From contig NZ_CP107985.1 in NCBI RefSeq assembly GCF_036108815.1, positions 6,386,058 through 6,450,057 of the forward strand: a stretch of DNA of 64,000 nt, written 5' to 3'. The stretch is from Streptomyces sp. NBC_00353 (GTDB lineage Bacteria > Actinomycetota > Actinomycetes > Streptomycetales > Streptomycetaceae). Positions 1 to 64,000 of the stretch are shown here, in pieces. Numbering within the stretch: position 1 is the first letter of the stretch; each line of letters begins with the position of its first letter. The notes beneath the pieces are model-generated. The model ran no database searches and was not told where the DNA came from. It saw only the letters and a program-made list of their open reading frames with translations. A program made the position numbers and the translations under genes.

Positions 1-437
1 AGCAGTTGCTCGTACGAGTTCCAGTAGAAGGAGCGGGCTGCCGCGATGTCGCGGGAGTACCAGGAAGTCGGGGTCCTGCTGATGATCGTCGGGCCGGGCT
101 CCTTGAAGACCGGGACGGCATGGTCGAGCGCCTTGCGCAGGTCGGCGCCGAAGCCGAGGCGGGTGTACGTGTCGGCGCGGCGGGCGTCGGTACGGGGCGG
201 GGCAGCGGACCAGTCGGCCTGTTCCGCCAGGTCCCAGCCGGTCAGCGTGCGGTGCCAAAGTGCGGTGAGCTCGTCGCCGGGGCCCGCGGCGATGATGCGG
301 TCCCGGAAGTGGCTCAGCTCCGTGTCGGCGGGTTCGTCGGCCTCGGTGAGTACGAAGGCCAGCTTGGTGAAGTGCTTGGGTCCGCGGCGCATCGCGGCCA
401 GGACGTCGCCGTGCAGGTTGAGCAGGTGGTCGGTCAT
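1..437 (-). CDS. hypothetical protein, N-terminal part only (gene runs off the left edge of the window)
   Basis: Own translation of the minus strand from cat at 435-437 gives MTDHLLNLHGDVLAAMRRGPKHFTKLAFVLTEADEP... with strong GC3 bias. GAGGAAG lies upstream. Not in the ORF track because it is partial. The plus-strand ORFs 6..593 and 46..1182 are low-complexity antisense artefacts. Confidence 0.45.
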   Translation of the reverse strand, partial: MTDHLLNLHGDVLAAMRRGPKHFTKLAFVLTEADEPADTELSHFRDRIIAAGPGDELTALWHRTLTGWDLAEQADWSAAPPRTDARRADTYTRLGFGADLRKALDHAVPVFKEPGPTIISRTPTSWYSRDIAAARSFYWNSYEQL

Positions 438-486
438 GGTGGGGACGGCTTCCTCGAGAAGGGAGGTGGGCGGACGACTCGGTGGT

Positions 487-2016
487 TCAGCGCGCGAGTT
501 CGCAGCGCGCGGCTGTCACCAGGACGCTGTTCCACAGCGCCACGTTGTCGGTGTGGACAGCCCGCACCCGTTCCTTCTGGAAGATCTCGTTGACCATGAG
601 ATAGAGCATGCTCTTGACGACCGGGGCGTCGTTCAGGCCGCCGCGGCGGCCCCCGTTGAAGGCCTGCCGGTACTCCTTGTTGAGCTTGACCTCCCGCTCG
701 TCACGGTCGAGTTCGAAGAACACCTCCGACGGCAGCGTGTCCCAGCGAAAGGTGATCGCATCCTCGCCCTCCAGCTCCGGAAGTTCGTCACGCAGCGCAC
801 GCCTCAGCTTCGGGTCCAGGCCCTTGCCGGCCGGGAGGACGGCCTTGCGCTGCGGCTCGGTGGCGCGCCGGGCCGCCTCCCGGTACGTCGTCTCCGCTTC
901 CTGGAGATACGTGGCGAACGTCTGGCCCCTGTCGTCCGTGGCCTGTTCGAGGCCGCGGGCGAAGGCGGGGGTGACCGTCACGCCGTCCTTCTTCACCGTG
1001 AGGCTGAAGACGTCGTTCGGTTCGGTCGGCAGGTCGACGGCTATCCGGGCCAGCGCGAGGTGTCCCTCGGCGCTGCGGGTGCTGTTCCAGCCGCCTGCCT
1101 GGACGAGGCGGTCGTTGCGGTAGATGTAGAAGCCCTGGCGTTCGGAGAACGGACCGATGCCGCGGAAGCTGACCAGTGGTGACTTCGGAGGCCAGATGTG
1201 CGCGGTCAGTGCCACCTTGCCGACGCCCTCGACGGGTGCGGTGTACGTACGGGGGAAGCCGGACCGGCCCGGTATCCGGTAGCCGAACGGGTCGATCGGC
1301 TCGACACCGCGGTGGTCGAGTTCCTCCTTGGTCCGGACGTCCTCGACGACGATGTCGATGTTGAAGTCCTCGCGGGCGAGGAAGCGGTGCAGGTACAGAC
1401 CGAGGTGGGTCTCCAGCTTCTCGATCGCGTCGTTCAGGAAGCGGTCGGCCTGACCCGTCGTCACGGTGTCGAAGGCGCGCACCCGGTCCCAGCGGACGAT
1501 CGTGCCGTGCCACTCGACGACCCCGTCGTAGCGGTCGACGAGGTCCTGGCAGTAGCGGGGGTCGACGACGTCGCAGGTGAAGTCGGCCTGCGCGCGCGCC
1601 GTCAGCCAGCGCCGGCCGGTGGACGGACTCTTCTTGGTGCGGCTGATGACGGTCAGCGAATCGGCGTGCGAGAGGGAGGCGGCCTTGAGGCCCGCCCCGA
1701 AGTGGCCGAGCGCGCTTGCCGCGTATCCCTCGCGGCCGCCGACCGTCATTGCGGTGTCCAGGGCCTCGTCGTTCATGCCGCACCCGTCGTCGACGACAAG
1801 GAGGCCGGCGAGGCGGTCGTCGTCCCGGAGGAAACTGACGACGACGTTACGGGCGCCCGCGTCGATGGAGTTGTCGACGAGGTCGGCGATGGCGGCTTCG
1901 AAGCCGTAGCCCTGGTGCGTCAGCGATTCGACGTACCGGGCGGCAGGCGGCAGCCGCTTGCTGCCGGTCGTCGGGATCTCGTACTGCCAGTCGGCAGAAG
2001 GCTGATAAGGCGGCAT
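487..2016 (-). CDS. GHKL-superfamily (HATPase_c/MORC-Hsp90-like) ATP-binding protein, 509 aa
   Basis: Bergerat-fold motifs: N-box AAIADLVDNSIDAGA and G1 box VVDDGCGM, then a long uncharacterised C-terminal region. Start moved to the internal ATG at 2014-2016, preceded by AGGAAG. It lies downstream of the SEC-C gene on the same strand. Confidence 0.7.
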   Translation of the reverse strand: MPPYQPSADWQYEIPTTGSKRLPPAARYVESLTHQGYGFEAAIADLVDNSIDAGARNVVVSFLRDDDRLAGLLVVDDGCGMNDEALDTAMTVGGREGYAASALGHFGAGLKAASLSHADSLTVISRTKKSPSTGRRWLTARAQADFTCDVVDPRYCQDLVDRYDGVVEWHGTIVRWDRVRAFDTVTTGQADRFLNDAIEKLETHLGLYLHRFLAREDFNIDIVVEDVRTKEELDHRGVEPIDPFGYRIPGRSGFPRTYTAPVEGVGKVALTAHIWPPKSPLVSFRGIGPFSERQGFYIYRNDRLVQAGGWNSTRSAEGHLALARIAVDLPTEPNDVFSLTVKKDGVTVTPAFARGLEQATDDRGQTFATYLQEAETTYREAARRATEPQRKAVLPAGKGLDPKLRRALRDELPELEGEDAITFRWDTLPSEVFFELDRDEREVKLNKEYRQAFNGGRRGGLNDAPVVKSMLYLMVNEIFQKERVRAVHTDNVALWNSVLVTAARCELAR

Positions 2017-2234
2017 GAAGGCTTCCTCGCGCACACAGAGCTGAGACCTGCGTGGGGAGGTGCGCCCTGAGATCAATGGTGGGATGTGATGGTATTGCAA
2101 AAGTGGGACATCGAGGGAATCTTCCTGCAGAAAGAATGCCTCGTTCCGCTCACCTACGTCCAAGGGCCCCGCTGGAGCGGGGCCCTTGGGGTTTTCCGGC
2201 AACGGCACAGCAGCAGCGCGCCCCGTTCAGGTGC

Positions 2235-3233
2235 TCATGCCACCCCGTGGCAGTCCCGGTACGCCCGCCCCGACCCGCACCAGCAGGCCGCGGTCCGTGC
2301 AGGAGGCCACGGCACCGCGCGGCCGCGGGCTGCGAGCGTCGTTGCGTACTGGGGGAGGAGGTTCGGGTCGGACGGGGACGCGGCTTCGGAGGCGGCGAAG
2401 GCCTCGTACGAGGGGACCGTGCCGGTGACGATGCCCAGGTTCGGGGTGCCCGCGGAGTGGAGGTCGCGGAGGGCGGCTTCCAGGTCGGTGAGGTGTTCGG
2501 TGTGGGAGGGGTACTCCGCGCGCAGGGTGGGGTATGCGGCGAGAAGTTCGCTCAGTTCGGGCTCCGGCCAGTGCAGGACCGCCACCGGGAACGGGCGGGA
2601 GAGTGCGGTGCGGTAGGTGCCCAGTTCGGCGCGGAGGCGGGTGATCTCGGCCTGGAGCTCGCCCGGGTCGGACGAGCCGAGTGACCACAGCCGCTTCGGG
2701 TCGTGGAGTTCGTCCAGCGGGACCGTGGCGGTGTGGAGCGTGTCGGTCAGGTCGTCCCAGGTGTCGTGGTCGACGCCCATCAGGCGGCGTACCCGGTGGC
2801 GGCCGATCAGCAGCGACTGGGTGGCGTACGGGACTTCCTCGCCCGGTGCCAGGAGCAGGGTCAGCGCGGTCGAGAGGAAGTCGTGGGCCGACTCCAGCTC
2901 GTCGTGCGATTCCAGGGTCTCGGCTGCGATCTGCCAGGGGCCGGGTTCGAGGGGCCCCGCCGCGCGGATGCCCTCGATGATGGCGCGGGCCTCGGCCTCG
3001 TGGCCGTACTCCCAGAGGTTCGATGCCTTGAGGGCCTTGATCAGGTACGGCTCGGCGGCGTCCGCGGCGAGGAGCTCGTCGTAGAGGGGGGTGGCGCGGG
3101 TGCGCTCGCCGGCGAGTTCCAGGTGGGCGGCGGCCCGGAGGAGCAGCGGTTCCCGGTCGTCGGGGTACTGCGCCGCCGTGCGCAGCAGGCGCTCGGCTTC
3201 GGCAATGTGGTCAGCAGGCGTGTCGGGGCGCAT
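2235..3233 (-). CDS. helical/TPR-like protein with C-terminal SEC-C metal-binding motif, 332 aa
   Basis: C-terminus CWCGSGRAYRDCHG matches the SEC-C zinc motif. The rest is an alpha-helical repeat-like body. The upstream part of the 514-aa ORF is P/R-rich junk, so the start was set at the ATG at 3231-3233. Confidence 0.65.
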   Translation of the reverse strand: MRPDTPADHIAEAERLLRTAAQYPDDREPLLLRAAAHLELAGERTRATPLYDELLAADAAEPYLIKALKASNLWEYGHEAEARAIIEGIRAAGPLEPGPWQIAAETLESHDELESAHDFLSTALTLLLAPGEEVPYATQSLLIGRHRVRRLMGVDHDTWDDLTDTLHTATVPLDELHDPKRLWSLGSSDPGELQAEITRLRAELGTYRTALSRPFPVAVLHWPEPELSELLAAYPTLRAEYPSHTEHLTDLEAALRDLHSAGTPNLGIVTGTVPSYEAFAASEAASPSDPNLLPQYATTLAARGRAVPWPPARTAACWCGSGRAYRDCHGVA

Positions 3234-3320
3234 GCACCACACCGTACTGCTGTACGGCTCCTGTACGGAGGGTTGTTCCGACCCTGGAGAGTTACAGGTC
3301 CTGCCCTTATCGTGCGGGCC

Positions 3321-4124
3321 GTGAGGCAGCGGATACCGGTCAGGGTGCAGAGGAACCCGCGCGGGCGGCGCCTTGCCGCGCGCGGGCTGTGGTCGGGCGC
3401 CGAGGCGGTCGTGACCCTCGGTGTGGTGCTGCTGCTTCTCGTCGTCCATCAGCTGTGGTGGACCAATCGGCAGGCCAGGGCCGATGCCCGGCACAAGGTG
3501 CAGTCCCTGGAGCGGGAGTGGGGGCGGACGGGGGAGGGGGACGCCGGTGTTCCGTCCGCCCCGTCGGGCGAGGGCGCGGACGCGGACGCGGATACGGACA
3601 CGGATACGGCGGGGGAAGGCGGGGGAGCGCCGGCGGGTGGTGCGCGTACGGGAGCGGCTGCTGCGCCCCGCTGGGATCAGGCCTACGCCGTCATCCGTAT
3701 CCCGCGCCTGGGGCTCACCGCCCCCGTCGCCCAGGGCATCAGCAAGAGCGGCGTCCTCGACAAGGGGTACGTCGGGCACTATCCGCGCACCGCGCAGCCC
3801 GGTGGCGCCGGGAACTTCGCGCTAGCCGGGCACCGCAATACGCACGGTGAGCCGTTCCGCTACATCAATCGGCTGCGGCGCGGCGACCGGATCACCGTCG
3901 AGACCCGGCAGCGCGTGTACACGTACGTCGTCGACAAGACGCTGGCGCAGACCGCCGCCCGGGACAGCGGGGTCATCGCCGCCGTGCCGCGCAGCAATCT
4001 GAAGCCCGCCTTCGGGTACAGCGAGCCCGGTTCCTACGTGACGCTGACCACGTGCACGCCTGAATTCACCTCCCGTTACCGCCTTGTCGTGTGGGGGAAG
4101 CTGGCGGGTGTGCAGGAGCGGTAG
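3321..4124 (+). CDS. class E sortase (transpeptidase)
   Basis: Motifs AGHRNTHGEPF and active-site TLTTC (TLxTC). N-terminal membrane anchor present. GTG start at 3321. The upstream part of ORF 2703..4124 overlaps the SEC-C gene and was rejected. Confidence 0.75.
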   Translation: MRQRIPVRVQRNPRGRRLAARGLWSGAEAVVTLGVVLLLLVVHQLWWTNRQARADARHKVQSLEREWGRTGEGDAGVPSAPSGEGADADADTDTDTAGEGGGAPAGGARTGAAAAPRWDQAYAVIRIPRLGLTAPVAQGISKSGVLDKGYVGHYPRTAQPGGAGNFALAGHRNTHGEPFRYINRLRRGDRITVETRQRVYTYVVDKTLAQTAARDSGVIAAVPRSNLKPAFGYSEPGSYVTLTTCTPEFTSRYRLVVWGKLAGVQER

Positions 4125-4148
4125 CGGCGGTCACTAAGCTTTTCCGAC

Positions 4149-4337
4149 GTGCTCAGACGACGTCCGCAGTTGTTGTGGTTGCTGGTTCCCTACGTGCTGT
4201 ACCTGGGGGCGCTGCCGTTCGTGAACCGGGTCCGTCCCGTCGTGCTCGGACTGCCGTTCCTCTTCGTGTGGCTGCTCGGGGCGACCCTGCTGACACCCGT
4301 GGCGGTCTGGCTGACCCGGCGGGGGGACCGCCGGTGA
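4149..4337 (+). CDS. small membrane protein (DUF3311-like) coupled to the sodium:solute symporter
   Basis: 62 aa with two transmembrane segments and a GTG start. Its TGA overlaps the symporter GTG start (GTGA). This arrangement is typical for DUF3311/SSS pairs. Confidence 0.6.
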   Translation: MLRRRPQLLWLLVPYVLYLGALPFVNRVRPVVLGLPFLFVWLLGATLLTPVAVWLTRRGDRR

Positions 4338-5896
4338 ACGCCGCGGTCGCGACCTCCGTCTTCGGGGCCTTCATGGTGGCCACCGTCGCTCTCGGGCTCC
4401 TCGCCGTGCGAGGCCGCGGGAACAGGGGCCGTGACGGGCTTGCCGAGTGGTCCGTCGGCGGGCGCAGCCTCGGGACCGTCTTCATCTGGGTGCTGATGGC
4501 CGGCGAGGGCTACACCAGCTTCAGCTATCTCGGCGCCGCGGGATGGGGCTACAACTACGGGGCCCCCGTGCTCTATGTGGTGGCGTACATGTCCTGCGGT
4601 TACGCCGTCGGATATGTCGTCGGGCCGATGCTCTGGGCGTACGCGCGCCGGCACGGGCTCGTCGGGATCACCGACATGGTCGCGCACCGCTTCGGGCGGC
4701 CCTGGCTCGGCGCCCTCGTCGCCGTCCTCGCGACCGTGTTCCTGCTGCCGTACATCCAGCTGCAGATCACCGGCATGGGCGTCGTCGTCTCCACCATCTC
4801 GTACGGTGCCATCAGCCTGAACTGGGCGTACTTCATAGCCTTCGCCGTCACCACGGGTTTCGTCGTGGTCAGCGGACTGCGCGGCAGCGCCTGGGTGTCC
4901 GTGCTCAAGGACGTGCTGGTGATCGCCACTCTCGGGTTCCTCGCCCTCTACGTCCCCATGCACTACTTCGACGGGTACGGGCCCTTCCTGGACCGGCTCG
5001 TCACCGAGAAGAGCGAGTGGCTGGCCTTCCCCGGGCACGGCGACAGCGGGCTCGGGCAGGCGTGGTTCATCACCACCTCGTTCCTCAACTCCCTCACCGT
5101 GGTGATCTTCCCGACCACCGTTGCCGGCTACCTCGGCGCGAAGAACGCCGACGTCCTGCGCCGCAACGCGATGTGGCTGCCCGCCTACAACGTGCTGTTG
5201 TTCGTCCCGATGCTGCTCGGCATGGCCGCCCTCTTCGTCGTGCCGGGGCTCGTCGGCGCCGAGTCCAACCTCGCGCTCTTCGAGCTCGTCGTGGACTCGC
5301 TGCCCGCCTGGGCCGTCGGCGTCATCGGGGTGGCGGCCGCGCTGTCGTCGATCGTGCCCATGGCCGTCTTCATGCTCGTCATCGGCACCATGTGGGGGCG
5401 CAGCGTGCTCTCGCTCGTACCCCGCTGGCAGCAGCGGCAGAAGGGCGCCGCGCAGACCGTCGTCGTGGCCGCGGGCGTCATCGCGCTCGTGCTGACGTAC
5501 ACCGCGCCGAACACGCTGGTGCGGCTCTCTCTCGTCTCGTACGAGGGGATGGCGCAGCTGCTCCCCATGGTGCTGCTGGGACTGATGTGGCGGCGGCTGA
5601 CGCTGCTCGGTGCGATGGCCGGGCTGGTCGTGGGCGTGGGGGTGGTCTGCGGGTTCGTGTTCACCGGGAACGATCCGGTGTGGGGCGTGAACGCGGGCAT
5701 CGTCGCCCTCGGCGCCAACCTCGCCGTCGCGCTCGCGGTGACCTACGCCGGCCCGCGCGAGCACGACGACCGGCCGGACGGCGACGTGCTCGCGCGGGAC
5801 GAGCCGGGGGAGAGGCGGGAGGCCGGGGAGAGCCGGAGGCCGGAGCTCTCGGGGGTGGGCGTCAGCGAGGCGAGCGACGCTCCCGCAGGAGCATGA
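4334..5896 (+). CDS. sodium:solute symporter family transporter
   Basis: About 13 transmembrane segments with an SSF-like profile. Start reassigned to the GTG at 4334. Confidence 0.8.
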   Translation: MNAAVATSVFGAFMVATVALGLLAVRGRGNRGRDGLAEWSVGGRSLGTVFIWVLMAGEGYTSFSYLGAAGWGYNYGAPVLYVVAYMSCGYAVGYVVGPMLWAYARRHGLVGITDMVAHRFGRPWLGALVAVLATVFLLPYIQLQITGMGVVVSTISYGAISLNWAYFIAFAVTTGFVVVSGLRGSAWVSVLKDVLVIATLGFLALYVPMHYFDGYGPFLDRLVTEKSEWLAFPGHGDSGLGQAWFITTSFLNSLTVVIFPTTVAGYLGAKNADVLRRNAMWLPAYNVLLFVPMLLGMAALFVVPGLVGAESNLALFELVVDSLPAWAVGVIGVAAALSSIVPMAVFMLVIGTMWGRSVLSLVPRWQQRQKGAAQTVVVAAGVIALVLTYTAPNTLVRLSLVSYEGMAQLLPMVLLGLMWRRLTLLGAMAGLVVGVGVVCGFVFTGNDPVWGVNAGIVALGANLAVALAVTYAGPREHDDRPDGDVLARDEPGERREAGESRRPELSGVGVSEASDAPAGA

Positions 5897-7310
5897 CGAC
5901 CACCGTCGCCACCAGGGCCGTCGCGACCGAGAGCAGCACCGCCCCGTCCGCACCCGAGCCCGACGTCGCGACCGCGATCGTCAGCGCGACCCCCGCCGAC
6001 GAGCCGAGGTAGCGGGCGGTGTTGTTCGCCCCGGAACCCATCGCCGCCCGCTCCGCCGGCACCGACTCCACCGCGACACGCGGCAGCGCGGCATTGAGCA
6101 GGCCGCTGCCGATGCCGGAGACGACGAGCGCCAGGGTGAGCCGCAGCCACACCGACGGGCCCGCCGTTCCCGCGTCCAGGGTGCCCAGCAGCGCCAGCAC
6201 CGCCACGGCGTGCAGGGCGAAGCCCGCGGCCAGCTGGTGGCGCGCCGAGACCCTGCCCGTCAGCCGCCGTGCCTGCAGCGCCACCACGAACGACGTACCG
6301 GACCAGAGCAGGAACAGCCACGCCGTGCCCATCGGCGACAGTCCGAGTCCCCCTTGCAGAAGTGTCGGCAGATAGCTGAACAGGCCGATCACCGCGAATC
6401 CGGTGAACAGACCGCCCGCCAGCGACGTCAGGAACGGGCGGCTGCGCAGCAGCGTCAGATCGATCAGCGGCGCCGCGGCCCGGCGCTCCACCACCACGAA
6501 CACGGCGGTCAGCGCGAGCACGGCAAGCAGCAGCAGGCCGACACTCGCGCGCAGCCAGCCTTCCCGGCCCAGCGTGAGGGCCGTCAGCAGTGCGGTCATC
6601 GCCAGGCCGAGCGCCGCTGTGCCCGCGAGATCGGGACGGCCGCCGCGCGGCGAACGGGACTCGGAGAGCACGCGGAACGCAAAGGCGGCCGTGCCGAGTG
6701 CGGCGACCGCGAGTGCGGCATACACCAGCCGCCAGTCGATGATGCCCAGCGAACCGGCGAGCAGCGGGCCGAGCGCGATCCCGCCGCTCACGCACGCACC
6801 CCAGATCCCGGTCGCTCTGATCCTGGCCGTCCCCGCGGGGAACGCGCCGACGAGCAGGCCCAGGCTGGTCGCGAGGATCGCCGCGGTCGCCGCGCCCTGG
6901 GCGACCCGGGCCAGCGTGAAGACGAGCGTGCTGGTCGCGAAGGCGCCGGCCGCGGTGGTGACGCCGAGGCCCAGGGTGCCGATGAGGAACAGCCTGCGCC
7001 GGCCGTAGTCGTCGGCGAGGCTGCCCACGACGAGGAGGAAGGCGGCCAGTCCGAGCGGGGTGCCGTTGATCAGCCAGGCCTGGCCGGAGGCGGGGGTGGC
7101 GAGCGCGGCGGAGATGCCGGGGACGGTCGTCAACGGCGACGTGTAGTTCATCAGCGCCACGGTGGTGGCCAGGGCGGTGACGGCGAGGGTGGCGGTGGGG
7201 CGGGAGGAGGAGGGGGAGAGGGCGGCGGTCGGGCGGGTCACGGCACGTCTCGGGGGGTGCGATGGGGTGTGCGCGAGCTGCTGAGTGAGGGGACGTGTGG
7301 GCTGCGCCAT
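5862..7310 (-). CDS. MFS transporter
   Basis: Twelve or more transmembrane segments and the MFS motif GxLADDYGRRR. Start at the ATG MAQPTRPL (7308-7310). Confidence 0.8.
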   Translation of the reverse strand: MAQPTRPLTQQLAHTPSHPPRRAVTRPTAALSPSSSRPTATLAVTALATTVALMNYTSPLTTVPGISAALATPASGQAWLINGTPLGLAAFLLVVGSLADDYGRRRLFLIGTLGLGVTTAAGAFATSTLVFTLARVAQGAATAAILATSLGLLVGAFPAGTARIRATGIWGACVSGGIALGPLLAGSLGIIDWRLVYAALAVAALGTAAFAFRVLSESRSPRGGRPDLAGTAALGLAMTALLTALTLGREGWLRASVGLLLLAVLALTAVFVVVERRAAAPLIDLTLLRSRPFLTSLAGGLFTGFAVIGLFSYLPTLLQGGLGLSPMGTAWLFLLWSGTSFVVALQARRLTGRVSARHQLAAGFALHAVAVLALLGTLDAGTAGPSVWLRLTLALVVSGIGSGLLNAALPRVAVESVPAERAAMGSGANNTARYLGSSAGVALTIAVATSGSGADGAVLLSVATALVATVVVMLLRERRSPR

Positions 7311-7441
7311 GGCTTCGCTCCGGGGCTCGGGTCGTTCGTTCCGGGTCGGCTCTCGGCCGCTCTTGGTTCGGTGAATGAACTTAGGGTTGTAGGTCGACGC
7401 TAACACGGGTCGGTTCATTCATCGAACCTTGTGGGAGTAAA

Positions 7442-7978
7442 GTGGTGCCCATGGCTCTCGGCAAGGACTACGCGACACAGCAGTGCTCGATCGCCCGCGC
7501 ACTCGAAGTGATCGGCGAGCGCTGGACCCTCCTGGTGGTGCGCGACGCGTTCTTCGGCGTCCGCCGCTACAGCGACTTCCTCGTGCACCTCGGCATCCCG
7601 CGTGCCGTCCTCGCTGCACGGCTGCAGTCCCTCATCGAGGCCGGAGTACTGGAGAAGCGCCGCTACCAGCAGTCGCCGCCGCGCGACGAATACCTCCTCA
7701 CCGACAGCGGCAAGGCCCTCTGGCCGGTCCTGCGCACCCTCGGTGTGTGGGGGAGCGAGCACATTCCCGGTACGCGTCCGATGCGGCTCTTCATCCATGC
7801 CGCCTGCGGTACGGAGCTGGGGCCGTACGGCAACTGCCCGGCCTGCGCCCAGGTCGTACCGCTGGAGGATGTCGAGATGCGGCCGGGCGACGGGCTCGAC
7901 CCGAACCGCGATCCGGTCAGCCGCGCCCTGTTCGCGCCGCGCAGGCTGCTCCAGCCCCTGGAGGCCGACCCCGTCTGA
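7442..7978 (+). CDS. HxlR-family transcriptional regulator
   Basis: Winged-HTH HxlR signature CSIARALEVIGERWTLLVVRD. Divergent from the MFS gene. Confidence 0.8.
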   Translation: MVPMALGKDYATQQCSIARALEVIGERWTLLVVRDAFFGVRRYSDFLVHLGIPRAVLAARLQSLIEAGVLEKRRYQQSPPRDEYLLTDSGKALWPVLRTLGVWGSEHIPGTRPMRLFIHAACGTELGPYGNCPACAQVVPLEDVEMRPGDGLDPNRDPVSRALFAPRRLLQPLEADPV

Positions 7979-8064
7979 CGCCGGCCCCCTGCCACGGTGC
8001 CATCGTGTATAACGGCTGGAGGGCCGAACGGACGAGCCCACCGGGCCGAGCAGGGGAGGGATCG

Positions 8065-8400
8065 ATGAGCGGCAGCATCAGCAACCGTCTGCGCGCCGGT
8101 GTCGCACGCCTGCCCCGTCCCGTCGGAATCCTGCTCTTCCTCCTCACCGAGGTCCTCCTCGCCGAGGGCGGCAGCCTCTCCGCCGCGGTCGCGCTGGCCG
8201 CCACCGCGGCCGCCGGTTCCGCGCTCGTCGCCTGCTCGGTCATCAGCGCCCGCTGCGCCGCCCCCGTGCCCCGCACCCGGGTCCGTACCGCGATGCGCGA
8301 CCGCGAGAAACGCACCGCGTTCCTGCCGCAGCGCGACCCCGACGCCAAGGGGCGCAGGCGGCCCCGAGCCCCCGGCCACGCCCTCCTGACGGCCGCGTAG
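8065..8400 (+). CDS. small hydrophobic hypothetical protein
   Basis: ATG preceded by GGGGAGGG, strong GC3 bias and one or two transmembrane segments. No recognisable domain. Confidence 0.45.
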   Translation: MSGSISNRLRAGVARLPRPVGILLFLLTEVLLAEGGSLSAAVALAATAAAGSALVACSVISARCAAPVPRTRVRTAMRDREKRTAFLPQRDPDAKGRRRPRAPGHALLTAA

Positions 8401-8528
8401 GGACTTCCGCCCACCTTCTTGCCTGTGTACGTACGCACACGCGTACCCGGGTGCACCCCCACGCGGGTCGTCATGCCGAGCCAGATGTTCTCTCCCCCGG
8501 CACGACGAGACCCCCGGAGGGCTCACCC

Positions 8529-9299
8529 ATGTCCGTCTTCATGTCCGCTTTCGCCGGCCTGGTCGGCTCCTTCGCCGACCTCCTCCAGCCGCTCTTCCAG
8601 GGCGCCGCCACGGCCGCCGCGATCGTCCTCTTCACCGCGCTGGTGCGGCTCGCCGTGCACCCCCTGTCGCGGGCCGCGGCGCGCGGGCAGAAGGCCCGCA
8701 CCAAACTCCAGCCGCAGATCGCCGAATTGCGCAAGAAGCACGGCAAGAACCCCGAGCGCATGCAGAAGGCGCTCATGGAACTGCACAAGGAGGAGAAGGT
8801 CTCGCCGCTGTCCGGCTGCCTGCCCAGCCTTCTCCAGATGCCGGCCTTCTTCCTGCTCTACCACCTCTTCTCCAGCCAGAAGATCGGCGGCGACCCCAAC
8901 GCGCTGCTCGGCCACGAGCTCTTCGGCGCCCCGCTCGGCGAGCGCTGGCACGACGCGCTGGCGCACGGCGGGCTGTTCGGCGCGCAGAGCGTCGTCTATC
9001 TCGGCCTCTTCGTGATCGTCGCCGCCGTCGCCACGTTCAACTACCGGCGTACGAAGCGTCAGCTCGCCGCAGCCCCGGCCACTCCCGCCACCGGGCCCGA
9101 CGGGCAGCCGATGCCGGGCATGGGCGCGATGACGAAGCTGATGCCGCTGATGTCCTTCTTCACGCTCGTCTCGGTCGCGTACGTGCCGCTCGCCGCCGCG
9201 CTCTACATCGTCACCAGCACCACCTGGACCGCGGTCGAGCGGACCGTCCTCTACCGCGACATGCCGGCCGCGGGCGCCGCCATGGCCACCGTGGCGTAA
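8529..9299 (+). CDS. YidC/Oxa1-family membrane protein insertase (short paralog)
   Basis: Conserved YidC core: LVRLAVHPLS...KLQPQIAELRKKHGKNPERMQKALMELHKEEKVSPLSGCLPSLLQMPAFFLLY. GGAGGG lies before the ATG at 8529. Confidence 0.8.
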   Translation: MSVFMSAFAGLVGSFADLLQPLFQGAATAAAIVLFTALVRLAVHPLSRAAARGQKARTKLQPQIAELRKKHGKNPERMQKALMELHKEEKVSPLSGCLPSLLQMPAFFLLYHLFSSQKIGGDPNALLGHELFGAPLGERWHDALAHGGLFGAQSVVYLGLFVIVAAVATFNYRRTKRQLAAAPATPATGPDGQPMPGMGAMTKLMPLMSFFTLVSVAYVPLAAALYIVTSTTWTAVERTVLYRDMPAAGAAMATVA

Positions 9300-9458
9300 G
9301 GGGCATGGCCACTGCGGCGCAGTCGCCGCGGCGAGTGCGCCGGTCCAGTGCGTGAACAGGGTCTTGCGGAGTGATCCGATGTCTTGGAGGATCGGCCAAG
9401 CCTGCGATGGCCGCCACCCATCCGACGGGCCCGATCTCGACGAAGGGGAGACAGACCG

Positions 9459-10319
9459 TTGAAGCTGCTTCGCGTGGGTACGGCAGGTGCGGAACGACCG
9501 GCGCTGCTGGACCAGGACGGAACGCTGCGTGACCTGTCGGGAATCGTCCCCGACATCGACAGCGACCTGCTCGCCGACGAGTCCGCGCTGGCCCGCGTAC
9601 GGGCCGCCGCGGCCTCGCCCGGCGAGCTGCCCGTACTCGATGCCGAAGGGCTCCGGGTCGGGCCGCCGCTCGCCCGGATCGGCAAGATCGTGTGCATCGG
9701 GCTGAACTACCACGACCACGCCACCGAGACCGGTGCGGCGATTCCGACCGAGCCGATCCTGTTCTTCAAGGCGCCGGACACCGTAGTGGGACCCGAGGAC
9801 ACCGTGCTGGTGCCGCGCGGCAGCCGCAAGACCGACTGGGAGGTCGAGCTCGCCGTCGTCATCGGCCGCACCGCCCGGTATCTGGACTCCGCCGAGGAAG
9901 CCCTCGGGCATGTCGCCGGTTACGCGGTCGCGCACGACGTCTCCGAGCGCGAGTTCCAGATCGAGCGCGGCGGCACCTGGGACAAGGGCAAGAACTGCGA
10001 GACGTTCAACCCGCTGGGGCCGTGGCTGGTGACGGCGGACGAGGTGCCCGACCCGCAGGCGCTTGCGCTGAAGCTGTGGGTCAACGGCGAGCTGAAGCAG
10101 GACGGCGCGACCGCCGACCAGATCTTCCCGGTGGGCGAGGTCGTCCGCTACCTCAGCCAGTTCATGACGCTGTACCCGGGCGATGTCATCAACACCGGTA
10201 CGCCGGCCGGGGTGGCCCTGGGGCAGCCGGAGCCCAAGCCGTATCTGAAGGCGGGCGACGTCGTCGAGCTGGAGGTCCAGGGGCTGGGACGGCAGCGGCA
10301 GGAGCTCAAGGACGCTTAG
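9459..10319 (+). CDS. fumarylacetoacetate hydrolase (FAH) family protein
   Basis: FAH-fold motifs GLNYHDHATE and VNGELKQDG. TTG start follows GGGGAG. Confidence 0.8.
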   Translation: MKLLRVGTAGAERPALLDQDGTLRDLSGIVPDIDSDLLADESALARVRAAAASPGELPVLDAEGLRVGPPLARIGKIVCIGLNYHDHATETGAAIPTEPILFFKAPDTVVGPEDTVLVPRGSRKTDWEVELAVVIGRTARYLDSAEEALGHVAGYAVAHDVSEREFQIERGGTWDKGKNCETFNPLGPWLVTADEVPDPQALALKLWVNGELKQDGATADQIFPVGEVVRYLSQFMTLYPGDVINTGTPAGVALGQPEPKPYLKAGDVVELEVQGLGRQRQELKDA

Positions 10320-10406
10320 CCGCGTAGCCGGCCAAGAGCGTCCTTGGGCGGTCAGAGATCGGAGGGGTGGGTCGCTGCTGGTGCAGCGACCCACCCCTCC
10401 GATGCG

Positions 10407-10886
10407 TCATCCGGCGATCGTGGTGGCGAACTGTTCCAGCGCCTCGACGACCAGCGCATGGTCGTCCGCCTGCGGCAGACCCGAGACCGTGACCGAGCCG
10501 ATCACGCCCGCTCCCTCCACCGCGATCGGGAACGAACCGCCGTGCGCGGCATACAGGTCCGGGTCCAGTCGCGAGGAGTCCTCGAACGTCGTCCCCTTCG
10601 CCCGGAACCGGGTCCCGACCAGGTACGAGCTCTCGCCGTACCGTTCGACCACTCTGCGTTTGCGGTCGATCCACGCGTCGTTGTCCGCGCTCGAACCGGG
10701 CAGCGCGGCATGGAACAGCTGCTGGGAGCCGCGCCGGATGTCGATCGCGACCGGCGCGTGCCGCCTGCGGGCCATGGAGACGAGCAGGCCGCCGAGGGCG
10801 TACGCGTCGTCGTAGCCGAAATGCGGCAGAGTCAGTCGGCGCTCCTGCGCGATGAGCTCGGAGATGGTCGGAGCGGTGGGGTTCAT
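10407..10886 (-). CDS. GlcG/HbpS-like (DUF336) heme-binding protein
   Basis: 159 aa with the GlcG-like pattern GGSFPIAVEGAGVIGSVTVSGLPQADDHALVVEAL. ATGA overlap with the upstream oxidoreductase gene. The 770-aa ORF in this frame is an artefact. Confidence 0.7.
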   Translation of the reverse strand: MNPTAPTISELIAQERRLTLPHFGYDDAYALGGLLVSMARRRHAPVAIDIRRGSQQLFHAALPGSSADNDAWIDRKRRVVERYGESSYLVGTRFRAKGTTFEDSSRLDPDLYAAHGGSFPIAVEGAGVIGSVTVSGLPQADDHALVVEALEQFATTIAG

Positions 10887-12046
10887 GCGGTCTGCTCCTC
10901 GGAAGCAGTGGGCAGGGTTACGGTGACGCCTTCGCGGGCCGAGCGGCGGGCGGCCTCGAGGACGTCCAGGGCCGCAGCGGCCTGCAGGGCCGTCACCGGA
11001 TTGTCGCCCTTGCCGCGCACCGCGTCGGCGACCGCCGCGTAGTACGCCGGGTAGTCGCCCGGCAGGGTACGGACCGGGACGCCGCCACCGGTCAGCGGCG
11101 ACTCGCCCGCACCGATCCGGCCCCACAGCGTCTCGGGCTCCTCGCCCCAGCCGTGAGCTGCGGCGGACGGGCGGTGGCCCTCGCGCAGGTCGGCCTCCTG
11201 CGGGTCCAGCCCGTACTTCACGTAACCGGCCTTGGAACCGAGCACCCGGAAGCGCGGGCCGAGCTGCGCCGTCGTGGCGCTGACGTACAGGTGCGAGCGG
11301 ACCCCGTTCGCATGGGTGATCGCCAGGAACGTGTCGTCGTCGGTGGCGGCGCCGGGGCGGCGCGCGTCGGACTCCGCGTACACCTGGACGGCCGGGCCGA
11401 ACAGTACGAGCGCCTGGTCGACGACATGGCTGCCCAGGTCGTACAGCAGTCCGCCGACCTCCTGCGGATCGCCCGACTCGCGCCAGCCGCCCTTCAGCTG
11501 CGGGCGCCACCGCTCGAAACGGGACTCGAAGCGCTGTACGTCGCCGAGCTCGCCGTCCTCGATCAGCCGGGCAAGCGTCAGGAAGTCGTTGTCCCAGCGG
11601 CGGTTCTGGAAGACCGAGAGCAGCAGGCCGCGCTCCTCGGCCAGCGCGGCGAGCGCGCGCGCCTCGGCCGCCGTACCGGCGATCGGCTTGTCCACGACGA
11701 CCGGCAGACCGGCCTCGAGCGCGGCGGTCGCGATCGGGACGTGGGTCTTGTTGGGGGAGGCGATCACAATCAGGTCGAGCGCGTCCGGGCCGCCCGCGCG
11801 GGCCCACAACTCGTCGGGCGACGCGGCGAACGAGACGTCGGGGAACTCGGCGCGGGCCTGAGCCCGCCGCTCCTCGTTCGACGTGACGACCGTGTCGAGG
11901 ACGAGGCCCTCGGTCGTGGCGATCAGCGGGGCGTGGAAGACGGAGCCCGCCAGGCCGTAGCCGACGAGTCCGACGCGGAGGGGGGTCTCGTGCGCGTGCG
12001 TCTGCTGCTGCGCCTCGGGAGTCGTGATGCCAGTCATGCAATCCAC
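10883..12046 (-). CDS. Gfo/Idh/MocA-family NAD(P)-dependent oxidoreductase
   Basis: Rossmann motif VGLVGYGLAGSVFHAPL and a typical C-terminal fold. Confidence 0.8.
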   Translation of the reverse strand: MDCMTGITTPEAQQQTHAHETPLRVGLVGYGLAGSVFHAPLIATTEGLVLDTVVTSNEERRAQARAEFPDVSFAASPDELWARAGGPDALDLIVIASPNKTHVPIATAALEAGLPVVVDKPIAGTAAEARALAALAEERGLLLSVFQNRRWDNDFLTLARLIEDGELGDVQRFESRFERWRPQLKGGWRESGDPQEVGGLLYDLGSHVVDQALVLFGPAVQVYAESDARRPGAATDDDTFLAITHANGVRSHLYVSATTAQLGPRFRVLGSKAGYVKYGLDPQEADLREGHRPSAAAHGWGEEPETLWGRIGAGESPLTGGGVPVRTLPGDYPAYYAAVADAVRGKGDNPVTALQAAAALDVLEAARRSAREGVTVTLPTASEEQTA

Positions 12047-12093
12047 TTAAGCAACGCTGTTGCCAAAGTGCAAGCGAGAGAGACAATGGGGCC

Positions 12094-13323
12094 GTGAACA
12101 GGAGTAATGCCGGGGCCAACCTGCCGACCTTGCGCAGCCACAACGCGGCGCTCGTGCTGGACCTGCTGCGTGTAGCGGGCGAGCGCGGGATCAGCCGCCT
12201 GGAGCTGGCGGAGCGGACAGGGCTCACGCCGCAGGCCGTCAGCAAGATCACTGCCCGTCTGCGGGCGGAGGGCCTGGCGACGGAGGCCGGCCACCGCGCG
12301 TCCACGGGTGGCAAGCCACGGACCGTGCTGCGGCTGGTCCCGGACGCGGGGCACGCGGTGGGGCTGCACCTGGACCGCGACGAACTGACGATGGTCCTGG
12401 TCGACCTGGCCGGGACGGTCGTCGCGAGCCGCAGGACGCCGCTGGACTTCGGCGCGCCGGCCGGGGAGGTCGTCGCGGTGGCGGCGGGCGAAGTGGGGGC
12501 CGTGCTGGGCGGGCCGGCGGCGGACGCCGGGGCGGAATCTCCCCAGCCGCGCCCCTTCCCGGAACCGGGGGCAGGTCCCCGGACCTCCGCGGCCTCCGCC
12601 CCAGGTGAGGGGGACGCGGCCGGGACCGCTCCCGTGGGGGACACGCGGACCGTGCTCGGGATCGGTGTGGCCGTGCCCGGGCCCCTGGACCATCGCGGGG
12701 GCGTGCTCCATCGGGTCACCGGGTTTCCGCAGTGGGACGGCTATCCGCTCCAGGACGCCCTCGCCGCTCGTACCGGGTTGCCCGTCGTCGTCGACAAGGA
12801 CACCAACGCCGCCGCCCTCGGGCTCGCCCTGCGGGCCGACGGTCCGGGCGACTTCGCGTATCTGCACCTCGGGACCGGGCTCGGCGCCGGGCTGTTTCTC
12901 GGCGGGGCGTTGCACCGAGGGGCCCGTACCGGTGCCGGTGAGTTCGGGCATCAGACCGTGTCGCTGGACGGGCCGCCGTGCAGCTGCGGCGGGCGCGGCT
13001 GTATCGAGGCGCTCTGTCTCGCCGCCGTCGCCGACGGCGATGTCGCGGAGGCCGCACGCGTGCTCGGGACCGGTGCCGCCAACCTCGTCGGGCTGCTCGA
13101 CATCGACCGGGTGGTGCTGGGCGGCCGTACCGTCGGCGAGGATCCGGATGCGTACGTACGAGGGGTCCGCGCCGTGATCGAAGAGCGTGCACGGCGTGAC
13201 GGCACCGGCGCGGCGGTACCGCTCGTCACCACCGCCGGTGCCGGCCGGCCGGTCGCCGAGGGGGCCGCACAACTGGTCCTCGCCCCGTTGTTCGGCCGTG
13301 TCGGCAGCGGCGGTGGCGCATAG
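12094..13323 (+). CDS. ROK-family transcriptional regulator
   Basis: N-terminal HTH plus sugar-kinase-like fold with the ROK zinc motif CSCGGRGCIEALC. Divergent from the oxidoreductase operon. Confidence 0.85.
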   Translation: MNRSNAGANLPTLRSHNAALVLDLLRVAGERGISRLELAERTGLTPQAVSKITARLRAEGLATEAGHRASTGGKPRTVLRLVPDAGHAVGLHLDRDELTMVLVDLAGTVVASRRTPLDFGAPAGEVVAVAAGEVGAVLGGPAADAGAESPQPRPFPEPGAGPRTSAASAPGEGDAAGTAPVGDTRTVLGIGVAVPGPLDHRGGVLHRVTGFPQWDGYPLQDALAARTGLPVVVDKDTNAAALGLALRADGPGDFAYLHLGTGLGAGLFLGGALHRGARTGAGEFGHQTVSLDGPPCSCGGRGCIEALCLAAVADGDVAEAARVLGTGAANLVGLLDIDRVVLGGRTVGEDPDAYVRGVRAVIEERARRDGTGAAVPLVTTAGAGRPVAEGAAQLVLAPLFGRVGSGGGA

Positions 13324-13502
13324 CGCCGTCGGAGCGGTAGGGGTGTGGGCCGGTCGAGGGGTCGGGGGCGGCCGACCGGGTGGTCCTTCGGCATGTCGAC
13401 GCCCGGCGGGTCGCGCGCGCGTGACAGCGTCGCCGCCTACAGCCGGTGAACTCCGGGCACGGGGCGATCCGGCCGTTCGCAAGCAGCGAAGGGTGTCCCC
13501 CC

Positions 13503-15560
<2,058 letters not shown>

Positions 15561-15620
15561 CACCGCAGACCGGCGATCGACTTGCATCGATAACGGCAAC
15601 ATAACGGGTCTAGGCCAACC

Positions 15621-16817
15621 TTGAGGCCCAGTTCACCCTCCCGTCGCCGTACCGATCCGAACGGGCCACCCGCCCCAAGCAGCGTTGCCGTCGTGAGAGT
15701 CATCGTCGTAGGAGCCGGCGTGGTGGGAACCATGCACGCCTGGCACGCAGTGAACCGCGGCCACGAGGTCGTACAGATCGAGCGCGAGAGCGAGGCACGC
15801 GGAGCATCGCTCCGCAATTTCGGACAGATCTGGGTCAGTGGCCGGGCCGGCGGCGAAGAGCTGGAGACCGCCCTCCGCGCCCGCGAGCTGTGGGAGGGCA
15901 TCGGGGAGCAGGTCCCCGGCCTGGGCTTCCGGCCCTGCGGTTCGCTGACACCGCTCCGCACCGAGCTGGAGATCGCCGTCGCCGAGGCGGCGGTGGCCCG
16001 CCCCGACGCTGCGGCCCGCGGCTACCAGCTGCTCACGGCCGACGAGGCCCGCGCCGTCAACCCCGCGCTCCGCGGCGACTTCGTCGCCGCGCTGTGGTGC
16101 GAGCGGGACGCCGCCGTCGAGCCGCGCACCGCTCAACTGGCTTTGAAACAGGCGCTGTTGGCGTCAGGCAGGTACACCTTCCTCGGCGGCCGTGAGGTCC
16201 GCGAGGTGGTCGGCGCGGCGTCCGTGCGCGACGACCACGGTGACGTGCACACCGGCGACGCCGTCGTCCTGTGCACCGGCGCCTGGCTCGGCGGCCTCGT
16301 GCGCGAGCTGGCCGGTCCCGATCTGCCGGTGCGCCGCGTCCGCCTCCAGATGATGCAGACCGACCCGCTCGGCGAAGCGCTCACCACCTCCGTCGCCGAC
16401 GCCGACAGCTTCCGCTACTACCCGGCGTACCGGAGCGAGGCGCTCGACGCCCTCAACGCCGGGCAGGCGCAGGCGCCGACCGCGGCCGAGCACAGGATGC
16501 AGCTGCTGATGGTGCAACGCCGGGACGGCGGACTGACCATCGGCGACACCCACGAGTACGAGCACCCGTTCTCCTTCGACGTCGTCGAGGAGCCGTACGA
16601 ACACCTCACCCGGGTCGTCGAGTCCTTCCTCGGCCGCCCGCTGCCGAGGATCCGGCACCGCTGGGCCGGGGTCTACGCCCAGTGCACCGACACCGGCCGC
16701 GTCGTCCACCGCCAGCAGGTGAGGGACGGCGTCTGGCTGGTCACCGGGCCGGGCGGCCGCGGTATGACCTGCTCGCCCGCCATCGCCGAAACGACCGCCG
16801 ACGAACTGGACTGGTGA
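15621..16817 (+). CDS. FAD-dependent oxidoreductase, phosphonate-catabolism type (TIGR03364-like amine oxidase)
   Basis: GxGxxG motif VIVVGAGVVGT. It is clustered with a PhnX-like hydrolase and an AEP-type ABC importer. The start is uncertain and may be the GTG at 15693. Confidence 0.75.
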   Translation: MRPSSPSRRRTDPNGPPAPSSVAVVRVIVVGAGVVGTMHAWHAVNRGHEVVQIERESEARGASLRNFGQIWVSGRAGGEELETALRARELWEGIGEQVPGLGFRPCGSLTPLRTELEIAVAEAAVARPDAAARGYQLLTADEARAVNPALRGDFVAALWCERDAAVEPRTAQLALKQALLASGRYTFLGGREVREVVGAASVRDDHGDVHTGDAVVLCTGAWLGGLVRELAGPDLPVRRVRLQMMQTDPLGEALTTSVADADSFRYYPAYRSEALDALNAGQAQAPTAAEHRMQLLMVQRRDGGLTIGDTHEYEHPFSFDVVEEPYEHLTRVVESFLGRPLPRIRHRWAGVYAQCTDTGRVVHRQQVRDGVWLVTGPGGRGMTCSPAIAETTADELDW

Positions 16818-17575
16818 AGAAGTTGAGCAACTCGCAGAAGAACGACCGGAAGAACGACCGGAAGAACGACCTGGAGAACGAGCAGAGGAGCAGGCTCAAT
16901 CTGGTCGTCCTCGACATGGCCGGGACCACCGTCGCCGACGGCGGCCTCGTCGAGCAGGCCTTCGCCGCCGCCGCACAGCGCCTCGGCGTGCAGCCCGGCT
17001 CCGCCGACCACACCGAGAAACTCCACTACGTGCGCGCCACCATGGGCGAGTCCAAGATCTCCGTCTTCCGCCACCTCTTCGGCGACGAGGACCGGGCTCA
17101 GCAGGCCAACCTCGCGTTCGAGGAGGCGTACGGGGAGCTGGTCGACGGCGGCCGTATCGCGCCGGTGCCCGGCGCCCGCGAAGCCATCGAGCGGCTCACG
17201 GAAGAGGGCCGGACCGTGGCCCTCTCCACCGGTTTCGCCCGCACCACCCAGGATGCGATCCTCGCCGCGCTCGGCTGGCAGGACCTGGTGCCGCTGACCC
17301 TCTGCCCCGCCGACGCGGGCGGCCGCGGCCGCCCCTACCCGGACATGGTCCTCGCCGCGTTCCTGCGCACCGGAGCGGTGGACGGCGTCCAGCAGATCGT
17401 GGTCGCGGGGGACACCTCGTACGACATGCTCAGCGGCGTACGCTCCGGGGCCGGGATCGTCGCCGGGGTGCTGACCGGCGCACACGACAAGGACCAGCTG
17501 GAACGCAACGGGGCCACGCACGTACTGGGTTCGGTCGCCGAGCTGCCGGACCTGATCGCCCGGGCGGAAGCATGA
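16814..17575 (+). CDS. PhnX-like phosphonatase-family HAD hydrolase
   Basis: HAD motif I reads LDMAGTT. The D-x-A-G-T variant is characteristic of phosphonoacetaldehyde hydrolase. GTGA overlap with the upstream gene. The N-terminus carries a KNDRKNDRKND repeat. Confidence 0.75.
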   Translation: MKKLSNSQKNDRKNDRKNDLENEQRSRLNLVVLDMAGTTVADGGLVEQAFAAAAQRLGVQPGSADHTEKLHYVRATMGESKISVFRHLFGDEDRAQQANLAFEEAYGELVDGGRIAPVPGAREAIERLTEEGRTVALSTGFARTTQDAILAALGWQDLVPLTLCPADAGGRGRPYPDMVLAAFLRTGAVDGVQQIVVAGDTSYDMLSGVRSGAGIVAGVLTGAHDKDQLERNGATHVLGSVAELPDLIARAEA

Positions 17576-18687
17576 CCGGCACACCCGCACCCGCAGCAGC
17601 CGGTCGGACCGCGCAGGGCGGCGGGATCCGGTTCGACGGGGTCAGCGTCGCGTACGGCAGGAACACCGTCCTCGACCGGCTCGATCTGACCGTCGAACCC
17701 GGCGAGGTCATGGCGCTGCTCGGGCCCTCCGGATCCGGCAAGACCACCGCCCTGCGCGCCGTCGCCGGCTTCGTCCGGCCCGCCTCCGGGCGGGTCTGGC
17801 TCGGCGACCGCGATGTCACCGGGCTGCCACCGCACAAGCGCGGCATCGGCATGGTCGTCCAGCAGTACGCGCTCTTCCCGCACATGCGGGTCCAGGACAA
17901 CGTCGCCTTCGGCCTCAAGGCCCGCAAGGTCGCAAAGGCCGAGATCCCCGCACGGGTCGCCGAAGCCCTCGAACTCGTCGGCATGGCCGCGTACGCCAAG
18001 CGCTACCCGCGCGAGCTCTCCGGCGGTCAGCAGCAGCGCGTCGCCATCGCCCGCGCGCTCGCCGTCCGCCCCGGTGTCCTGCTGCTCGACGAACCGCTCT
18101 CCGCGCTCGACGCCCGGCTGCGCTCCGGGATGCTCGCCGAACTGGCCCGCCTGCACCGGGAGTTGCCGGACGTCTCCATCCTGTACGTGACCCATGACCA
18201 GGTCGAGGCGCTGACCCTCGCCGACCGGATCGCGGTCATGGACAAGGCGCGACTGCAGGACTGCGGCACCCCGCAGGAGCTGTACCGCCGCCCGCGTACG
18301 GAGTTCACCGCGTCGTTCGTCGGCAACGCCAACCTGCTGCCGGTCACCGTCGCCGGGACCGCGGGCACCGTGGAGTTCGCCGGGCGCAGGCTCGACGTAC
18401 CGACCGGCGAGGCGGCCGACGGCGTCACCGCCACCCTCTGCGTCCGGCCCCACCTGGTCGGACTCGGCGACGGGCCCAACGCGCTGACCGGCGCCCTCGC
18501 CGAGGTCCAGTGGCGCGGCTCCACCCATCGGCTGTACGTCGACGTCGAAGGCCACCGGATCAAGGCCGACCTCCCCGAACTGCGCGACACTCCGGCGCTC
18601 GGCGACCGGGTCACCCTGCACTTCGCCGCCGAGGACGCGGTGCTGCTCCCGGCCGGCGCCGGGGTCGGGGGAGGAGTTCGTGCCTAG
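17572..18687 (+). CDS. ABC transporter ATP-binding protein (AEP/PhnT-like) with C-terminal TOBE domain
   Basis: Walker A GPSGSGKTT, signature LSGGQQQRV and Walker B LLLDEP. ATGA overlap with the upstream gene. Confidence 0.85.
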   Translation: MTGTPAPAAAGRTAQGGGIRFDGVSVAYGRNTVLDRLDLTVEPGEVMALLGPSGSGKTTALRAVAGFVRPASGRVWLGDRDVTGLPPHKRGIGMVVQQYALFPHMRVQDNVAFGLKARKVAKAEIPARVAEALELVGMAAYAKRYPRELSGGQQQRVAIARALAVRPGVLLLDEPLSALDARLRSGMLAELARLHRELPDVSILYVTHDQVEALTLADRIAVMDKARLQDCGTPQELYRRPRTEFTASFVGNANLLPVTVAGTAGTVEFAGRRLDVPTGEAADGVTATLCVRPHLVGLGDGPNALTGALAEVQWRGSTHRLYVDVEGHRIKADLPELRDTPALGDRVTLHFAAEDAVLLPAGAGVGGGVRA

Positions 18688-19585
18688 CGCCGTGACCGGA
18701 GACATTTCCTCGGGTGCGTCCGGCAGCGGCCTTGTCCTCAACCGCCGGACGGGCTCGAAGTACCGCATGGCCCCCCGGTTCGTGTGGGTGTTGCCGCCCG
18801 TTGCCGTTCTTGCTCTTGTCTTCCTCTATCCGCTGGTCCTCGTCGTCCAGCAGTCCGTCAGCCCGGACGAGGGCGGCACCTCGCTCGCCCCGTACGGCGA
18901 CGTCTTCGCCTCCGCGTCATTCCGCTCGGCGCTGACCACCACCGTCTGGCTCGCCGTCGGCTCGACCGCCGGCTGTCTGGTGCTCGGCCTCGTCCTCGCC
19001 CTGGTGATCGCGTTCGTACCGTTCCCCGGCGGCAGGGCGGTCGCCAGGTTCATCGACGTCTTCCTCTCCTTCCCGTCCTTCCTGATCACCCTCGCCCTGC
19101 TGTTCATCTACGGCACCGTGGGCATGGCCAACGGCGTCTGGAGGGATGCCACCGGAGCGGCGGACGGGCCCTTCCACTTCCTCACCACCCCGTGGGGCGT
19201 CCTCCTCGCGGAGATCACGTACTTCACCCCGTTCGTGATGCGGCCACTGCTCGCCGCGTTCTCGCAGCTCGACACCGCACAGCTGGAGGTCGCCTCCTCC
19301 CTGGGCGCGAAGCCGGCCCGGATCGTGCGGCAGGTGATCCTCCCCGAGGCGCTGCCGGCGCTCGCCGCGGGCGGCTCCCTCGTCCTCGTGATGTGCCTCA
19401 ACGAGTTCGGGATCGTGCTGTTCACCGGGGCCAAAGGGGTCACGACCCTGCCGATGCTCGTCTACGGCAAGGCGATCCTGGAGTCCGACTACCCGGCCGC
19501 CTGTGCCGTCGCCGTCGTCAACATCGCGATCTCCGTGGGTCTCTACAGCCTGTATCGGATGGTGAGCCGCCGTGTTGGTGCATAG
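18680..19585 (+). CDS. ABC transporter permease
   Basis: Six transmembrane segments and the EAA-like loop of binding-protein-dependent permeases. The start is ambiguous between the GTG at 18680 (overlaps the ATPase stop) and the ATG at 18767. The intervening 80 nt contain the dispersed repeat motif, which favours 18767. Confidence 0.75.
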   Translation: MPSAVTGDISSGASGSGLVLNRRTGSKYRMAPRFVWVLPPVAVLALVFLYPLVLVVQQSVSPDEGGTSLAPYGDVFASASFRSALTTTVWLAVGSTAGCLVLGLVLALVIAFVPFPGGRAVARFIDVFLSFPSFLITLALLFIYGTVGMANGVWRDATGAADGPFHFLTTPWGVLLAEITYFTPFVMRPLLAAFSQLDTAQLEVASSLGAKPARIVRQVILPEALPALAAGGSLVLVMCLNEFGIVLFTGAKGVTTLPMLVYGKAILESDYPAACAVAVVNIAISVGLYSLYRMVSRRVGA

Positions 19586-20369
19586 CCGTACCGGGAAGTG
19601 GGCCACCTGGACCGTCTTCTTCCTGCTCTTCGTCCCACTGTTCGCACTGCCCCTGCTGGTGATCGTCGCCGCGTCGTTCACCACCAACTGGTCCGGTGCC
19701 TTCCCCTCGGGCCCGACCACCGAGCACTACCGGGCCGCCACCAGTGGCGACTCCCTCCAGGCCCTCACCACCAGCCTGATCACCGCCGTCGGCGCCAGCC
19801 TGCTCGCCCTCACCATCGGCTCCTGGGCCGCGCTCGCCGCCGCCACGCTGCGGCGGCGGGGCAAGAGGTTCCTGGACGGGCTGTTCATGCTGCCGGTCGC
19901 CGTACCGTCCGTCGTCGTCGGCCTCGCCGTGCTCGTCGCGTTCAGCAGGCCGCCGATGCTGCTCAACGGCACGCGCTGGATCGTGATCCTGGCGCACACC
20001 ATTCTTGTCACGGCGTTCGCCTACCAGTCGGTCTCGGCTGCGACAGTGCGTCTCGACCCGATGTACGAGCAGGCGGCAGCCAGCCTCGGCGCCCGCCCCT
20101 CCTACGTCCTGTGGCGGATCAAGCTGCCGCTCCTGCTGCCCTCCCTCACGGCCGCCGCGGGGCTCTGCTTCGCCCTGTCCATGGGTGAGCTGAGCGCCAC
20201 GATGATGCTCTACCCGCCCGACTGGACACCGCTCCCGGTGCAGATCTTCGCGGCCACCGACCGTGGCTCGCTCTTCACCGGCGCCGCCGTGGCCGTGGTC
20301 CTCATGGGCACGACGCTGCTGGTCCTGCTCGCGGTCTCCCGCATCCGCACCAAAGCCTCGTACCGCTGA
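19572..20369 (+). CDS. ABC transporter permease
   Basis: Six transmembrane segments. GTG start overlaps the upstream gene. Confidence 0.8.
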   Translation: MLVHSRTGKWATWTVFFLLFVPLFALPLLVIVAASFTTNWSGAFPSGPTTEHYRAATSGDSLQALTTSLITAVGASLLALTIGSWAALAAATLRRRGKRFLDGLFMLPVAVPSVVVGLAVLVAFSRPPMLLNGTRWIVILAHTILVTAFAYQSVSAATVRLDPMYEQAAASLGARPSYVLWRIKLPLLLPSLTAAAGLCFALSMGELSATMMLYPPDWTPLPVQIFAATDRGSLFTGAAVAVVLMGTTLLVLLAVSRIRTKASYR

Positions 20370-20408
20370 CACCCCTTACCGAACCAACCTCCAGGAGATG
20401 CGACACCC

Positions 20409-21470
20409 ATGCGCAAGAGCCACCTCAAGCCGCTGGCCGCCGTCACCGGCGCGCTCGCCCTCGCCGCCACCCTCTCCGCCTGCGGCGGTTCCTCCGCCGC
20501 CTCCGACGAGAAGATCGTCACCGTCTACAGCGCGGACGGGCTCAAGGGCGAGAACGGCGACGGCTGGTACGACAAGGTCTTCAAGGACTTCGAGAAGAAG
20601 ACCGGCATCAAGGTCGAGTACGTGGAGGGCGGCTCCGGCGAGATGGTGCAGCGCGCCGCCCGCGAGAAGTCCAACACCCAGGCCGATGTACTGGTCACAC
20701 TCCCGCCGTTCATCCAGCAGGCCGACTCCAAAGGCCTCCTGACGGCGTACGAACCGGCCGGCTCCGACCAGGTCGACGGCGCCGACAAGTCGTCCGACTC
20801 CAAGTGGACCTCGGTCGTCAACAACTACTTCGGCTTCGTCTACAACAAGAAGGAACTGAAGACCGCGCCCACCACCTGGGACGAGCTCACCGACGCGAAG
20901 TACAAGGAGAAGATCCAGTACTCCACCCCCGGAGTCGCCGGTGACGGCACGGCCGTACTCATCAAGGCCATGCACGACTTCGGCGGCAAGGAGCCGGCGA
21001 TGGAGTACCTGAAGAAGCTTCAGGCCAACAACGTCGGCCCGTCCGCCTCCACCGGCAAGCTCGCCCCCAAGGTCGACAAGGGCGAACTGCTCGTCGCCAA
21101 CGGCGACGTCCAGATGAACTACGCCCAGTCCAAGGACATGCCGAACCTCGGCATCTGGTTCCCGGCGAAGTCCGGCTCCAAGCCCACCACGTTCGCCCTG
21201 CCCTACGCGGCCGGACTGGTCAGCAAGGCCCCGCACAGCGCCAACGGCAAGAAGCTGCTCGACTTCATGCTCTCCGAGCAGGCCCAGAAGGACGTCAGCG
21301 AGGTCGGCGGCGGCTTCTCCGCCCGCAAGGACATCGAGGCCACCGACGCGAACGCCATCGAGCTCAGCAAGCTGATGGACGGGGTGGAGGTCTTCGAGCC
21401 GGACTGGTCGGACATAGACGCCAACCTGGACGGATATGTGGACGCCTGGAAGACGGCCACCGGAAGCTGA
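20409..21470 (+). CDS. ABC transporter substrate-binding lipoprotein (putative 2-aminoethylphosphonate-binding)
   Basis: Lipobox LSAC. Iron/thiamine/AEP-type SBP fold. Last gene of the cluster. Confidence 0.8.
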   Translation: MRKSHLKPLAAVTGALALAATLSACGGSSAASDEKIVTVYSADGLKGENGDGWYDKVFKDFEKKTGIKVEYVEGGSGEMVQRAAREKSNTQADVLVTLPPFIQQADSKGLLTAYEPAGSDQVDGADKSSDSKWTSVVNNYFGFVYNKKELKTAPTTWDELTDAKYKEKIQYSTPGVAGDGTAVLIKAMHDFGGKEPAMEYLKKLQANNVGPSASTGKLAPKVDKGELLVANGDVQMNYAQSKDMPNLGIWFPAKSGSKPTTFALPYAAGLVSKAPHSANGKKLLDFMLSEQAQKDVSEVGGGFSARKDIEATDANAIELSKLMDGVEVFEPDWSDIDANLDGYVDAWKTATGS

Positions 21471-21583
21471 CCGCGGCGACCGGCACGGGCCCACCGGCCC
21501 GGCACCCTAAAATCGGGGATGTCGGCGCTGCACAACGCGGTGCCGCCGGCGTCCCCGCACACGGCGTACGGCAGGAGTCCCAC

Positions 21584-22372
21584 ATGGCAGAGCGCAAGCC
21601 GATCACATCCTGGCTCACCGACATGGACGGAGTCCTGATCCACGAAGGCACGCCGATCCCCGGGGCGGACGCCTTCATAAAGCGGCTGCGGGAGTCCGGG
21701 CTGCCGTTCCTGGTGCTCACCAACAACTCGATCTACACGGCACGCGACCTGCACGCCCGCTTGGCTCGCATGGGCCTGGACGTGCCGGTGGAGAACATCT
21801 GGACCTCCGCCCTGGCCACCGCGAAGTTCCTCGACGACCAGCGGCCCGGCGGCACCGCGTACGTCATCGGCGAGGCAGGACTCACCACCGCGCTGCACGA
21901 CATTGGGTACGTCCTCACCGATCATGACCCGGATTACGTCGTCCTCGGCGAGACTCGAACGTATAGCTTCGAGTCGCTCACCAAGGCGATCCGCCTGATC
22001 AACGGCGGGGCCCGCTTCATCTGCACCAACCCGGACGAGACCGGCCCCTCCGCCGAGGGCCCGCTGCCCGCCACCGGCGCCGTCGCCGCACTGATCACCA
22101 AGGCCACCGGCAAGGACCCGTACTTCGCGGGCAAGCCCAACCCGCTCATGATGCGCACCGGGCTGAACGCGATCGGTGCCCACTCCGAGTCCAGCGCCAT
22201 GATCGGCGACCGGATGGACACCGATGTGCTCGCGGGCCTGGAGGCGGGCATGCACACCTTCCTGGTGCTGACCGGTCTGACGACCCCCGCCGACATCGAC
22301 CGCTACCCCTTCCGGCCGTCCACGGTCGTCGACTCCATCGCCGACCTGGTCGGCCTCATCGACGTCGGCTGA
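21584..22372 (+). CDS. HAD-IIA family hydrolase (NagD-like)
   Basis: Motif I DMDGVL. HAD-IIA cap and core motifs present. Confidence 0.8.
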   Translation: MAERKPITSWLTDMDGVLIHEGTPIPGADAFIKRLRESGLPFLVLTNNSIYTARDLHARLARMGLDVPVENIWTSALATAKFLDDQRPGGTAYVIGEAGLTTALHDIGYVLTDHDPDYVVLGETRTYSFESLTKAIRLINGGARFICTNPDETGPSAEGPLPATGAVAALITKATGKDPYFAGKPNPLMMRTGLNAIGAHSESSAMIGDRMDTDVLAGLEAGMHTFLVLTGLTTPADIDRYPFRPSTVVDSIADLVGLIDVG

Positions 22373-22510
22373 GCCCGGCCGGCACCGGCGCGGGCGCGTG
22401 CGGGGGAGGGTTTCTGCGAGCCGTTCCCCGCACCCCGACGGACCAGCCCCGTCGCCCCAGCGGATGCGAAAACCCGCCGGACGCGTGAACCTGCCTTTAG
22501 GAGGTTCACG

Positions 22511-23086
22511 ATGCGTTCCATACCCTTCACGTTCTGTGGAGCCGCAGTGGTTGCGGTGACACTGATGCCCACCTCAGTCGCACTGGCCGACTCCGGCTCC
22601 GGCCAGGAAAAGGACTCACAGACCCGCTCCACCCTCTCGGTGGATCCGTCCTCCATCGCCCCCGGGGATGAGGTGGACCTGCAGTTCGACGGCTGCAAGG
22701 GCAAGAAGGCCAAAGGGATCTCCGATGCCTTCGACTCCGACGCCGGCTTCTCGGCCGCCGACGACGGCGGACTCTCCGCCACGGGCAGGATCCGCTCGGA
22801 CGCCGCGGCCGGCGACTACGACATCTGGGTGACGTGTGACGACGACAAGGACACCCGGGTGTCCGGCACCGTCACCGTCGTCGCCCGCGAAGGCGCCGCA
22901 CCCGTCGCCCCGATCGCCCCGGTCCGCGCAGGCGGCGGCGGCGCCGCGACGCTCCTTGCCGGTGAGGCCGCCCAGCAGGACGGCCCCGGCGTCGTACACA
23001 CGGTGATCGGGCTGGTCCTGGCCGCCGTCGCCTCCGTCGCTGTCGCTTTCCGCAGCTCCCGCCGTCGCCACCCGTCCACGGACTGA
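22511..23086 (+). CDS. small secreted protein with C-terminal membrane anchor; possible sortase substrate
   Basis: Signal peptide present. The C-terminus has a hydrophobic stretch followed by RSSRRRH, a sorting-signal-like topology, but no LPXTG/LAXTG. Strong RBS AGGAGG inside a hairpin. Sits directly upstream of a sortase gene. Confidence 0.65.
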   Translation: MRSIPFTFCGAAVVAVTLMPTSVALADSGSGQEKDSQTRSTLSVDPSSIAPGDEVDLQFDGCKGKKAKGISDAFDSDAGFSAADDGGLSATGRIRSDAAAGDYDIWVTCDDDKDTRVSGTVTVVAREGAAPVAPIAPVRAGGGGAATLLAGEAAQQDGPGVVHTVIGLVLAAVASVAVAFRSSRRRHPSTD

Positions 23087-23091
23087 ACGAG

Positions 23092-23823
23092 ATGTCCGCC
23101 AAGGACCGCCCGACAGGCACCGGCCGGCTGCTCACTGGCGTGGCCTGGGCCGTCGTGTTGCTGGCCCTGTGGCTCTGGGGACGCGGCATCACCGACGGCT
23201 CCGGCGCCAGCTCCGCCCCGACCACCGGCGATGTCGCCGCGGTCGGCCGCCCCCTCGGCGTACCGCTGCCCGCGGCGCACGCCCCGATCAAGGGTGCGGC
23301 ACCCGAGCGGGTCGAGATCCCCTCGATCGGCATCAAGGCCCCCGTCGTCTCCCGCGGCCTGGACGCGGCGGGAGGGATCGACCCGCCGTCCTTCGCGACA
23401 CCGCACACGGTCGGCTGGTACGGCAGCGGCACCCGGCCCGGCGCGGCGGGCGCCGCGCTCTTCGTCGGCCATGTCGACACCGAGACCAAACCGGCCGTCT
23501 TCTACGGGCTGAGTGCGGCGCGCCCCGGCGCCAAGATCCGGGTGGTGCGCACGGACGGCACGGTCGCCGAATTCACCATCGACGACGTCCAGGTCTTCAC
23601 CCGGAACCGCTTCAACGCCCACAAGGCGTACGGGCCCCGCAAGGACGGCCGGGCGGAGCTGAGGCTGATCACCTGCGGCGGTACGTTCGACCGGGCGTCG
23701 CACGAGTACAACGCCAATGTGGTCGTCTCCGCCTATCTGACCGGCGAGAAGAAGAGTGCGGCCAAGGCAGCCGAGGCCGTGGGCAAGTCCGCGGAGTCCG
23801 CCGGGTCCGCCGACTCCGCTTAG
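23092..23823 (+). CDS. class F sortase
   Basis: N-terminal transmembrane segment. Motifs FVGHVD and active-site LITCGG. Confidence 0.75.
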   Translation: MSAKDRPTGTGRLLTGVAWAVVLLALWLWGRGITDGSGASSAPTTGDVAAVGRPLGVPLPAAHAPIKGAAPERVEIPSIGIKAPVVSRGLDAAGGIDPPSFATPHTVGWYGSGTRPGAAGAALFVGHVDTETKPAVFYGLSAARPGAKIRVVRTDGTVAEFTIDDVQVFTRNRFNAHKAYGPRKDGRAELRLITCGGTFDRASHEYNANVVVSAYLTGEKKSAAKAAEAVGKSAESAGSADSA

Positions 23824-24143
23824 GTCGTCCCGAGCAGAAGAGGGATACCCGGCCCGGCCGGCCGCCCGTTCTCCCCCCGGGGCGCCGGCCGGGCCGGTCC
23901 TCGACCGCGGTGCGCGGGCTGCGGGAGAAGCCCGGCGCCGACACGGGAGGGCAAGGGGCGTGTGGGCCACTCCTGAACACTGTAGGCCGGTGAACGGTCA
24001 TGGCCCAGTCGTTTTTTGACGGTACGTCCAGAACCGGTCACTGTCCGTCGTTCGTGAACGTCCTCGTATGTACGGGCAAGCCGGACACCGGGGTGTGCCA
24101 GGATGGATTCGACCGGTCTTGTCCGGCACCCAAGGGGGAGTGG

Positions 24144-25157
24144 ATGTACGGCAATTACACCGGCCGGTTCCGCACGGGGGCGGTGGCCGCGGTCGGCGCG
24201 ATGGTGCTGCTCGCGGGATGTTCCTCGGCCGGCGACGACGGGGACAAGAACCCCGCCGTGATCGGCCGGCAGCCCACGGGCGGCGACCCGTACTGGGTCA
24301 ACCCCGACGGGAACGCGGCCCGGCAGGTCGCCGCGTACACCAAGGACGGCAACGACAAGAACGCCGACCTGATCAGGAAGATCGCCCGGCAGCCGGTCGG
24401 CGAGTGGATCGGCCCGGACAACCCCGAGGCCGAGACGAAGGGCTTCACCGAGGCGGCCGCGAAGGCCGGCCGGGAGGCGCTGCTGGTCCTCTACAACATC
24501 CCGCACCGCGACTGCGACCAGTTCTCGAAGGGCGGCGCCGCCGACGGCAACGCGTACCGCGCCTGGCTGGAGAAGGTCGCCCAGGGCATCGGCGACCGCC
24601 GGGCCACGGTGATCCTGGAGCCGGACGCAGTGCTGCACCTGGTCGACGGCTGCACCCCACAGGAGTTCCACGAGGAGCGGTACGACCTCCTCAAGGGCGC
24701 CGTCCAGCGGCTGAAGCAACTGCCGGACACCCGCGTCTACATGGACGCGGGCAATGCCGGCTGGCACACGCCCGACGCGCTCTTCCAGCCGATCCGGCGG
24801 GCAGGCATCGCGGACGCGGACGGATTCGCGGTCAATGTCTCCAACTTCCAGACCACGGCGGCCAGTACGGATTTCGGCAAGCAGCTGTCGGCGAAGGTCG
24901 GCGGCAAGCCGTTCGTGATCGACACCAGCCGCAACGGCAACGGGCCCTACGACGGCGGCGACCCGAAGGAGAACTGGTGCAACCCTCCGGGCCGCGCACT
25001 CGGCGAACCGCCGACGACGGACACGGGTGAGGACCTGGTCGACGCGTATCTCTGGGTCAAGCGGCCGGGAGAGTCGGACGGCGCCTGCAAGGGGGGTCCG
25101 AAGGCCGGGGCATGGTGGCCGGAGTACGCGCTGGGTCTGGCCCGCAACACGAAGTAG
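24144..25157 (+). CDS. cslZ: GH6 endoglucanase lipoprotein (CslZ-like)
   Basis: GH6 motifs YNIPHRDC, ILEPD and WVKRPGESDG. Lipobox LLAGCS after the ATG at 24144. Alternative upstream ATG at 24000. Convergent with glxA, as in S. coelicolor SCO2838. Confidence 0.8.
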   Translation: MYGNYTGRFRTGAVAAVGAMVLLAGCSSAGDDGDKNPAVIGRQPTGGDPYWVNPDGNAARQVAAYTKDGNDKNADLIRKIARQPVGEWIGPDNPEAETKGFTEAAAKAGREALLVLYNIPHRDCDQFSKGGAADGNAYRAWLEKVAQGIGDRRATVILEPDAVLHLVDGCTPQEFHEERYDLLKGAVQRLKQLPDTRVYMDAGNAGWHTPDALFQPIRRAGIADADGFAVNVSNFQTTAASTDFGKQLSAKVGGKPFVIDTSRNGNGPYDGGDPKENWCNPPGRALGEPPTTDTGEDLVDAYLWVKRPGESDGACKGGPKAGAWWPEYALGLARNTK

Positions 25158-25208
25158 TACCCGGGGGCGTCCGGTGGCCGGTTCTCCGTCCTCGAACTCC
25201 CCCTCTGC

Positions 25209-27143
25209 CTACGGGATCTCCACCCACTTTCCTTCCGACGGCGTCCCCTTCGCGTCCGTGACGAACAGCATGTACCACCCCGAGGGAACCAGCGCCCGGT
25301 TCTTCGGCACCGTCACCGAGATGCCCCCCGTCGTCCTCCTCAGCCCCAGCTCCACCGACCGCTGGTCCGTGTCCGTCACATGTGTCACCGCGCTCGGCCG
25401 CATCAGCTTCGCCGACGTGATCGTCGACCCCTGTGAGGTCGTGAACGTCCCCGTACCGCCCCGACGCATGTTCTTGGGCCCCGCGGTCAGCTCCGGGCGC
25501 GAGTCGCGGTACAGGTACGGCGGGGTGTAGATCTCGATGCGCTGCTCGAAGATGCCGGGGCGGGAGTCCGCCCTGTCGGCGTAGAGCGAGTCGGAGCCGA
25601 AGATCATGACGCGGCCGTCGGGGAGCAGTACGGACCCCGAGTGGTAGTTGCGGCCCACCGCCGGGTCCGCGACCCGCTGGTAGCTTTCCGTCTTCGCGTC
25701 GTACAGCCGGGCCTGCAGGATGTTCGAGCCGCCGCGCCCCCGGTAGTCGTCGGAGCCGCCGGTGACCAGCACCGAGTCGTCCGGCAGCAGTGACGCGCTC
25801 GGATAGCGGGTGCCCTCGTCGAGCGACGCGCCGTTCCTGAATTTCGGGTCGGGGTCCTTGAGGTCGACCAGCCGGGACTTCTCGCTCGACCTCTCCGACT
25901 CACCGACCCCGCCGCCGCCGATGACCATGAACTTCTCGTCCTGGGCGGGAGGCAGCCGTACCGTCGCCGATGTCTCCATCTCGTCGGCGTCGCTCAGTCC
26001 CGGGATCTTCTTGAACCTGTTGGTCGCCAGGTCCCAGATGCCGGGGTCGCGGCCGATGTCGGCGGGTCCGTATCCGGCGTTCGAGCCGGAGTAGAAGAGC
26101 TTGCCGTCGTCCAGGAGGAAGACCGCGGGGTACGTGGGGAACTTCCGGACGATGCCGGTGTACGCCCACTTCCTGGTCTTCGGGTCGTAGATCTCGTCCT
26201 TGCCGGGCACGATCTGCCCGATCTCGTCCAGCCCGGACAGGGCGAGGACCTTGCCGTCCTCCAGCGTGGTCAGCGTCGGATACCAGCGTGCCTCGTTCAT
26301 CGGGTCGACGGTGACGTACTTCTCCGCCACCGGGTCGAATTCGTACGCCTCCCGGATGCCCTGGAAATCCTTCTTGTCGAGGGCGAGCTTCTGGGCGATC
26401 CCGTACACGTTCCGGGTGTCGGAGCCGGAGAGGCCGGAGATCCGGTAGTTGTCCTGGGTGCCCGTCTCGTACTCCGTGCCGGCCTGCTGGGACTCGACGT
26501 AGATCCGGCCGAGCCCGGGGTCGTTGCGCAGGAAAGCGCCGGTCCGTTTGTCGAAGACCTTGGTGGCCTTCTCCACCAGTACCGGGTCCTTGGAGACGAA
26601 CGTCTTCCCGTTCCCCTTGCCGGTGAACCGGGTGCCCGCGGGCAGGGTGATCGGCTCGTCCGGGTTCTCGTTGTGGACGATCATCAGGCCGCCGGCCTTG
26701 GTGACATCGCCCTCGAGCTTCTCGTACCGCTTCGTGCCGCCGGCTATCAGCAGCTTGCCGTCAGGCAGTTGGGTGTGACCGGAGCAGAACATGTCCTTGG
26801 GCGTGGGTATGTTCTTGAACGTGTTGGCCCCGGGGTCCCACAGCACGGACCGGAAGCTCTTCGCGTCGAAGTTCTTCTGGTTGTTGCCGGAGCCCGCGAC
26901 GAGCAGCACCTTGCCGGTGTGCAGCAGGGCGGCGTGGATCGTATTGATCCGGAACTCGGACGGCACGTCCAGGAAGTCCCAGTGTCCGTTGGCGGCCTTG
27001 TACTCCGGTCTGTTGATCGTGTACGCGTGGTAGCGCTCGCTGCCGAAGCGGTACAGCCACGGCCCGTTCGCTCCCGAGAGCGCCAGAACCACCGCCGTAG
27101 TGATCGCCATGCGGCGGGTACGGCGGCTCGGGCGGTACTTCAT
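25209..27143 (-). CDS. glxA: galactose-oxidase-like radical copper oxidase GlxA
   Basis: 644 aa with an N-terminal membrane anchor, a kelch propeller and a C-terminal E-set domain. ATGA overlap with the upstream cslA, matching the cslA-glxA operon. Confidence 0.8.
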   Translation of the reverse strand: MKYRPSRRTRRMAITTAVVLALSGANGPWLYRFGSERYHAYTINRPEYKAANGHWDFLDVPSEFRINTIHAALLHTGKVLLVAGSGNNQKNFDAKSFRSVLWDPGANTFKNIPTPKDMFCSGHTQLPDGKLLIAGGTKRYEKLEGDVTKAGGLMIVHNENPDEPITLPAGTRFTGKGNGKTFVSKDPVLVEKATKVFDKRTGAFLRNDPGLGRIYVESQQAGTEYETGTQDNYRISGLSGSDTRNVYGIAQKLALDKKDFQGIREAYEFDPVAEKYVTVDPMNEARWYPTLTTLEDGKVLALSGLDEIGQIVPGKDEIYDPKTRKWAYTGIVRKFPTYPAVFLLDDGKLFYSGSNAGYGPADIGRDPGIWDLATNRFKKIPGLSDADEMETSATVRLPPAQDEKFMVIGGGGVGESERSSEKSRLVDLKDPDPKFRNGASLDEGTRYPSASLLPDDSVLVTGGSDDYRGRGGSNILQARLYDAKTESYQRVADPAVGRNYHSGSVLLPDGRVMIFGSDSLYADRADSRPGIFEQRIEIYTPPYLYRDSRPELTAGPKNMRRGGTGTFTTSQGSTITSAKLMRPSAVTHVTDTDQRSVELGLRRTTGGISVTVPKNRALVPSGWYMLFVTDAKGTPSEGKWVEIP

Positions 27144-29047
27144 CGTTTACGTCCCCCAAGGGCGATCTGCATGGTCTGGTCGTCGGCGAGCCGGCCGGGC
27201 CGCTCCTGCGGGAAGTGCGCCGGATGCGGGGCCGGTGCGCCGCCCCGCTTCTTCTTGTCCGCGCGGACGGTGTACCGCCAGCCGAGGATCGGCGCCGCCG
27301 TGATCAGCAGGGCCAGCGCGGCCCAGGTCAGCATCGCCGGATGGCTGTGGCCGAGAGCGAAGGACGCGGTGATGGAACCGCCGAACACCAGCATGAAGAA
27401 GAGGTGGATGCGGAAGGTGCCGAACAGCGTGTCCGGGCTGGACGAGTCGCCCTTGGGCGTCACCACGAACGAGCTCTTGCGGCGCAGCACGGCATCCATC
27501 AGGGAACGTGCGTAGATCGGGGCGGAGAGCGCGGACATCATCATGCCCGCCAGGCCGCCGGAGCCCTCGGGCTCGTGCGGCGAGACGTTGTGCCGCCGGT
27601 TCCAGATGTACAGACCGATCTGGAGCGCCGAGGCGTTGCCGTACAGCATCATCCAGACGACCGGGTCGATCTGCACACCCGAGGCGCCCATGCCCAGGAA
27701 CAGCGCGCAACTGAGCGCAGCCAGGATCCAGTTCAGGGCCGACATCGGATAGAAAATGATCATCATCGTGTAGTTGAAGAGCTTGCCGAAGGGGAGCGTC
27801 CCGATCCCTCTCCAGTACTGCTTGATGATCGTTTCGTACGTCCCCCGTGACCAGCGCAGCTGCTGGGTGAAGAAGTCCGTCCACGCGGTCGGGCCCTCGC
27901 CGACGGCCAGCACGTCCGGGGTGTACACCGAGCGCCAGTACCGGCCGGTGCGCGGGTTGCGGGCGCGGTGCATCTCGAAGCCGGTCGCCATGTCCTCGGT
28001 GATCGAGTCGTACAGGCCGCCGATCTGCTGGAGGGCCGATATCCGGACGGCGTTGCTGGTGCCGACGAACATCGGGGCGCCGTAGCGGTTGCCCGCGCGC
28101 TGGATCAGCGCGTGGAAGAGGAACTGCTGGGACTCGGCGGCCTTCGTGACGAACGTGTCGTAGTTGCCGTAGACCTGCGGGCCGATGACGAAGCCGACGT
28201 CCGGGTCGCGGAAGTAGCCGAGCATCCGCTCCAGGTAGTTGGGCAGCGGTACGTGATCGGTGTCGACCGAGGCGAAGAAGTCGTACGCGCCGCCGTGCGC
28301 GTCGAGCCAGGCGTTGTAGTTGCCGTGCTTGGTCTTCGCGCGGTGCGCGCCCTTGGCCTGGTTCCAGTGCGGGACGCCCTTGCGGGAGAAGTGGTGCACC
28401 CCGAGGCGGGCACAGACCTCCTTCACCGCGGGGTCGTCGCCCTCGTCGAGCAGCCAGACGTGCATCGGCCCGCGATGCCGGATGCGGACCGCGGCTTCGA
28501 GGGTCTTCGTCACCATCTCCAGGGGCTCCTTGCCCGGGACGAAGGACGTGAGGAAGGCGACCCTGGTGCCGGACTCCGGCACGACCGGGACCGGGTCGCG
28601 CGCGACCAGCGTCGCGTGCGCGTTCGACAGGACATTCATCGTGCGGAAGAGCTCGATCAGACCGATCGAGACGAGCATGACGATGTCGAGGATCAGAAGC
28701 GTGTCGTTCTTGACGTTCGGGTCGCGCTGGGTCCAGTGCTCGGGCTGCATCAGCCAGGCGAACAGGCCGAGCGAGACGAGCGGTGCGGCGCCGAGCAGGA
28801 GCGCCGCGCGGATTCTGTGCGGCTCCTGCGAGAGCAGCGAGCGGTACTGCACGGTGTAGGGCTTGTCCGGATCGGGCTGGGTCAGTGGCCCGGCGAGCCG
28901 GCTGTAGTGCTCGTAGTCGTAACGCGGCAGCGCCTTCTTCGGGTGGCGCCGCTGTACCCCGGTACGCAGCTGCGGGGGTATCCGCAGCTGCGTGGTCCGG
29001 GAGGAGTGGTCGTTGTTCTGCCCGGCGCCAGTCGGCGTCGACGTCAT
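27140..29047 (-). CDS. cslA: cellulose-synthase-like GT2 glycosyltransferase CslA
   Basis: GT2 D,D,D motifs and the QxxRW motif FTQQLRWSRG, with multiple transmembrane segments. The 761-aa ORF in another frame is an artefact. Confidence 0.85.
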   Translation of the reverse strand: MTSTPTGAGQNNDHSSRTTQLRIPPQLRTGVQRRHPKKALPRYDYEHYSRLAGPLTQPDPDKPYTVQYRSLLSQEPHRIRAALLLGAAPLVSLGLFAWLMQPEHWTQRDPNVKNDTLLILDIVMLVSIGLIELFRTMNVLSNAHATLVARDPVPVVPESGTRVAFLTSFVPGKEPLEMVTKTLEAAVRIRHRGPMHVWLLDEGDDPAVKEVCARLGVHHFSRKGVPHWNQAKGAHRAKTKHGNYNAWLDAHGGAYDFFASVDTDHVPLPNYLERMLGYFRDPDVGFVIGPQVYGNYDTFVTKAAESQQFLFHALIQRAGNRYGAPMFVGTSNAVRISALQQIGGLYDSITEDMATGFEMHRARNPRTGRYWRSVYTPDVLAVGEGPTAWTDFFTQQLRWSRGTYETIIKQYWRGIGTLPFGKLFNYTMMIIFYPMSALNWILAALSCALFLGMGASGVQIDPVVWMMLYGNASALQIGLYIWNRRHNVSPHEPEGSGGLAGMMMSALSAPIYARSLMDAVLRRKSSFVVTPKGDSSSPDTLFGTFRIHLFFMLVFGGSITASFALGHSHPAMLTWAALALLITAAPILGWRYTVRADKKKRGGAPAPHPAHFPQERPGRLADDQTMQIALGGRKR

Positions 29048-29470
29048 GGGTCATCCCCCTGCACGCACTGGTCACTGCGTGATCGGTCGGTCGTCTCGTC
29101 CGCGGCGAATCCCCCTCGACCGCCGCGGGCGCATCGCTGGTGGGCCACCTTCCCCTGAGGAGTGGGATGGCGCCCTGCCGGTTGCAGGATGCCCCTCGGC
29201 ATCCGTCCATGAGCGGGACCCCCACCCCGCGGTACGGCAACCGGAACTTCCCCCGTGCTGTCCCAACTGCGCGTGTCATCGGCTCGGTTGAAGCCGATGA
29301 CCCCATGACAGGTTGTATGACCCAGGTCGTTATCGCAAGGGTGAAACGGGCGGTTAACCGGCCATATGTGCGATTTGGGTGACTCTTGCGGAGGGGCGCA
29401 CGGAGGCGTAAGGGCTCCGCGTACACGAACAAGACCCCCTCACGCTCGGTGAGGGGGTCTTGACTCTGCG

Positions 29471-29544
29471 TGCGCCGCCAGGGACTCGAACCCCGGACCC
29501 GCTGATTAAGAGTCAGCTGCTCTAACCAACTGAGCTAGCGGCGC
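29471..29544 (-). tRNA. tRNA-Lys (anticodon CUU)
   Basis: 74-nt cloverleaf read directly: acceptor GCGCCGC, D-arm GCTCAGTTGGTTAGAGC, anticodon loop CUCUUAA, T-arm GGGGTTCGAGTCCCC. CCA is not encoded. A hairpin at 29431-29461 lies downstream. Confidence 0.9.
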
Positions 29545-29727
29545 CTGCTGACCTGGAGAACTCTACCCGACCTCCAGGGGTGCCTCTGACCATTTCCTGT
29601 CGATCACGGCCTGTCGGATGGTCGTTTTTTCACTTCTATCCGTCAAAATGCAATATGTCCGGTGGGTTGAAACGCTGACGCCCGTGCAGGTGTGCCCAAA
29701 GATCTTGAGAGTGCGGAGAGGATTCGC

Positions 29728-30903
29728 ATGACCGTGCCGGCCTTCGAGGAGTACGTGCCCGCCGTCGACTGCACCTGCGCGGGTTGTGCCGCCCAGCGCC
29801 GGGCCGCCGCCAGGGCTCTGCCGACGCGGTACGGAGGACACCCTGCGGCGCATGGGGCGCGGCGCGCGCTGGTCATGGTCACGGCGGCCGGCGTGGTGCT
29901 CGGCAGCGGCGCGGCCGAGGCGGCGAGCGCGGCGACCGGGCACCCCGCCGGAAGCGCCGGGGCCGCGGGGTCCGTCGCATCTGCCCGGGCGGACCCGACG
30001 CCGACCCCGGCCGACCCGGAACAGGCCGACCCAAGTGACCCTGGCGACCCGGATCCGGCCGACCTGGCCGATCCGGGCGATCCGGCTGACCTGGCCGATC
30101 CGGAGGATTCGGAGGATTCGGATTCGGACGACTCGGAATCCGGCAGTCCACAGGGTGTCCCCGGCCCACTGCGGGGGAGCGGGGCCGCGGGGCCGCCATC
30201 GTCCACGGGCTCGGCACCGGAGACGCCGAAGACCACACGGACGGACATCATCAACCGGGCGAAGAAGTGGGTCAGCCAGCAGGTCCCGTACAGCATGGCG
30301 AAGTACTGGTCCGACGGTTACCGGCAGGACTGCTCCGGCTATGTGTCGATGGCCTGGAAGCTGAGGAGCAACGAGTGGACCGGCAGTCTCGCCAAATTCG
30401 GCACCAAGATCGCCCGCGAGGAACTGCAGCCCGGCGACATCCTGCTCTTCCACAACAAGGCCAACCCGACGAACGGCTCGCACGTCACGATCTTCGGCGG
30501 CTGGACCGACTACACGCACAGCCACTATTCGGCGTACGAGCAGACGCCCTCGCACACGCGTAAGCGGACGACGCCCATGGCGTACTGGAGTCACTCCGGC
30601 AGCTACATCCCGTACCGCTACAAAGGGCTGCCCACCAAGACCGGCAGCAGCAGTTCGAAGGCGCTGTCGGCGTTCCCGGGCCGGGACTATTTCCGGCCGG
30701 GTCAGTCCAACAGCCATGTCGACAAGCTCGGCAGACAGTTGGTGAGGAAGGGATACGGCAAGCACTACGCAAAGGGCCCCGGCCCCCGGTGGACGGAGGA
30801 GGACCGGCGCAATGTCGAGGCCTTCCAGCGGGCGCAGGGCTGGCGGGGCACAGAGGCCGACGGCTACCCCGGCCCGGAGACCTGGCAACGACTTTTCGCG
30901 TGA
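29728..30903 (+). CDS. secreted cell-wall hydrolase-like protein: NlpC/P60-CHAP-like Cys/His domain + C-terminal peptidoglycan-binding domain
   Basis: Signal peptide present. Acidic D/P tandem repeats. Catalytic-like pair DCSGYVSMAW ... GSHVTIF. PG_binding_1 signature YPGPETWQRL. ATG at 29728 after GGAGAGGA. Confidence 0.75.
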   Translation: MTVPAFEEYVPAVDCTCAGCAAQRRAAARALPTRYGGHPAAHGARRALVMVTAAGVVLGSGAAEAASAATGHPAGSAGAAGSVASARADPTPTPADPEQADPSDPGDPDPADLADPGDPADLADPEDSEDSDSDDSESGSPQGVPGPLRGSGAAGPPSSTGSAPETPKTTRTDIINRAKKWVSQQVPYSMAKYWSDGYRQDCSGYVSMAWKLRSNEWTGSLAKFGTKIAREELQPGDILLFHNKANPTNGSHVTIFGGWTDYTHSHYSAYEQTPSHTRKRTTPMAYWSHSGSYIPYRYKGLPTKTGSSSSKALSAFPGRDYFRPGQSNSHVDKLGRQLVRKGYGKHYAKGPGPRWTEEDRRNVEAFQRAQGWRGTEADGYPGPETWQRLFA

Positions 30904-30929
30904 CAGAACGGAAATGACGGAGGCGGGAA

Positions 30930-33071
30930 ATGAGATCCACGGTGTCGGACAGCTCCGGAGGTCCGGAGAAAAAGAACGGGATGGAAGGAGAGCCGGTGAA
31001 CGGCGGCGAGGAAATGAGGGCCGGATGGGGCCCTGGCGCGAGTGCCGACGCAGAGTCCCGCACGGGTGCCGAGCCGGGCAACGGGACGGAATCCGTCCTC
31101 GACCTGGTGCTCGACCCGGTCCCGGGCGAAGCCAAGGACTCCACCTTCGGTGCGGCCTCGGCGTCGGTATCCGTACCGGCTTCGGATCCCGCGCCGGCTT
31201 CGGTGTCTGCCACGGTTTCGGATCCCGTGCCGGCTGTCGAGACCGGGACCGCATGGCCGCTGCCCGAATCCGTCGGAGCCGAGCCGGTGTCCGGCCCCGT
31301 GCTCGATGCCGGACTCGGCCCCGTGGCCGCCGGCCTGGTGTCGGTTGAGGCCGAGGGCGGAGACGTGCCGGTTTCGGATCCCGTGCTCGATGCCGCGCCC
31401 GACGCCGCACTCGGCCCCGTGGCCGCCGGCCTGGTGTCGGTTGAGGCCGAGGGCGGAGACGTGCCGGATTCGGTGTCTGCCACGACTTCGGATCCCGTGC
31501 CGGCTGCCGAGGCCGGGGCCGCATGGCCGCCGCCCGGACCCGTCGGAGTCGAGCCGGTGTCCGACACCATGCTCGAAGCCTTGCTCGATGCCGCACCCGG
31601 CGCCGTGCCGGCTTCGGTGTCTGCCCCGGTTTCGGTTTCGGTGTCTGCTCCGGTTTCGGACCCCGTGCCGGTTTCGGTGTCTGCCACGGTTTCGGACCCC
31701 GTGCCGGGTGTCGAGGTCAGGGCCGTATGGCCCCCGGAATCCGTCGGAGTCGAGCCGGTGACCGACCCCGCACCCGCTGACCTGCTCGACACCGCGCCCT
31801 ACACCGTGCCCGAGGGCGTGCCTGACGCCATGCTCGATGCCGTGCCCGACACCGTGCCCGAGACAGTGTCCGACGCTTTGCTCGATGCCGCACCCGCCGC
31901 CCTGACGTCCGTTGGAGCGGAGGCCGCGGGCGACGGTGCGGACGGCGACGGCGATGCCCGGTTGGAGACCGGGCGGCAGCAGGCCGCCGGCGTCAAGGAG
32001 CTCACCGAGGCCGTCCCCGTGCACGTCCTCGTCCGTGACGACCCCGCCAAGTCCCCCGCCGATCCGGCGCGGCAGGACGGCGGCGGGGGGAAGGCGACGG
32101 GTGTACGGCGGGCGCCCGTGGCCCGCAGGGGGCAGGTGCAGGCCCCCACCCGTCCCGCTCCGGCCGGGGATCCGTACCTGACCGAGAAGCCGGGGCCCGC
32201 ACTGCCCGGATGGATCGCGGTGCTCGCCGGGCTGGTCGGGGTCATCGGCGGTGGCGCCGTGCTGTGGTGGGCCGGTGCGGTGCCGCGTGGCGTGCTTGCG
32301 CGGGTCGGGATCGATGTGCGCCCGTACGACGGGATCGGCCCCGGGGCCTGTGCGGAGCTCTTCCTGTTGCTGATCCTGGTGCTCGTCGCGCTCAGCGGTC
32401 TGGGCCGCGGGCGGGTCGGGAGCGCGTGGGTGCTGACGCTCTTCGGTGAGTACCGGGGTAGCGTGCGCCGGACCGGGCTCGTCTGGACCAGTCCGCTGCT
32501 GCTGCGTCGCCACGTCGACGTACGGCTTCGGCACTGGCGCAGCGAACCGCTGCCCGCTGTGGACGCGAACGGTACGGCGCTGCGCGTCGTCGTCCTCGTC
32601 GTGTGGCGGATCAAGGACACGGTGCGGGCGACGTTCGGGGTGACGGACCACGAGGACTATCTGCGCGAGCAGGTCGTGTCGGCGATTGCGCGCGTCCTCT
32701 CGCAGCTGCCCGCCGACGCCTTCCACGAGGACGCGCACACCCTGCGCAACGCGGAGGCGGTCGGTGACGCGCTGACCCTGACGCTGAAGGCGGAATGCGA
32801 GCCGGTGGGCATCGACGTGTACTCCGCACAGCCGACCGGTATCGAGTACGCGCCGGAGGTCGCCGCTTCCATGCAGCGCCGACGGATCGCCGCCATCGAC
32901 GCCCAACACCGCGACAGCGTGCTGACTTCCGTGGTTGACGCGGTGGACGACACGGTCAGCCGGCTGACCGCGCGAGGCCTCGTGACGCTCGACGACTACG
33001 AACGGAAGGCGCTGGTCAAGGACCTGACGGTGGCCTTCTACACCGGACGCACCAGTGGGGAAGGTTCCTGA
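30930..33071 (+). CDS. membrane protein with long repetitive N-terminal region and C-terminal SPFH/band-7 domain
   Basis: C-terminal prohibitin/stomatin-like region RVVVLVVWRIKDTVRATFGV...IEYAPEVAASMQRR. Contains an internal exact direct repeat of about 58 bp. Confidence 0.7.
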   Translation: MRSTVSDSSGGPEKKNGMEGEPVNGGEEMRAGWGPGASADAESRTGAEPGNGTESVLDLVLDPVPGEAKDSTFGAASASVSVPASDPAPASVSATVSDPVPAVETGTAWPLPESVGAEPVSGPVLDAGLGPVAAGLVSVEAEGGDVPVSDPVLDAAPDAALGPVAAGLVSVEAEGGDVPDSVSATTSDPVPAAEAGAAWPPPGPVGVEPVSDTMLEALLDAAPGAVPASVSAPVSVSVSAPVSDPVPVSVSATVSDPVPGVEVRAVWPPESVGVEPVTDPAPADLLDTAPYTVPEGVPDAMLDAVPDTVPETVSDALLDAAPAALTSVGAEAAGDGADGDGDARLETGRQQAAGVKELTEAVPVHVLVRDDPAKSPADPARQDGGGGKATGVRRAPVARRGQVQAPTRPAPAGDPYLTEKPGPALPGWIAVLAGLVGVIGGGAVLWWAGAVPRGVLARVGIDVRPYDGIGPGACAELFLLLILVLVALSGLGRGRVGSAWVLTLFGEYRGSVRRTGLVWTSPLLLRRHVDVRLRHWRSEPLPAVDANGTALRVVVLVVWRIKDTVRATFGVTDHEDYLREQVVSAIARVLSQLPADAFHEDAHTLRNAEAVGDALTLTLKAECEPVGIDVYSAQPTGIEYAPEVAASMQRRRIAAIDAQHRDSVLTSVVDAVDDTVSRLTARGLVTLDDYERKALVKDLTVAFYTGRTSGEGS

Positions 33072-33231
33072 TCGCGCCGTCGTACTGCCTCCGTGGGGAA
33101 CCGGAATCCCACTCCCATTGGTCTGGACATGTTCATGCCCTGTCAATAATCTAAGGCTTGGTCTAGACCGCACCATCACGCGCGCAGCAGTGCTCATGGA
33201 ACCTCCCCCACGTTCTTGAGGAGCGACAGCA

Positions 33232-33822
33232 ATGCGTAAACGGGCAAGCGCGGCCGTCATAGGCCTCGCCATCGCGGGCGTCTCGATGTTCGCGACGAGC
33301 AGCGCAGGCAGTCACGGCTACACCGACAACCCCATCAGTCGCCAGAAGCTCTGCGCCAACGGCACCGTCACCGGCTGCGGTGCCATCCAGTACGAGCCGC
33401 AGAGCGTCGAGGCTCCCAAGGGCTTCCCGGCGGCGGGTCCGGCCGACGGCAAGATCTGCTCCGGCGCCCACGACAACTTCGCCGCACTGGACGACCCGCG
33501 CGGCGGCAACTGGCCCGCCACCAAGGTCACCGCGGGTCAGGGCTTCAGCTTCCGCTGGCAGTTCACCGCCCGCCACGCCACAACCGACTTCCGTTACTAC
33601 ATCACCAAGAACGGCTGGGACCCCACCAAGCCGCTCACCAGGGCGGCGCTGGAGTCGCAGCCGTTCATGACCGTGCCGTACGGCGGTCAGCAGCCCCCGG
33701 CCACCCTGACCCAGCAGGGCACCATCCCCACCCAGAAGACCGGGCGGCACATCATCCTGAGCGTCTGGAACATAGCGGACACCGGCAACGCGTTCTACGC
33801 GTGCTCCGATGTTCAGTTCTGA
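33232..33822 (+). CDS. lpmP: AA10 lytic polysaccharide monooxygenase (LpmP-like)
   Basis: After signal-peptide cleavage the N-terminus is HGYTDNPISRQKLC, the His-brace His1. AA10 motifs follow. dre-like boxes lie upstream. Confidence 0.85.
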   Translation: MRKRASAAVIGLAIAGVSMFATSSAGSHGYTDNPISRQKLCANGTVTGCGAIQYEPQSVEAPKGFPAAGPADGKICSGAHDNFAALDDPRGGNWPATKVTAGQGFSFRWQFTARHATTDFRYYITKNGWDPTKPLTRAALESQPFMTVPYGGQQPPATLTQQGTIPTQKTGRHIILSVWNIADTGNAFYACSDVQF

Positions 33823-33848
33823 CGCCTAGTCAGTTACCGTGCGGCGCC

Positions 33849-35528
33849 ATGGGGAGCGCAGGCACCGTCGCGGAGTTCGTACAGCGCCAATGGGGCGACC
33901 ACCGGCCCGGGTTGAGGCACGAGGACACCGTCCTCAGCCACCACCAGGTAGCCGCCGGCGCTGCTGCACGGGCGGCGCTCCTGGTGGATCTGCTGCCGGC
34001 GGGCAGCGAACCGCACCTGGGGGTGCTGCTCGACAACACCCCCGAATTCCCCATGTGGTTGAGCGCGGCGGCCCTGGCCGGGGCCGCCGTTGCGGGCATC
34101 AACCCGACCCGGCGCGGCGCCGAGCTGGCCCGCGACATCATGCACACCGACTGCAGGGTCCTGGTCACCGAACGCGCGCACCTGCCGTTGCTCGACGGGC
34201 TCGATCTGCCGGGCGTACGGGTGCTGGTCACCGACACCGACGCGTACGCCGAGCTGCTCGCCGGCTACGCGGGGGCCGAACCGGGCGAGGCGGTGCTCGG
34301 GGAGGTCCGGTCCGCCACCCGCATGTTGCTCTACTTCACCTCCGGGTCGACCGGTGCGCCCAAGGCCGCGATCTGCACCCAGGGGCGGCTGGCTGCGGCC
34401 GGGCAGTCGCTGGTCGACCACTTCGGGGTCCGGCGCGACGACGTCCACTACGTCTGCATGCCGATGTTCCACGGCAACGCCGTGATCGCCGACTGGGCCC
34501 CCGCACTGGCCGGCGGCGCCTCGGTCGCCCTGCGCCGCCGCTTCTCGGCCTCCGGCTTTCTCGACGACGTACGGGCGTACGGCGCCACGTACTTCACCTA
34601 TGTCGGCCGCGCCGTGCAGTACCTGCTGGCCACCCCCGAGCGCCCCGACGACCGTGACCATCCGCTGCGACTCGGCTTCGGCACCGAGGCGGGTGCCGTG
34701 GACGCGGCAAGGTTCCGGGAGCGGTTCGGGGTGCGGCTGGTGGAGGGGTACGGATCCTCCGAGGGCGGCGCGGCGATCCAGCGGACCCCGGACACCCCGG
34801 CGGGTGCCATCGGGCGGGCCTCCGCCCGGGACGATCTCGCCGTCGTCGACCCCGAGACCGGCGAGGAGCGCGTCGCCGCGGTCTTCGACGAGGGCGGACG
34901 ACTGGTCAACGGCGCCGAGGCCATAGGGGAGTTGGTCAACCGGGGCCGTACCCCCTTCGAGGGCTACTGGCGCAACGCGGAGGCGGACGCGGCGCGGGTG
35001 CGCGGCGGCTGGTACTGGACCGGGGACCTGTTCTTCCGCGACCCCGACGGCTTCCTCTACTTCGCGGGCCGCACGGACGACCGGCTGCGCGTCGACAGCG
35101 AGAACCTGGCGGCCGCGATGATCGAGAACATCCTGGCCCGCTGGGGGGACGCGGCGGCCGTCGCGGTGTACGCGGTGCCGGACCCGGTGGCCGGCGACCA
35201 GGTGATGGCGGCGCTGGCACTGCGTGAGGGGGCGGCGTTCGACCCGGCCGCCTTCGCCGCGTTCCTGGCGGCCCAGCCGGATCTGGGGACGAAGATGGCG
35301 CCCCGCTTCGTGCGGATCGTCCCGGCGATGCCGGTCACGGCGACGAACAAGGTGCACCGGGTCGCGCTCCGCCGCGAGGGCTTCCGGAGCACGGACCCGG
35401 TGTGGTGGAACGGGGTGGGCGGTGGTGGGTACGGCCCGTTGGGGGGCGAGGAACTGGCCGGCCTGCTCGCCGAGTACGAGGCGCATGGACGCACCGCCCT
35501 CCTGCCCTCGGTCTCCCTCATGGCCTGA
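33849..35528 (+). CDS. AMP-binding acyl-CoA synthetase/ligase
   Basis: AMP-binding motifs YFTSGSTGAPKA and YGSSEGG. Start at the ATG at 33849. Confidence 0.85.
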   Translation: MGSAGTVAEFVQRQWGDHRPGLRHEDTVLSHHQVAAGAAARAALLVDLLPAGSEPHLGVLLDNTPEFPMWLSAAALAGAAVAGINPTRRGAELARDIMHTDCRVLVTERAHLPLLDGLDLPGVRVLVTDTDAYAELLAGYAGAEPGEAVLGEVRSATRMLLYFTSGSTGAPKAAICTQGRLAAAGQSLVDHFGVRRDDVHYVCMPMFHGNAVIADWAPALAGGASVALRRRFSASGFLDDVRAYGATYFTYVGRAVQYLLATPERPDDRDHPLRLGFGTEAGAVDAARFRERFGVRLVEGYGSSEGGAAIQRTPDTPAGAIGRASARDDLAVVDPETGEERVAAVFDEGGRLVNGAEAIGELVNRGRTPFEGYWRNAEADAARVRGGWYWTGDLFFRDPDGFLYFAGRTDDRLRVDSENLAAAMIENILARWGDAAAVAVYAVPDPVAGDQVMAALALREGAAFDPAAFAAFLAAQPDLGTKMAPRFVRIVPAMPVTATNKVHRVALRREGFRSTDPVWWNGVGGGGYGPLGGEELAGLLAEYEAHGRTALLPSVSLMA

Positions 35529-35612
35529 AGGGCATGGGAGGGGCCCCTCGACGGGCCCGAAACTCGAACCCGTCCGGCGAACGAGGACGGACAAGGTGAC
35601 GTGGACGGCCCC

Positions 35613-37124
35613 TCAGTGCGTCGGGGCCAGTTGCTTCCGGGCCCCACTGCTGCGCCGCAGAAGTGCCACGGCGAGCGCCGCTCCCGCCAGCAGAATCAGC
35701 GATCCCGCCACCGACGCGTACTGCATGCTGTGCACGAACGCCTCCCGGCCCGCCGAGATCAGCGACGCGTCCCCCGTGGCCAGCGCCCCCGGCAGGGTCT
35801 TGCGGGCGGCCTCCGGTGCGGAGTCCGGCAGGTCCGCTCCGTACACCGCGGTGGCCACCGCGCCCAGCAGCGCCATGCCCATCGCGCCGCCGAACTCCTG
35901 ACCCGTCTCCAGCAGCGACGCGGCCGAACCGGCCTTCTCCGGCGGGGCGGTCGCCAGCGCCAGGTCCGAGACGAGCGCCATGACGGTGACGATGCCCGAG
36001 CTCATCACGGCCGAGCCGATGAGCAGCAGCCACAGCGAGTCCGTGTCGGACAGGGCCAGCAGAGCGAATCCGGCGGCGGCGATGACGAATCCGGCGGAGA
36101 TGACCTGCATACGGTCGATCCGCTGGGCGATCGCCGTGGCCGTCGGCGCCGCGGCTCCCACCGCCAGCGACGGGGCCAGGCTCCACAGGGCGGCCTCCAT
36201 CGTGGACATGCCGAGCACCGACTGGAGGTACTGGGTGGTGAAGAAGGCGGAGCCCATCATCGCGAAGGCGGCGAGGGAGTTGAGGCCGATTCCGGCGGCG
36301 AAGCCCTTCCCGCGGAACAGTTCCCGGCTGATCATCGCATCGTCACGGACGCGCTGGCGGCGGACGAAGACCCAGCCGACGAGCAGGCCGACGGCGATGA
36401 GCAGGGCGTTGCGCGCGTCGAGACTGTGGGCGGCGCTCTCCTTGACGCCGTAGACGACGGGGAGCACGGCGCCCATCGACAGCGGCACGCTCCACAGGTC
36501 GAACCGCCCCGGGTTCGGGTCCTTGAACTCCGGGACCAGCACCGGCACCAGAACCAGCAGCAGCACCATCGCCGGCACATTGATCAGGAAGACCGAGCCC
36601 CACCAGAAGTGCTGCAGCATGAACCCGCTGAGCACCGAGCCGAGTGCGATCCCGCCCGCCATGGCGCCGGACCAGATGCCGACCGCGGTGCTGCGCTGCT
36701 GCTCGTTGCGGAACATGTTCCGTACGAGCCCCATCGTCGACGGCATCAGCGTCGCTCCGCCGATCCCGAGCAGCGCGCGCGCCGCGATCAGCATCTCGGG
36801 GCCGGTGGCGTATGCCGCGCCGACGGACGCGGTGCTGAAGGCGACTGCCCCGACGAGCAGCAGCTTGCGGCGGCCGATCCGGTCGCCGAGCGAGCCCATC
36901 GTGATGAGCAGGCCGGACAGGGCGAAGCCGTACACGTCGAAGATCCAGAGCTGCTGGGTGGCGCTCGGGGCGAGGTCCCGGTCGATGGACGGGATCGCGA
37001 AGAAGAGGACGGAGACGTCCATCGAGACAAGGAGGAGGGGGAGCAGGAGGACCACGAAGGCGGTCCACTCCTTGCGGCCGGCGAGGTCACTGCGATCAGT
37101 GGTGGTGCTCGTCGCGTTCGTCAT
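35613..37124 (-). CDS. MFS transporter, DHA2 (EmrB/QacA) 14-TMS type
   Basis: Fourteen transmembrane segments and the MFS motifs GSLGDRIGRRK and LLGIGGA. Confidence 0.85.
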   Translation of the reverse strand: MTNATSTTTDRSDLAGRKEWTAFVVLLLPLLLVSMDVSVLFFAIPSIDRDLAPSATQQLWIFDVYGFALSGLLITMGSLGDRIGRRKLLLVGAVAFSTASVGAAYATGPEMLIAARALLGIGGATLMPSTMGLVRNMFRNEQQRSTAVGIWSGAMAGGIALGSVLSGFMLQHFWWGSVFLINVPAMVLLLVLVPVLVPEFKDPNPGRFDLWSVPLSMGAVLPVVYGVKESAAHSLDARNALLIAVGLLVGWVFVRRQRVRDDAMISRELFRGKGFAAGIGLNSLAAFAMMGSAFFTTQYLQSVLGMSTMEAALWSLAPSLAVGAAAPTATAIAQRIDRMQVISAGFVIAAAGFALLALSDTDSLWLLLIGSAVMSSGIVTVMALVSDLALATAPPEKAGSAASLLETGQEFGGAMGMALLGAVATAVYGADLPDSAPEAARKTLPGALATGDASLISAGREAFVHSMQYASVAGSLILLAGAALAVALLRRSSGARKQLAPTH

Positions 37125-37257
37125 GCCAGGAAATATACGAGCGTTTAAAACAAGTGTCTAGTACGGACGTGTAACACGTTTGTATGGAACGACGGGCAGC
37201 AAAAAACGCAGTGGGCGGTCTACGTACAAGTACGTAGACCGCCCACTGCGTTGTCTG

Positions 37258-37331
37258 TGCGCCGCCAGGGACTCGAACCCCGGACCCGCTGATTAAGAGT
37301 CAGCTGCTCTAACCAACTGAGCTAGCGGCGC
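37258..37331 (-). tRNA. tRNA-Lys (anticodon CUU), copy 2 identical to copy 1
   Basis: Same 74 nt. A perfect 21-bp-stem terminator hairpin at 37207-37251 is followed by a T-run on the minus strand. Confidence 0.9.
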
Positions 37332-37425
37332 CTGCTGACTCGAAAATAATACCTGGTCCCGGGAGGTGCTGATGACACGCGCCCGCGACGGGCCCGCGGG
37401 GACATCCGGCCTGACCGGACGGCCC

Positions 37426-37875
37426 CTAGTGGCTGGGGAGTGACACGCGGGCGGTGGGCCCGCCGCCGGGGTTGGGGGTCAAGGTCGGGTCGCCGTGGTG
37501 GGCGCGGACGATACCGGCGACGAGGCCGAGGCCGTGCCCGCGGCGAGCGGGGTCCTTCTCGGCCAGGCGTCCGCTGCCGCGCAGGAACGGTTCGGTGAGG
37601 TGGTCGACCGTGTCGGGCAGGAGGGGTCCGGTGTTGGTGACGGTCAGGACGGCGCGGCCAGGGTCTGCCGGGTCGGGGTCGGTGCTCAGGGTGAGCGATC
37701 CGCCGGTGGCCAGGTTGTGCCGCAGGGCGTTGTGGAGCAGGTTCAGGGTGAGCCGGCGGAGCAGTACGCCGTCGCCGGTGGCCGGGGCCGGGTGGATGTC
37801 GGTGGAGAGGGCGATGCCCCGTGTCCAGGCTTCCTCGCGGACGAGATCAAGGGCTGCGCACCGCCCCCGAGCTCC
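37426..37875 (-). pseudogene. 3' remnant of a sensor histidine kinase gene (HATPase_c domain only)
   Basis: N-box LNLLHNALRHN and G-box GHGLGLVAGIVRAHHGD. There is no HisKA domain. The upstream extension of the 470-aa ORF is junk and overlaps the IclR gene. Confidence 0.5.
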
Positions 37876-37916
37876 CCCAACTCCCGGAACTCGCCGGTCG
37901 CAGCCCCCAGCAGCCC

Positions 37917-38675
37917 TCAGAGTGCCAGTGACAGCAGGACCGGAGCGGCCCGCCGGTTCAGGGTGTCCGCTGCCGAGCGCAGCCGGTGCGCATCCTCGAC
38001 CGGCAGGGAGAGTGCCAGGCAGCCGGCCGATGAGCCCGCCGTCAGCGGGACGGCCGCGCAGACCGTCCCCACCGCGTACTCCTGGAGGTCGAGCACCGGG
38101 ACCGTCGCCGGCTGGCTGTCCAGCTTGGAGAAGAGGACCTTCTCGCTGGTGATGGTCCGCGAGGTGAGCCGGGCGATCTTGTGGCGCGAGATGTGGTCGC
38201 GGCGGCCGTTCTGGTCGAGCTGGGTCAGCAGGCACTTGCCGATCGCGCTGGCGTGCGCGGCGGACCGGAAGTCGACCCACTCGTTGACCGCGGGCGTGCG
38301 CGGACCGTCGGCGTACTGGGTGACCCGGATCTCGCCGTCGACGTACCGGCTGATGTACACCGCGGCGCCGACGGAGTCGCGCAGCTGGTCCAGTGTCTGC
38401 TGGAGCTTCGTCTCCAGGGCCTGCCTGCGGCCGGTGCCGGAGCCGAGCAGCAGGAGCGAGGCGCCGATCACATAGGCGCCGTCGGTGATCTGCTCGACAT
38501 AGCCCTCGCGGCGCAGCATCAGCAGCAGCGGGGCGAGATGCCCGGCCGGCAGCCCCGTCTCGCGGGAGATCTGGGCGTCCAGAACGCCGTTGCCGTGCTT
38601 GGAGACCGTTTCGAGAACACGAAGGGCGTACTGCACCGAGTGGAACGGTGCGGTCGGTTCGGGCTTCAACGCCAC
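37917..38675 (-). CDS. IclR-family transcriptional regulator
   Basis: N-terminal HTH and C-terminal IclR effector fold. Confidence 0.85.
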   Translation of the reverse strand: MALKPEPTAPFHSVQYALRVLETVSKHGNGVLDAQISRETGLPAGHLAPLLLMLRREGYVEQITDGAYVIGASLLLLGSGTGRRQALETKLQQTLDQLRDSVGAAVYISRYVDGEIRVTQYADGPRTPAVNEWVDFRSAAHASAIGKCLLTQLDQNGRRDHISRHKIARLTSRTITSEKVLFSKLDSQPATVPVLDLQEYAVGTVCAAVPLTAGSSAGCLALSLPVEDAHRLRSAADTLNRRAAPVLLSLAL

Positions 38676-38860
38676 GGTTTCCCCCTACCAGGTTGTGACC
38701 GCAAGACCAGGTTGTAACCGCAAGCTTCCGCACCACGATAGCCGCCAAATGGCTTTTGAGGGGGGCCTGTTGACGACTTGCCGAGGCGCCCCGGCGCTGC
38801 CAGCTGGGGTGCACCCGTCTGGCATATGCCAAAGTCATGAGCAGCCGATGGAGGGCGAGG

Positions 38861-39712
38861 TCACAGCACCGCGTCGAGGAACTCGCGCGTACGTTCGTGT
38901 TCGGGATCGGTGAAGATTTTTTCCGGCGAACCTGCCTCCACCACCCGCCCGGCGTCGAACATCAGCACCTTCTCCGAGACGTCCCGGGCGAAATTCATCT
39001 CGTGGGTCACGCAGAGCATCGTGATGTCGGTGTTCCGCGCGATGTCGCCCAGCAGGTCCAGCACGCCCGCCACCAGCTCCGGGTCGAGTGCGGACGTCAC
39101 CTCGTCCAGCAGCAGGATCTCCGGCTGCATCGCCAGCGCGCGGGCGATCGCCACCCGTTGCTGCTGGCCGCCGGAGAGCTGGGAAGGGTGTGCGTCGACC
39201 TTTTCCGAGAGCCCCACCAGATCGAGCAGCTCGCGGGCGTGGGTCTCCGCCTCGTCACGGTCCATGCCCAGCACGCTGACCGGTGCCTCGGTGATGTTCT
39301 GCAGCACCTTCATATGGGGAAAGAGGTTGAACTGCTGGAAGACCATGCCGATCTTCCTCCGGGCCTCGCGCAGATGCTTCTCGGTCGCCGGCCTCAGCGA
39401 GCCGTCGGGAGCCCTGACGTGGGACAGCGGGTCGCCGTCCACCCAGATCACTCCGTCGCTGACCTTCTCGAGCGTCATCAGCAGCCGCAGGATGGTGGTC
39501 TTGCCCGAGCCGCTGGGTCCGATCAGCGTGACGTGTTCGCCGCGCCGCACCGAGAAGTCCAGCCCGTCGAGGACGACATGGTCGCCGTACCGCTTCACGA
39601 CGTTGTCGAAGCGGACCAGCGGATGGGCGGTCTGCGACGTGGCAGGGACCGGGACAATGTCCACGGGGGCCGCGGCCGCCGCCTTCTGCAGGGGGAGAGG
39701 TTCAGTGGCCAA
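38861..39712 (-). CDS. polar amino-acid ABC transporter ATP-binding protein
   Basis: Walker A GPSGSGKTT, signature LSGGQQQRV and Walker B LLLDEVTSALD. Confidence 0.9.
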   Translation of the reverse strand: MATEPLPLQKAAAAAPVDIVPVPATSQTAHPLVRFDNVVKRYGDHVVLDGLDFSVRRGEHVTLIGPSGSGKTTILRLLMTLEKVSDGVIWVDGDPLSHVRAPDGSLRPATEKHLREARRKIGMVFQQFNLFPHMKVLQNITEAPVSVLGMDRDEAETHARELLDLVGLSEKVDAHPSQLSGGQQQRVAIARALAMQPEILLLDEVTSALDPELVAGVLDLLGDIARNTDITMLCVTHEMNFARDVSEKVLMFDAGRVVEAGSPEKIFTDPEHERTREFLDAVL

Positions 39713-40343
39713 GGCGCTTCTCCAGCTTTCTCATCAGCAGCGAGGTGGGGTAGCTCGCGACCAGGAAGACCAGTCCGGCGAGCGTGAATGCCTCGGTGTA
39801 GGCGAAGTGGTCGGCGCCGTACTTACGGGCCTCGAAGACCATTTCCTGCACCGTGATCACGGCGAGGAACGGGGTCTCCTTGAACATCGAGATCGCGTAG
39901 TTGCCGAGGGCGGGCAGCACATTGCGCACCGCCTGCGGCAGGATCACGGCCTGCCAGGTCCGCCGCGGGGTGAGCGAGAGCGCCCGGCAGGCCTCCCACT
40001 GGCCCTTCGGCACACCGTCGATCCCGGCGCGGTACACCTCAGCGGTGTACGCGGCGTAGTGCACGCCCAGCACCGCAATGCCGATCGTCAGCGGCTCCAC
40101 CGAGGTGAACAGGGCCGCTGCGCCGACCAGTTGGACGAGCAGCGGGGTGGACCGGATGAATTCCGTCACGATCCGTACCGGCACGGTCACGAACCTGCTC
40201 GGGGCCCGTCCGGCGACCGCGACGGCGAGCCCGAGTACCGCGGCGACGAGCGTGCCGAGCACGGTCGCGAGCAGCGTGACCCGGAAACCTTCGAGCACCA
40301 GGGGAAGTGCGTCCCGGGCGGCGTTCCAGTCGAAGCCGTTCAC
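39702..40343 (-). CDS. amino-acid ABC transporter permease
   Basis: HisM/HisQ-type permease with five transmembrane segments. Overlaps its neighbours. Confidence 0.85.
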   Translation of the reverse strand: MNGFDWNAARDALPLVLEGFRVTLLATVLGTLVAAVLGLAVAVAGRAPSRFVTVPVRIVTEFIRSTPLLVQLVGAAALFTSVEPLTIGIAVLGVHYAAYTAEVYRAGIDGVPKGQWEACRALSLTPRRTWQAVILPQAVRNVLPALGNYAISMFKETPFLAVITVQEMVFEARKYGADHFAYTEAFTLAGLVFLVASYPTSLLMRKLEKRLGH

Positions 40344-41080
40344 CGGGCACCTCCGGCCGCAGAGGCGACCGCCTCCGTGGCGCTGCGGCTGCGCAGCAGC
40401 GAGCCCGCACCGGTCGGCAGACCCAGCCTTCGCTTGGCGCTCCGCTCCAGCAGATTCATCAGCAGGGTCAGCGCGTAGGCCAGGACGAAGTAGGCGACCA
40501 GCAGGGTCAGGTACGCGGTGAGCGTCTCACCGGTTCGGTCGCGCAGCTGCTGGATCACGGTCATCAGGTCGGCCGCGGAGATCAGCCACAGCAGCGGGGT
40601 GCACTTCAGCAGCTGGATCAGCAGATTGGTGAAGGACGGGATCATCTGCACCCAGGCCTGCGGAATGATCACCTTCCGCATCCGGTACAGCGGCGTCATG
40701 TTCAGCGCGACGGCCGCCTCGTACTGGGCACGGGGTACGGAGCTGATCGCACCGCGCACCACCTCGGAGCCGTACGCGCCGTAGTTGAGGCCGAAGGCGA
40801 CGACGCCGCAGAGCAGCGGCGTGAGTTCGTACCCCGTCAGCGGCGGCATGGCGTAGTAGAGCCAGAACAGCTGGATGTAGAGCGACGTGCCGCGGAAGAA
40901 CTCCACGACCACGCGTGACACGCCGCGCGTCACCAGCAGCCGGCTGACCGACATCAGACCGAGGACGAAGGACAGGAGCAGGGCGAGCAGCGCCCCCAGG
41001 ACGGTCGCCTGAAGGGTCACCCACAACCCCGAGCGCAGCTGCGGCAGATCGTCGACGAAGGCGGAGAGGAAATCACTCAT
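40340..41080 (-). CDS. amino-acid ABC transporter permease
   Basis: HisM/HisQ-type. ATGA-type overlap. Confidence 0.85.
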   Translation of the reverse strand: MSDFLSAFVDDLPQLRSGLWVTLQATVLGALLALLLSFVLGLMSVSRLLVTRGVSRVVVEFFRGTSLYIQLFWLYYAMPPLTGYELTPLLCGVVAFGLNYGAYGSEVVRGAISSVPRAQYEAAVALNMTPLYRMRKVIIPQAWVQMIPSFTNLLIQLLKCTPLLWLISAADLMTVIQQLRDRTGETLTAYLTLLVAYFVLAYALTLLMNLLERSAKRRLGLPTGAGSLLRSRSATEAVASAAGGAR

Positions 41081-41098
41081 GCGTGGGGTCCGTCCCTG

Positions 41099-42001
41099 TC
41101 AGCCCTTGCACAGATCGGCCGTCTTCAGGGTCGTCGGTGGCAGCTCGGTGGCTCCGAAGCCGTACTCCTGGAGCAGGCCGACATAACGCGACCTGTCGGA
41201 GACGATCTTCTTCAGCTCGCGGTTGAAGGCGTCCCGCAGATCCTCGTTGCCCTTGCGGAAGACGGCGCCGCCGGGGCTGTACTGCCGCTTGCCGTCGAGC
41301 TCCGGCAGAAAGGCCTCGGTGACCTCGGTGCCGGGGTTGGTCCTCGCCAGCCAGCGCAGCGAGATTCCGGTGAGCAGGAACGCGTCGATCCGGCCGCCCT
41401 TGACCGCGTCGGCGCCGTCCTGCGGCTTCTGCAGCGACTTGATCCTGTCCTTGGAGATGCCGGCCCCCTCGGCGTACGACGCCTCGACGGCACCCGACAT
41501 CACACCGACGACGACCCCGGCGGCCTTCGCCGATGCCAGGTCGGTGACCTTCTTCGGGTTGCCCTTCTTTACCATCAGCGCGGTGGGCGAGATGAACTCG
41601 GGCTCGGAGAAGATCGCGTTGGCGCAGCGCTCGGGCGTGATCGCCATGCCGGCGCTGACCACGTCGTACTTGCCTGCCTGCAGCCCGGGGATCAGGCCGT
41701 CCCACTCGGAGAGGGTGGGCTTCAGTTCGTCGACGCCGAGCGCCTTGAATATCTCCCGATGCAGGGTGGGCGCCTCGCCCTTGAGCTGCTTGCCCTCCAT
41801 GTAGCCGTACGGGGCCTCATTGGCGTACGCGACCCGGACGAACCCCTGCTTGCGGAGCGCCTCCAGTGCCCCCGCACCGTCCGCGGAACCGGCGTCGGTC
41901 TTGCTGCACGCGGAGAGCAGAACGGGCACGACGAGCAGACCACCTACGGCCGCCGATCGGTTGAGAAAGCCCCGACGGGACAGGTTCGGGAAGTCAGCCA
42001 T
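41099..42001 (-). CDS. amino-acid ABC transporter substrate-binding lipoprotein
   Basis: Lipobox LLSACS. SBP_bac_3-like fold. Confidence 0.85.
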   Translation of the reverse strand: MADFPNLSRRGFLNRSAAVGGLLVVPVLLSACSKTDAGSADGAGALEALRKQGFVRVAYANEAPYGYMEGKQLKGEAPTLHREIFKALGVDELKPTLSEWDGLIPGLQAGKYDVVSAGMAITPERCANAIFSEPEFISPTALMVKKGNPKKVTDLASAKAAGVVVGVMSGAVEASYAEGAGISKDRIKSLQKPQDGADAVKGGRIDAFLLTGISLRWLARTNPGTEVTEAFLPELDGKRQYSPGGAVFRKGNEDLRDAFNRELKKIVSDRSRYVGLLQEYGFGATELPPTTLKTADLCKG

Positions 42002-42257
42002 GGTTCGCAGTCTCCTGGAGGGGTCGAACAGTCCGGACAGGTTCAGCGCCTGCCCGATCCCGTGCGCCTATGCAGGAAGAGGGTGCATGTAATCGAACGG
42101 TGGCCGGTGCGTGACCTTCCCGTGTCTTCATGTGGGCGGAGCGCGACGGCCGGTGCGCAGCGTGTATTCCCGGGGGTGGAACGGCCGATGACCGACCGTC
42201 ATGGGACGATGTCCGTCATGGGCGGATGAAGTGGTCATCGAGCCGGACCGGTTGGGG

Positions 42258-43217
42258 TCACTCGCTCCGGTCCCGGCCGGGGACGTACCCGAGCCGCTTG
42301 TCGACCACGTTCGGCAAGGGCTTCCCGGCCGCCCAGAGTTCGTACATCTCCACGAACTGCTCACCCAGCCGGTCCCGCCAGCCGACGGTGTCGCCGCTCA
42401 TGTGCGGGGACACGATCAGCCCCGGTACGTCCCACAGCGCGCTCCCCGGATCCAGCGGCTCATGCGCGAACACATCGAGGGCCGCGCCCGCGATCCACCG
42501 CCTGCGCAGCGCGTCGGCCAGATCCTCCTCGACGACCATCGGACCGCGCCCGACATTGATGAAGCGGGCCGACGGCTGCATCAGCCCGAAGAACCGCGCG
42601 TCGAACATCCCGCGCGTGCGCTCCGTCAGCGGCGCCGCGCAGATCACCCAGTCGGCGAGCGCCGCCAGCCGGTCCAGATCCTCGGCACCATGGATACTGC
42701 GGCGTGCGGTACGCCCGACGAGCGCCACCTGGACCCCCAGCGCCATCAGCAGCCGGGTGATCTCCCGGCCGATCGGCCCGGCCCCGACCACCACCGCGCG
42801 GGCGCCCGCGACCTGCTGCGATTCGCGGTGACGCCACCGCCGCTGCCGCTGCAGCTCCAGCGTGCCGGGGACGTCCTTGGCGAACGCCAGCACCAGGCTC
42901 AGCACATATTCGGCGATCGGCCGCTCGAAGACGCCCCGGGCATTGGTCAGCACGGTGTCGGACGCGGCCAGCTCCGGGCAGAGCAGCCGGTCCACGCCCG
43001 CGCTCGCCGTATGCACCCAGCGGGGCCGCGGCCCGTCGCCCGGCCAGGCGGCGCGTACCGCGTCGGAGGTGAAGTCCCACACCAGCAGAGCATCGGCGTG
43101 CGGCAGTTGCCCGGCGAGGCCGGCCTCGTCCGTGTACCGGATCCGGACCCGTCCGGTCAGCCGGCCGAGACGCGGCGAAGGGTCGCTGTCCAGGACGAGC
43201 AGGGTGGGCTCTGGCAT
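42258..43217 (-). CDS. D-isomer-specific 2-hydroxyacid dehydrogenase family protein
   Basis: NAD-binding motif AVVVGAGPIGREI and a catalytic His/Glu region. Start at the ATG at 43217. The upstream part of the ORF is junk. Confidence 0.8.
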   Translation of the reverse strand: MPEPTLLVLDSDPSPRLGRLTGRVRIRYTDEAGLAGQLPHADALLVWDFTSDAVRAAWPGDGPRPRWVHTASAGVDRLLCPELAASDTVLTNARGVFERPIAEYVLSLVLAFAKDVPGTLELQRQRRWRHRESQQVAGARAVVVGAGPIGREITRLLMALGVQVALVGRTARRSIHGAEDLDRLAALADWVICAAPLTERTRGMFDARFFGLMQPSARFINVGRGPMVVEEDLADALRRRWIAGAALDVFAHEPLDPGSALWDVPGLIVSPHMSGDTVGWRDRLGEQFVEMYELWAAGKPLPNVVDKRLGYVPGRDRSE

Positions 43218-43380
43218 GAGAGACGGTGGCTCCGCTGTGTCTGAGATGTGCGGATTGACCACGCTCGCACCCCGGCCCGGCTCCGTCAACGGGAATGTGG
43301 GCGGCGGCTGCCGAGGGGAATACTGGGCAGAGGGGGGCAGTAGCGGCAGTACACCGGTCCAGCAGTGCAGGAGGGTGGAC

Positions 43381-44124
43381 ATGACGACCGTCGGATTCCT
43401 CTATCCGGGTCACTTCGCGGAGGACGAGTTCCCACGGATGGAGGTCATCCTCGACACCACCATCAGGTTGGTGGTGAACCGCACCGAACCCGGCGAGGAC
43501 GACCGGCGCCCCGAGACCCTGCGAGAGCTGGGAGAGCCCGAACGCCTCGCCGCCGGCATCGAGGAGCTGCGGCGCGCCGGCGTGGAGTCGGTGGTCTGGG
43601 CCAGCACCGGCGGGAGCTTCGTGTACGGCTGGGAGGGTGCCCATGGGCAGACCACCGCCCTGGCCCGGGCGGCGGGACTGCCCGCCTCCAGTGCGTCACT
43701 CGGCTTCGTCCAGGCGGTACGGGCGCTGGGCGCCGCCCGCGTCGCGGTCGCCGCGACCTACCCCGAGGAGATCGCCCGGCTCTTCAGCGAGTTCCTGGGC
43801 GCCGCGGGCATCGACGTGATCGCCACACACAGCGGCGGCGTCACCTCCGCAGCCGAGGCCGCCGCGTGGGGTCCGGACCGTCTGAAGGAGCTCGCCGTCG
43901 CAGCGGACCGCCCGGACGCGGACGCCGTACTGCTGCCGGACACCGCCCTGCACACCGCCGCGCACATCCGGGACCTGGAAGAACTCCTTGCGAAGCCGGT
44001 TCTCACCGCGAACCAGGTGACGGTGTTCGAGGCGCTGCGACTGGCCCGCCGCCGTACCTGGGCGCCGCAGCTGGGCACGCTCTTCGCCACCCGGGAGGCG
44101 CCACCGGCCCCGGTGGGGGTGTGA
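43381..44124 (+). CDS. Asp/Glu/hydantoin-racemase superfamily protein (maleate isomerase / arylmalonate decarboxylase-like)
   Basis: Fold-typical motifs ASTGGSF and IATHSGG. GGAGGG precedes the ATG. Confidence 0.7.
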
Positions 44125-44227
44125 CCGGCCCGGCGTGACCGGCCGGGGAATAAGCGGAGACAACCTCCTGTTAGGCATCCCGGACGTACGCGTCCGGACG
44201 CCAGCGCATCACCGGAGAGGCCTTCAC

Positions 44228-45301
44228 GTGGACAACAACCGAGGCGACGACATTCGCGGCCGGGCCGAGGGAACGGCCCCCGTGCCGCTCTCGGTGCTCG
44301 ACCTGGTGAGCGTGGGCCAGGGCCGCACCGCGACCCAGGCGCTCCGCACCAGCGTGGACATCGCGCAACTGGCCGAACGCCGCGGCTTCCACCGCCTCTG
44401 GGTCGCCGAACACCACTCCATGCCCGGCGTCGCCTCGTCGTCCCCGGCCGTGATCCTCGCCCATCTTGCCGCGCACACCGAGCGGCTCCGGCTCGGCTCC
44501 GGCGGGGTGATGCTGCCCAACCACGCTCCGCTCGTCATCGCCGAACAGTTCGGCACCCTGGAGGCCATGGCTCCCGGCCGTATCGACCTGGGCCTGGGCC
44601 GCGCGCCCGGCACGGACGGCGCGACCGCCGCCGCCCTGCGCCGCACCGACCGGCTGAACGAGGGCGCCGACGACTTCCCGCAGCAGCTTGCCGAGCTGAC
44701 CCGGTTCCTGGACGACGACTTCCCCGACGGTCACCCGTACGCCCGCATCCACGCGGTCCCGGGCCCGGTACAGGGCCCCACCGGCCGCCCGCCGATCTGG
44801 CTGCTCGGCTCCTCCGGCTTCAGTGCGAGGCTGGCCGGCGTCCTCGGCCTGCCGTTCGCCTTCGCCCACCACTTCTCGGCGCAGAACACGATCCCGGCGC
44901 TCGACCTGTACCGGGAGTCGTTCAAGCCTTCCGCGGTGCTCGACGCCCCGTACGCCCTGATCGGCGTCTCGGCGCTGGCCGCCGACGAGGAGCGCGAGGC
45001 CCGGCGCCAGGTGCTGACCGGTGCGCTGTCGATGGTCCGCCTGCGCACCGGCCGGCCCGGTCTGATCCCGACCCCCGAGGAGGCGGAGGCGTACGCCTTC
45101 ACCCCGATGGAGCGCGAGTTCGTCGACGGCTGGCTCGGCAACGTCATCCACGGAACGGCGGACGAGGTCCGCTCCGGGCTGGACGACCTGGCCAAGCGGA
45201 CCGGTGCGGACGAGTTGATGATCACTGCCAATGCGCATGGGGGTGGGGCGCGGGTTCGGAGCTATGAGCTGATCGCGGATGCGTATGGGCTGCGTGGCTG
45301 A
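44228..45301 (+). CDS. LLM-class (luciferase-like) flavin-dependent oxidoreductase
   Basis: Motifs LWVAEHH and [37 protein letters not shown] start follows GGAGAGG. Confidence 0.8.
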
Positions 45302-45462
45302 GGGGTGTGCGGGTTCGTCGGCGTGACCGTTTCTGTCCTCAAGCGCCGGACGGGCTGATGGATGCCCTCAATCGCCGGGCGGGCTTGATTTTGCCGGGCG
45401 GGTTGGGTGTGCCGGGGCGGGCTCGGGCGCGCCGGGCGGGATCGGGTCGGTGGCAGGCCGCT

Positions 45463-47409
45463 TCAGCGTTGCAGGGGTCTGGTGCCGATCAGTTCCGCGA
45501 TGCGTTCCGGGGCCACCGCTCGTGAGTAGAGCCAGCCCTGGCCGGTGTCGCAGCCGATCCGGCGCAGTCGCTCCGCCTGGCCCGCGGTCTCCACGCACTC
45601 CGCGGTGACCGTCAGCCCCAGCCGGTGCGCCAGCTGCACCATCGCCTCGACGATCGTCTCGTCGGCGGGGCTGGGGTGCGCGCCGTCGTCGTAACGGAAG
45701 CCGCGTACGAACGAGCCGTCCAGCTTCAGTACGGACACCGGCAGCCGACTCAGATAGGCGAGGTTCGAGTAGCCGGTCCCGAAGTCGTCGATGGCGATCC
45801 GGACGCCCATGTCGCTGAGCGCCTGGAGCGCCTCCAGCGGGCGGCCCGCCGAGCCCATCACCGCGGACTCGGTCAGTTCGAGCTGCAGCAGTCCGGGTGC
45901 CAGGCCGGTCTCGGCGAGGATCTCCGCGACATCCGTCACCAGGTCCGAGTCCCAGACCTGCCGCACGGCGACATTGACGCTGATGAACAGCGGCGGCTCG
46001 GTCGGATGGTCCAGCTGCCAGCGCCGGGCCTGGCGGCACGCCGACTGCAGCACCCACCGGCCGAGCTGGACGATCGAGCCGTCCTCCTCGGCGATCGCGA
46101 CGAACCGATTCGGCGAGAGCATGCCGAACTGCGGGTGGTTCCAGCGGACCAGGGCCTCCACCCCGCGCACGACTCCGTCGGCCATCCCGACCAGCGGCTG
46201 GTACTCGATGGTGAACTCGCCGCGCTCGACAGCCGGCCGCAGCGTGGACGAGAGAGCCTGCCGGGTCATCCGGTGAGCGTTGCGCTCGGGGTCGAAGAGC
46301 GTCCAACGGGCCTTCCCGTCCGCCTTCGCCCAGTACAGCGTGGTGTCGGCGGCCTGCATGAGACCGGTCGCCGAGGTGCCGGCCACGGCCCGCTCCACCA
46401 CGCCGATCGACGCCGATACGGCCAGCCGCTGCCCGGCCAGGTCGAACGGCTTCTGCAGGGCGGTGAGCACCGCGCGGGCGAGATCGGTGAGCTGCTGCGC
46501 ACCCGCGGACTCCTCGACGAGGATGGCGAACTCGTCGCCGCCGAGGCGCGCCACGAGTGAGGCGCCGGTGCGGTGCTGGTTCTCCTGTTCGGCGCAGTCG
46601 GTGAGTCTGGCGGCGACGGCGGCGAGCAGCCGGTCGCCGATCCGGTGGCCCATCGTGTCGTTGACGGCCTTGAACCCGTCGAGGTCGAGGTAGCAGAGCC
46701 CGATCCGGCCGTGCCGCCGGGGACCGTCCTGGTCCGGCGGAGTCACCAGGGCGGCCGAGAGGCGTTCGAAGAACAGGGTCCGGTTGGGCAGCCGGGTCAC
46801 CGGGTCGTGCATCTGGAGGTGGCGCAGCCGCTTCTGCAGCTCGCGCCGGTCGCTGATGTCGGCGACGGAGAGCAGTACGGGACAGGAACCGGGGGAGGAA
46901 CCGGGTGGCGTCTGCGGCATCGGCGCGACGGTGATCTCGGCCCACAGCGAGCGCCCGTCGGGGTGCTTGAGCCTGCGCGTGCAGCGGAACCGGGAGCGCC
47001 GGCCGCGCAGCACCTCGCGGTACGCATGCCAGGTGCGGCCGTCCGACGAGACGTCGAGCAGATCGGACGCGGACTGCGTCGTCAGCGTCACGGGGTCGGC
47101 GCCGAGCAGCGCGCCGAGGGCGTCGTTGGCGGTGAGGATCAGGCCTTCGTGGTCGACGACGGCCATCGGAAGGGTGGCGGCCCGGAAGACGGCCCGGTAG
47201 TCGGCGCCGCGGCCGACCGGCCCGGACCCACCGATGCCGTCAGCGGTCCCGCCTGCGAGGCCGTCTCCGGCCCTGTCCGCGGTCCCGTCCGCGGCACCGT
47301 TTCCGGCCCGCGCCGACGCGGGATCCGTATGACGCTCCGTGACCGGCGGTCGCGCGGTAGGGGGCGCTGCGCCTGCCGGGGGCCTCGGCCCTTCGGAGGT
47401 TTCGCTCAC
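45463..47409 (-). CDS. PAS-GGDEF-EAL cyclic-di-GMP turnover protein
   Basis: GGDEF active-site motif present as GGDEF in RLGGDEFAI. EAL region with the motifs ELTE and DDFGTGYS. Start chosen at the GTG at 47409 after GGGAG. An alternative ATG lies at 47520. Confidence 0.8.
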   Translation of the reverse strand: MSETSEGPRPPAGAAPPTARPPVTERHTDPASARAGNGAADGTADRAGDGLAGGTADGIGGSGPVGRGADYRAVFRAATLPMAVVDHEGLILTANDALGALLGADPVTLTTQSASDLLDVSSDGRTWHAYREVLRGRRSRFRCTRRLKHPDGRSLWAEITVAPMPQTPPGSSPGSCPVLLSVADISDRRELQKRLRHLQMHDPVTRLPNRTLFFERLSAALVTPPDQDGPRRHGRIGLCYLDLDGFKAVNDTMGHRIGDRLLAAVAARLTDCAEQENQHRTGASLVARLGGDEFAILVEESAGAQQLTDLARAVLTALQKPFDLAGQRLAVSASIGVVERAVAGTSATGLMQAADTTLYWAKADGKARWTLFDPERNAHRMTRQALSSTLRPAVERGEFTIEYQPLVGMADGVVRGVEALVRWNHPQFGMLSPNRFVAIAEEDGSIVQLGRWVLQSACRQARRWQLDHPTEPPLFISVNVAVRQVWDSDLVTDVAEILAETGLAPGLLQLELTESAVMGSAGRPLEALQALSDMGVRIAIDDFGTGYSNLAYLSRLPVSVLKLDGSFVRGFRYDDGAHPSPADETIVEAMVQLAHRLGLTVTAECVETAGQAERLRRIGCDTGQGWLYSRAVAPERIAELIGTRPLQR

Positions 47410-47817
47410 CGCTCGCTCCCGCCGTGCAGTTCTGTCCTGAACAGATGTGGTCGGACTGGGCCCGCCGCGTGGAGTGCCGTTGTCGGGGCGGAAACCACGC
47501 AGGAAAGCGTGGTGAAGCATAGAGGTTGTCGTCCGGCCCGTTCCAGCTCGCCGCCCGTTCCGGGCCCGCGGATCGCCCCGCATGGGCCATTCGCGCGCCG
47601 ATCCGGTTTGCCCAGGACTGATTGTTTCTGCGCGGCTCTGTTCTCTCCAGTCGATCTTGGGTCCGTCTCGCGCAGTTGCGGTGATCGATTATGACTGTCC
47701 GTGAAAAGGCACCGGGTGGCGGCCTGTTTACCCGAGTGGGGTAGCACAACAGGGCGTATACCACCAAACCGGCACAGTCTGGATGGCGAGTCCCGCATCC
47801 CGCACCCGGAGGTCGAT

Positions 47818-49059
47818 GTGCCGCGTAAGCGCAGACTCGCGGGAGTGGAGAGGCCGAGTCCGCGTGGCGTACTGGCAGGGCTGATCGCGCTCCTGGCGCT
47901 CGCCGCCATCTCTCTTGTCGCCGGTCCGGCGGTGGCCGTCACCGGGGCGGCCGGCCCGTGCGCCCTGCCCCGGACCGAGGTGCACCACTCGCTGGGAGTG
48001 GGTGACTGGAACGACGCCTACCCGCGCCCGGACCACACGCTCGACGCGGTCATGATCTTCCTCTCCTTCACGGACGCCCGCCCCGTCACCACCCCCGCCG
48101 AGCTCGCTGCCGACTACTTCCCCGCCACCACCCAGTTCTTCCAGCGCGCCTCGTACGGGAAGTTCACCCTGCGCCCGCACCCGCAGCGGCATTGGATCCG
48201 GATGCCCAGGAGCTCCACCGCGTACGGGATAAAGCGCGACTGGGACGACGGCCGGCGCAGCGAGTATCTGCGTGACGCGATTGCCGTAGCCGACGACCAG
48301 GTCGACTTCTCGAAGTACGACATCGTCTATCTGGTCGCCGACCCGGACGCCCCCGGCGTCGACTCCGATGCCACCAAGGTCGTCAACTTCGACCGGCCGC
48401 TGCACGCCGACGGCACGGACATCAGACGTGTCGTCACCGTTTTCGAACAGCACCCGCCGGACCGGAACGTGCTGGCCCACGAGACCGGGCACGTCTTCGA
48501 CCTGCCGGACCTCTATCACCGGCCGACGGACGGCAAGGGTGACTGGGACACGTATGTCGGCGACTGGGACGTGATGGGCAGCCAGTTCGGCCTCGCGCCG
48601 GATCTGTTCGGCTGGCAGAAGTGGAAGCTGGGCTGGCTGGACCGCGGGCAGGTGGCGTGCATCCAGCGCAAGCAGGACATCACCCTGGAGTCGATGGCCG
48701 CCGTCCCGGCACGCGGTGCGTCCCTCGGGACGCGGCTCGCGGTGATCAGGACCGGGGTGGGCGGCGTGGTGGCGATGGAGGCCCGCAGCGCCACCGGCAA
48801 CGACCGGACGACCTGCAGCGAAGGGGTGCTGATCTACCGGGTCCGCAACGGGACGTCGTCCGGCGGCGGGCCCATCCAGGTCATCGACACCCACCCCCAC
48901 ACCGACGCCTGCTGGGACCTGTCGGTCTACCCGCCGCTCGCGGACGCCCCGCTGCGGGTCGGTGAGACGTACACCATTCCCGGTGAGCACACCAGGGTCG
49001 AGGTCGCGGACCGGACGCCGTCGGGGGCCTGGACGGTCAGGATCACCACCGGCACGTGA
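47818..49059 (+). CDS. M6-family (immune-inhibitor-A-like) zinc metalloprotease, secreted
   Basis: Motif HETGHVFDLPDLY (HExxH + LPDLY). Signal peptide present. GTG start follows GGAGG. Confidence 0.7.
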   Translation: MPRKRRLAGVERPSPRGVLAGLIALLALAAISLVAGPAVAVTGAAGPCALPRTEVHHSLGVGDWNDAYPRPDHTLDAVMIFLSFTDARPVTTPAELAADYFPATTQFFQRASYGKFTLRPHPQRHWIRMPRSSTAYGIKRDWDDGRRSEYLRDAIAVADDQVDFSKYDIVYLVADPDAPGVDSDATKVVNFDRPLHADGTDIRRVVTVFEQHPPDRNVLAHETGHVFDLPDLYHRPTDGKGDWDTYVGDWDVMGSQFGLAPDLFGWQKWKLGWLDRGQVACIQRKQDITLESMAAVPARGASLGTRLAVIRTGVGGVVAMEARSATGNDRTTCSEGVLIYRVRNGTSSGGGPIQVIDTHPHTDACWDLSVYPPLADAPLRVGETYTIPGEHTRVEVADRTPSGAWTVRITTGT

Positions 49060-49150
49060 GCAGGATCACCGCCGGCGCGTGAGCAACCGGTCCCGCGGTG
49101 AAACGAAAACGAAGAAGCCCCCCGCTTGTGCGAGGGGCTTCTTCCGTCTG

Positions 49151-49224
49151 TGCGCCGCCAGGGACTCGAACCCCGGACCCGCTGATTAAGAGTCAGCTGC
49201 TCTAACCAACTGAGCTAGCGGCGC
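49151..49224 (-). tRNA. tRNA-Lys (anticodon CUU), copy 3
   Basis: Identical 74 nt. Downstream hairpin at 49111-49144 followed by a T-rich tract on the minus strand. Confidence 0.9.
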
Positions 49225-50111
49225 CTGCTGACGTCGTAGACCTTAGCACCCTGATCGGCGGGAGGAAAAATCGAAATCCGGGCCGTCGACGCGGGCGCCG
49301 AGCGGGTCACGCGTACACAGGCCCAGAGCAGTACGTCGGGGCCCGGCAGCCATGGGCTACGGGTGTCGGGAGCGACCACCCATCGGGGCCCGGGCGAGGT
49401 GGAACCGCAGGCCAGAGGCGGGACGGTCACCGCGTCGCCGGTGCCGTGACAGAGCAGCGGCGGGAACCTGTTCTCCTGGTCGTCCGGCCCTCCGGGCGCC
49501 TGCGGGTCGTGCTCCGTCACCGGCTCGGGGCGGCTGCCCCACTCCTCCCAGTCGAGCAGCGACGGCAGCCGCTGGGCGGTCCCGGGCGCGGCGAACAGCA
49601 GCATCCGCCCGCGGTGTGAGGCGACCGGCCCCGAGCCGGGCCCGTCGGCCCACAGGTGCTCCAGCATGCGCCGCCCGAAGAGCGCGGGCACATTGACCAC
49701 ATCGAACGCGGAGCCGCACGGCAGCACACCGGGCGAGCCGGGGTGGGCCTGCCACTGGGCGAGCGTGGAGCGCGGATAGGCCGTGGCGCCGGCGAGCCAG
49801 GCGGCGCCCGCAGCGGTGACCTGCGCGGTCTGATGCCCGGCTTGATTCCCGGGCTGGGGTCCGGCCTGGGTTCCGGTCCGGTCCCCGGTCTGGTCCCGCA
49901 GGGCGGCGAAGATGTCGACGCTGTGCTGGGACCCGGTGCCGGGGTACAGGGTCGATTGGTCTGGCAGCCATGCAGTCATGTGCACTGGTCTACCGGGAGT
50001 GACGGTCCGGATTCCAAGAGTTGCCGGAAATCGGGACAGGGTGGTGGGGGGAGGAGTATCTTGCCCGCGGGCATATGCCAGCGGGCTGTACCCGGAGTCA
50101 GCTCCGGGCAA
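49215..50111 (-). CDS. hypothetical protein, 298 aa, possible degenerate primase-polymerase-like
   Basis: Long ORF with coding-like bias. The 3' end overlaps the tRNA by 10 nt. There is weak resemblance to Prim-Pol cores (VLPCGSAFDVVNVP ... SHRGRMLLFAAPG). Start unsure (TTG 50111 or ATG near 49979). Confidence 0.45.
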   Translation of the reverse strand: MPGADSGYSPLAYARGQDTPPPTTLSRFPATLGIRTVTPGRPVHMTAWLPDQSTLYPGTGSQHSVDIFAALRDQTGDRTGTQAGPQPGNQAGHQTAQVTAAGAAWLAGATAYPRSTLAQWQAHPGSPGVLPCGSAFDVVNVPALFGRRMLEHLWADGPGSGPVASHRGRMLLFAAPGTAQRLPSLLDWEEWGSRPEPVTEHDPQAPGGPDDQENRFPPLLCHGTGDAVTVPPLACGSTSPGPRWVVAPDTRSPWLPGPDVLLWACVRVTRSAPASTARISIFPPADQGAKVYDVSRRR

Positions 50112-50129
50112 GGGCCGGACGCTCCGGCG

Positions 50130-50471
50130 TCACGGTCTGGCGCCGCCCAGCAGGCTCCGGCCGAATTCGACCATCTTCTTCGCGTAGTCCTCGGTCCACT
50201 CCGCGCGCTCCGCGATGTCCGCAGTGGTCAGCCGGTCGAACCGGCGCGGGTCGGCCAGCTGGGCAGCGGCGATCGCCTGGAACTCGACCGCGCGATCGGT
50301 CGCGGCGCGGAATGCCAGGGTCAGCTCGGTGGCGCGGTCCAGCATCTCCTTCGGGTCGTCCATCGACTCCAGGTCGAAGAAGTGCTCGGGATCGGCGACC
50401 GCCGCCGACGGCTCGAAGAGCAGGGGCGCGGGGCGCAGCCGCTGCCGCTCGTTCCGCTCGGGTTGTGCCAT
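50130..50471 (-). CDS. small acidic hypothetical protein, 113 aa
   Basis: ATG preceded by a strong GGAGGA. The remainder of the 180-aa ORF is upstream junk. Confidence 0.55.
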   Translation of the reverse strand: MAQPERNERQRLRPAPLLFEPSAAVADPEHFFDLESMDDPKEMLDRATELTLAFRAATDRAVEFQAIAAAQLADPRRFDRLTTADIAERAEWTEDYAKKMVEFGRSLLGGARP

Positions 50472-50702
50472 GTGGTGTTCCTCCTTCGGTGGGCCCGACG
50501 GCCACCCTCTATTGTCCAACCCGCCGCAAGTGCGCTTCGGGGCGGTGCACGGGGCCAGTGCGCGGGAGCGCGCACCAACACACCTCCGGGCGCGACACGC
50601 GCCCCCGGTGGCCCATCGCATATGGCCCGACGACGTTACGGACGCTCGCACCGACGGTGCTGCGGCGCCCACCGCACCGGCGACGCTACGGCGCCCACCG
50701 CG

Positions 50703-52037
50703 TCACGGCGCCCACCGCACCCGGTGTTCCGCGAGATGTGCCAGGACCGCGTGGTTCGCCTCCCAGCCGTCGGGGAATTTCACCGTGACACCCAGCTGGA
50801 CCGGTTCCGTCGACGGATGTTCGTCCAGCAGGTCGGAGACGCCCTCGCGGCAGACCACGATGCAGGCATGGCGGTGCCGCGAGGCCAGGACGCACAGCCG
50901 GCCCGTCTCCAGGTGGAACGCCGTGGCGTCCGGGCGGCCGGACAGCGGGTGCAGGACCACCGTCACATCGAATTCGCGGCCCTGGAGCCGGTTCGCCGTG
51001 TCCACCGCCACACCCGTCACACCGAGCTCCGCGAGCGCCGCCCGCACCGCCGCGGCCTGGTCCCGGTGGGCGGTGCCGACCGCGACCCGGTCCGCCGTCA
51101 CCGCGGCGGGCTCGGGGGAGCGCTCGCTCGTCGCCGCGCCGCCCCGGTCCAGCAGACGGCGCACCACCAGGGCCACCGCCCGTACCGCCTCCGGATCCGT
51201 GCGCGGGGTGTGCCGGGCCGGAAGTTCGAGCAGACCCCAGCCGGACTCCGCGGCCTCGTCCAGCACCCGGTCCGGGGCGGAGCCGTCCGACGCGACACCG
51301 AACGACAGCCGCCGGTCGCCGTGGTCCGTGCCGCTGCGGAACGGGGTGTACGGGTAGAACGCGTCCGAGACCAGCGGCGCCGCCGACGCGGGCAGCCGCC
51401 ATGACACCGGCAGCCGGTGCTGCGGCAACTCCGGGTTGTGCGCCAGCAGTGTGGAGACCGCACTCGCCGACGGGTCGTACGACAACCCCGCCCACTGGTC
51501 CGCGCCGACGATCGAGAACGGGTCCAGCTGGCCGGGATCGCCGACGAAAAGCGCCCGTTCGAAGAGCCCGGCGACGGCCAGCAGCGCGTCCGAGCGCATC
51601 TGGTACGCCTCGTCGACGATCGCGTGCCCCCACGGCTCGACGTTCTTCACATGCGCCCACTTGGCGGCCGTCGAGATGACGACGTCAAGTCCGGCGAGGT
51701 CCGCCGCCTTTGCCGATTTCCGTACGTTGGCCAGGCCGTCCAGCACCTTGTCGTACGGGTCCGAGTCATTGCTGTGCAGCCTTCCGACCGGCAGCCCCGG
51801 GTCCTTCTCGGCCAGCCGCACCACCAAGTCGTCGACCTGGGCGTTGGTCTGTGCGACCACCATCAACGGGCGCCCGGCAGCGGCCAGTTCGAGCGCGGCG
51901 CGCACCACCAGCGTCGACTTGCCCGCGCCCGGCGGGGAGTCCACCACGATGCCGCGTGCCGTGCCGTGCAGCGTGTCGTCCAGGATCGCGGTGGTTGCCC
52001 GTCCCGCCGCCGCGCCCGGGTCGAATACGGCTGTCAC
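50703..52037 (-). CDS. SF1B helicase of the Upf1/Dna2 type (AAA_11/AAA_12)
   Basis: Walker A SPPGAGKST, Walker B VDEAYQ, and a C-terminal TANRLQGREFDVTVV motif. GTG start after GGAGGAC. GTGA overlap with the upstream gene. Confidence 0.8.
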   Translation of the reverse strand: MTAVFDPGAAAGRATTAILDDTLHGTARGIVVDSPPGAGKSTLVVRAALELAAAGRPLMVVAQTNAQVDDLVVRLAEKDPGLPVGRLHSNDSDPYDKVLDGLANVRKSAKAADLAGLDVVISTAAKWAHVKNVEPWGHAIVDEAYQMRSDALLAVAGLFERALFVGDPGQLDPFSIVGADQWAGLSYDPSASAVSTLLAHNPELPQHRLPVSWRLPASAAPLVSDAFYPYTPFRSGTDHGDRRLSFGVASDGSAPDRVLDEAAESGWGLLELPARHTPRTDPEAVRAVALVVRRLLDRGGAATSERSPEPAAVTADRVAVGTAHRDQAAAVRAALAELGVTGVAVDTANRLQGREFDVTVVLHPLSGRPDATAFHLETGRLCVLASRHRHACIVVCREGVSDLLDEHPSTEPVQLGVTVKFPDGWEANHAVLAHLAEHRVRWAP

Positions 52038-53641
52038 AGAGGGTCCTCCGCGGTCACGGGGTCGGGGTTCTCGGCGGCGGCGCCCGGCGGACCGCCGTGC
52101 GTCCAGGGGGTGTCCTCCGGGTCCGGCAGCTTCGGGCCGCCGCGCTGGTCGTGCTCGAACAGCGTCCACGCGATCCGGTCGCCCGGCTCCGGCAGCGAAC
52201 CCGGGGCCGGCTCCTTGCTCCGGCCCATCCGGTCGGTGATCCGCAGCACGAGCAGGACCTCCTCCGGTCCGGCGGCGTCCTCGGAGGCATACGCCACGAA
52301 CTCCGCGGTCTGCGGCCTGCCGTCCAGCGAGCGGTACACCTTCGTCCGCTCACCGAGATGCGGGCGCTCGTCCGTCCGGACCGTGACCAGCGGGCGCGGC
52401 GAGGGCCGCTTCGACTCGCTGTACGCCATCACCACCTCCGTCACCTCCCCGACAAACGCCTCGCCGGCCAGCCGCCGCCCGGCCAGCACCAGCGGATCGT
52501 CCAGCGCCTCCTGGGCCTCCAGCTGCGCCTGCGCCGTCTCCCGGGACGCCAGCTTCTGGGCTGCCGTCACCGCGTCGTCGCGGCGCGGCTGCGGCGGCTC
52601 CCCGGACCGCACCCGGTCCCGGTGGCCGGTGAACGACCAGCGGTCCCGGGTCCAGCGGTCCTCGGACCTGGCCCCGGGCGGCAGCTGCGCCATCAGGTCC
52701 AGCCCCCGCCACACGGCATCCCAGGTCGGCCGCAGCACCCCGGCGAGCAGCGATCCGATCTCCCGTTCGGCCGCTGTCAGTTCGGCCAGCCGGGCGTCGG
52801 CCGCGAGCCCGTCCTCGGCCGCCGCGAGTGCCGTGCGCGCCCGGTCGTACTTCTCGATCGCCGGTGCGAGCAGCCGGTTGTCGAATGCCGGGTCCGTGGC
52901 CGGACCGGCCGGCGGGCACACCAGCTGGCCGCCGCCGTCCCGCTCCAGCTCGGCCCGGAGCGCGGCCTCGGCCCCGGACTCGCCCGCCGGAGGGTCGATC
53001 CAGGCCAGCAGAGCCCCGAGATGCTGGTCCTCCAGCGTGGACTGCCCGGTCGCCCAGTGCCGGTTCAGCAGATCGGTCGCGGCGAGGAGCAGCGAGGAGC
53101 CCGGCACCCGGGCCCGCTCCCCGTAGTGCGTCAGCCAGCGGCCGAGCAGCGGGACACGGGCCGGGGCAGGGTACGGGGTGTCCGGATCGTCCTCGGCGGT
53201 ACGCCGGAACCGCATGGAACGGCCCAGCAGCCGCACGAAGTCGATACCCGCCCGGCTCGGCACGATCAACTGCGGTGCGTCCGTGCACAGTTCGACCTTG
53301 ACCTTGACCTTCTTGCCGGTCTCGGGATCGGTCTCGTTGCGCTCGGCCTGCTCGACCACGTCCGCGTACGACTCGATGTGCGGCAGGACCGCCTCGGCCA
53401 GGTCGGCGAGGAACGCGAACCGCAGGTCACGGTCGCGCGGCTGGGCGACAGTCAACAGCCGCGGCGCGTCCCGGTCGGTTCCGACGAGCGCGCCGAGCGG
53501 GGCGCCCGCCTCACCGGCGGTGGTCAGCGGTACGAGGACGAGCGGCCGGCCGCTGAGATGGCGGTGCAGAACGGTGGCCATCGGCTGTGCCCGCCCGCTC
53601 TCCACGGCCTCGAGCCGGGCCAGGGTGCTGATCAGTGACAT
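52034..53641 (-). CDS. uncharacterised 535-aa protein encoded between the nuclease and helicase genes
   Basis: Start at the ATG at 53641 after GGAGGG. The upstream 208 codons of the 743-aa ORF are G/R-rich junk. No motif recognised. Overlaps both neighbouring genes. Confidence 0.6.
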   Translation of the reverse strand: MSLISTLARLEAVESGRAQPMATVLHRHLSGRPLVLVPLTTAGEAGAPLGALVGTDRDAPRLLTVAQPRDRDLRFAFLADLAEAVLPHIESYADVVEQAERNETDPETGKKVKVKVELCTDAPQLIVPSRAGIDFVRLLGRSMRFRRTAEDDPDTPYPAPARVPLLGRWLTHYGERARVPGSSLLLAATDLLNRHWATGQSTLEDQHLGALLAWIDPPAGESGAEAALRAELERDGGGQLVCPPAGPATDPAFDNRLLAPAIEKYDRARTALAAAEDGLAADARLAELTAAEREIGSLLAGVLRPTWDAVWRGLDLMAQLPPGARSEDRWTRDRWSFTGHRDRVRSGEPPQPRRDDAVTAAQKLASRETAQAQLEAQEALDDPLVLAGRRLAGEAFVGEVTEVVMAYSESKRPSPRPLVTVRTDERPHLGERTKVYRSLDGRPQTAEFVAYASEDAAGPEEVLLVLRITDRMGRSKEPAPGSLPEPGDRIAWTLFEHDQRGGPKLPDPEDTPWTHGGPPGAAAENPDPVTAEDPL

Positions 53642-54786
53642 GGCGTTCCGCCCTCCGGAGCTGCCTGACCGGTCGCTCTTTCCAGCGCCTCCGCGCGCAG
53701 GGCCGCCGCGCGGCGCAGGGCCGCGACCGTCGGATCCGCCGGGTCGCCCTCCTTGCCCGCAGCCGCGGCCAGTACGTCGGTGACCGTCGTCAGACCCCCG
53801 AGCTCGCCCCGGACGCTCCGGCCCAGCGCCTGCACCGCACCGGCCGAGCGTGCCTTGGCCCGGCAGTGGAAGGCCAGTTCGCAGGCGGCCAGGCACTCCG
53901 GTGCGTATGCCGCCGTGACCGATTCGACCGCGGCCGTCAGCTCCTGCGGCGAACACTCCGGGTCGAAGGTGGTGCCCTCGGGCAGGGCGGCCGCGATCTC
54001 CTCGATCCGGGTCAGCCGGGTCAGCTGACGGCGGGTGACCGCGCGCTGCTTGCGTACGTCCACCACCGACGCCGTCGGCAGGTTGGAGAAGTCCTTCGGG
54101 CAGACCAGCAGCACCCGGTGGCCGACCTCCGCGCCCGGAGTGACCGCTGCGATCCGCTCCAGCGCCAGGACGTACACCGCGGACTGCCGGGCCGCCGCGC
54201 CGACCTTCGCCGCATCCGCGGAACTGTCGATCATGGGGAACGACTTGATCTCCACAACCGTCCACCGGCCGTCGGGGTGCACGACCACCGCGTCCGGCTC
54301 CAGATAGGCGGGCGAGCCCGCCACCTCCAGGGCCAGCATCGGATGGTCGAGCAGCGCCCAGCCGCCCGCGCCCGTCGCCTCCCGCAGCGCCAGCGCCGTA
54401 CGGGCCGCGCGTCCCTCGGGACCGGCTGCCGTCAGATCCGGTACCAGGACCTTGCGCGGCGCCTCGCTGCCGCCGCCGAGCCGCTCGTACAGCAGCCGCA
54501 TCAGCTCCGTACCGCCGTCGGCCTTGACCTTCGCCTCGAAGGCGTTGCCCCGCATGAACGCGAACTGCGACTGGCCGAACGCGGCAGGGGAGCCGAGTGC
54601 CGTCGCCAGCGCGGCCTTGTCCACCCCGGCGCCGTCCAGCAGGGCGCGCCGCTTGCAGCCGGGGTTCGCGGCGAGGGCGGCCAGCGCGCGGGCATCGAGC
54701 GGATGCGGGGCGACGGCCGGACCGCGCAGCTCAGCGAGCCGCTGCCGGAGCGCCGTCGTCTGCTGCGTCGCCCGATGCTGCGTCAT
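53632..54786 (-). CDS. Cas4/RecB-family PD-(D/E)xK nuclease with Fe-S cysteine cluster
   Basis: Motifs EPD...VVEIKS (PD/ExK) and QSAVY (QxxxY). One N-terminal Cys plus C-terminal CLAACELAFHC. Start is uncertain between the ATG at 54786 and the TTG at 54861. It overlaps the PAP2 gene tail. Confidence 0.7.
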   Translation of the reverse strand: MTQHRATQQTTALRQRLAELRGPAVAPHPLDARALAALAANPGCKRRALLDGAGVDKAALATALGSPAAFGQSQFAFMRGNAFEAKVKADGGTELMRLLYERLGGGSEAPRKVLVPDLTAAGPEGRAARTALALREATGAGGWALLDHPMLALEVAGSPAYLEPDAVVVHPDGRWTVVEIKSFPMIDSSADAAKVGAAARQSAVYVLALERIAAVTPGAEVGHRVLLVCPKDFSNLPTASVVDVRKQRAVTRRQLTRLTRIEEIAAALPEGTTFDPECSPQELTAAVESVTAAYAPECLAACELAFHCRAKARSAGAVQALGRSVRGELGGLTTVTDVLAAAAGKEGDPADPTVAALRRAAALRAEALERATGQAAPEGGTPCH

Positions 54787-55678
54787 CGGTGGAGTCTGCG
54801 GAGGAGGTCCGCTGGCCGGGGATTCGCTCACCCGCGGAAGTCTTGCATCCGGCACTGACAATCGGGGACTTCGTGGCCGATGCGGCTGGTGCGAACCGGG
54901 CCTGTACCGCGACCTTGACCCGGTCGACGAGCCGCATGACCGGCCAGGTCAGCAGCGCTCCGACGGCCATCACGGCAGCGCCCGCGACCGCGTCGAGGAA
55001 GTAGTGGTTGGCCGTGCCCATCACGACGATCGTGGTGACCAGCGGGTACATGACGCCCGCGGCGCGTACCAGCGGGTGCCGCGCGTGACGCCAGAGCAGG
55101 ATCCCGCACCACAGCGCCCAGCCGACGTGCAGACTCGGCATCGCGGCGTACTGGTTGGTCATCCAGCCCATCCCGCGCGGCGCGCTCGCCTCGGTGCCCC
55201 ACCAGCCGTACGAGCTGTACTGGGCCATGGTGTCGACGAAGCCGTGCGTGGCGTGCAGCAGCCGCGGCGGGCAGGTCGGCAGCAGCGCGAAGCCGACCAG
55301 GCCGAGCAGTGTGGAGGTCATCAACCAGGTGCGGGCGGTGCGGTACACGGCGGCTCGGCGCCGGTAGATCCAGATCAGGACGGCCGGGGTGACCAGGTAG
55401 TGCAGTGAGGCGTAGGCGAAGTCGGCGGGTATGCCGATGGACGGGTGGGCGGTCATCAGCCGGTTGAGCGGGTGCTCCGCGTTGAGGAAGAGCGTCTTCT
55501 CCAGATGCAGTATCCGCAGCCCGTGGTCCACAGCGGTCGACACATCGCTGCGGACCAGCAGCCGGCCCGCCGAGTAGACCGCGTACACGACCGCGATCAG
55601 CGGCAGCTCGGCCCACCAGCGAGGCCGGTGGCTCGGCGCGGACGCGGTGGCAAGCGGCATTCGGAAGCTCTCCATCAT
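54731..55678 (-). CDS. PAP2-superfamily membrane phosphatase-like protein
   Basis: Multi-transmembrane protein with the PAP2 motifs PSLHVGWA and ANHYFLD. Low-complexity C-terminal tail. Confidence 0.7.
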   Translation of the reverse strand: MMESFRMPLATASAPSHRPRWWAELPLIAVVYAVYSAGRLLVRSDVSTAVDHGLRILHLEKTLFLNAEHPLNRLMTAHPSIGIPADFAYASLHYLVTPAVLIWIYRRRAAVYRTARTWLMTSTLLGLVGFALLPTCPPRLLHATHGFVDTMAQYSSYGWWGTEASAPRGMGWMTNQYAAMPSLHVGWALWCGILLWRHARHPLVRAAGVMYPLVTTIVVMGTANHYFLDAVAGAAVMAVGALLTWPVMRLVDRVKVAVQARFAPAASATKSPIVSAGCKTSAGERIPGQRTSSADSTDDAASGDAADDGAPAAAR

Positions 55679-55908
55679 GTGTTCATGCGACCGAGGGCGG
55701 CCGTTCAACCGTACGGTGCAGATCGGCCGCGATTCCCCCGGGGGTACCCCTGCGGATGCCCCGGTTCGTGCGGAGATTTCTCCGCGGGGAAGGGGACGCG
55801 TGTTCGGCCCCGGAGGTTGCCTGTCGGGCACGTGAGCGATGATGGAAAAAGGCGGATCACCCGTCCCTGTTGTCGTTTTCTCCGAACCAAGATTCAGGGA
55901 GAGCCGTC

Positions 55909-56505
55909 ATGGCACCGCGTATCCTGCTCGCCCGGCACGGCCAGACGGAATGGTCCGTCAAGGGCAATCACACCGGCAGGACGGACATTCCTCTGCTCGA
56001 CGCGGGCCGCGCGGGCGCCAAGCTGCTGGGCGAGCGGCTGCACCGCGGACCGTGGGCGGACCTGCCGGGCCTGGAGGTCCGCACCAGCCCGCTCGTCCGC
56101 GCCAGGGAGACCTGCGACCTGGCGGGCTTCGCGGACCGGGCGCAGCCGTGGGACGCGCTCATGGAGTGGGACTATGGGGCGTACGAGGGCATGACGCCGG
56201 CCGAGATCCAGGCGATCCGGCCGGGCTGGTTCATCTGGCGCGACGGGGTACCGGACGGCGAGACCCTCTACGAGCTGTCCGCCCGTGCGGACGAGATCGT
56301 CGACTGGGCGCGCTCGGCCGAACGCGACGTGCTGGTCTTCGCCCACGGTCACATCCTGCGGGCGCTGGGGGCGCGCTGGCTGGGCGAGGACGTGTCGTTC
56401 GCGTCCCGCATCCGCCTGGACCCGACGTCGCTGTCGGTGCTCGGATGGGCATACGGGGCACCGGCCCTCGAACGCTGGAACGACACGGGCCACCTGGACC
56501 GGTGA
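55909..56505 (+). CDS. histidine phosphatase (phosphoglycerate-mutase-like) family protein
   Basis: Catalytic motif LARHGQTEW and a second His in AHGH. Confidence 0.85.
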
Positions 56506-56690
56506 GGTCCTGCGCCCACCCGGCGGCGTAGGTGTCCTCAATCGCCGGACGGGCTCGAACTGTGGCCAGCGGGTGGGGCGAACCGTGGTCCGAATCTCAG
56601 CCCGCGCGGCCGAATTCGGCCCGCCCGGTGACTGAGGACGGAACCCGTGCGGCGGACCCGGATGTGCGTCGCGTGGGGCGGCACCCCGCG

Positions 56691-58052
56691 CTACGCCTCC
56701 GCCCCCGCCTCCCCGTACCGGTCCAGGAACTCCGTCACCTCCGGCGACCCCCACTGCGCCCGCAGCACCTGCACCGCCGCCGCCAGCATCGCCCGGATGC
56801 GGGAGGACTGGACCTGGGCCAGCAGGTCCAGCACCTGCTGCCCCGCCGTGGCCGCCTCCGCAGCGGCGCCGGCCCGGGCCAGGTCGGTCGTCAGCTCGGC
56901 GCGGTACAGCGCCAGGTTCCGGGTGAAGTGCGGATCCTGGAGCTGTGTGGCCCGCCGCGCATGGCGGACCGCCCGCGGCCAGTCGCCCAGCGCCGACCAG
57001 CACTGGGCCTCCAGCATCTCCAGCTCCGCCTCCCGGAAGAACGTCATCCACTCCGGGTCGGCATCGGACGCCCCGCGGCCGAACGCCGTGTGCGCCCGCC
57101 CCAGCGCCCGTTCGCAACCGCTTCGGTCGCCGAGGCCGGCCCGGCCCCCTGCCTCCCGCAGCGCGAGCAGCGCCAGCAGCCGCGGTGAGCCCAGGGGTCC
57201 CGCCGCCCGCTGCCCGGCCTCCGCCGCGCGTACCGCCTCACGGGGCCGCCCCGTGTCCCTCGCCAGGAACGACGTATTGCAGAACGCATGCGCCTCCAGC
57301 GCCGGGTCCCCGGCCACCCGAGCAGTGGCCAGCGCCTCCGCATAGTGCGAGCGGGCGTCGTCGAAGCGTCCCGAGTCATGCGCCAGCCACCCCACCGAGA
57401 TGGCCAGTTCACCGGCCCCGGCGTGCAGCCGGTCGGAGGTGGAGCGGCGGGTGATGGTCCCCTCGTCCAGCAGCGCGTAGGCCGCCCGCAGCGGTTGCGC
57501 GGCCCGCCGGTAGAGGCCGCCGCCGCCGTGCCGGTCGTCCAGCAGCCGGATCTGCCGTACCGCCTTCTCGACGGCCGTCACCTCGGCCTCGCCGACCCGC
57601 CGTTGGACGGGCACGGCAGCGGCGGCGATGGTCGTGGTGTCGAGGCCGAGGCCCAGGGATGCGGCCGCCATCGCGGTGGTGCCGCTCGTCATGAATACGC
57701 GACGCAGCACGTCGCTCTCCTCGTCGGTGTCGCTCTGGAGCGTGGGGGGTGGTGGGGTATCGGGGGCGTTGCCGGTGGTTCTCGCCGCCCGGCCGCGTAC
57801 GGACTCGCGCGCCGAGAAGCCCAGATCCGCCAGGGTCGCCCCGGGGAACATGTGCAGGAAGACTCGTTCGTACGCGTAGTTGGGACAGCGGATCTCGCCG
57901 GACTCCACGCGTCCGATGTACCGGGCGTCGCACGCGACCTGCTCGCCGATCTCGCGGGCGGACCTGCGTACCGCGGCAGCGAACTCCCCGGCGGAGCGCG
58001 GTCCGCGCAGCCGTCGGAAGGCGAGGTTGGGAACTGCCCCTGTCGACACCAT
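56691..58052 (-). CDS. XRE-family HTH regulator with C-terminal TPR-like domain
   Basis: N-terminal HTH FAAAVRRSAREIGEQVACDARYIGRVESGE, followed by helical repeats. Confidence 0.7.
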   Translation of the reverse strand: MVSTGAVPNLAFRRLRGPRSAGEFAAAVRRSAREIGEQVACDARYIGRVESGEIRCPNYAYERVFLHMFPGATLADLGFSARESVRGRAARTTGNAPDTPPPPTLQSDTDEESDVLRRVFMTSGTTAMAAASLGLGLDTTTIAAAAVPVQRRVGEAEVTAVEKAVRQIRLLDDRHGGGGLYRRAAQPLRAAYALLDEGTITRRSTSDRLHAGAGELAISVGWLAHDSGRFDDARSHYAEALATARVAGDPALEAHAFCNTSFLARDTGRPREAVRAAEAGQRAAGPLGSPRLLALLALREAGGRAGLGDRSGCERALGRAHTAFGRGASDADPEWMTFFREAELEMLEAQCWSALGDWPRAVRHARRATQLQDPHFTRNLALYRAELTTDLARAGAAAEAATAGQQVLDLLAQVQSSRIRAMLAAAVQVLRAQWGSPEVTEFLDRYGEAGAEA

Positions 58053-58244
58053 GGCTGGGCCCTCTCTGGTGCAAGCCGGGCGCCTGGTTCCGGTGTCCGG
58101 CGGGGCAAGAACGTACCCGCTGTGACAGCCCACACACACAGCGTTTGCCTACAAAACGGATATCTCACCCACGATCCGCCATGAACTGCCACCCTTTGCG
58201 GCGGTGCCGCACCGTAGCCCTTGACGTAGTCGACGCGTTGGTCC

Positions 58245-58775
58245 ATGCGGAGACGGAGTCTGGCTCCGCCCGGCGATGAGAGGAGAGGTCCCTTGTTGCA
58301 TCTCGGCACGGAGGCCGGCTCGCGGACGACTGCGGCGACCCGAACGGCGACGACCAGTACTGCCACCACTCGTACGGCGAAGGCCGATCCCGGAACCGCG
58401 GAGTGCGATCCCCCCGGCACCTTCCTCGGCGGCGGCCCCTGTGATCTGGTGACCGTTCCGGCCCGCCAGGGGCTGGAGGCCGTGGACATCCTGCGCCGCG
58501 GCGCCGATCAGGAGGCCGTCGGCCCGGTCCTGCACGACGGCGCCTGCGACACCCTCGGCTTCCTGGTGCCGCCGGGCACCGCCGAGGCCTGGGACGTGCC
58601 GGGCAGTGCCTGTACCCAGACGAACGGCCGCGGGCTGCGCATCCCCACCGAGCCGCCGGTCTCCGGCGGTGGCTGGCTGCTGCCGCCCGCCGCCGCGGTC
58701 ACCGATCCGGCCGCGCTGCGCGCCGCACTCGACCAGGCGGCCCGGCTGATCGAGGCGGCCGACAACTGCCGCTGA
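58245..58775 (+). CDS. hypothetical protein
   Basis: ORF with coding bias. Alternative TTG start at 58293 preceded by GAGGAGAGG. Function unknown. Confidence 0.45.
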   Translation: MRRRSLAPPGDERRGPLLHLGTEAGSRTTAATRTATTSTATTRTAKADPGTAECDPPGTFLGGGPCDLVTVPARQGLEAVDILRRGADQEAVGPVLHDGACDTLGFLVPPGTAEAWDVPGSACTQTNGRGLRIPTEPPVSGGGWLLPPAAAVTDPAALRAALDQAARLIEAADNCR

Positions 58776-58864
58776 GCCCATAATGGCCAGGTGGGCGGGT
58801 TTCCCCGTCGCTGCCGGTCCTGCACCGGCCCGGGCGGTGAAGCAGTGAGTAGGGACGAGCGTCA

Positions 58865-59767
58865 GTGGCACGTCGAGGTGCGTCGAGCGGTGGTGCGGGC
58901 GCCCGGAAACGAGCGGACCGCAAGTCCGACCGCAAGCCGGAGACCCTCTCCGAGACCGTCGACGGCGGTCTCGCCGAGCTGATCCCCGACCGGGAGCGGC
59001 CGCACGCCTGGACGCTGACCCTCGACGGCGCCCCGCAGTCCCACGTCGACCTCGACGACCCCTCGCATCTCTCCTTCGCCTATCAGCGCCGGATCGGTCA
59101 CATCGCAGATCTGGCCGCCCCCGCAGGGCAGCCCCTGCACGTCGTGCACCTGGGCGGCGGTGCCTTCACCCTCGCCCGGTACGTCGCAGCGACCCGGCCG
59201 CGCTCCACCCAGCAGGTCGTCGAGCTGGACGCGGCGCTCGTCCAACTGGTCCGCCGGGAGCTGCCGTTGGACCCGCAGGCCCGGATCAGGGTCCGTTCCA
59301 CCGACGCCCGCGCCGGGCTCGGGAAGATTCCGGACGACTGGGCGGATCTCGTCATCGCCGATGTCTTCAGCGGAGCCCGTACGCCCGCCCACCTCACCAG
59401 CGCCGAGTTCCTCGCCGACGTACGCCGGGTCCTGAAGCCCGCCGGACAGTATGTGGCCAACCTCGCCGACGGTCCGCCGCTGGCCCATCTGCGCGGCCAG
59501 ATCGCCACCGCCGCCACCGTCTTCCCGGAGCTGGCACTCGCCGCCGATCCGGCCGTGCTGCGAGGCCGCCGCTTCGGCAACGCCGTGCTGCTCGCCTCGG
59601 CGCTCCCGCTCAAGGTCGCCGAACTTACCCGCCGGGTCGCCACCGACCCGCACCCCGGACGCGTCGAACACGGCAAGGAGCTCGCCGACTTCACCGGCGG
59701 CGCGGCACCGGTGAGCGATGCGGACGCCCGTCCGTCACCCGCGCCTCCGCCCTCCGCCTTCGAATGA
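58865..59767 (+). CDS. spermidine-synthase-like SAM-dependent methyltransferase family protein
   Basis: Polyamine aminopropyltransferase-like core VVHLGGGAFTLARY ... DLVIADVF. Confidence 0.65.
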   Translation: MARRGASSGGAGARKRADRKSDRKPETLSETVDGGLAELIPDRERPHAWTLTLDGAPQSHVDLDDPSHLSFAYQRRIGHIADLAAPAGQPLHVVHLGGGAFTLARYVAATRPRSTQQVVELDAALVQLVRRELPLDPQARIRVRSTDARAGLGKIPDDWADLVIADVFSGARTPAHLTSAEFLADVRRVLKPAGQYVANLADGPPLAHLRGQIATAATVFPELALAADPAVLRGRRFGNAVLLASALPLKVAELTRRVATDPHPGRVEHGKELADFTGGAAPVSDADARPSPAPPPSAFE

Positions 59768-59778
59768 GCGGCCGGTGA

Positions 59779-60318
59779 TCAGACGATCTCGACCATCGGC
59801 GGATGGTCGTTCCAGGTACAGAAGACCGACACCGTCGTCCCGTCATCGGTGGTGAAGTTCACCCGGATCCAGGTCGTGTTCGTCCAGACCCGCATCGACC
59901 AGCCCGGGTCCGGTGTCGCCGAGACGAGCTTCGCCCAGTCGGCGCCGAGCTCGAAGACGACCCGCCCGCCGTCCGTCGGGTAGCTCTTGACCGTGCCGGA
60001 GGGCTTGGCCGGGCGCGGGGCCGACGGGCTGCTCGACGGGGTGCGGGACGGTTGCCGGGGCGGGGTCGTGGACGGCTTCGGAGTGGTACGAGGGGTGCTG
60101 CTGGGCGTCGGCGCCGGCGACGACGGCGGGCGGCTGGTCGAGGACGACAACGCGCCCGCTCCGCTGTGGCTGTCACGGGCGCTCGCGGAGATGGGCACCG
60201 CGCGCGGCGGGTCGTACGCCGTCCCCGCCATCACCGTGTGCACACCCCACCACGACAGCGTGACCGCAGCGCCGGTGGCGAGCGACCACGCGAGCGCGTG
60301 TACGAGTCCTCGTTGCAT
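59779..60318 (-). CDS. secreted/membrane protein with Pro/Thr/Ser-rich linker, divergent from the two-component system
   Basis: Signal/anchor region, a PT-rich linker, and a beta-rich C-terminal domain. Start at the ATG at 60318. Confidence 0.55.
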   Translation of the reverse strand: MQRGLVHALAWSLATGAAVTLSWWGVHTVMAGTAYDPPRAVPISASARDSHSGAGALSSSTSRPPSSPAPTPSSTPRTTPKPSTTPPRQPSRTPSSSPSAPRPAKPSGTVKSYPTDGGRVVFELGADWAKLVSATPDPGWSMRVWTNTTWIRVNFTTDDGTTVSVFCTWNDHPPMVEIV

Positions 60319-60407
60319 CCGGCACATCCTGCACCACAGGGCCCCGTGCTGTCCCCGTACCCACACGGACAGGACCGCGGGCCGGTCAATGGCGTACGGT
60401 GCCGCCC

Positions 60408-61127
60408 ATGCCAAGTGTGCTCGTGGTCGAGGACGACCAGTTCGTACGTTCCGCCCTCATCCGGCACCTGACCGAGGCCTCCCATACGGTACGGAGTGTC
60501 GGCACCGCGCTGGAAGCGCTGCGCGAAGTCGCCCACTTCCGATTCGATGTGGTCATCCTCGATCTCGGTCTGCCCGACCTCGACGGATCCGAGGCGCTGA
60601 AGATGCTCCGCGGCATCACCGACGTACCCGTGATCATCGCGACCGCGCGGGACGACGAGAGCGAAATCGTCCGACTGCTGAACGACGGCGCCGACGACTA
60701 CCTGATCAAGCCGTTCTCGGTGGAACACCTGTCGGCGCGAATGGCTGCCGTGCTGCGCCGTTCGCGCGCCGCCGGGGGTGGGGCACCGCCGCCGAGTGTC
60801 ATCCAGGTCGGCGGACTCTCCATCGATCCGCTGCGCCGCCAGGCCGAACTGGACGGCACCGCGCTCGACCTCACCCGCCGCGAGTTCGATCTGCTGACCT
60901 TTCTCGCCGGGCGCCCCGGGGTCGTCGTCCCGCGCAAGGAACTCCTGGCCGAGGTCTGGCAGCAGTCGTACGGTGACGACCAGACCATCGACGTCCATCT
61001 CTCCTGGCTGCGACGGAAGCTGGGCGAGACGGCGGCCAGGCCGCGTTATCTGCACACCCTGCGTGGCGTCGGCGTGAAACTCCAGCCGCCCGCGCTGCAG
61101 CCGCCGGACCCGGAGCAGCCCGTATGA
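60408..61127 (+). CDS. OmpR-family response regulator
   Basis: REC domain VLVVEDD...DVVILDLGLPD...LIKPF plus a winged-helix DNA-binding domain. ATGA overlap with the kinase gene. Confidence 0.9.
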   Translation: MPSVLVVEDDQFVRSALIRHLTEASHTVRSVGTALEALREVAHFRFDVVILDLGLPDLDGSEALKMLRGITDVPVIIATARDDESEIVRLLNDGADDYLIKPFSVEHLSARMAAVLRRSRAAGGGAPPPSVIQVGGLSIDPLRRQAELDGTALDLTRREFDLLTFLAGRPGVVVPRKELLAEVWQQSYGDDQTIDVHLSWLRRKLGETAARPRYLHTLRGVGVKLQPPALQPPDPEQPV

Positions 61128-62542
61128 GATGGGCCCTGGTCAAGGTCTGCCTGGCCGTCACCGCGATGGTCGTCATCGCCTTCGCCGTACCGCTCGGTCT
61201 CGTCATCAAGGAGATGGCCCGCGACCGGGCCTTCTCCGACGCCGAGCGGCAGGCCGCCACGATCGGTCCGACCCTCTCCATCACCACCGACCGCGCCGAA
61301 CTGGAGACGGCCGTCCTCACCACCGAGCCGGGCGGCGAGGGCCGGATGGCCGTCCACATCCCCGCCTCCGAGGAGCCGGACAGCCGGCCGCTGGAGATCG
61401 GCACCCGGCGCGCCACCCGTAAGGACGTGGAGACCGTACGCACCTCGGGGCGCGCCTCGATCAGCGAGGTCACCGGCGGTTCCGCACTGCTCCAGCCGAC
61501 CGCGCTGGGGTCCGGGGGTATCGCCGTCGTCGAGGTGTTCGTACCCGAGGGCGAGGAGTCCAACGGGGTCGCCACCGCCTGGCTGATGCTGGCGGGCGTC
61601 GGCATCGCGCTGATCGTCGGCTCGGTCGCGGTCGCCGACCGGCTCGGCGTACGGATGGTGAAGCCCGCCCAGCGGCTCGCGGGCGCCGCCCACGACCTGG
61701 GGGAGGGCAGGCTGGGGACCAGGGTCCGCGAGGAGGGGCCGACCGAACTGCGTTCCGCCGCCGTCGCGTTCAACTCCATGGCCGACCAGGTCGTGCAGCT
61801 CCTCGCCAACGAACGGGAACTGGCCGCCGACCTCTCGCACCGGCTGCGCACCCCGCTCACCGTCCTGCGCCTCAACGCCGCCTCGCTCGGCGAGGGCCCG
61901 GCCGCCGAGCAGACCCGGGCCGCCGTCGAGCAGCTGGAGCACGAGGTCGACACGATCATCCGCACCGCCCGCGAACAACGCCCCCAGACCCAGGGACTGA
62001 ACAGTGGGCCCGGGGCCGGCTGCGATGCCTCCGAGGTGATCCGCGAGCGGATGGACTTCTGGTCTGCGCTCGCCGAGGACGAGGGGCGCGAAGTGCGCCT
62101 CGCGGGAGTGGACCGTACGGTACGGATCCCCGTCGCCCGGCCCGAACTCGTCGCCGCGCTCGATGCGTTGCTCGGCAACGTCTTCCGGCACACCCCGGAA
62201 GGCACCGCCTTCGCCGTCGACGTGCACCACAGCGGCGACGCCGTGATCGTGCTGGTCTCGGATGCGGGCGGCGGCATAGCGGACCCCAAGGCGGCGCTGG
62301 CGCGCGGCGGAAGCGGTGGGGGAGGGGCGCGGGGCTCGGTGGGCTCGACCGGGCTCGGGCTCGACATCGTCCGCCGTGTCGCGGAGTCCACCGGTGGCGA
62401 TGTGCGGATCGGGCGGTCGGTGCTCGGCGGCACGGAGGTCCGCATCTGGATCTGGCTCGACGGGCGTCGGCCCGGGCAGGGCGGGCGCCGTCGTCGGGTG
62501 GGCCGGCAGCGCCGCCGCCTCCGGTCCGCGGGCCGGTCTTAA
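61124..62542 (+). CDS. sensor histidine kinase
   Basis: Two transmembrane segments, HAMP domain, H-box LSHRLRTPL and G-box GLGLDIV. Confidence 0.9.
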   Translation: MRWALVKVCLAVTAMVVIAFAVPLGLVIKEMARDRAFSDAERQAATIGPTLSITTDRAELETAVLTTEPGGEGRMAVHIPASEEPDSRPLEIGTRRATRKDVETVRTSGRASISEVTGGSALLQPTALGSGGIAVVEVFVPEGEESNGVATAWLMLAGVGIALIVGSVAVADRLGVRMVKPAQRLAGAAHDLGEGRLGTRVREEGPTELRSAAVAFNSMADQVVQLLANERELAADLSHRLRTPLTVLRLNAASLGEGPAAEQTRAAVEQLEHEVDTIIRTAREQRPQTQGLNSGPGAGCDASEVIRERMDFWSALAEDEGREVRLAGVDRTVRIPVARPELVAALDALLGNVFRHTPEGTAFAVDVHHSGDAVIVLVSDAGGGIADPKAALARGGSGGGGARGSVGSTGLGLDIVRRVAESTGGDVRIGRSVLGGTEVRIWIWLDGRRPGQGGRRRRVGRQRRRLRSAGRS

Positions 62543-62672
62543 CCAGCACCGATGCGTCCCTTAAGCGAACCCTAAGAACATCAACTCATGCCCGGTACAG
62601 CCCATTTGCCGGTTTCCGTGCCGCTAGCGTGCTCCCGCACCCCCACCCCCGTACGACAGAGGCAGGCACGCA

Positions 62673-64000
62673 ATGGGCACCAGTACGCACCGGCGCACGG
62701 CGAGCACCAGGACCAAGGCGATCGGCGCCGTTGTCGCCGCGGCAGTGATCGGCTCCGCGGTCTTCGCCCTCACGGGCACGGCACAGGCCGCTTCGGTAGG
62801 TGCCGCGTACACCAGGACCAGCGGCTGGACGGGCGGCTACACCGGGCAGTACGTCGTCACCAACGACACCGACAAGGTCCAGACGGACTGGACACTCGAA
62901 TTCGACCTGCCCGCGGGCACGAGGATCAGCTCCCTCTGGAACGGCGAACACACCGTCAGCGGCAACCACGTCACCGTGAAGCCCGCCGGCTGGAACAAGG
63001 AGCTGGCGCCCGGCAAGTCGGCCACCGTCGGCTTCGTCACCACCTCGGACGGCACGGCGGCGGACCCGACCGGCTGCCTGATCAACAACACCAAGTGCTC
63101 CGTCGACACCGGAGCGACGCCGGAGCCCAGCGGACGCCCGACCGGGACCGCGACCCCGACTCCCACGGCCACCCCCACGGCCAAGCCCACGCAGACCGCC
63201 ACGGCGACCCCCACCCCCACACCCACCCCCACCGCGACCGAGGGCGGCAGCGGTACGGCGGGCGGCGCCGGCTTCGCCCCGTACGTCGACACCTCCCTCT
63301 ACCCGGCGTACGACCTGGTCGACACCGTCAGCAAGACGGGGGTGAAGGAGTTCAACCTCGCCTTCATCACCTCCGGCGGCAGCTGCGCCCCGCTCTGGGG
63401 CGGCGTCACCGCCCTCGGTGACGACCACGTCGCTTCCCAGATCGGCGCGCTGCGCGCCAAGGACGGCGACGTCCGGGTCTCCTTCGGCGGCGCGGCAGGC
63501 TCCGAACTGGCACTCAACTGCACCTCCGCCACCGACCTCGCCGCCGCGTACGGCAAGGTCATAGACACGTACAAGCTCACCAAGGTCGACTTCGACATCG
63601 AAGGCGGCGCGCTGCCCGACACGGCGGCCAACTCCCGCCGCGCCCAGGCGATCGCACAGCTCCAGAAGTCCCACCCGGCCCTCGACGTGTCCTTCACCCT
63701 GCCGGTCATGCCCGAGGGCCTCACCCAGCCGGGTGTGGACCTGATCGCCGACGCGAAGAAGAACGGCGTCAAGGTCGGCGCCGTCAACATCATGGCGATG
63801 GACTACGGCGCCTCGTACAGCGGCGACATGGGCTCGTACGCGATCCAGGCGGCGACCGCGACGCAGGCCCAGATCAAGGGTGTGCTGGGGCTGTCGGACG
63901 CGGCGGCGTGGAAGGCCGTGGCCGTCACCCCGATGATCGGTGTGAACGACGTCAGCACCGAGATCTTCAAGGTCGAGGACGCCACGCAGCTGGTGAAGTT
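62673..64000 (+). CDS. secreted chitinase: CBM2 + PT linker + GH18 (truncated by the window end)
   Basis: Own translation gives a signal peptide, a CBM2 domain (WTGGYTGQYVVTND...), a PT linker and the GH18 motif VDFDIEGG. Not in the ORF track because it is partial. Overlapping ORFs listed there are artefacts. Confidence 0.8.
   Translation, partial: MGTSTHRRTASTRTKAIGAVVAAAVIGSAVFALTGTAQAASVGAAYTRTSGWTGGYTGQYVVTNDTDKVQTDWTLEFDLPAGTRISSLWNGEHTVSGNHVTVKPAGWNKELAPGKSATVGFVTTSDGTAADPTGCLINNTKCSVDTGATPEPSGRPTGTATPTPTATPTAKPTQTATATPTPTPTPTATEGGSGTAGGAGFAPYVDTSLYPAYDLVDTVSKTGVKEFNLAFITSGGSCAPLWGGVTALGDDHVASQIGALRAKDGDVRVSFGGAAGSELALNCTSATDLAAAYGKVIDTYKLTKVDFDIEGGALPDTAANSRRAQAIAQLQKSHPALDVSFTLPVMPEGLTQPGVDLIADAKKNGVKVGAVNIMAMDYGASYSGDMGSYAIQAATATQAQIKGVLGLSDAAAWKAVAVTPMIGVNDVSTEIFKVEDATQLVK

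What the first reader, a model, noticed from the sequence alone, without database searches (positions are those of the whole stretch)
487..3233. Co-directional pair: TPR-like SEC-C-motif protein followed by a GHKL (MORC/Hsp90-like) ATPase
A 332-aa helical protein ending in a canonical SEC-C zinc motif (CWCGSGRAYRDCHG) sits directly upstream of a 509-aa protein. The latter's N-terminus has clear Bergerat-fold ATPase motifs (DLVDNSIDAGA, DDGCGM) followed by about 330 aa of uncharacterised sequence. Prokaryotic MORC-like GHKL ATPases are often components of restriction- or defence-like systems. The partner and C-terminal region here are not something I can assign. The pair is separated by 219 nt, so it may or may not be one transcript.
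Basis: partly seen in the sequence, partly recalled or inferred. Interest (0 to 1): 0.55.

Follow-up and report, generated by a model that had tools for sequence, protein, structure and literature searches.

The report
MORC-like ATPase paired with Z1 motor
The MORC/MutL-like ATPase is real, but it works with the DNA-translocating "Z1" motor gene just downstream (cut off by the window edge) in a known kind of restriction/phage-defence cassette, while the SEC-C protein upstream is an unrelated conserved Streptomyces gene bordering a defence-gene hotspot.

Summary
Both ORFs exist as described, on the minus strand: SEC-C protein at 3233..2235 and GHKL ATPase at 2016..487. The proposed pairing is not supported. 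A 13-bp GC hairpin follows the SEC-C stop. The SEC-C gene tracks the chromosomal flank, not the ATPase: it is adjacent in only 26 of 71 species loci and absent from 22. It also occurs in the same context next to unrelated cargo, such as a Type IV restriction enzyme. The ATPase's invariant partner is the next gene (ATG at 437, running off the window), a 979-aa DEAD-Z1 helicase-like protein found directly downstream in 85/85 loci. Vsr and two C5-cytosine methyltransferases follow. The two proteins are distant homologues of MzaB and MzaC of the validated MZA anti-phage system. They fit the paraMORC + Z1-helicase + Dcm + Vsr operons predicted by Iyer et al. (2008). The "uncharacterised 330 aa" is an S5 transducer domain plus a family-conserved C-terminal extension. 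No dedicated nuclease is present in this variant. The methyltransferase block also occurs elsewhere without GHKL–Z1, so its assignment is uncertain. Verdict: an ordinary, computationally known kind of defence module, and a new member of that kind. Moderate-to-low interest.

The parts
487..2016 (-). GHKL (MORC/MutL-like, 'paraMORC'/MzaB-like) ATPase gene, 509 aa. Bergerat ATP-binding domain at about aa 16-215 (nt 1372-1971), S5-type transducer domain at about aa 216-365 (nt 922-1371), family-specific C-terminal extension at aa 366-509 (nt 490-921).
   Evidence: Pfam HATPase_c_3 E 1.6e-20. PADLOC MzaB E 2.7e-35 over aa 22-368. NCBIfam MzaB 129 bits against an equivalog cutoff of 850. AF2 model pLDDT 70.8. 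Foldseek matches: SMCHD1 ATPase module, MutL-N40, MORC2/3/4. ATP-binding motif residues E40, N49, D76, G78, G80, G104, G107, G109 and T172 are invariant in 19 homologues. 363 representatives at 50% clustering match over the full length.
1..437 (-). [quoted passage not shown] It is truncated by the window edge.
   Evidence: ATG at 437, 49 nt after the GHKL stop, GC3 0.92. The full gene was recovered on L001 9931-12870. Pfam Z1 E 8e-54, PADLOC MzaC E 6.5e-61, NCBIfam MzaC 252 bits against a cutoff of 1500. It carries DTLMQMGRWFG, which fits the DThhQxuRhFG motif of Iyer et al. 2008. It lies directly downstream on the same strand in 85/85 loci.
438..486 (-). 49-nt GHKL-Z1 spacer containing GAGGAAG upstream of the Z1 ATG; I noticed no strong hairpin on reading it (the spacer was not folded).
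   Evidence: Sequence read directly. The gap between GHKL and Z1 is under 200 nt in 69 of 80 loci.
2017..2234 (-). 218-nt spacer between the SEC-C gene and the GHKL gene, with lower GC (0.62). It contains the SEC-C terminator-like hairpin, presumably the GHKL operon promoter, and a GAGGAAG ribosome-binding site 7 nt before the ATG at 2016.
   Evidence: The promoter is inferred: no sigma-70 consensus match was found.
2160..2189 (-). Perfect 13-bp GC-rich hairpin (CCAAGGGCCCCGC-TCCA-GCGGGGCCCTTGG) about 45 nt after the SEC-C stop. It looks like an intrinsic terminator without a U-tract.
   Evidence: RNA fold of the 101-nt context gives -52 kcal/mol against -40.9 for shuffles, z -2.96. Strong hairpins of different sequence follow the SEC-C stop in most loci whatever lies downstream.
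2235..3233 (-). SEC-C-motif / TPR-like protein gene, 332 aa. It is NOT part of the system. It is a conserved Streptomyces chromosomal gene, divergent from a sortase gene, that borders the variable island.
   Evidence: Pfam SEC-C E 6.7e-7. 1449 homologues, the nearest 99% identical. AF2 and Foldseek show a TPR-like N-terminal domain. Context analysis.

Best explanation
The GHKL ATPase is the first gene of a co-directional cassette: GHKL - DEAD-Z1 translocase - Vsr - Dcm - Dcm. Only the GHKL gene and the first 145 codons of Z1 lie in the window. The cassette is a Streptomyces member of the 'paraMORC + Z1-helicase' restriction-modification/defence cassettes, distantly related to MzaB and MzaC of the MZA anti-phage system.

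Shown here:
- GHKL and Z1 are an invariant gene pair.
- Both keep intact nucleotide-binding motifs.
- The pair moves between chromosomal sites and genera without the SEC-C gene.
- In different species it is combined with different accessory modules: Type II REase-like genes + Vsr + Dcm, an MzaD-like nuclease, or methyl-directed REase-like genes.

Inferred mechanism, from the CglI prototype and from MutL/MORC biology:
- The C5-methyltransferases mark host DNA, and Vsr repairs the T:G mismatches that 5mC deamination creates.
- The Z1 protein is an ATP-driven dsDNA translocase that engages unmodified DNA. Its variable C-terminal domain gives DNA or partner specificity.
- The GHKL+S5 protein is an ATP-operated dimerising clamp that loops DNA or licenses the motor-nuclease complex.
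- The cleavage subunit of this particular variant is not identified. Candidates are the Vsr-family nickase or a protein of the adjacent convergent module.

The SEC-C/TPR protein is an unrelated, separately terminated chromosomal gene at the edge of a defence-gene hotspot.
For: - Full context on L001: GHKL, Z1 (979 aa), Vsr, two DNA_methylase genes on the same strand, with gaps of 49 nt and 14 nt, a 4-nt Vsr/Dcm1 overlap (13334-13337) and 162 nt before the second methylase.
- MzaB and MzaC hits for the two adjacent genes.
- Z1 lies directly downstream in 85/85 loci across Streptomyces, Kitasatospora, Nocardia and Actinacidiphila, at 55-99% GHKL identity.
- The Z1 motor keeps Walker A GYVQSGKT, IIDDESD, HHTML.H and motif VI QMGR (QxxR) invariant. 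These match features reported for the biochemically characterised DEAD-Z1 translocase H.CglI (PMC5861437).
- The Iyer et al. 2008 operon type has the same motif and the same Dcm/Vsr association (PMC2292703).
- The GHKL fold is a GHKL+S5 ATPase module like MutL-N40, MORC and SMCHD1.
- Full-length relatives are fused to the EcoRII-N DNA-recognition domain or to sigma-70 factors; MzaA is described as a sigma factor.
- MZA is experimentally validated, and MzaD is its nuclease (bioRxiv 10.1101/2022.06.16.496414). An mza-like variant, SDIC2, protects >=1000-fold.
- Variant cassettes carry REase_II-like, MzaD-like or mREase-like genes.
- The SEC-C gene is decoupled from GHKL.
- The Z1 C-terminal domain is a swap unit that covaries with Vsr and Dcm: rho 0.73 and 0.64, against 0.21-0.33 for the motor and GHKL.
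Against: - No dedicated restriction nuclease was found in this variant. There is no REase, MzaD or AIPR hit in 10 kb downstream. The Z1 C-terminal domain has no conserved acidic catalytic motif in 85 sequences.
- Scores to MzaB and MzaC are far below the equivalog cutoffs.
- A Vsr-Dcm-Dcm block 80-88% identical to ours occurs with the convergent trio and three helicases but WITHOUT GHKL-Z1 (L095-L099). The methyltransferases may therefore belong to that neighbouring system, and the Z1-C/Vsr covariation could be mere physical linkage.
- No expression, methylation or phage data exist for this locus.
- The AF2 model has only moderate confidence (pLDDT 70.8; residues 383-419 are below 50).
Confidence: 0.7

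Rival explanations
1. One reading: the SEC-C/TPR protein and the GHKL ATPase form a two-gene functional unit, for example a TPR adaptor or chaperone for the ATPase.
For: The genes are co-directional and 218 nt apart. In 49 of 71 species loci a SEC-C homologue lies within 10 kb upstream of the GHKL gene. In close relatives both are 98-99% identical to ours.
Against: A 13-bp GC hairpin follows the SEC-C stop. SEC-C is adjacent in only 26 of 71 loci, has 0.5-8.7 kb of other genes inserted in 23, and is absent in 22, including all Nocardia, Kitasatospora and Actinacidiphila loci. SEC-C presence follows the chromosomal flank (46/49). SEC-C sits in the same context next to a Type IV restriction enzyme (L086-89) or next to Vsr-Dcm-trio (L098-99), with no GHKL gene. 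Its PADLOC hits come only from the 18-aa zinc motif, at E 0.002-0.07.
Confidence: 0.04
2. GHKL-Z1 is a self-sufficient two-gene module that senses or remodels DNA. It is functionally independent of the adjacent Vsr-Dcm-Dcm block, which belongs to the neighbouring convergent system (HTH-GHKL / 325-aa protein / DUF6339 plus three helicases).
For: The Vsr-Dcm-Dcm + trio + helicase block recurs without GHKL-Z1 in S. atroolivaceus, S. griseus, NBC_00080, Rhodococcus and Catellatospora. Five loci show GHKL-Z1 with none of the accessory genes I searched for within the flank. Canonical MZA has no methyltransferase.
Against: In our locus Vsr starts 14 nt after the Z1 stop and overlaps Dcm1, which suggests one transcript. 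About 75 of 85 GHKL-Z1 loci have a C5-methyltransferase within 10 kb, including variants without the trio. The association of Z1 with Dcm and Vsr is reported across bacteria (PMC2292703; PMC9523054). The Z1 C-terminal domain covaries with Vsr and Dcm.
Confidence: 0.15
3. The cassette is a repair accessory rather than a restriction system. The MutL-like GHKL and the helicase-like Z1 protein would play the roles that MutL and UvrD play for Vsr in E. coli very-short-patch repair. The cassette would supply them in cis because Actinobacteria lack MutS/MutL (the latter from general knowledge, not tested here).
For: In this variant the only nuclease in the operon is a bona fide Vsr (TIGR00632, 120 bits against a cutoff of 97.85). 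Vsr is present in 67 of 84 loci. Iyer et al. point out the MutL-Vsr and MutL-UvrD parallels.
Against: The same GHKL-Z1 core is combined with REase-like, MzaD-like or methyl-directed REase-like genes in other species. It sits in a defence hotspot beside Type IV enzymes. Homologous MZA and SDIC2 systems give phage defence. Z1 prototypes are restriction motors. The same operon type occurs in MutL-containing phyla.
Confidence: 0.1

Closest known systems
MZA (mzaABCDE) anti-phage system (Gao et al. 2020; PADLOC / NCBIfam MzaB, MzaC)
   Same: It has adjacent GHKL (MzaB-like) and Z1 (MzaC-like) genes in the same order. Both hits are significant (E 1e-35 to 1e-75). Some Streptomyces variants also carry an MzaD-like gene between them (L067-type loci). 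Relatives of the GHKL protein are fused to sigma-70, which echoes MzaA.
   Different: Scores are far below the equivalog cutoffs (129/850 and 252/1500 bits). No MzaA (sigma), MzaD (nuclease) or MzaE (AIPR) is present in this locus. Instead there is Vsr plus two C5-methyltransferases, which canonical MZA lacks.
paraMORC/MORC + 'third type' SFII helicase (Z1) + DCM + Vsr operons predicted as R-M systems (Iyer, Abhiman & Aravind 2008, PMC2292703)
   Same: It has the GHKL+S5 architecture with intact ATP motifs and a C-terminal extension. The partner helicase carries the DThhQxuRhFG motif. It is associated with cytosine methylases and Vsr, and it sits in a mobile hotspot.
   Different: The associated novel RE-fold nuclease and AIPR described there are absent from this variant. 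The paraMORC subfamily (1-5) was not assigned.
CglI / NgoAVII ATP-dependent restriction enzymes (H.CglI DEAD-Z1 motor; Toliusis et al. 2018, PMC5861437)
   Same: The Z1 protein keeps the DEAD-Z1 hallmarks: Walker A/B, an HH-type motif at the start of Z1, and motif VI with QxxR spacing. It has a C-terminal domain after Z1 and is linked to a C5-methyltransferase.
   Different: Our Z1 protein is 979 aa against 632 aa, with a ~170-aa N-terminal extension and a different C-terminal domain. There is no sequence match to any PDB chain, including 6F1S. No R-subunit (PLD nuclease + B3-like domain) is present. A GHKL subunit is present, which CglI lacks.
Z1 + PD-(D/E)XK + Dcm putative defence system, 'Type I' (Miller et al. 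2022, PMC9523054)
   Same: It has a large Z1 protein and a cytosine methyltransferase, and is associated with DNA-repair endonucleases.
   Different: Their core PD-(D/E)XK protein is not present in this locus. Their gene lists were not compared at sequence level.
MutL N-terminal domain / eukaryotic MORC and SMCHD1 ATPase modules
   Same: The two-domain GHKL + S5 transducer fold is the same (Foldseek E 1e-11 to 1e-13; TM normalised to the target up to 0.56). The nearest PDB sequences are MORC2/4 and then MutL.
   Different: Identity is 12-16%. There is no MutL C-terminal dimerisation/endonuclease domain, no CW or coiled-coil domains, and a different C-terminal extension. It is not a housekeeping MutL or HtpG.

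Membership tests
GHKL (Bergerat-fold) ATPase superfamily, MutL/MORC-like branch | Motifs I (ExxxNxxD), II (DxGxG), III (GxxGxG) and IV (T) of the ATP-binding fold | tested here: met
   E40...N49..D52, D76-G78-G80, G104-G107-G109 and T172 are invariant in 19 homologues. HATPase_c_3 E 1.6e-20.
GHKL (Bergerat-fold) ATPase superfamily, MutL/MORC-like branch | S5-fold transducer domain immediately after the GHKL domain | tested here: met
   The AF2 model has a beta-rich domain at aa ~216-365. Foldseek aligns 365-440 columns to MutL-N40, MORC2/3/4 and SMCHD1 ATPase modules. The model has moderate confidence.
   NCBIfam MutL models score 13-28 bits against cutoffs of 180-937, over aa ~40-130 only. 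Hsp90 structures superpose at rmsd ~18-19 A.
MZA anti-phage system (mzaABCDE) | MzaB: GHKL ATPase scoring as an equivalog | tested here: not met
   NF041932 scores 129 bits against a cutoff of 850. The homology is significant but distant (E 1.5e-37) and covers aa 29-352.
MZA anti-phage system (mzaABCDE) | MzaC: Z1 protein adjacent to MzaB | tested here: inconclusive
   Adjacency is met in 85/85 loci. NF041933 scores 252 bits against a cutoff of 1500, so it is a homologue and not an equivalog.
MZA anti-phage system (mzaABCDE) | MzaD nuclease, MzaE (AIPR) and MzaA (sigma-like) genes in the locus | tested here: not met
   No PADLOC or Pfam hit to these in any of the 7 genes within 10 kb downstream or in the window genes. 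An MzaD-like gene exists only in a divergent variant (L067, E 7e-11).
paraMORC-type R-M operons (Iyer et al. 2008) | Operon with an SFII helicase carrying the C-terminal DThhQxuRhFG motif | tested here: met
   DTLMQMGRWFG in the Z1 protein; the MQMGRWFGFR core is invariant and the leading D-T-L positions are >=80% conserved in 85 sequences.
paraMORC-type R-M operons (Iyer et al. 2008) | Association with a cytosine methylase and a Vsr endonuclease | tested here: met
   Vsr (TIGR00632, above cutoff) and two PF00145 genes lie directly downstream. About 75 of 85 loci have a Dcm gene and 67 of 84 have Vsr.
paraMORC-type R-M operons (Iyer et al. 2008) | Associated RE-fold nuclease / assignment to a named subfamily (paraMORC1-5) | tested here: inconclusive
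   No RE-fold gene is present in this variant. Subfamily signatures (for example the paraMORC2 ExxxH) were not clearly identifiable by eye, and no reference sequences were available.
DEAD-Z1 helicase-like motors (H.CglI prototype) | Walker A/B in the N-core; Z1 as C-core with motif VI QxxR; H/H motif | tested here: met
   GYVQSGKT, IIDDESD, HHTML.H and QMGR are invariant in 85 sequences. Pfam Z1 E 8e-54. Features are as described in PMC5861437. ATPase and translocation activity cannot be tested here.
DEAD-Z1 helicase-like motors (H.CglI prototype) | Partner R-subunit with nuclease + site recognition (R2H2 complex) | tested here: not met
   No PLD/B3-like or other REase gene is in this locus. 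REase_II-like genes follow Z1 in ~27 other loci.
SEC-C motif / TPR protein (upstream gene) | C-terminal CxC...C(H/C) zinc knuckle; helical repeat domain | tested here: met
   PF02810 E 6.7e-7 at aa 313-330. C317, C319, C328 and H329 are invariant. TPR-like helices at 6-127, with Foldseek hits only to TPR proteins.

The most novel reading that the evidence does not exclude
The GHKL ATPase plus the Z1 motor (to about residue 740) is a constant 'engine'. It would be re-targeted by swapping the Z1 C-terminal domain together with the downstream Vsr/methyltransferase cassette, analogous to exchange of target-recognition domains in Type I/ISP enzymes. In variants like this one that lack any dedicated restriction nuclease, the Vsr-family nickase would serve as the cutting subunit. 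The MutL-like GHKL would stimulate it and the Z1 motor would unwind or translocate from the nick, giving a restriction machine built on the logic of very-short-patch repair.
Probability: 0.15. Interest if true: 0.6.

Novelty: new member of a known kind. Interest (0 to 1): 0.33.

Why it matters
The result corrects a plausible but wrong gene pairing and places the ATPase in a recognised, widespread class of defence cassette. That class is mechanistically unsolved: nobody has shown what the GHKL subunit does next to a Z1 motor. The comparative data yield three concrete, testable points: an invariant GHKL-Z1 core, a domain-boundary recombination point in Z1 that travels with the methyltransferases, and a defence hotspot beside a conserved SEC-C/sortase gene pair in Streptomyces. 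These could help in dissecting MZA-like systems and in predicting barriers to DNA transfer into Streptomyces strains. None of this would greatly surprise a specialist.

Tried and rejected
- **Third ORF, first attempt:** I translated it in the wrong frame and redid it from ATG 437. Its first 145 aa alone give no Pfam or PADLOC hit, so the gene had to be recovered from another assembly.
- **Promoter/terminator scan:** it found nothing useful. There was no sigma-70 match, and the hairpin lacks a U-tract so it was missed.
- **Rfam on 1-4200:** only a sub-threshold sX12 hit (26.8 bits against 106) over the hairpin. I treated it as chance.
- **Nuclease in the Z1 C-terminal domain or the GHKL C-terminal extension:** I looked for conserved catalytic motifs. 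No conserved acidic or His motif was found in Z1-C. A ββα-like element at GHKL 422-454 has no conserved His. This idea is rejected as unsupported.
- **The convergent trio as the missing nuclease module:** it is mutually exclusive with REase genes (31 against 27 loci). However, the trio recurs without GHKL-Z1 in several genera, so it is an independent module. The idea is not supported, though not excluded.
- **Literature:** the first searches for 'Mza' were swamped by journal identifiers. Xu et al. 2012 (PMC3256598) is not held.
- **paraMORC subfamily:** it could not be assigned.
Full report
**1. Observation**

The window is high-GC DNA (about 0.70), and every close match is to Streptomyces.
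- The SEC-C protein is at 3233..2235 (332 aa) and ends in CWCGSGRAYRDCHG.
- The GHKL protein is at 2016..487 (509 aa) and contains DLVDNSIDAGA and DDGCGM.
- Pfam confirms SEC-C (E 6.7e-7, above the gathering score) and HATPase_c_3 (E 1.6e-20).
- Third-position GC is 0.90-0.91 in these frames. It is 0.67-0.77 in the in-frame upstream extensions and 0.49-0.82 in overlapping alternative ORFs, so the frames and start codons are right.

A third co-directional ORF starts at ATG 437, 49 nt after the GHKL stop, and runs off the window's left edge.

**2. Context beyond the window**

An exact-protein look-up found a contig (L001) that carries the identical GHKL gene with 10 kb on each side. In L001 orientation the gene order is:
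- sortase(-) | SEC-C(+) | GHKL(+) | Z1-domain protein, 979 aa (+) | Vsr, 150 aa (+) | C5-methyltransferase, 318 aa (+) | C5-methyltransferase, 381 aa (+)
- then three convergent genes: DUF6339, a 325-aa unknown protein, and a 695-aa HTH protein.

Gaps from Z1 onward are 14 nt (Z1-Vsr), a 4-nt overlap (Vsr-Dcm1) and 162 nt (Dcm1-Dcm2).

Family scans gave these results:
- The GHKL protein matches PADLOC and NCBIfam MzaB (E 2.7e-35; 129 bits against an equivalog cutoff of 850).
- The Z1 protein matches MzaC (E 6.5e-61; 252 bits against 1500) and Pfam Z1 (E 8e-54).
- Vsr passes its TIGR00632 cutoff.

The Z1 protein contains DTLMQMGRWFG. This is the DThhQxuRhFG signature that Iyer, Abhiman & Aravind (2008) gave for the distinct SFII helicase found with MORC/paraMORC GHKL ATPases, cytosine methylases, Vsr and AIPR in predicted R-M operons (PMC2292703).

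**3. Who is the partner? Co-occurrence**

I aligned 19 homologues (A1) and retrieved 80 loci, one per species, from Streptomyces, Kitasatospora, Nocardia and Actinacidiphila. GHKL identity in these loci ranges from 55% to 95%.

A Z1 gene lies directly downstream on the same strand in 80/80 loci, and in 85/85 after adding five more. The gap is under 200 nt in 69 of the 80.

The SEC-C gene behaves differently. Among the 71 loci with at least 9 kb of upstream sequence:
- It is adjacent (under 400 nt) in 26.
- It is present but separated by 0.5-8.7 kb of inserted genes in 23.
- It is absent in 22, including every non-Streptomyces locus.
- Where it is present, the chromosomal flank genes (FAA hydrolase, YidC, DUF6412, sortase and others) are also present in 46 of 49 cases.

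Starting from the SEC-C side gives the same picture.
- Four complete genomes encode an identical SEC-C protein that is 99% identical to ours. All have the GHKL-Z1 cassette, but with different Z1 lengths and methyltransferase sets.
- The S. californicus group has SEC-C (81% identical) in the same flank, followed by a PLD-helicase-DUF3427 gene. That gene is a full-length PADLOC Type IV methyl-directed restriction enzyme (1540 bits), and there is no GHKL or Z1.
- Streptomyces sp. NBC_00080 has SEC-C followed by Vsr-Dcm-trio-helicases, again without GHKL-Z1.

A perfect 13-bp GC hairpin sits about 45 nt after the SEC-C stop, at window 2160-2189. The 101-nt context folds at -52 kcal/mol, z -2.96. 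Strong hairpins of different sequence occupy the same position in most loci, whatever lies downstream.

I conclude that SEC-C is a separately terminated, conserved chromosomal gene at the edge of a variable defence hotspot. The GHKL-Z1 pair is the mobile functional unit.

**4. What the GHKL protein is**

The AF2 model has a mean pLDDT of 70.8 and pTM of 0.64. It shows three parts:
- a Bergerat ATP-binding domain (aa ~16-215);
- a beta-rich second domain (aa ~216-365);
- a C-terminal extension (aa 366-509) made of helices and a small three-stranded sheet, partly of low confidence.

Foldseek against the PDB finds two-domain GHKL+S5 ATPase modules. The top hits are SMCHD1 (E 1e-13), MutL-N40 (E 1e-11; TM normalised to the target 0.56) and MORC2/3/4. 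Hsp90 entries match only at rmsd ~18-19 A.

By sequence, the nearest solved proteins are MORC2/4 and then MutL, and only over aa 30-134. NCBIfam MutL models score 13-28 bits against cutoffs of 180-937. The protein is therefore not a housekeeping MutL or HtpG.

All ATP-binding motif residues are invariant in the homologues.

An exhaustive search of 1.84 billion representatives gives 363 relatives at E<=1e-30. These align over aa ~13-506 at 30-42% identity and are about 500 aa long. The C-terminal extension is therefore a feature of the whole family.

Several relatives are domain fusions:
- a complete sigma-70 factor at the C-terminus (five of the six ~1100-1200-aa representatives scanned);
- the EcoRII-N DNA-recognition domain at the N-terminus;
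- TerD;
- an AAA_15/21 ATPase.

These fusions place the family in DNA-targeting and defence contexts. They also echo MzaA, which Miller et al. describe as 'a sigma factor' (PMC9523054).

**5. What the Z1 protein is**

H.CglI is the biochemically characterised prototype. Its DEAD and Z1 domains form an SF2 helicase-like dsDNA translocase that drives the CglI restriction enzyme. Its reported features are an unusual Walker A, an H/H motif, a motif VI with QxxR spacing, and a DNA-binding C-terminal domain (PMC5861437).

In 85 aligned Z1 proteins the motor region (aa ~180-730) is almost invariant. It includes GYVQSGKT, IIDDESD, HHTML.H and QMGRWFGFR.

The last ~220 residues keep only structural residues (W, P, G, F, one R and one H) and no acidic catalytic motif. 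This region looks like a variable binding or recognition domain, not a nuclease.

**6. Modularity**

I compared our locus with four close relatives. Amino-acid identities were:
- flank genes, SEC-C and GHKL: 96-100%;
- Z1: 74-93%;
- Vsr: 51-87%;
- the methyltransferases: 25-92%.

The break falls at the Z1 domain boundary.
- In L083, Z1 is ~100% identical up to about residue 740 and then 63-80%.
- In L085, residues 761-979 are 31-42% identical, and the Vsr/methyltransferase set is different.

Across 84 loci, identity in the Z1 C-terminal domain correlates with Vsr (Spearman 0.73, p 3e-12) and with Dcm1 (0.64, p 3e-9). The Z1 motor (0.33 and 0.28 with Vsr and Dcm1) and the GHKL N-terminal domain (0.21 with Dcm1) correlate far less.

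This fits a constant engine plus a swappable specificity cassette. The segments are physically adjacent, so linkage alone could also produce the pattern. I treat the functional reading as inference.

**7. Cassette variants and the missing nuclease**

The 85 loci fall into these classes:
- (A, ours) GHKL-Z1-Vsr-Dcm-Dcm plus the convergent trio: about 21 loci.
- (A') GHKL-MzaD-like-Z1-Dcm plus the trio: about 10 loci.
- (B) GHKL-Z1-one or two Type II REase-like genes-Vsr-Dcm: about 27 loci.
- (C) GHKL-Z1-Vsr-Dcm: about 17 loci.
- GHKL-Z1 with none of the accessory genes I searched for: 5 loci.
- One Nocardia locus with two methyl-directed-REase-like genes and no methyltransferase.

Our variant therefore has no dedicated restriction nuclease. 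The only nuclease in the operon is Vsr.

I considered the trio as the missing module, because the trio and the REase genes never co-occur (31 against 27 loci). However, the trio recurs without GHKL-Z1 in Rhodococcus, Catellatospora, S. bugieae, S. atroolivaceus, S. griseus and NBC_00080. There it sits with three large helicase genes and a Vsr-Dcm-Dcm block. In three Streptomyces strains that block is 80-88% identical to ours.

Our island is thus a composite. The methyltransferase block may be shared with the neighbouring system, or may belong to it. This is the main uncertainty in the mechanism, and I list it as a rival explanation.

**8. Comparison with what is known**

mzaABCDE (Gao et al. 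2020) is a validated five-gene system.
- A preprint reports 10^3-10^4-fold protection against the T4 variants carrying unmodified or hydroxymethylated cytosine, with weaker protection against glucosylated wild-type T4. It saw no growth arrest and found nuclease activity in purified MzaD (10.1101/2022.06.16.496414).
- An mza-like variant from Serratia (SDIC2) also protects.
- Miller et al. (2022) predicted a related Z1 + PD-(D/E)XK + Dcm system associated with repair endonucleases.

Our locus shares the GHKL-Z1 core with all of these as distant homologues. It lacks MzaA, MzaD and MzaE and carries Vsr plus two Dcm genes instead. It fits best the operon class Iyer et al. predicted in 2008.

It is therefore a new member of a computationally known kind that has not been solved experimentally. 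It is not an MZA equivalog.

**9. Mechanism I commit to (confidence about 0.7 overall)**

Shown here:
- the gene pair is invariant;
- the nucleotide-binding motifs are intact;
- the pair is independent of SEC-C;
- the setting is a defence hotspot;
- the accessory genes are modular.

Inferred:
- The methyltransferases mark self DNA.
- Vsr repairs 5mC-deamination mismatches.
- The Z1 protein translocates on unmodified DNA using ATP.
- The GHKL+S5 protein acts as an ATP-driven dimerising clamp that loops DNA or licenses the complex, as proposed for MutL/MORC-type modules.
- Cleavage is by an as yet unidentified subunit, with Vsr as the leading candidate in this variant.

**10. Verdict**

The defence-related GHKL reading is right. 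The SEC-C partnership is wrong. The finding belongs to a known class and deserves modest interest (0.33).

The points worth keeping are the Z1 domain-boundary swap, the hotspot next to SEC-C, and the uncharacterised trio-helicase-Dcm block next door.

Noticed in passing
L001 15685-19654 (beyond the window's left edge); also L090, L092-L099: A convergent three-gene module is conserved across Streptomyces, Kitasatospora, Rhodococcus and Catellatospora: a 695-aa HTH protein, a 325-aa unknown protein, and DUF6339. It matches PADLOC PDC-M33A/C weakly. It usually sits beside three large helicase genes (a 1599-aa DEAD/ResIII protein with a TmtA/sacsin-like N-terminus, a UvrD-like protein, and a 1083-aa Helicase_C protein) and a Vsr-Dcm-Dcm block, with or without GHKL-Z1. 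This looks like an uncharacterised system of about ten genes.
   Followed up: partly
L001 17567-19654 (-), aa ~110-237 of the 695-aa protein: After its XRE-type HTH, the protein carries invariant Bergerat-type motifs (REvTQNsLDER, DDyNAsGLtG, AGGSYGLGKATLW). It is therefore a second GHKL-like ATPase in the island. One homologue (P0329, 1183 aa) has a sigma-70 factor in place of the HTH.
   Followed up: partly
Downstream of the SEC-C gene: window ~1-2234 and the equivalent site in L002, L005, L018, L086-L089, L098: The site next to the conserved sortase/SEC-C gene pair is a variable defence hotspot in Streptomyces. Depending on the species it holds GHKL-Z1 cassettes of several architectures, a Type IV methyl-directed restriction enzyme (1045 aa), a caspase-like 915-aa gene with two companions inserted between SEC-C and GHKL, or the trio-helicase block.
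   Followed up: partly
P0442, P0447, P0457, P0480, P0504, P0383, P0372, P0471 (relatives of the window GHKL protein): Full-length relatives at 33-40% identity are fused to complete sigma-70 factors (regions 1.2-4), to the EcoRII-N DNA-binding domain, to TerD, or to an AAA_15/21 ATPase. The sigma-70 fusion resembles a fused MzaB-MzaA.
   Followed up: partly
L068 9986-17586 (Nocardia inohanensis): Here the GHKL-Z1 pair is followed by a 194-aa gene and two genes that match 'Type II methyl-directed restriction enzyme' models, and I detected no methyltransferase within 10 kb. This may be a modification-dependent (Type IV-like) version of the same engine.
   Followed up: no
window 2160-2189 and the equivalent position in most SEC-C-containing loci: The hairpin after the SEC-C stop keeps its structure while its sequence changes between species (stems of 10-18 bp). 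This is consistent with a conserved U-tract-less terminator. A sub-threshold Rfam sX12 hit (26.8 bits against 106) overlaps it on the plus strand and is probably chance.
   Followed up: partly
window 2235-3233 (-), aa 217-309 of the SEC-C protein: The SEC-C protein has a confidently predicted alpha/beta domain (pLDDT 80-91) between the TPR-like region and the zinc knuckle. It did not appear among the PDB fold matches, so its function is unknown.
   Followed up: no
L099 14309-17942: In one strain the methyltransferase of the trio-associated block is broken into fragments next to a Transposase_20 gene, which suggests ongoing decay or turnover of these cassettes.
   Followed up: no

Follow-up and report, generated by a model that had tools for sequence, protein, structure and literature searches.

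Why does one short, GC-rich sequence recur almost letter for letter at separate places in a Streptomyces chromosome, and is it kept for what it does there? In the window (the whole 64-kb stretch of DNA analyzed here) near-identical copies had been noticed at three sites, and a REP-like element, an sRNA or terminator module and a regulator binding site had all been entertained in the initial annotation. The near-identity is real, as the exact 22-mer GTCCTCAANCGCCGGACGGGCT is present at 18734-18755, 45335-45356 and 56534-56555, each time on the + strand, and 100 dinucleotide-preserving shuffles gave 0 matches to it even with up to 3 mismatches allowed. The second copy had been placed (at 45344-45366) about 9 bp too far to the right, and three more copies, at 45364-45385 (+), 56619-56639 (-) and 35567-35588 (-), had gone unrecognized, so that the window total is 6 copies at 4 sites. 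From the sequence comparisons described below, we consider it probable (roughly 0.72) that these copies belong to a REP/BIME-like repeat family of Streptomycetaceae. The family is not an exotic kind of feature, and it resembles the REP elements of E. coli. The features are as follows.

18728..18762, + strand: copy A, REP-like unit, core 18734-18755; exact 22-mer; covariance model R1 40.5 bits, E 4e-8
35560..35594, - strand: copy D, REP-like unit GTCCTCGTTCGCCGGACGGGTT, core 35567-35588; 3 mismatches; R1 14.2 bits, E 0.11
45329..45363, + strand: copy B1, REP-like unit, core 45335-45356; exact 22-mer; R1 39.9 bits
45364..45392, + strand: copy B2, REP-like unit GCCCTCAATCGCCGGGCGGGCT; 22-mer match 45364-45385 with 2 mismatches; partial R1, E 0.013
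45393..45446, + strand: truncated-unit array, 3′ half of the unit plus tail, GCCGGGCGGGCTTGATTTT-like, 19-bp period
56528..56562, + strand: copy C, REP-like unit, core 56534-56555; exact 22-mer; R1 38.6 bits
56611..56645, - strand: copy C′, REP-like unit GTCCTCAGTCACCGGGCGGGC, core 56619-56639; 3 mismatches; R1 15.6 bits, E 0.05

The repeat unit

With the window at approximately 70% G+C, and with the 10-mer GCCGGRCGGG found there 10 times against 4.4 expected (only about 2-fold over chance), accidental GC-rich similarity, or the remnants of one local duplication, has to be considered. Statistical significance comes from the full unit and not from this 10-mer alone. Both explanations are refuted by the lack of shuffle matches to the full unit, by the flanks of the copies, which are unrelated to one another, and by the presence of the exact core in about 100 species of Streptomyces, Embleya and Actinacidiphila (at least 120 stretches) among the matches listed; their probability is next to nil.

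Conservation in the fetched loci extends from about -4 to about +24 relative to a 21-nt core, roughly 30 nt, and the unit can be written (C)CTC-GTCC-TCAANCGCC-GGAC-GGG-CTGA, with a 7-bp stem (T.G pairs included), a nearly invariant 9-nt loop and a 3′ CTGA tail. As is general for REPs, it is an imperfect palindrome with stem-loop potential and its length lies within about 20-40 bp. A scan anchored on the loop only recovered three stem versions, all fully complementary: GTCC/GGAC (n=171), CTCC/GGAG (n=11) and CGCC/GGCG (n=6). The fourth pair counted from the loop covaries with a Fisher p of 2e-16 versus independence and the third with 2e-8; in the three outer pairs C-G or T.G predominates. The covarying versions may be a few amplified subfamilies instead of many independent compensations. 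Across about 100 species in three genera, among the matches listed, loop and tail hardly vary. REPs ordinarily differ from species to species and such constancy of a loop over three genera is unusual for them; it could indicate a host protein-binding function instead. Single units fold like shuffled sequence (z ~0), whether as RNA or as DNA.

Position relative to genes

There are 218 copies with up to 3 mismatches in the 912 kb fetched, and their gene contexts were taken from our own GC3-based gene caller. Where both neighbors were called (152 copies), 77 are in convergent, 67 in tandem and 8 in divergent spacers, the corresponding shares of intergenic bases being 17%, 54% and 29%; copies are 3-fold enriched in convergent spacers and 5-fold depleted in divergent ones. 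The enrichment at gene 3′ ends, for which a check had been proposed in the initial annotation, is thereby borne out, and its suggestion of a REP-like element is supported by dispersal in about 100 species, the 3′-end bias and the inverted doublets and arrays described below. Although called genes make up 81% of the DNA, only 31 of 224 copies overlap one, and these counts amount to the extragenic, mainly convergent and co-directional placement that is characteristic of REPs. The typical distance to the nearest stop codon is approximately 50-90 nt. About 14 further clusters per Mb are estimated from motif-selected loci, and there are 0 copies in 64 kb from three other species (syntenic 21-kb regions). 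No recurrent gene family was found beside copies among 120 motif-selected loci, and tblastn with two Y1 queries, a weak test, yielded no Y1/RAYT-like match at E < 0.28 in 1.37 Mb. In the literature on REPs and REPINs we found none that names Streptomyces for the repeat, nor did we find an earlier description of it.

Doublets and arrays

Inverted neighbors within 400 bp are tail-to-tail in 31 cases versus head-to-head in 4, with a modal spacing of 28-34 bp. For tail-to-tail doublets with 7-13 nt between their cores, the folding energy of the DNA is about -36 to -37 kcal/mol (z about -11), and it is inverted doublets only that make strong hairpins. Homodimers and heterodimers of the stem versions are both present, dimers in opposite orientation being frequent as with REPs, and the single hairpin that an inverted doublet can form is shared with REPINs; the pair at site C of the window is another instance (z = -2.5). 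In three loci (L009, L003 and L015) direct and then inverted copies form arrays of 5-7 copies in which composite units of about 66 bp are repeated. With these composite units and recurrent flanking modules, the repeats alternate with other short conserved motifs in the manner of BIMEs.

The four sites in the window

Copy A is an intact singleton at an ABC ATPase/permease junction inside an operon. All three sites first noticed had been described as 3′-UTR positions, which is wrong for this one: copy A is most likely in frame, at codons ~19-27 of the N-terminal tail of the permease, and reads ...LVLNRRTGSK.... There is a GGAGG 5 nt upstream of the GTG at 18680, and permease homologues carry N-terminal tails; in orthologues the start codon overlaps the ATPase stop and the tails, of 17-33 aa, are without the motif. 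A near-identical assembly has the permease start called downstream of copy A.

Copy D, a decayed singleton, lies between convergent genes for an AMP-binding enzyme (+) and an MFS transporter (-), with a 23-nt palindromic companion module beside it at 35528-35550. Locus L124 has an orthologous copy, and L128 has a pair in the same spacer.

Convergent histidine phosphatase (+) and TPR (-) genes enclose an inverted pair, arranged tail-to-tail, whose left arm is copy C. The right arm, C′, is a decayed partner, and its orthologue in L124 is nearer consensus, with 1 mismatch. The minimum-energy fold of the spacer pairs copy C with 56611-56645. The imperfect inverted repeat that had been reported around copy C was located as well, as CGCCCACCCGG at 56513-56523 and CGGGTGGGGCG at 56570-56580.

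Copy B1 is between convergent genes whose products are, by Pfam, a luciferase-like monooxygenase (+) and a PAS-GGDEF-EAL protein (-). It is at the orthologous site in L123-L127 and absent from L128, L129 and L197-L199. Copy B2, a degenerate tandem unit 29 bp after B1, is kept in L123-L125. The periodic units previously seen after the second copy are confirmed by Tandem Repeats Finder (45374-45440, period 19 bp, 3.5 copies, 80% matches); the array begins inside B2, with exact GCCGGGCGGG at 45374, 45393 and 45431 and GCCGGGGCGGG at 45411. The regular 19-bp spacing, and a canonical G4 motif at 45396-45427 (four runs of at least 3 G, loops of 1-7 nt), would speak for a functional protein-binding array or G-quadruplex between the monooxygenase and GGDEF-EAL genes. 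We regard this as very improbable. Unit number is variable among strains with flanking proteins that are identical or share 97-99% identity, from about 1 to 5 among near-identical strains, and the spacer, 161 bp long in the window, measures 123 bp in DT203 but 177 bp in strain 061-3, with 127 bp also seen; between the window and a strain with identical flanking proteins the difference is two 19-bp units. The site is empty in five other species, and a half-unit array was found nowhere else in 1.4 Mb of related DNA. The G4 motif is one of 17 in the 64-kb window, and in folding, which had been proposed as a further check, the spacer as a whole is unremarkable (z = -0.16). Because array length differs between near-identical strains, its change looks like slippage and not like the history of a conserved binding array.

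Throughout the close clade L123-L127 copies are present at sites B and C and show point decay and deletions. In the more distant L128, L129 and L197-L199, which have the same gene pairs, both sites lack copies and the spacers are short. At the level of orthologous sites, this comparison shows vertical inheritance and decay of the window copies. Comparison of close strains revealed no recent insertion with clean edges, and mobility of the family is something that we infer because its occupancy is patchy.

Alternative explanations and a possible mechanism

The convergent enrichment and the short distance to stop codons lend themselves to an RNA-level explanation in which the unit or doublet is selected as a 3′-end structure and, as terminator, barrier to exonucleases or RNase III site, determines how stable the upstream mRNA is. 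Doublet hairpins are very stable, the T.G positions of the stem would be G.U pairs in RNA of the motif strand, and in S. clavuligerus many transcript 3′ ends are at stable hairpins without a U tract (PMC8269248). Several observations make selection of this kind unlikely. Singletons in tandem spacers are 13 sense versus 12 antisense to the upstream gene, and so have no orientation bias relative to transcription, and a single unit folds no better than shuffles. Intrinsic (Rho-independent) termination was considered and rejected on that folding result and on a scan from 45000 to 57000, taking in sites B and C, that detected no T-tract terminator at the repeats. At gathering score Rfam gave three tRNAs only in the window and no match to the repeat, and relaxed scans gave only sub-threshold matches to eukaryotic miRNA hairpins. 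Sites are empty in relatives with the same gene pairs, and copy A lies within an operon, where it is probably part of a reading frame. For single units, the early notion of an sRNA or terminator is not upheld.

The near invariance of TCAANCGCC and CTGA over three genera speaks for a site of a conserved DNA-binding or nucleoid-organizing protein of Streptomycetaceae, with the family kept for binding. IHF and gyrase bind the BIMEs of E. coli, regularly spaced arrays exist, and something must hold the consensus constant when single copies decay. Nevertheless orthologous copies are lost or decayed without replacement, the syntenic 21-kb regions of three species are without copies, copies avoid promoter regions, and the stem covariation indicates a folded single strand and not a duplex site; maintenance for binding is, in our judgment, quite unlikely. 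A regulator binding site in the sense of the initial annotation is likewise unlikely, with copies avoiding divergent, promoter-bearing spacers and decaying at orthologous sites.

For the REP/BIME-like family that we prefer, the following course of events can be proposed. The family would spread or be renewed by a process that recognizes hairpin and loop, candidate agents being gene conversion or a structure-specific protein, transposase-like or otherwise, that acts on single-stranded DNA. Copies would persist downstream of genes, where insertion harms least. Once established they would drift, some would be left without a partner, and replication slippage would alter their length, which would account for the half-unit array of 19-bp period at site B. 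Where convergent transcripts end, doublets like the one at site C may secondarily serve as hairpin barriers. Single units (A and D, for example) would have no site-specific function, nor, probably, would the B array.

A catalogued REP-like family is an aid to the annotation of the heavily mined Streptomyces genomes, where copies create spurious ORFs and wrong start calls (the permease near copy A being a case in point). The repeats flag spacers where slippage and deletion are likely, and could be strain-typing markers, as with the site B array. The doublets are strong hairpins where convergent transcripts meet, and this makes them candidates for the U-tract-less 3′ ends detected by Term-seq in Streptomyces. 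With loop and tail constant over three genera and stems compensated, what recognizes the repeat is a question that Streptomyces genetics could address; to our knowledge REPs for which no transposase is known lack a general explanation.

Comparison with known systems

MITEs share with the Streptomyces repeat a non-coding and dispersed character, and the doublets have inverted ends. Unlike MITEs, the repeat has no fixed internal sequence or length, the spacers between arms being unrelated and as short as 7 nt or longer than 250 nt, and many copies are single arms or belong to direct arrays; for these reasons the assignment was rejected. No parent insertion sequence with the ends of the repeat was seen, and no target-site duplications were identified, there being no clean empty/filled pair among the loci compared.

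The CGTC-tagged REPs (Di Nocera et al. 2013, PMC3733652) are also GC-rich with no dedicated transposase known, form homo- and heterodimers, and lie between convergent and unidirectional ORFs and occasionally within genes; CCTC is listed among their tag variants and is the 5′ flank consensus of the Streptomyces unit. A stem of 8-9 bp that starts with two A/T positions, a loop of 4-5 nt and a CCA tail characterize those elements, in contrast to the 7-bp stem, 9-nt loop and CTGA tail here, and most of their dimers are head-to-head. CGTC occurs in the Streptomyces unit only inside the complementary-strand stem and is lost in the CTCC/GGAG version. Membership of the GTAG-/CGTC-tagged super-family was rejected, since there is no GTAG and loop, stem composition and tail do not fit CGTC-1 to CGTC-4.

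With the REPIN-RAYT system of Pseudomonas and Enterobacteria (Bertels & Rainey 2011, PMC3116915) there are inverted short-spacer doublets that make one long hairpin, singletons that look like decayed doublets (compare site C′) and vertically inherited copies in common. The differences are that a cognate single-copy RAYT gene with REPs on its flanks, the defining partner, was not found (in the 120 loci or 1.37 Mb), that GTAG is lacking and that the host is an actinobacterium. With low probability, the repeats may be the visible part of a comparable system in which a conserved and vertically inherited Streptomycetaceae protein would specifically recognize the hairpin, with loop TCAANCGCC and CTGA, on single-stranded DNA or RNA. 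Such a protein, perhaps a domesticated transposase (HUH or another type) or one that binds nucleic acids by structure, would hold the consensus constant over Streptomyces, Embleya and Actinacidiphila while copies turn over. A system comparable to REPIN-RAYT, if true, would be new for Actinobacteria.

Another close comparison is with the REPs of E. coli and other enterobacteria and with their BIMEs, which bind IHF, DNA gyrase or Pol I. The Streptomyces repeat is unrelated in sequence and has no GTAG tag; it combines a short stem (7 bp, T.G pairs included) with a long, conserved loop (9 nt), its consensus is common to genera and not species-specific, and no RAYT was seen with it in 120 loci and 1.37 Mb. 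What is shared is the overall design: short GC-rich imperfect palindromes, extragenic and between convergent or co-directional genes, occurring as singles, as inverted pairs and as mosaic clusters that alternate with other short motifs, and with heterodimers of two stem versions that recall the Y and Z types of REP.

Repeat copies in the window

The window, Streptomyces DNA with a G+C content of about 70%, has the exact 22-mer GTCCTCAANCGCCGGACGGGCT at 18734, 45335 and 56534, each time on the + strand, and additional copies with up to three mismatches at 45364 (+) and 35567 (−); 100 dinucleotide-preserving shuffles had no match to the 22-mer, even at three mismatches. A search with a 21-nt version of the motif gave a sixth copy, inverted, at 56619-56639. 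The six are distributed over four sites:

18734 (+): site A, copy A, which lies 47 nt past the stop codon of the ABC ATPase gene
35567 (−): site D, a decayed singleton between genes for an AMP-binding enzyme (+) and an MFS transporter (−)
45335 and 45364 (+): site B, copy B1 and its degenerate tandem B2, then three further 19-bp half units, between convergent genes for a luciferase-like monooxygenase (+) and a PAS-GGDEF-EAL protein (−)
56534 (+) and 56619-56639 (inverted): site C, a tail-to-tail pair 85 bp apart between histidine phosphatase (+) and TPR protein (−) genes

A covariance model of the repeat unit, R1, built on copies from other genomes, gives these six places its highest ranks in the window, with scores of 38.6-40.5 bits for the three intact copies and E-values of 0.013-0.11 for the three decayed ones; one weak match in a coding region, ranked among the latter, is probably noise. 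The sequences flanking the copies are unrelated to one another. The second copy reported in the initial annotation exists, though about 9 bp from the position it was given, and the periodic tract described after it has a 19-bp period (45374-45440, 3.5 copies, 80% matches). The inverted repeat described as flanking copy C is also present, and in the lowest-energy structure of the spacer (−107.5 kcal/mol, z = −2.5) the two arms of site C, the right one of which is decayed in the window, are paired with each other.

The family and its unit

When one genome of each species was scanned, the exact core turned up in at least 120 stretches from about 100 species, with all matches listed being from Streptomyces, Embleya or Actinacidiphila, and 912 kb of fetched DNA holds 218 copies with up to three mismatches. 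The conserved span is from about −4 to +24, and the unit is (C)CTC GTCC TCAANCGCC GGAC GGG CTGA(A), in which GTCC pairs with GGAC over a 9-nt loop and three outer pairs are formed with GGG, the 5′ partners being mostly C or T. Because one alignment of units, A2, had been selected for inner-stem complementarity, its stem count was set aside where the four inner pairs are concerned, and a scan anchored on the loop alone, with the stem left unconstrained, was used instead. This yielded GTCC/GGAC 171 times, CTCC/GGAG 11 times and CGCC/GGCG 6 times. At the fourth pair from the loop, left C and right G occur jointly in 19 cases versus 10 and 5 singly (Fisher p = 2e-16), and there is covariation at the third pair also (p = 2e-8). 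The variants are probably amplified subfamilies rather than the outcome of many independent events; CTCC/GGAG is present at 10 loci and CGCC/GGCG at 4. The stem is kept in every amplified version, and the loop and CTGA tail are almost invariant. In isolation, a single unit is no more stably folded than its shuffles, whether taken as RNA or as DNA.

Rfam has no family matching the repeat at gathering or relaxed thresholds, and no description of it was found in the searchable literature (REP, REPIN, RAYT and MITE in Streptomyces, and Term-seq papers), where the only sequence match is to a primer for the DNA that follows adpA (SCO2792) in S. coelicolor. That primer (PMC10771470) includes GAACGCCGGACGGGCTGA, and so a repeat copy lies just 3′ of this developmental regulator gene. 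With 1 match in 2.9 million viral contigs the repeat is not a phage feature. A consensus doublet (two inverted units, tail-to-tail) searched by BLAST against plasmids, a query too short to be informative, gave only two records, both megaplasmid- or chromid-sized.

Singles, doublets and mosaics

A further copy lies within 400 bp of 138 copies, and the other 86 stand alone. Where neighbours are inverted, 31 pairs are tail-to-tail and 4 head-to-head, most often spaced 28-34 bp from start to start. The doublets are perfect or near-perfect palindromes whose DNA folds at −36 to −37 kcal/mol (z about −11), with 11 GTCC homodimers and 6 GTCC+CTCC heterodimers among them. At some loci there are 5-7 copies, a direct run and then an inverted run, with composite periods of about 66 bp, and other recurrent palindromic modules often bracket doublets. 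The mosaics around the doublets seem to draw on several repeat families, and this arrangement of direct and inverted units with bracketing modules is like that of BIMEs.

Modules in the flanks of doublets at nine loci of other genomes (L092, L014, L079, L032, L019, L037, L067, L107 and L108) are ATCGGCGCTCCGCGCCTC with its complement and, as a second bracketing module, CCCC[AG][AG]ACCCCG with CGGGGTCTGGGG. A 23-nt palindromic module, AAGGGCATGGGAGGGGCCCCTCG, adjoins copy D at 35528-35550 and is also beside repeat copies elsewhere in two relatives (L127 at 12017 and L124 at 21546); it is rare, with three occurrences in the DNA examined.

Position relative to genes

Genes were called by a GC3-based script, and the relevant window genes were checked against Pfam. 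The 152 copies with two called neighbours are in convergent (77), co-directional (67) and divergent (8) spacers, which account for 17%, 54% and 29% of intergenic bases, respectively; relative to these shares, copies are about 3-fold over-represented at double 3′ ends and about 5-fold under-represented in promoter-bearing spacers. Called genes, 81% of the DNA, are overlapped by 31 of 224 copies. Orientation with respect to transcription is without bias (of the singletons in co-directional spacers, 13 are sense and 12 antisense), and clustering of all genes near copies revealed no associated family. As the copies clearly exceed chance expectation and are clearly biased in position, the finding in the initial annotation of a dispersed ~27-nt motif at three places stands.

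In three stretches (L046, L072 and L106; motif start +4) the TCA in GTCCTCAA appears to be the TGA stop codon of the adjacent − strand gene, and by the script-based calls these genes seem to terminate within the repeat.

Other bacteria have REPs within genes (PMC3733652), and copy A is most likely part of the permease reading frame, encoding ...LVLNRRTGSK... in the N-terminal tail. This reading comes from orthologue starts, the gene overlap in the window and the tails of homologues. Metagenomes supplied more than 20 orthologous operons, in which the permease start codon overlaps the ATPase stop, [AG]TGNCTAG, and the permeases have a variable tail of 17-33 aa ahead of a conserved ...P.WVW.LPP segment; in none of them is there a start codon at the place of the window ATG 18767, nor is the repeat present. 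The window has the same overlap, GTGCCTAG, with GGAGG 5 nt upstream, and in distant homologues some 10-25 residues precede the part aligned with query residue ~30. The permease start is then probably GTG 18680, overlapping the ATPase stop. In the near-identical assembly of Streptomyces sp. DT203 (L195 4109-4196, corresponding to window 18680-18767) the permease is called from the downstream ATG, at 272 versus 301 aa, likely a miscall caused by the repeat copy.

History of the sites

The ABC ATPase of the window is identical to its DT203 counterpart, and its PAS-GGDEF-EAL protein has 100% identity, over 567 aa, to a DT203 protein. The syntenic region was fetched from ten relatives (L123-L129 and L197-L199). 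Site B is occupied in L123-L127. It is empty in the distant species L197-L199, in L128, where the spacer is 16 bp, and in L129, which has an unrelated GC hairpin there. Site C is occupied as a pair in L123-L125, the right arm in L124 being nearer to consensus than that of the window; about 80 bp has been deleted in L126, a remnant is left in L127, and the site is empty in L128 (3-bp spacer) and L197-L199. This occupancy places the arrival of the copies in an ancestor of the clade, from which they have been passed down while accumulating mutations and deletions about as fast as the DNA around them; within the 20 kb compared there was no insertion more recent than the clade, and site B and C copies had no clear excess of conservation over their flanks in the relatives. 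Density differs strongly by lineage: the 64-kb window has 6 copies, and the 64 kb of syntenic DNA taken from three other species has none.

The spacer at site B is 161 bp in the window, 123 bp in DT203 (two 19-bp units fewer) and 177 bp in strain 061-3 (more units), and the length of its array probably changes by slippage. No similar half-unit array occurs elsewhere in the 1.4 Mb examined. The proposal that the tract is a G-quadruplex or protein-binding array is not supported, given this strain variation and the confinement of the array to one place. The window copies are ordinary, partly decayed members of the family, together with one strain-variable slippage array.

Other features of the window are the following:

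29470-29544, 37257-37331 and 49150-49224 (−): three identical tRNA-Lys(CTT) genes within 20 kb, each in an 87-nt block, 97-100% identical, that includes a few flanking bases
49144-49111 (−): canonical hairpin and T-tract terminator directly downstream of the third tRNA-Lys gene
31150-31900: imperfect 81-106-nt direct repeats (60-82% identity) in ORF 30996-33071 (+), suggesting a repetitive protein region
50648-50721: tandem repeat of ~17-26 bp (GCACCG.CG.CGCT.CGGCGCCCACCGC), 3 copies, in the spacer upstream of a helicase-like gene, 50703-52037

Possible function

Random orientation relative to transcription, together with the instability of single units, speaks against singletons having a primary RNA role. 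Doublets form strong hairpins at the meeting points of convergent transcripts, and many of the 3′ ends mapped in S. clavuligerus fall at stable hairpins that have no U tract (PMC8269248), which makes it plausible that doublets would have a secondary role as barrier or terminator. Although individual copies drift, Streptomyces, Embleya and Actinacidiphila share one loop and tail sequence, so some factor, possibly a mobilising enzyme or a host protein, must recognise this sequence in the folded strand; its identity is the interesting point raised by the family.

Comparison with known systems

The GTAG- and CGTC-tagged super-families do not fit the repeat, its loop being 9 nt versus 4-5 and its tail CTGA versus CCA. 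The defining partner of REPINs is a RAYT gene flanked by repeats; none so flanked was found in the DNA examined, and tblastn for Y1/RAYT with two query sequences, a weak test, found none in 1.37 Mb. We consider the repeat to be a REP/BIME-like family of Streptomycetaceae, with a probability of roughly 0.7. Like REP and BIME elements (PMC3733652, PMC3116915), it has a unit of their size with a stem-loop and compensated variants, is extragenic with a 3′-end bias and occasional intragenic copies, forms inverted dimers, including heterodimers, and mosaic clusters, and is inherited vertically with decay. Together these features match elements of the REP/BIME type as the literature defines them, and the repeat is a real, well-defined family, itself without published description in the literature searched, that belongs to this known type.

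Follow-up and report, generated by a model that had tools for sequence, protein, structure and literature searches.

Helicases of the SF1B class characteristically move 5'->3', and Upf1-like members of the class often act on RNA. In RecC and AddB, inactivated enzyme domains serve as scaffolds within helicase-nuclease machines. A helicase and a nuclease may also be joined in one chain. Bad of Geobacillus stearothermophilus is a single-chain bacterial Dna2-like Fe-S helicase-nuclease, and thus provides a precedent for such an enzyme in bacteria (PMC7430649).

Here we describe a block of three genes, A, B and C, found in the window (the whole 64,000-nt stretch of Streptomyces sp. NBC_00353 DNA that was analysed). 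The block probably encodes an undescribed split Dna2-like helicase-nuclease that functions in repair. Specifically, we propose, with a probability of about 0.55, that A, B and C assemble into one heteromeric, Dna2-like helicase-nuclease, whose task is to process ssDNA ends or flaps in repair of the Streptomyces chromosome. A preliminary description of the locus had already recognized the Dna2-like content of a nuclease and a helicase, split over genes with an extra middle protein, and this still holds. The block differs from Dna2 and Bad in being spread over three genes instead of one polypeptide (A-B and B-C fusions occur elsewhere), in having sequence similarity limited to generic helicase motifs, and in that an OB/alpha1 domain was not identified in it. 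B adds a DnaQ-like pseudo-exonuclease domain; to our knowledge, such a domain is not known in Dna2 or Bad. Our search of the literature and of HMM libraries found no description of the family, and the source names of its homologues are all 'hypothetical protein'.

Organization of the locus

GC3 frame analysis gave coding support for all five minus-strand genes, A to E (Table 1). A, B and C are closely packed, with overlapping stop and start codons and translational coupling. At the A/B junction there is a 10-nt overlap between the A stop (TGA, 53632-53634) and the B ATG at 53641, which has GGAGG positioned 10 nt upstream. At the B/C junction the sequence GTGA (52034-52037) contains both the B stop and the C start (GTG), and GGAGGA lies upstream of the latter. 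These positions bear out the coupled minus-strand arrangement given in the preliminary description. Its five genes are not one system, as D and E can be separated from the A-B-C block. Its start for A, TTG 54861, has been replaced. The most likely start is GTG 54831, giving a protein of 399 aa, because NCBI annotates 99%-identical homologues with the same start.

Table 1. Features of the locus, in coordinates of the window.
Feature	Position	Strand	Description
PAP2_3 membrane phosphatase-family gene	54731..55678	(-)	Pfam match; unrelated neighbour upstream of A
Conserved element, ~65 nt, upstream of A	54796..54862	(-)	Candidate PafBC/RecA-NDp-like promoter; from column identity, 80 loci
Gene A	53632..54831	(-)	Cas4/RecB-fold PD-(D/E)xK nuclease, 1+3 cysteine pattern, 399 aa
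Gene B	52034..53641	(-)	535-aa putative scaffold protein; DnaQ-like pseudo-exonuclease, stalk, beta-barrel
Gene C	50703..52037	(-)	Minimal SF1B (Upf1/Dna2-type) helicase core, 444 aa
Gene D	50130..50471	(-)	Small acidic protein, 113 aa; conserved Streptomyces neighbour
Gene E	49215..49979	(-)	Prim-Pol-like, 254 aa; neighbour outside the triad
tRNA-Lys(CTT)	49150..49224	(-)	Third of 3 identical copies in the window

The three proposed subunits

The core fold of A is restriction-endonuclease-like, common to Cas4, RecB, Dna2 and lambda exonuclease, and its nearest nucleases (Cas4, RecE, MGME1, Dna2, RecB and EXO5) are DNA exonucleases. An alignment of 75 homologues revealed several invariant features: C59 (NPGC), GQSxFAxxRGxxFE, LEPD, E-x-K-S, QxxVY and C313-x3-C317-x5-C323. 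They include the catalytic residues D180 (of LEPD), E194-x-K196 and Q216-x3-Y220, which make up the D...(D/E)-x-K and QxxxY motifs of Cas4/RecB-type nucleases, and four cysteines, one N-terminal (C59) and three C-terminal (C313, C317 and C323), which are predicted to be 4Fe-4S ligands. The class of nuclease, its motifs and the 1+3 cysteine pattern had been correctly read from the single sequence. The kinship of A to Cas4/RecB nucleases is detectable in fold and motifs only: the Pfam model PDDEXK_1 scores 15.9 bits, below its cut-off of 22, and a profile search against PDB sequences returned no match. A thus has the fold, catalytic motifs and cysteine pattern of Cas4 and of the nuclease domains of AddB, AdnAB and RecB, but is free-standing, with additional helical N- and C-terminal regions (the N-terminus also carries a variable Pro-rich linker). 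Unlike Cas4, it has no CRISPR context, and unlike AddB, AdnAB and RecB, it is partnered with an SF1B helicase, not an SF1A (UvrD-like) one.

C is an intact SF1B motor, as judged by its domains and motifs. AAA_11 (42.5 bits) and AAA_12 (30.6 bits) both exceed the Pfam cut-off, which is 27 for each, and the translation contains GAGKST, DEAYQ, GDPGQL, TANRLQGRE and RLCVLASRHR as motifs I, II, III, V and VI. The best PDB sequence matches are IGHMBP2 and DNA2. The earlier assignment of C to the Upf1/Dna2-type helicases is in agreement with these results.

B is the least familiar of the three. A wrong start at 53641, leaving the middle ORF non-coding, had been named beforehand as grounds for refuting the preliminary description. 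The homologues of B form more than 3600 clusters, its N-terminus (MSxLxxL) is kept across the family and its structural model is confident (pLDDT 88.7, pTM 0.87); the gene is therefore real and the start at 53641 is right. No motif had been recognized in B, and it indeed has no match in NCBIfam or Pfam; the model, however, now reveals an exonuclease-like fold. Three domains are predicted: a DnaQ-like (RNase H-fold) exonuclease fold (residues ~1-245), a long-helix stalk (~250-391) and a C-terminal beta-barrel (~395-493), which matches Sen1 and SETX. The tail motif PWTHGGPP is invariant. In a family alignment of 48 sequences, residues 1-245 contain no invariant Asp or Glu, that is, no DEDD acidic quartet, and E204 is the sole near-invariant acidic residue of the domain. 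As the catalytic acidic residues are absent, B is not classed as an active DEDD exonuclease, and its N-terminal domain appears to be a catalytically dead DnaQ-like exonuclease. The model suggests that B is a previously unrecognized "dead exonuclease" scaffold. In this it would resemble RecC and AddB, with a dead enzyme fold that a helicase-nuclease has kept for a structural or DNA-binding role. B would differ in its dead fold, which is of the DEDD exonuclease type (RNase H-like) and is neither a helicase nor a PD-(D/E)xK nuclease. Pol alpha has an inactive exonuclease domain of the same DEDD type.

Natural fusions in the order A-B-C have joined B to C (P0165) and A to B (P0253 and P0194). The fusions indicate that A, B and C probably form one complex.

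A promoter-like element upstream of A

Promoters induced by DNA damage have been described in actinobacteria. The PafBC motif of Mycobacterium tuberculosis is TGTCGG/TGTCAG-10N-TA-3N-T (PMC8151990), and in Streptomyces, RecA-NDp promoters reportedly precede recA and SCO6735, a UV-inducible gene (PMC5087735). In one study, the PafBC motif of Mycobacterium smegmatis showed no obvious conservation in Streptomyces venezuelae (PMC9380542).

An element resembling these promoters lies directly upstream of A and is a new observation of the present analysis. It consists of TTGTCAGTG (54861-54853), N8, a -10-like hexamer AAGACT (54844-54839), N7 and the GTG of A (54831-54829). The consensus TTGTCAGyr-N8-nAGACT-N7-GTG is found in 80/80 Streptomyces loci, as is the form TGTC[AG]G(T/C)(G/A)-N8-nAGACT. 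Columns of the element are at least 90% identical over these loci, and identity falls to 40-70% in the flanks. The GTG is exactly 7 nt past the hexamer and in frame with A in every locus, with 20 different linker lengths among them. The codons of the element end in A or T, which is atypical for a high-GC genome. Written in the form of the PafBC motif, the element is TGTCAG-N10-(A/G/C)A-N3-T: it fits exactly in its upstream half and in spacing, and positions 2 (A) and 6 (T) of the -10-like hexamer also agree, but the consensus T never occurs at position 1, where A, G or C stands instead. Like the PafBC/RecA-NDp promoters, the element is directly 5' of its gene, with an apparent leaderless start. 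The element thus resembles an actinobacterial DNA-damage promoter of the PafBC/RecA-NDp type that would drive a leaderless mRNA, and the A mRNA is probably leaderless. There is no SOS box upstream of A. The bare motif is not rare, with 0.45 matches expected per 64,000-nt window. The tail of the PAP2_3 ORF overlaps both the element and the A start, and the near-invariance of the element could come in part from this dual coding. In a few loci that retain the element, a search upstream of A detected no PAP2 homologue.

Conservation of the block and the question of defence

B is present in at least 501 species-level Streptomyces genomes. From these matches (at least 501), 80 Streptomyces species loci were retrieved, every one of which shows synteny of the block with its neighbours. 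In the 67 full-length loci, the neighbours are kept beside the block in 55-67, and the block is among the best-conserved genes of the segment, the median identity of C being 94%. The triad is also present in Micromonospora, Actinomadura, Nonomuraea and Thermostaphylospora; in the searches made, the family was confined to a subset of actinomycete lineages. The window copy has a non-terminal setting among core housekeeping and regulatory genes. Judged by this synteny, the block is a vertically conserved, uncharacterized part of the Streptomyces core chromosome. The preliminary description had named a conserved core operon with a described repair role as what would refute it; the conservation was found, the described role was not.

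The divergent relatives of the triad have a different setting. Four-gene Z-A-B-C relatives (~40% identity) are found on Streptomyces linear plasmids, 5-30 kb from the ends, between SbcCD and Wadjet JetABCD. One plasmid copy adjoins a helicase-related gene, and in another locus (L084) Z-A-B-C is beside an SF2 helicase with an HA domain. Further relatives are near a Dcm/Vsr pair, an N6/N4 methylase or a Mu transposase, and in Micromonospora cremea an inserted GmrSD_N gene separates B from C. These contexts would fit a role of A-B-C in anti-phage or anti-plasmid defence, in which the complex recognizes and degrades incoming DNA and the chromosomal copy of Streptomyces is a family member that has become fixed or domesticated. 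The best PADLOC matches of C, Mokosh MkoA and MkoC, are in keeping with such a role; they are weak, generic helicase matches, and A, B and Z match no model in PADLOC-DB v2. The preliminary description was right in finding no described defence architecture. A-B-C has in common with Nhi-like proteins and with MkoA/MkoC the SF1B helicase chemistry joined to a nuclease, but it is multi-gene, with a different nuclease family arrangement and a nuclease and scaffold that have no HMM match, and its window copy belongs to the core genome instead of an island. Family homologues were found in no phage record. The slow evolution of the block and the resemblance of the upstream element to a DNA-damage promoter also argue against defence, which we consider unlikely.

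A mobile anti-phage island was rejected for the window copy: no integrase or island boundaries are present, and the flanks are conserved in 80/80 species loci. The tRNA-Lys keeps its position across species, and the block lies on its 5' side, which is conserved too, in core synteny; this contradicts the earlier framing of the block as tRNA-adjacent defence. Of the 'defence or DNA-processing system' first proposed, the second half is retained for this copy and the first is not. The block most likely encodes a machine for DNA-end processing that is induced by DNA damage, and not a mobile anti-phage system.

Proposed function and other alternatives

In the split helicase-nuclease that we propose, C would move 5'->3' on ssDNA, as its SF1B class suggests, A would degrade the strand fed by C, and B would bridge the two. 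The barrel-and-stalk accessory module, which Dna2/Upf1-like helicases hold in cis, may here come in trans from B, whose dead exonuclease domain may serve as a DNA-binding scaffold, by analogy with the dead domains of RecC and AddB. A leaderless promoter of the PafBC/RecA-NDp type would drive A-B-C, so that expression would rise after DNA damage. The adjacency of relatives to SbcCD supports a role in repair. Against it count the Z-type relatives, in which the TGTCAG/nAGACT motif is absent and whose contexts are often variable and defence-rich.

The Fe-S PD-(D/E)xK nuclease, the barrel and the SF1B helicase together match the content of Dna2, and core conservation is very high, as would befit a constitutive processor of replication flaps, Okazaki fragments or stalled forks that is a true functional analogue of eukaryotic Dna2. 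Confinement of the family to a subset of actinomycete lineages in our searches would, however, be unexpected for a general replication factor, and the promoter-like element suggests inducible expression; we regard such a role as distinctly unlikely. The position of plasmid Z-A-B-C near linear-plasmid ends, with the helicase-related neighbours given above, could instead point to maintenance of linear replicons or to conjugal transfer, for example through processing of telomeric or terminal DNA. This is improbable for the window copy, which is non-terminal, and for a triad that is chromosomal in the four other genera; Nonomuraea gerenzanensis, the sole record among them that states topology, is circular. 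An RNA helicase-nuclease for RNA surveillance or processing, suggested by the resemblance of C to IGHMBP2 and of the B barrel to Sen1 and SETX, is very improbable given the DNA exonucleases closest to A, the SbcCD linkage of relatives and the DNA-damage-promoter-like element.

Neighbouring genes

D, described earlier as small and acidic with a strong RBS, does have the RBS GAAGGAGGA ahead of its ATG at 50471. It is unrelated to Z. E, as first described, is Prim-Pol-like and abuts the third tRNA-Lys copy: it scores 27.8 bits with Pfam Prim-Pol (cut-off 22.8) and 60.1 with NCBIfam SCO3374_fam (cut-off 110), and its stop codon falls within the tRNA. In other species, unrelated genes have been inserted into the gap between C and D, and D and E are absent beside the triad in the other genera examined. 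Both are thus neighbours and not members of the operon, and D is predicted to be a transcription unit separate from the triad. The tRNA-Lys directly follows E in other Streptomyces too, and is a conserved neighbour, not an integration scar.

Gene organization and protein composition

We propose that three adjacent genes, A, B and C (the triad), encode a heteromeric Dna2-like helicase-nuclease that resects ends or processes flaps or gaps in the cell's own DNA, and that is probably expressed from a PafBC-type leaderless promoter (probability about 0.55). The composition of this machine and its assembly as a complex are much firmer than its biological role.

GC3 frame analysis of the window, whose G+C content is about 70%, gives five consecutive genes on the minus strand at 49215-54861 and a sixth ahead of them (see the table). 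The gene anatomy in the preliminary description was borne out by the frames, the translations and the junction sequences, and its assignment of A to the Cas4/RecB-type nucleases with a 1+3 cysteine pattern was confirmed, for fold and motifs, by an alignment of 75 sequences. Invariant in this alignment are an N-terminal cysteine (NPGC), GQSxFAxxRGxxFE, LEPD, E-x-K-S, QxxVY and C-x3-C-x5-C. The Pfam family PDDEXK_1 matches A below threshold only, and neither single-sequence nor profile searches gave a match among PDB sequences. C is a predicted minimal SF1B motor of the Upf1/Dna2 type: Pfam AAA_11 and AAA_12 both score over threshold, the nearest PDB sequences are IGHMBP2 and DNA2, and the translation contains the SF1 motifs GAGKST, DEAYQ, GDPGQL, TANRLQGRE and RLCVLASRHR.

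The middle protein, B, has no usable match in Pfam, NCBIfam, PADLOC or PDB by sequence and profile searches; weak matches to GPAT_C and betaine aldehyde dehydrogenase were rejected as noise. B is unquestionably a genuine gene, since its homologues form more than 3600 clusters, 576 representatives with full-length identity down to about 30% remain at 50% clustering, the N-terminus is conserved in the family alignment, and the predicted model is confident (pLDDT 88.7, pTM 0.87). In the model, long helices separate an N-terminal domain from a C-terminal barrel. The family alignment contains zero invariant acidic residues in the N-terminal domain, so the DEDD active site is absent, and we read the domain as a pseudo-exonuclease. 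Few pseudo-enzyme scaffolds are listed for helicase-nuclease machines, and the dead DEDD exonuclease of B would be an addition to them.

The genes are tied together by evidence of three independent kinds: the stop and start codons overlap at both the A/B and the B/C junction, the order A-B-C is kept strictly in all genomes examined, and natural fusions join B to C (P0165, 933 aa) and A to B (P0253, 882 aa; P0194, 713 aa). In the metagenomic fusion P0194 the nuclease E-x-K is replaced by IGVRT, and in some fused variants such as this one the nuclease may be inactive. In the proposed machine, C would act as a 5'->3' motor and A as an Fe-S nuclease; B would be the scaffold that bridges them and brings a barrel-and-stalk module and the dead exonuclease domain, much as RecC and AddB contain dead enzyme domains. 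Joined in this order, the Fe-S nuclease, stalk/barrel scaffold and SF1B helicase parallel the nuclease-barrel-helicase order of Dna2, which is matched by both the nuclease and the helicase of the triad, and that of Bad, a single-chain bacterial Dna2-like enzyme (PMC7430649). The mechanism belongs to the known helicase-nuclease DNA-processing machines (the Dna2/Cas4/AddAB world); the family stands apart from them in that its architecture is split, one subunit is a pseudo-exonuclease and a fourth component, Z, is optional. Searches of Pfam and NCBIfam found no model for A, B or Z, PADLOC yielded none for the family, database names are limited to "hypothetical" or "secreted protein", and literature searches did not find a published description of the family.

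Coordinates of features in the window and in homologous loci (L-numbers)
Feature	Record	Position	Strand	Remarks
tRNA-Lys(CTT)	window	29470-29544	-	
tRNA-Lys(CTT)	window	37257-37331	-	
tRNA-Lys(CTT)	window	49150-49224	-	overlapped by 3' end of E
E, Prim-Pol-like	window	49215-49979	-	ATG 49979; 254 aa; final codons extend into tRNA-Lys(CTT)
D, small acidic protein	window	50130-50471	-	ATG 50471; 113 aa; RBS GAAGGAGGA
C, predicted SF1B helicase	window	50703-52037	-	GTG 52037; 231-nt gap to D
B, middle protein (535 aa)	window	52034-53641	-	stop within GTGA shared with GTG start of C; GGAGGA upstream
A, predicted nuclease	window	53632-54831	-	TGA overlaps ATG of B (53641) by 10 nt; GGAGG 10 nt upstream
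Conserved element	window	54796-54862		upstream of A
PAP2_3 membrane-protein gene	window	54731-55678	-	upstream of A; Pfam E 5.6e-63
SOS-box-like TCGAACGCTGGAACGA	window	56468-56483	+	within 3' end of histidine-phosphatase gene
Run of Ns	L061	4120-4866		scaffold gap
PafC-like regulator	L081 (Thermostaphylospora)	3661-4626		HTH, WYL, WCX
GmrSD_N (DUF262) gene	L082 (Micromonospora cremea)	8577-10916		779 aa, restriction-type
Z-type signature	L082	4974-5070		
Z-type signature	L083	4660-4798		
Z-type signature	L084	5844-5975		
Z-type signature	L085	4790-4956		
Z-type signature	L087	4900-5054		
Z-type signature	L088, plasmid NZ_CP027023.1	2150-2320		recorded circular
Z-type signature	L089, plasmid NZ_CP060826.1	6844-6980		linear
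Z-type signature	L090, plasmid NZ_CP108489.1	10589-10723		linear
Z-type signature	L091	2780-2931		

Conservation in Streptomyces and other actinomycetes

When one genome per species was scanned for B, at least 501 Streptomyces genomes were found to encode it. The order PAP2-A-B-C-D-E is intact in all 80 Streptomyces loci kept, and the wider neighbourhood (a TPR/XRE regulator, a histidine phosphatase, PAP2, A to E, a 452-aa protein and a PAS-GGDEF-EAL protein) is retained in 55-67 of the 67 loci with full flanks. Median identity across the Streptomyces loci is 94% for C, the highest in the segment, 86% for B and 84% for A. The tRNA-Lys gene is conserved in place directly after E; the triad lies on its 5' side, opposite to the insertion side of tRNA-targeting elements, and no integrase or mobility genes were seen near the triad. 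The preliminary description had set its defence or DNA-processing candidate against a syntenic core operon with a described repair role: a syntenic core operon is what the Streptomyces loci contain, and a described repair role for it was not found.

The triad, annotated as hypothetical throughout, also occurs in Streptosporangium, Sphaerisporangium, Nonomuraea, Actinomadura, Thermostaphylospora, Micromonospora, Plantactinospora and Actinomycetota MAGs. D and E are not members of it, because in other Streptomyces the C-D gap is an insertion hot spot (L009, L013, L017, L025, L064, L074, L075) that holds unrelated genes (among them genes for TetR regulators, an MFS transporter, a radical-SAM protein, a peroxiredoxin-like protein and a DUF-type protein), and because both genes are missing beside the triad outside Streptomyces.

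The upstream element and the start of A

The conserved element upstream of A first showed as an in-frame "peptide", LSVPDARLPRVSE, ahead of the ATG, conserved between species and coded by A/T-ending codons (TTG TCA ... GAT GCA AGA CTT), a choice highly atypical of this genome. As DNA it is about 65 nt long, with at least 90% identity per column in 80 species and 40-70% in the flanks. Its 5' part reads TTGTCAG(T/C)(G/A)-N8-(A/G/C)AGACT in 80/80 loci, and in every one of them a GTG in frame with A lies exactly 7 nt past the -10-like hexamer. Between that GTG and the body of A is a Pro-rich linker that varies between 60 and 174 nt, with 20 different lengths, and never contains a stop codon. NCBI annotation of 99%-identical homologues begins at the same GTG, which gives a protein of 399 aa with the N-terminus MSESPASGPPPQ. 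On these two grounds GTG 54831 is preferred as the start of A, and TTG 54861 and ATG 54786 were rejected. An apparent 840-nt insertion between the element and A in one Streptomyces locus (L061) proved to be a stretch of Ns that marks a gap in the scaffold, with its flanks duplicated.

Upstream element, -10-like hexamer, 7 nt and start codon follow one another and a Shine-Dalgarno sequence is lacking, which is the layout of a leaderless mRNA. The upstream half of the element and its spacing agree with the promoter that PafBC binds in the RecA-independent DNA-damage response of actinobacteria. The RecA-independent motif was reportedly written by Gamulin et al. in 2004 as tTGTCRgtg-8nt-TAnnnT. 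In M. tuberculosis, the PafBC motif is TGTCGG or TGTCAG followed by 10 N, TA, 3 N and T (PMC8151990), and RecA-independent damage promoters have been reported for recA of Streptomyces and for SCO6735, which is UV-inducible (PMC5087735). In S. venezuelae, according to one study, the M. smegmatis motif is not obviously conserved (PMC9380542). The hexamer upstream of A never has T as its first base, and neither the strict RecA-NDp pattern (TANNNT) nor an SOS box was found there; the region holds no Rfam cis-regulatory RNA. The bare motif is not statistically rare (0.45 matches expected per window), and the end of the PAP2 ORF, which overlaps the element, could account for part of its conservation. 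Damage-inducibility of A-B-C is a well-motivated prediction from the promoter-like sequence, and the element offers a concrete case for whether the PafBC/RecA-NDp regulon operates in Streptomyces, a question left open by the S. venezuelae study (PMC9380542).

In Thermostaphylospora a similar arrangement, TGTCCG-N10-TACCCT-N7-GTGAG, occurs about 150 nt upstream of A. A gene for a PafC-like regulator lies near it, two genes upstream of A, which may be coincidence. In the window, the PAP2_3 ORF overlaps with its final ~130 nt (54731-54861) both the conserved element and 100 nt at the start of A; this tail shows poor conservation, and the true stop of PAP2 may therefore be further upstream.

Four-gene relatives and alternative functions

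The family exists in two versions: a three-gene chromosomal one that is fixed in Streptomyces, and a four-gene one (Z-type) that is chromosomal in other genera and is also found on Streptomyces plasmids. The additional gene, Z, precedes the triad and is coupled to it in Micromonospora, Actinomadura, Nonomuraea, several metagenomic contigs and a second, divergent copy of some Streptomyces; it is absent from the Streptomyces core loci, and D was rejected as a diverged Z (hhalign probability 0.3%). The TGTCAG element is absent from Z-type operons, the Nonomuraea copy included. In their own promoter-like signature, CTGGAA/CTGGTA is repeated two or three times at a distance of 10-11 nt, and the ATG of Z lies 6-7 nt past a closing TANNNT hexamer; the signature spans Micromonospora to Streptomyces plasmids and looks like a leaderless arrangement.

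The Streptomyces Z-A-B-C copies are about 40% identical to the window genes and lie on three plasmids, within 5-30 kb of a record end, in the company of DNA-end and defence machinery. SbcCD is encoded divergently from them, and their downstream neighbours are JetABCD, a complete Wadjet system, or else a helicase-related gene and IS701. Other Z-type loci adjoin Dcm/Vsr, an N6/N4 methylase or a Mu transposase; in Micromonospora cremea a restriction-type gene separates B from C, and an SNF2 helicase follows C. No homologue of the family was found in phage records. The juxtaposition of a core three-gene version with a plasmid four-gene version beside SbcCD and Wadjet makes a tractable case of one module serving as both housekeeping and mobile or defence-associated equipment.

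These contexts of the Z-type relatives are what favours a defence system, which we consider improbable; for the copy studied here core synteny, slow evolution and the lack of a defence-HMM match speak against it. A constitutive role in replication, like that of eukaryotic Dna2, seems slightly less probable still, a role at linear replicon ends is improbable to a greater degree, and a role in RNA metabolism is very improbable.

Repair of the linear, highly recombinogenic Streptomyces chromosome is still incompletely understood. Streptomyces, which is not known to have RecBCD, relies on AdnAB. If a second helicase-nuclease is universally retained, it would be an obvious choice for genetic tests of Streptomyces repair. 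On a broader reading, which we advance tentatively and at somewhat below even odds, A-B-C, with Z in most other lineages, would be an unrecognised actinomycete-wide helicase-nuclease, wired to PafBC through a leaderless transcript in Streptomyces and providing a resection or flap pathway besides AdnAB, with plasmid relatives that cooperate with SbcCD at the ends of linear replicons or in defence. Processing of the cell's own DNA by A-B-C would be less exotic than a new defence system; the family marks a gap in actinomycete DNA repair that is widely conserved and accessible to experiment, and it comes with a concrete prediction about regulation.

Other features of the window

The SOS-box-like sequence near the histidine-phosphatase gene is probably a chance match. 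The three tRNA-Lys(CTT) genes are identical in sequence, share an 8-nt leader, GTCAGCAG, and each have their own hairpin terminator on the 3' side. Intervals of 8-12 kb separate them, occupied by ordinary genes of metabolism and regulation (MFS, IclR, dehydrogenase, luciferase-like, GGDEF-EAL).
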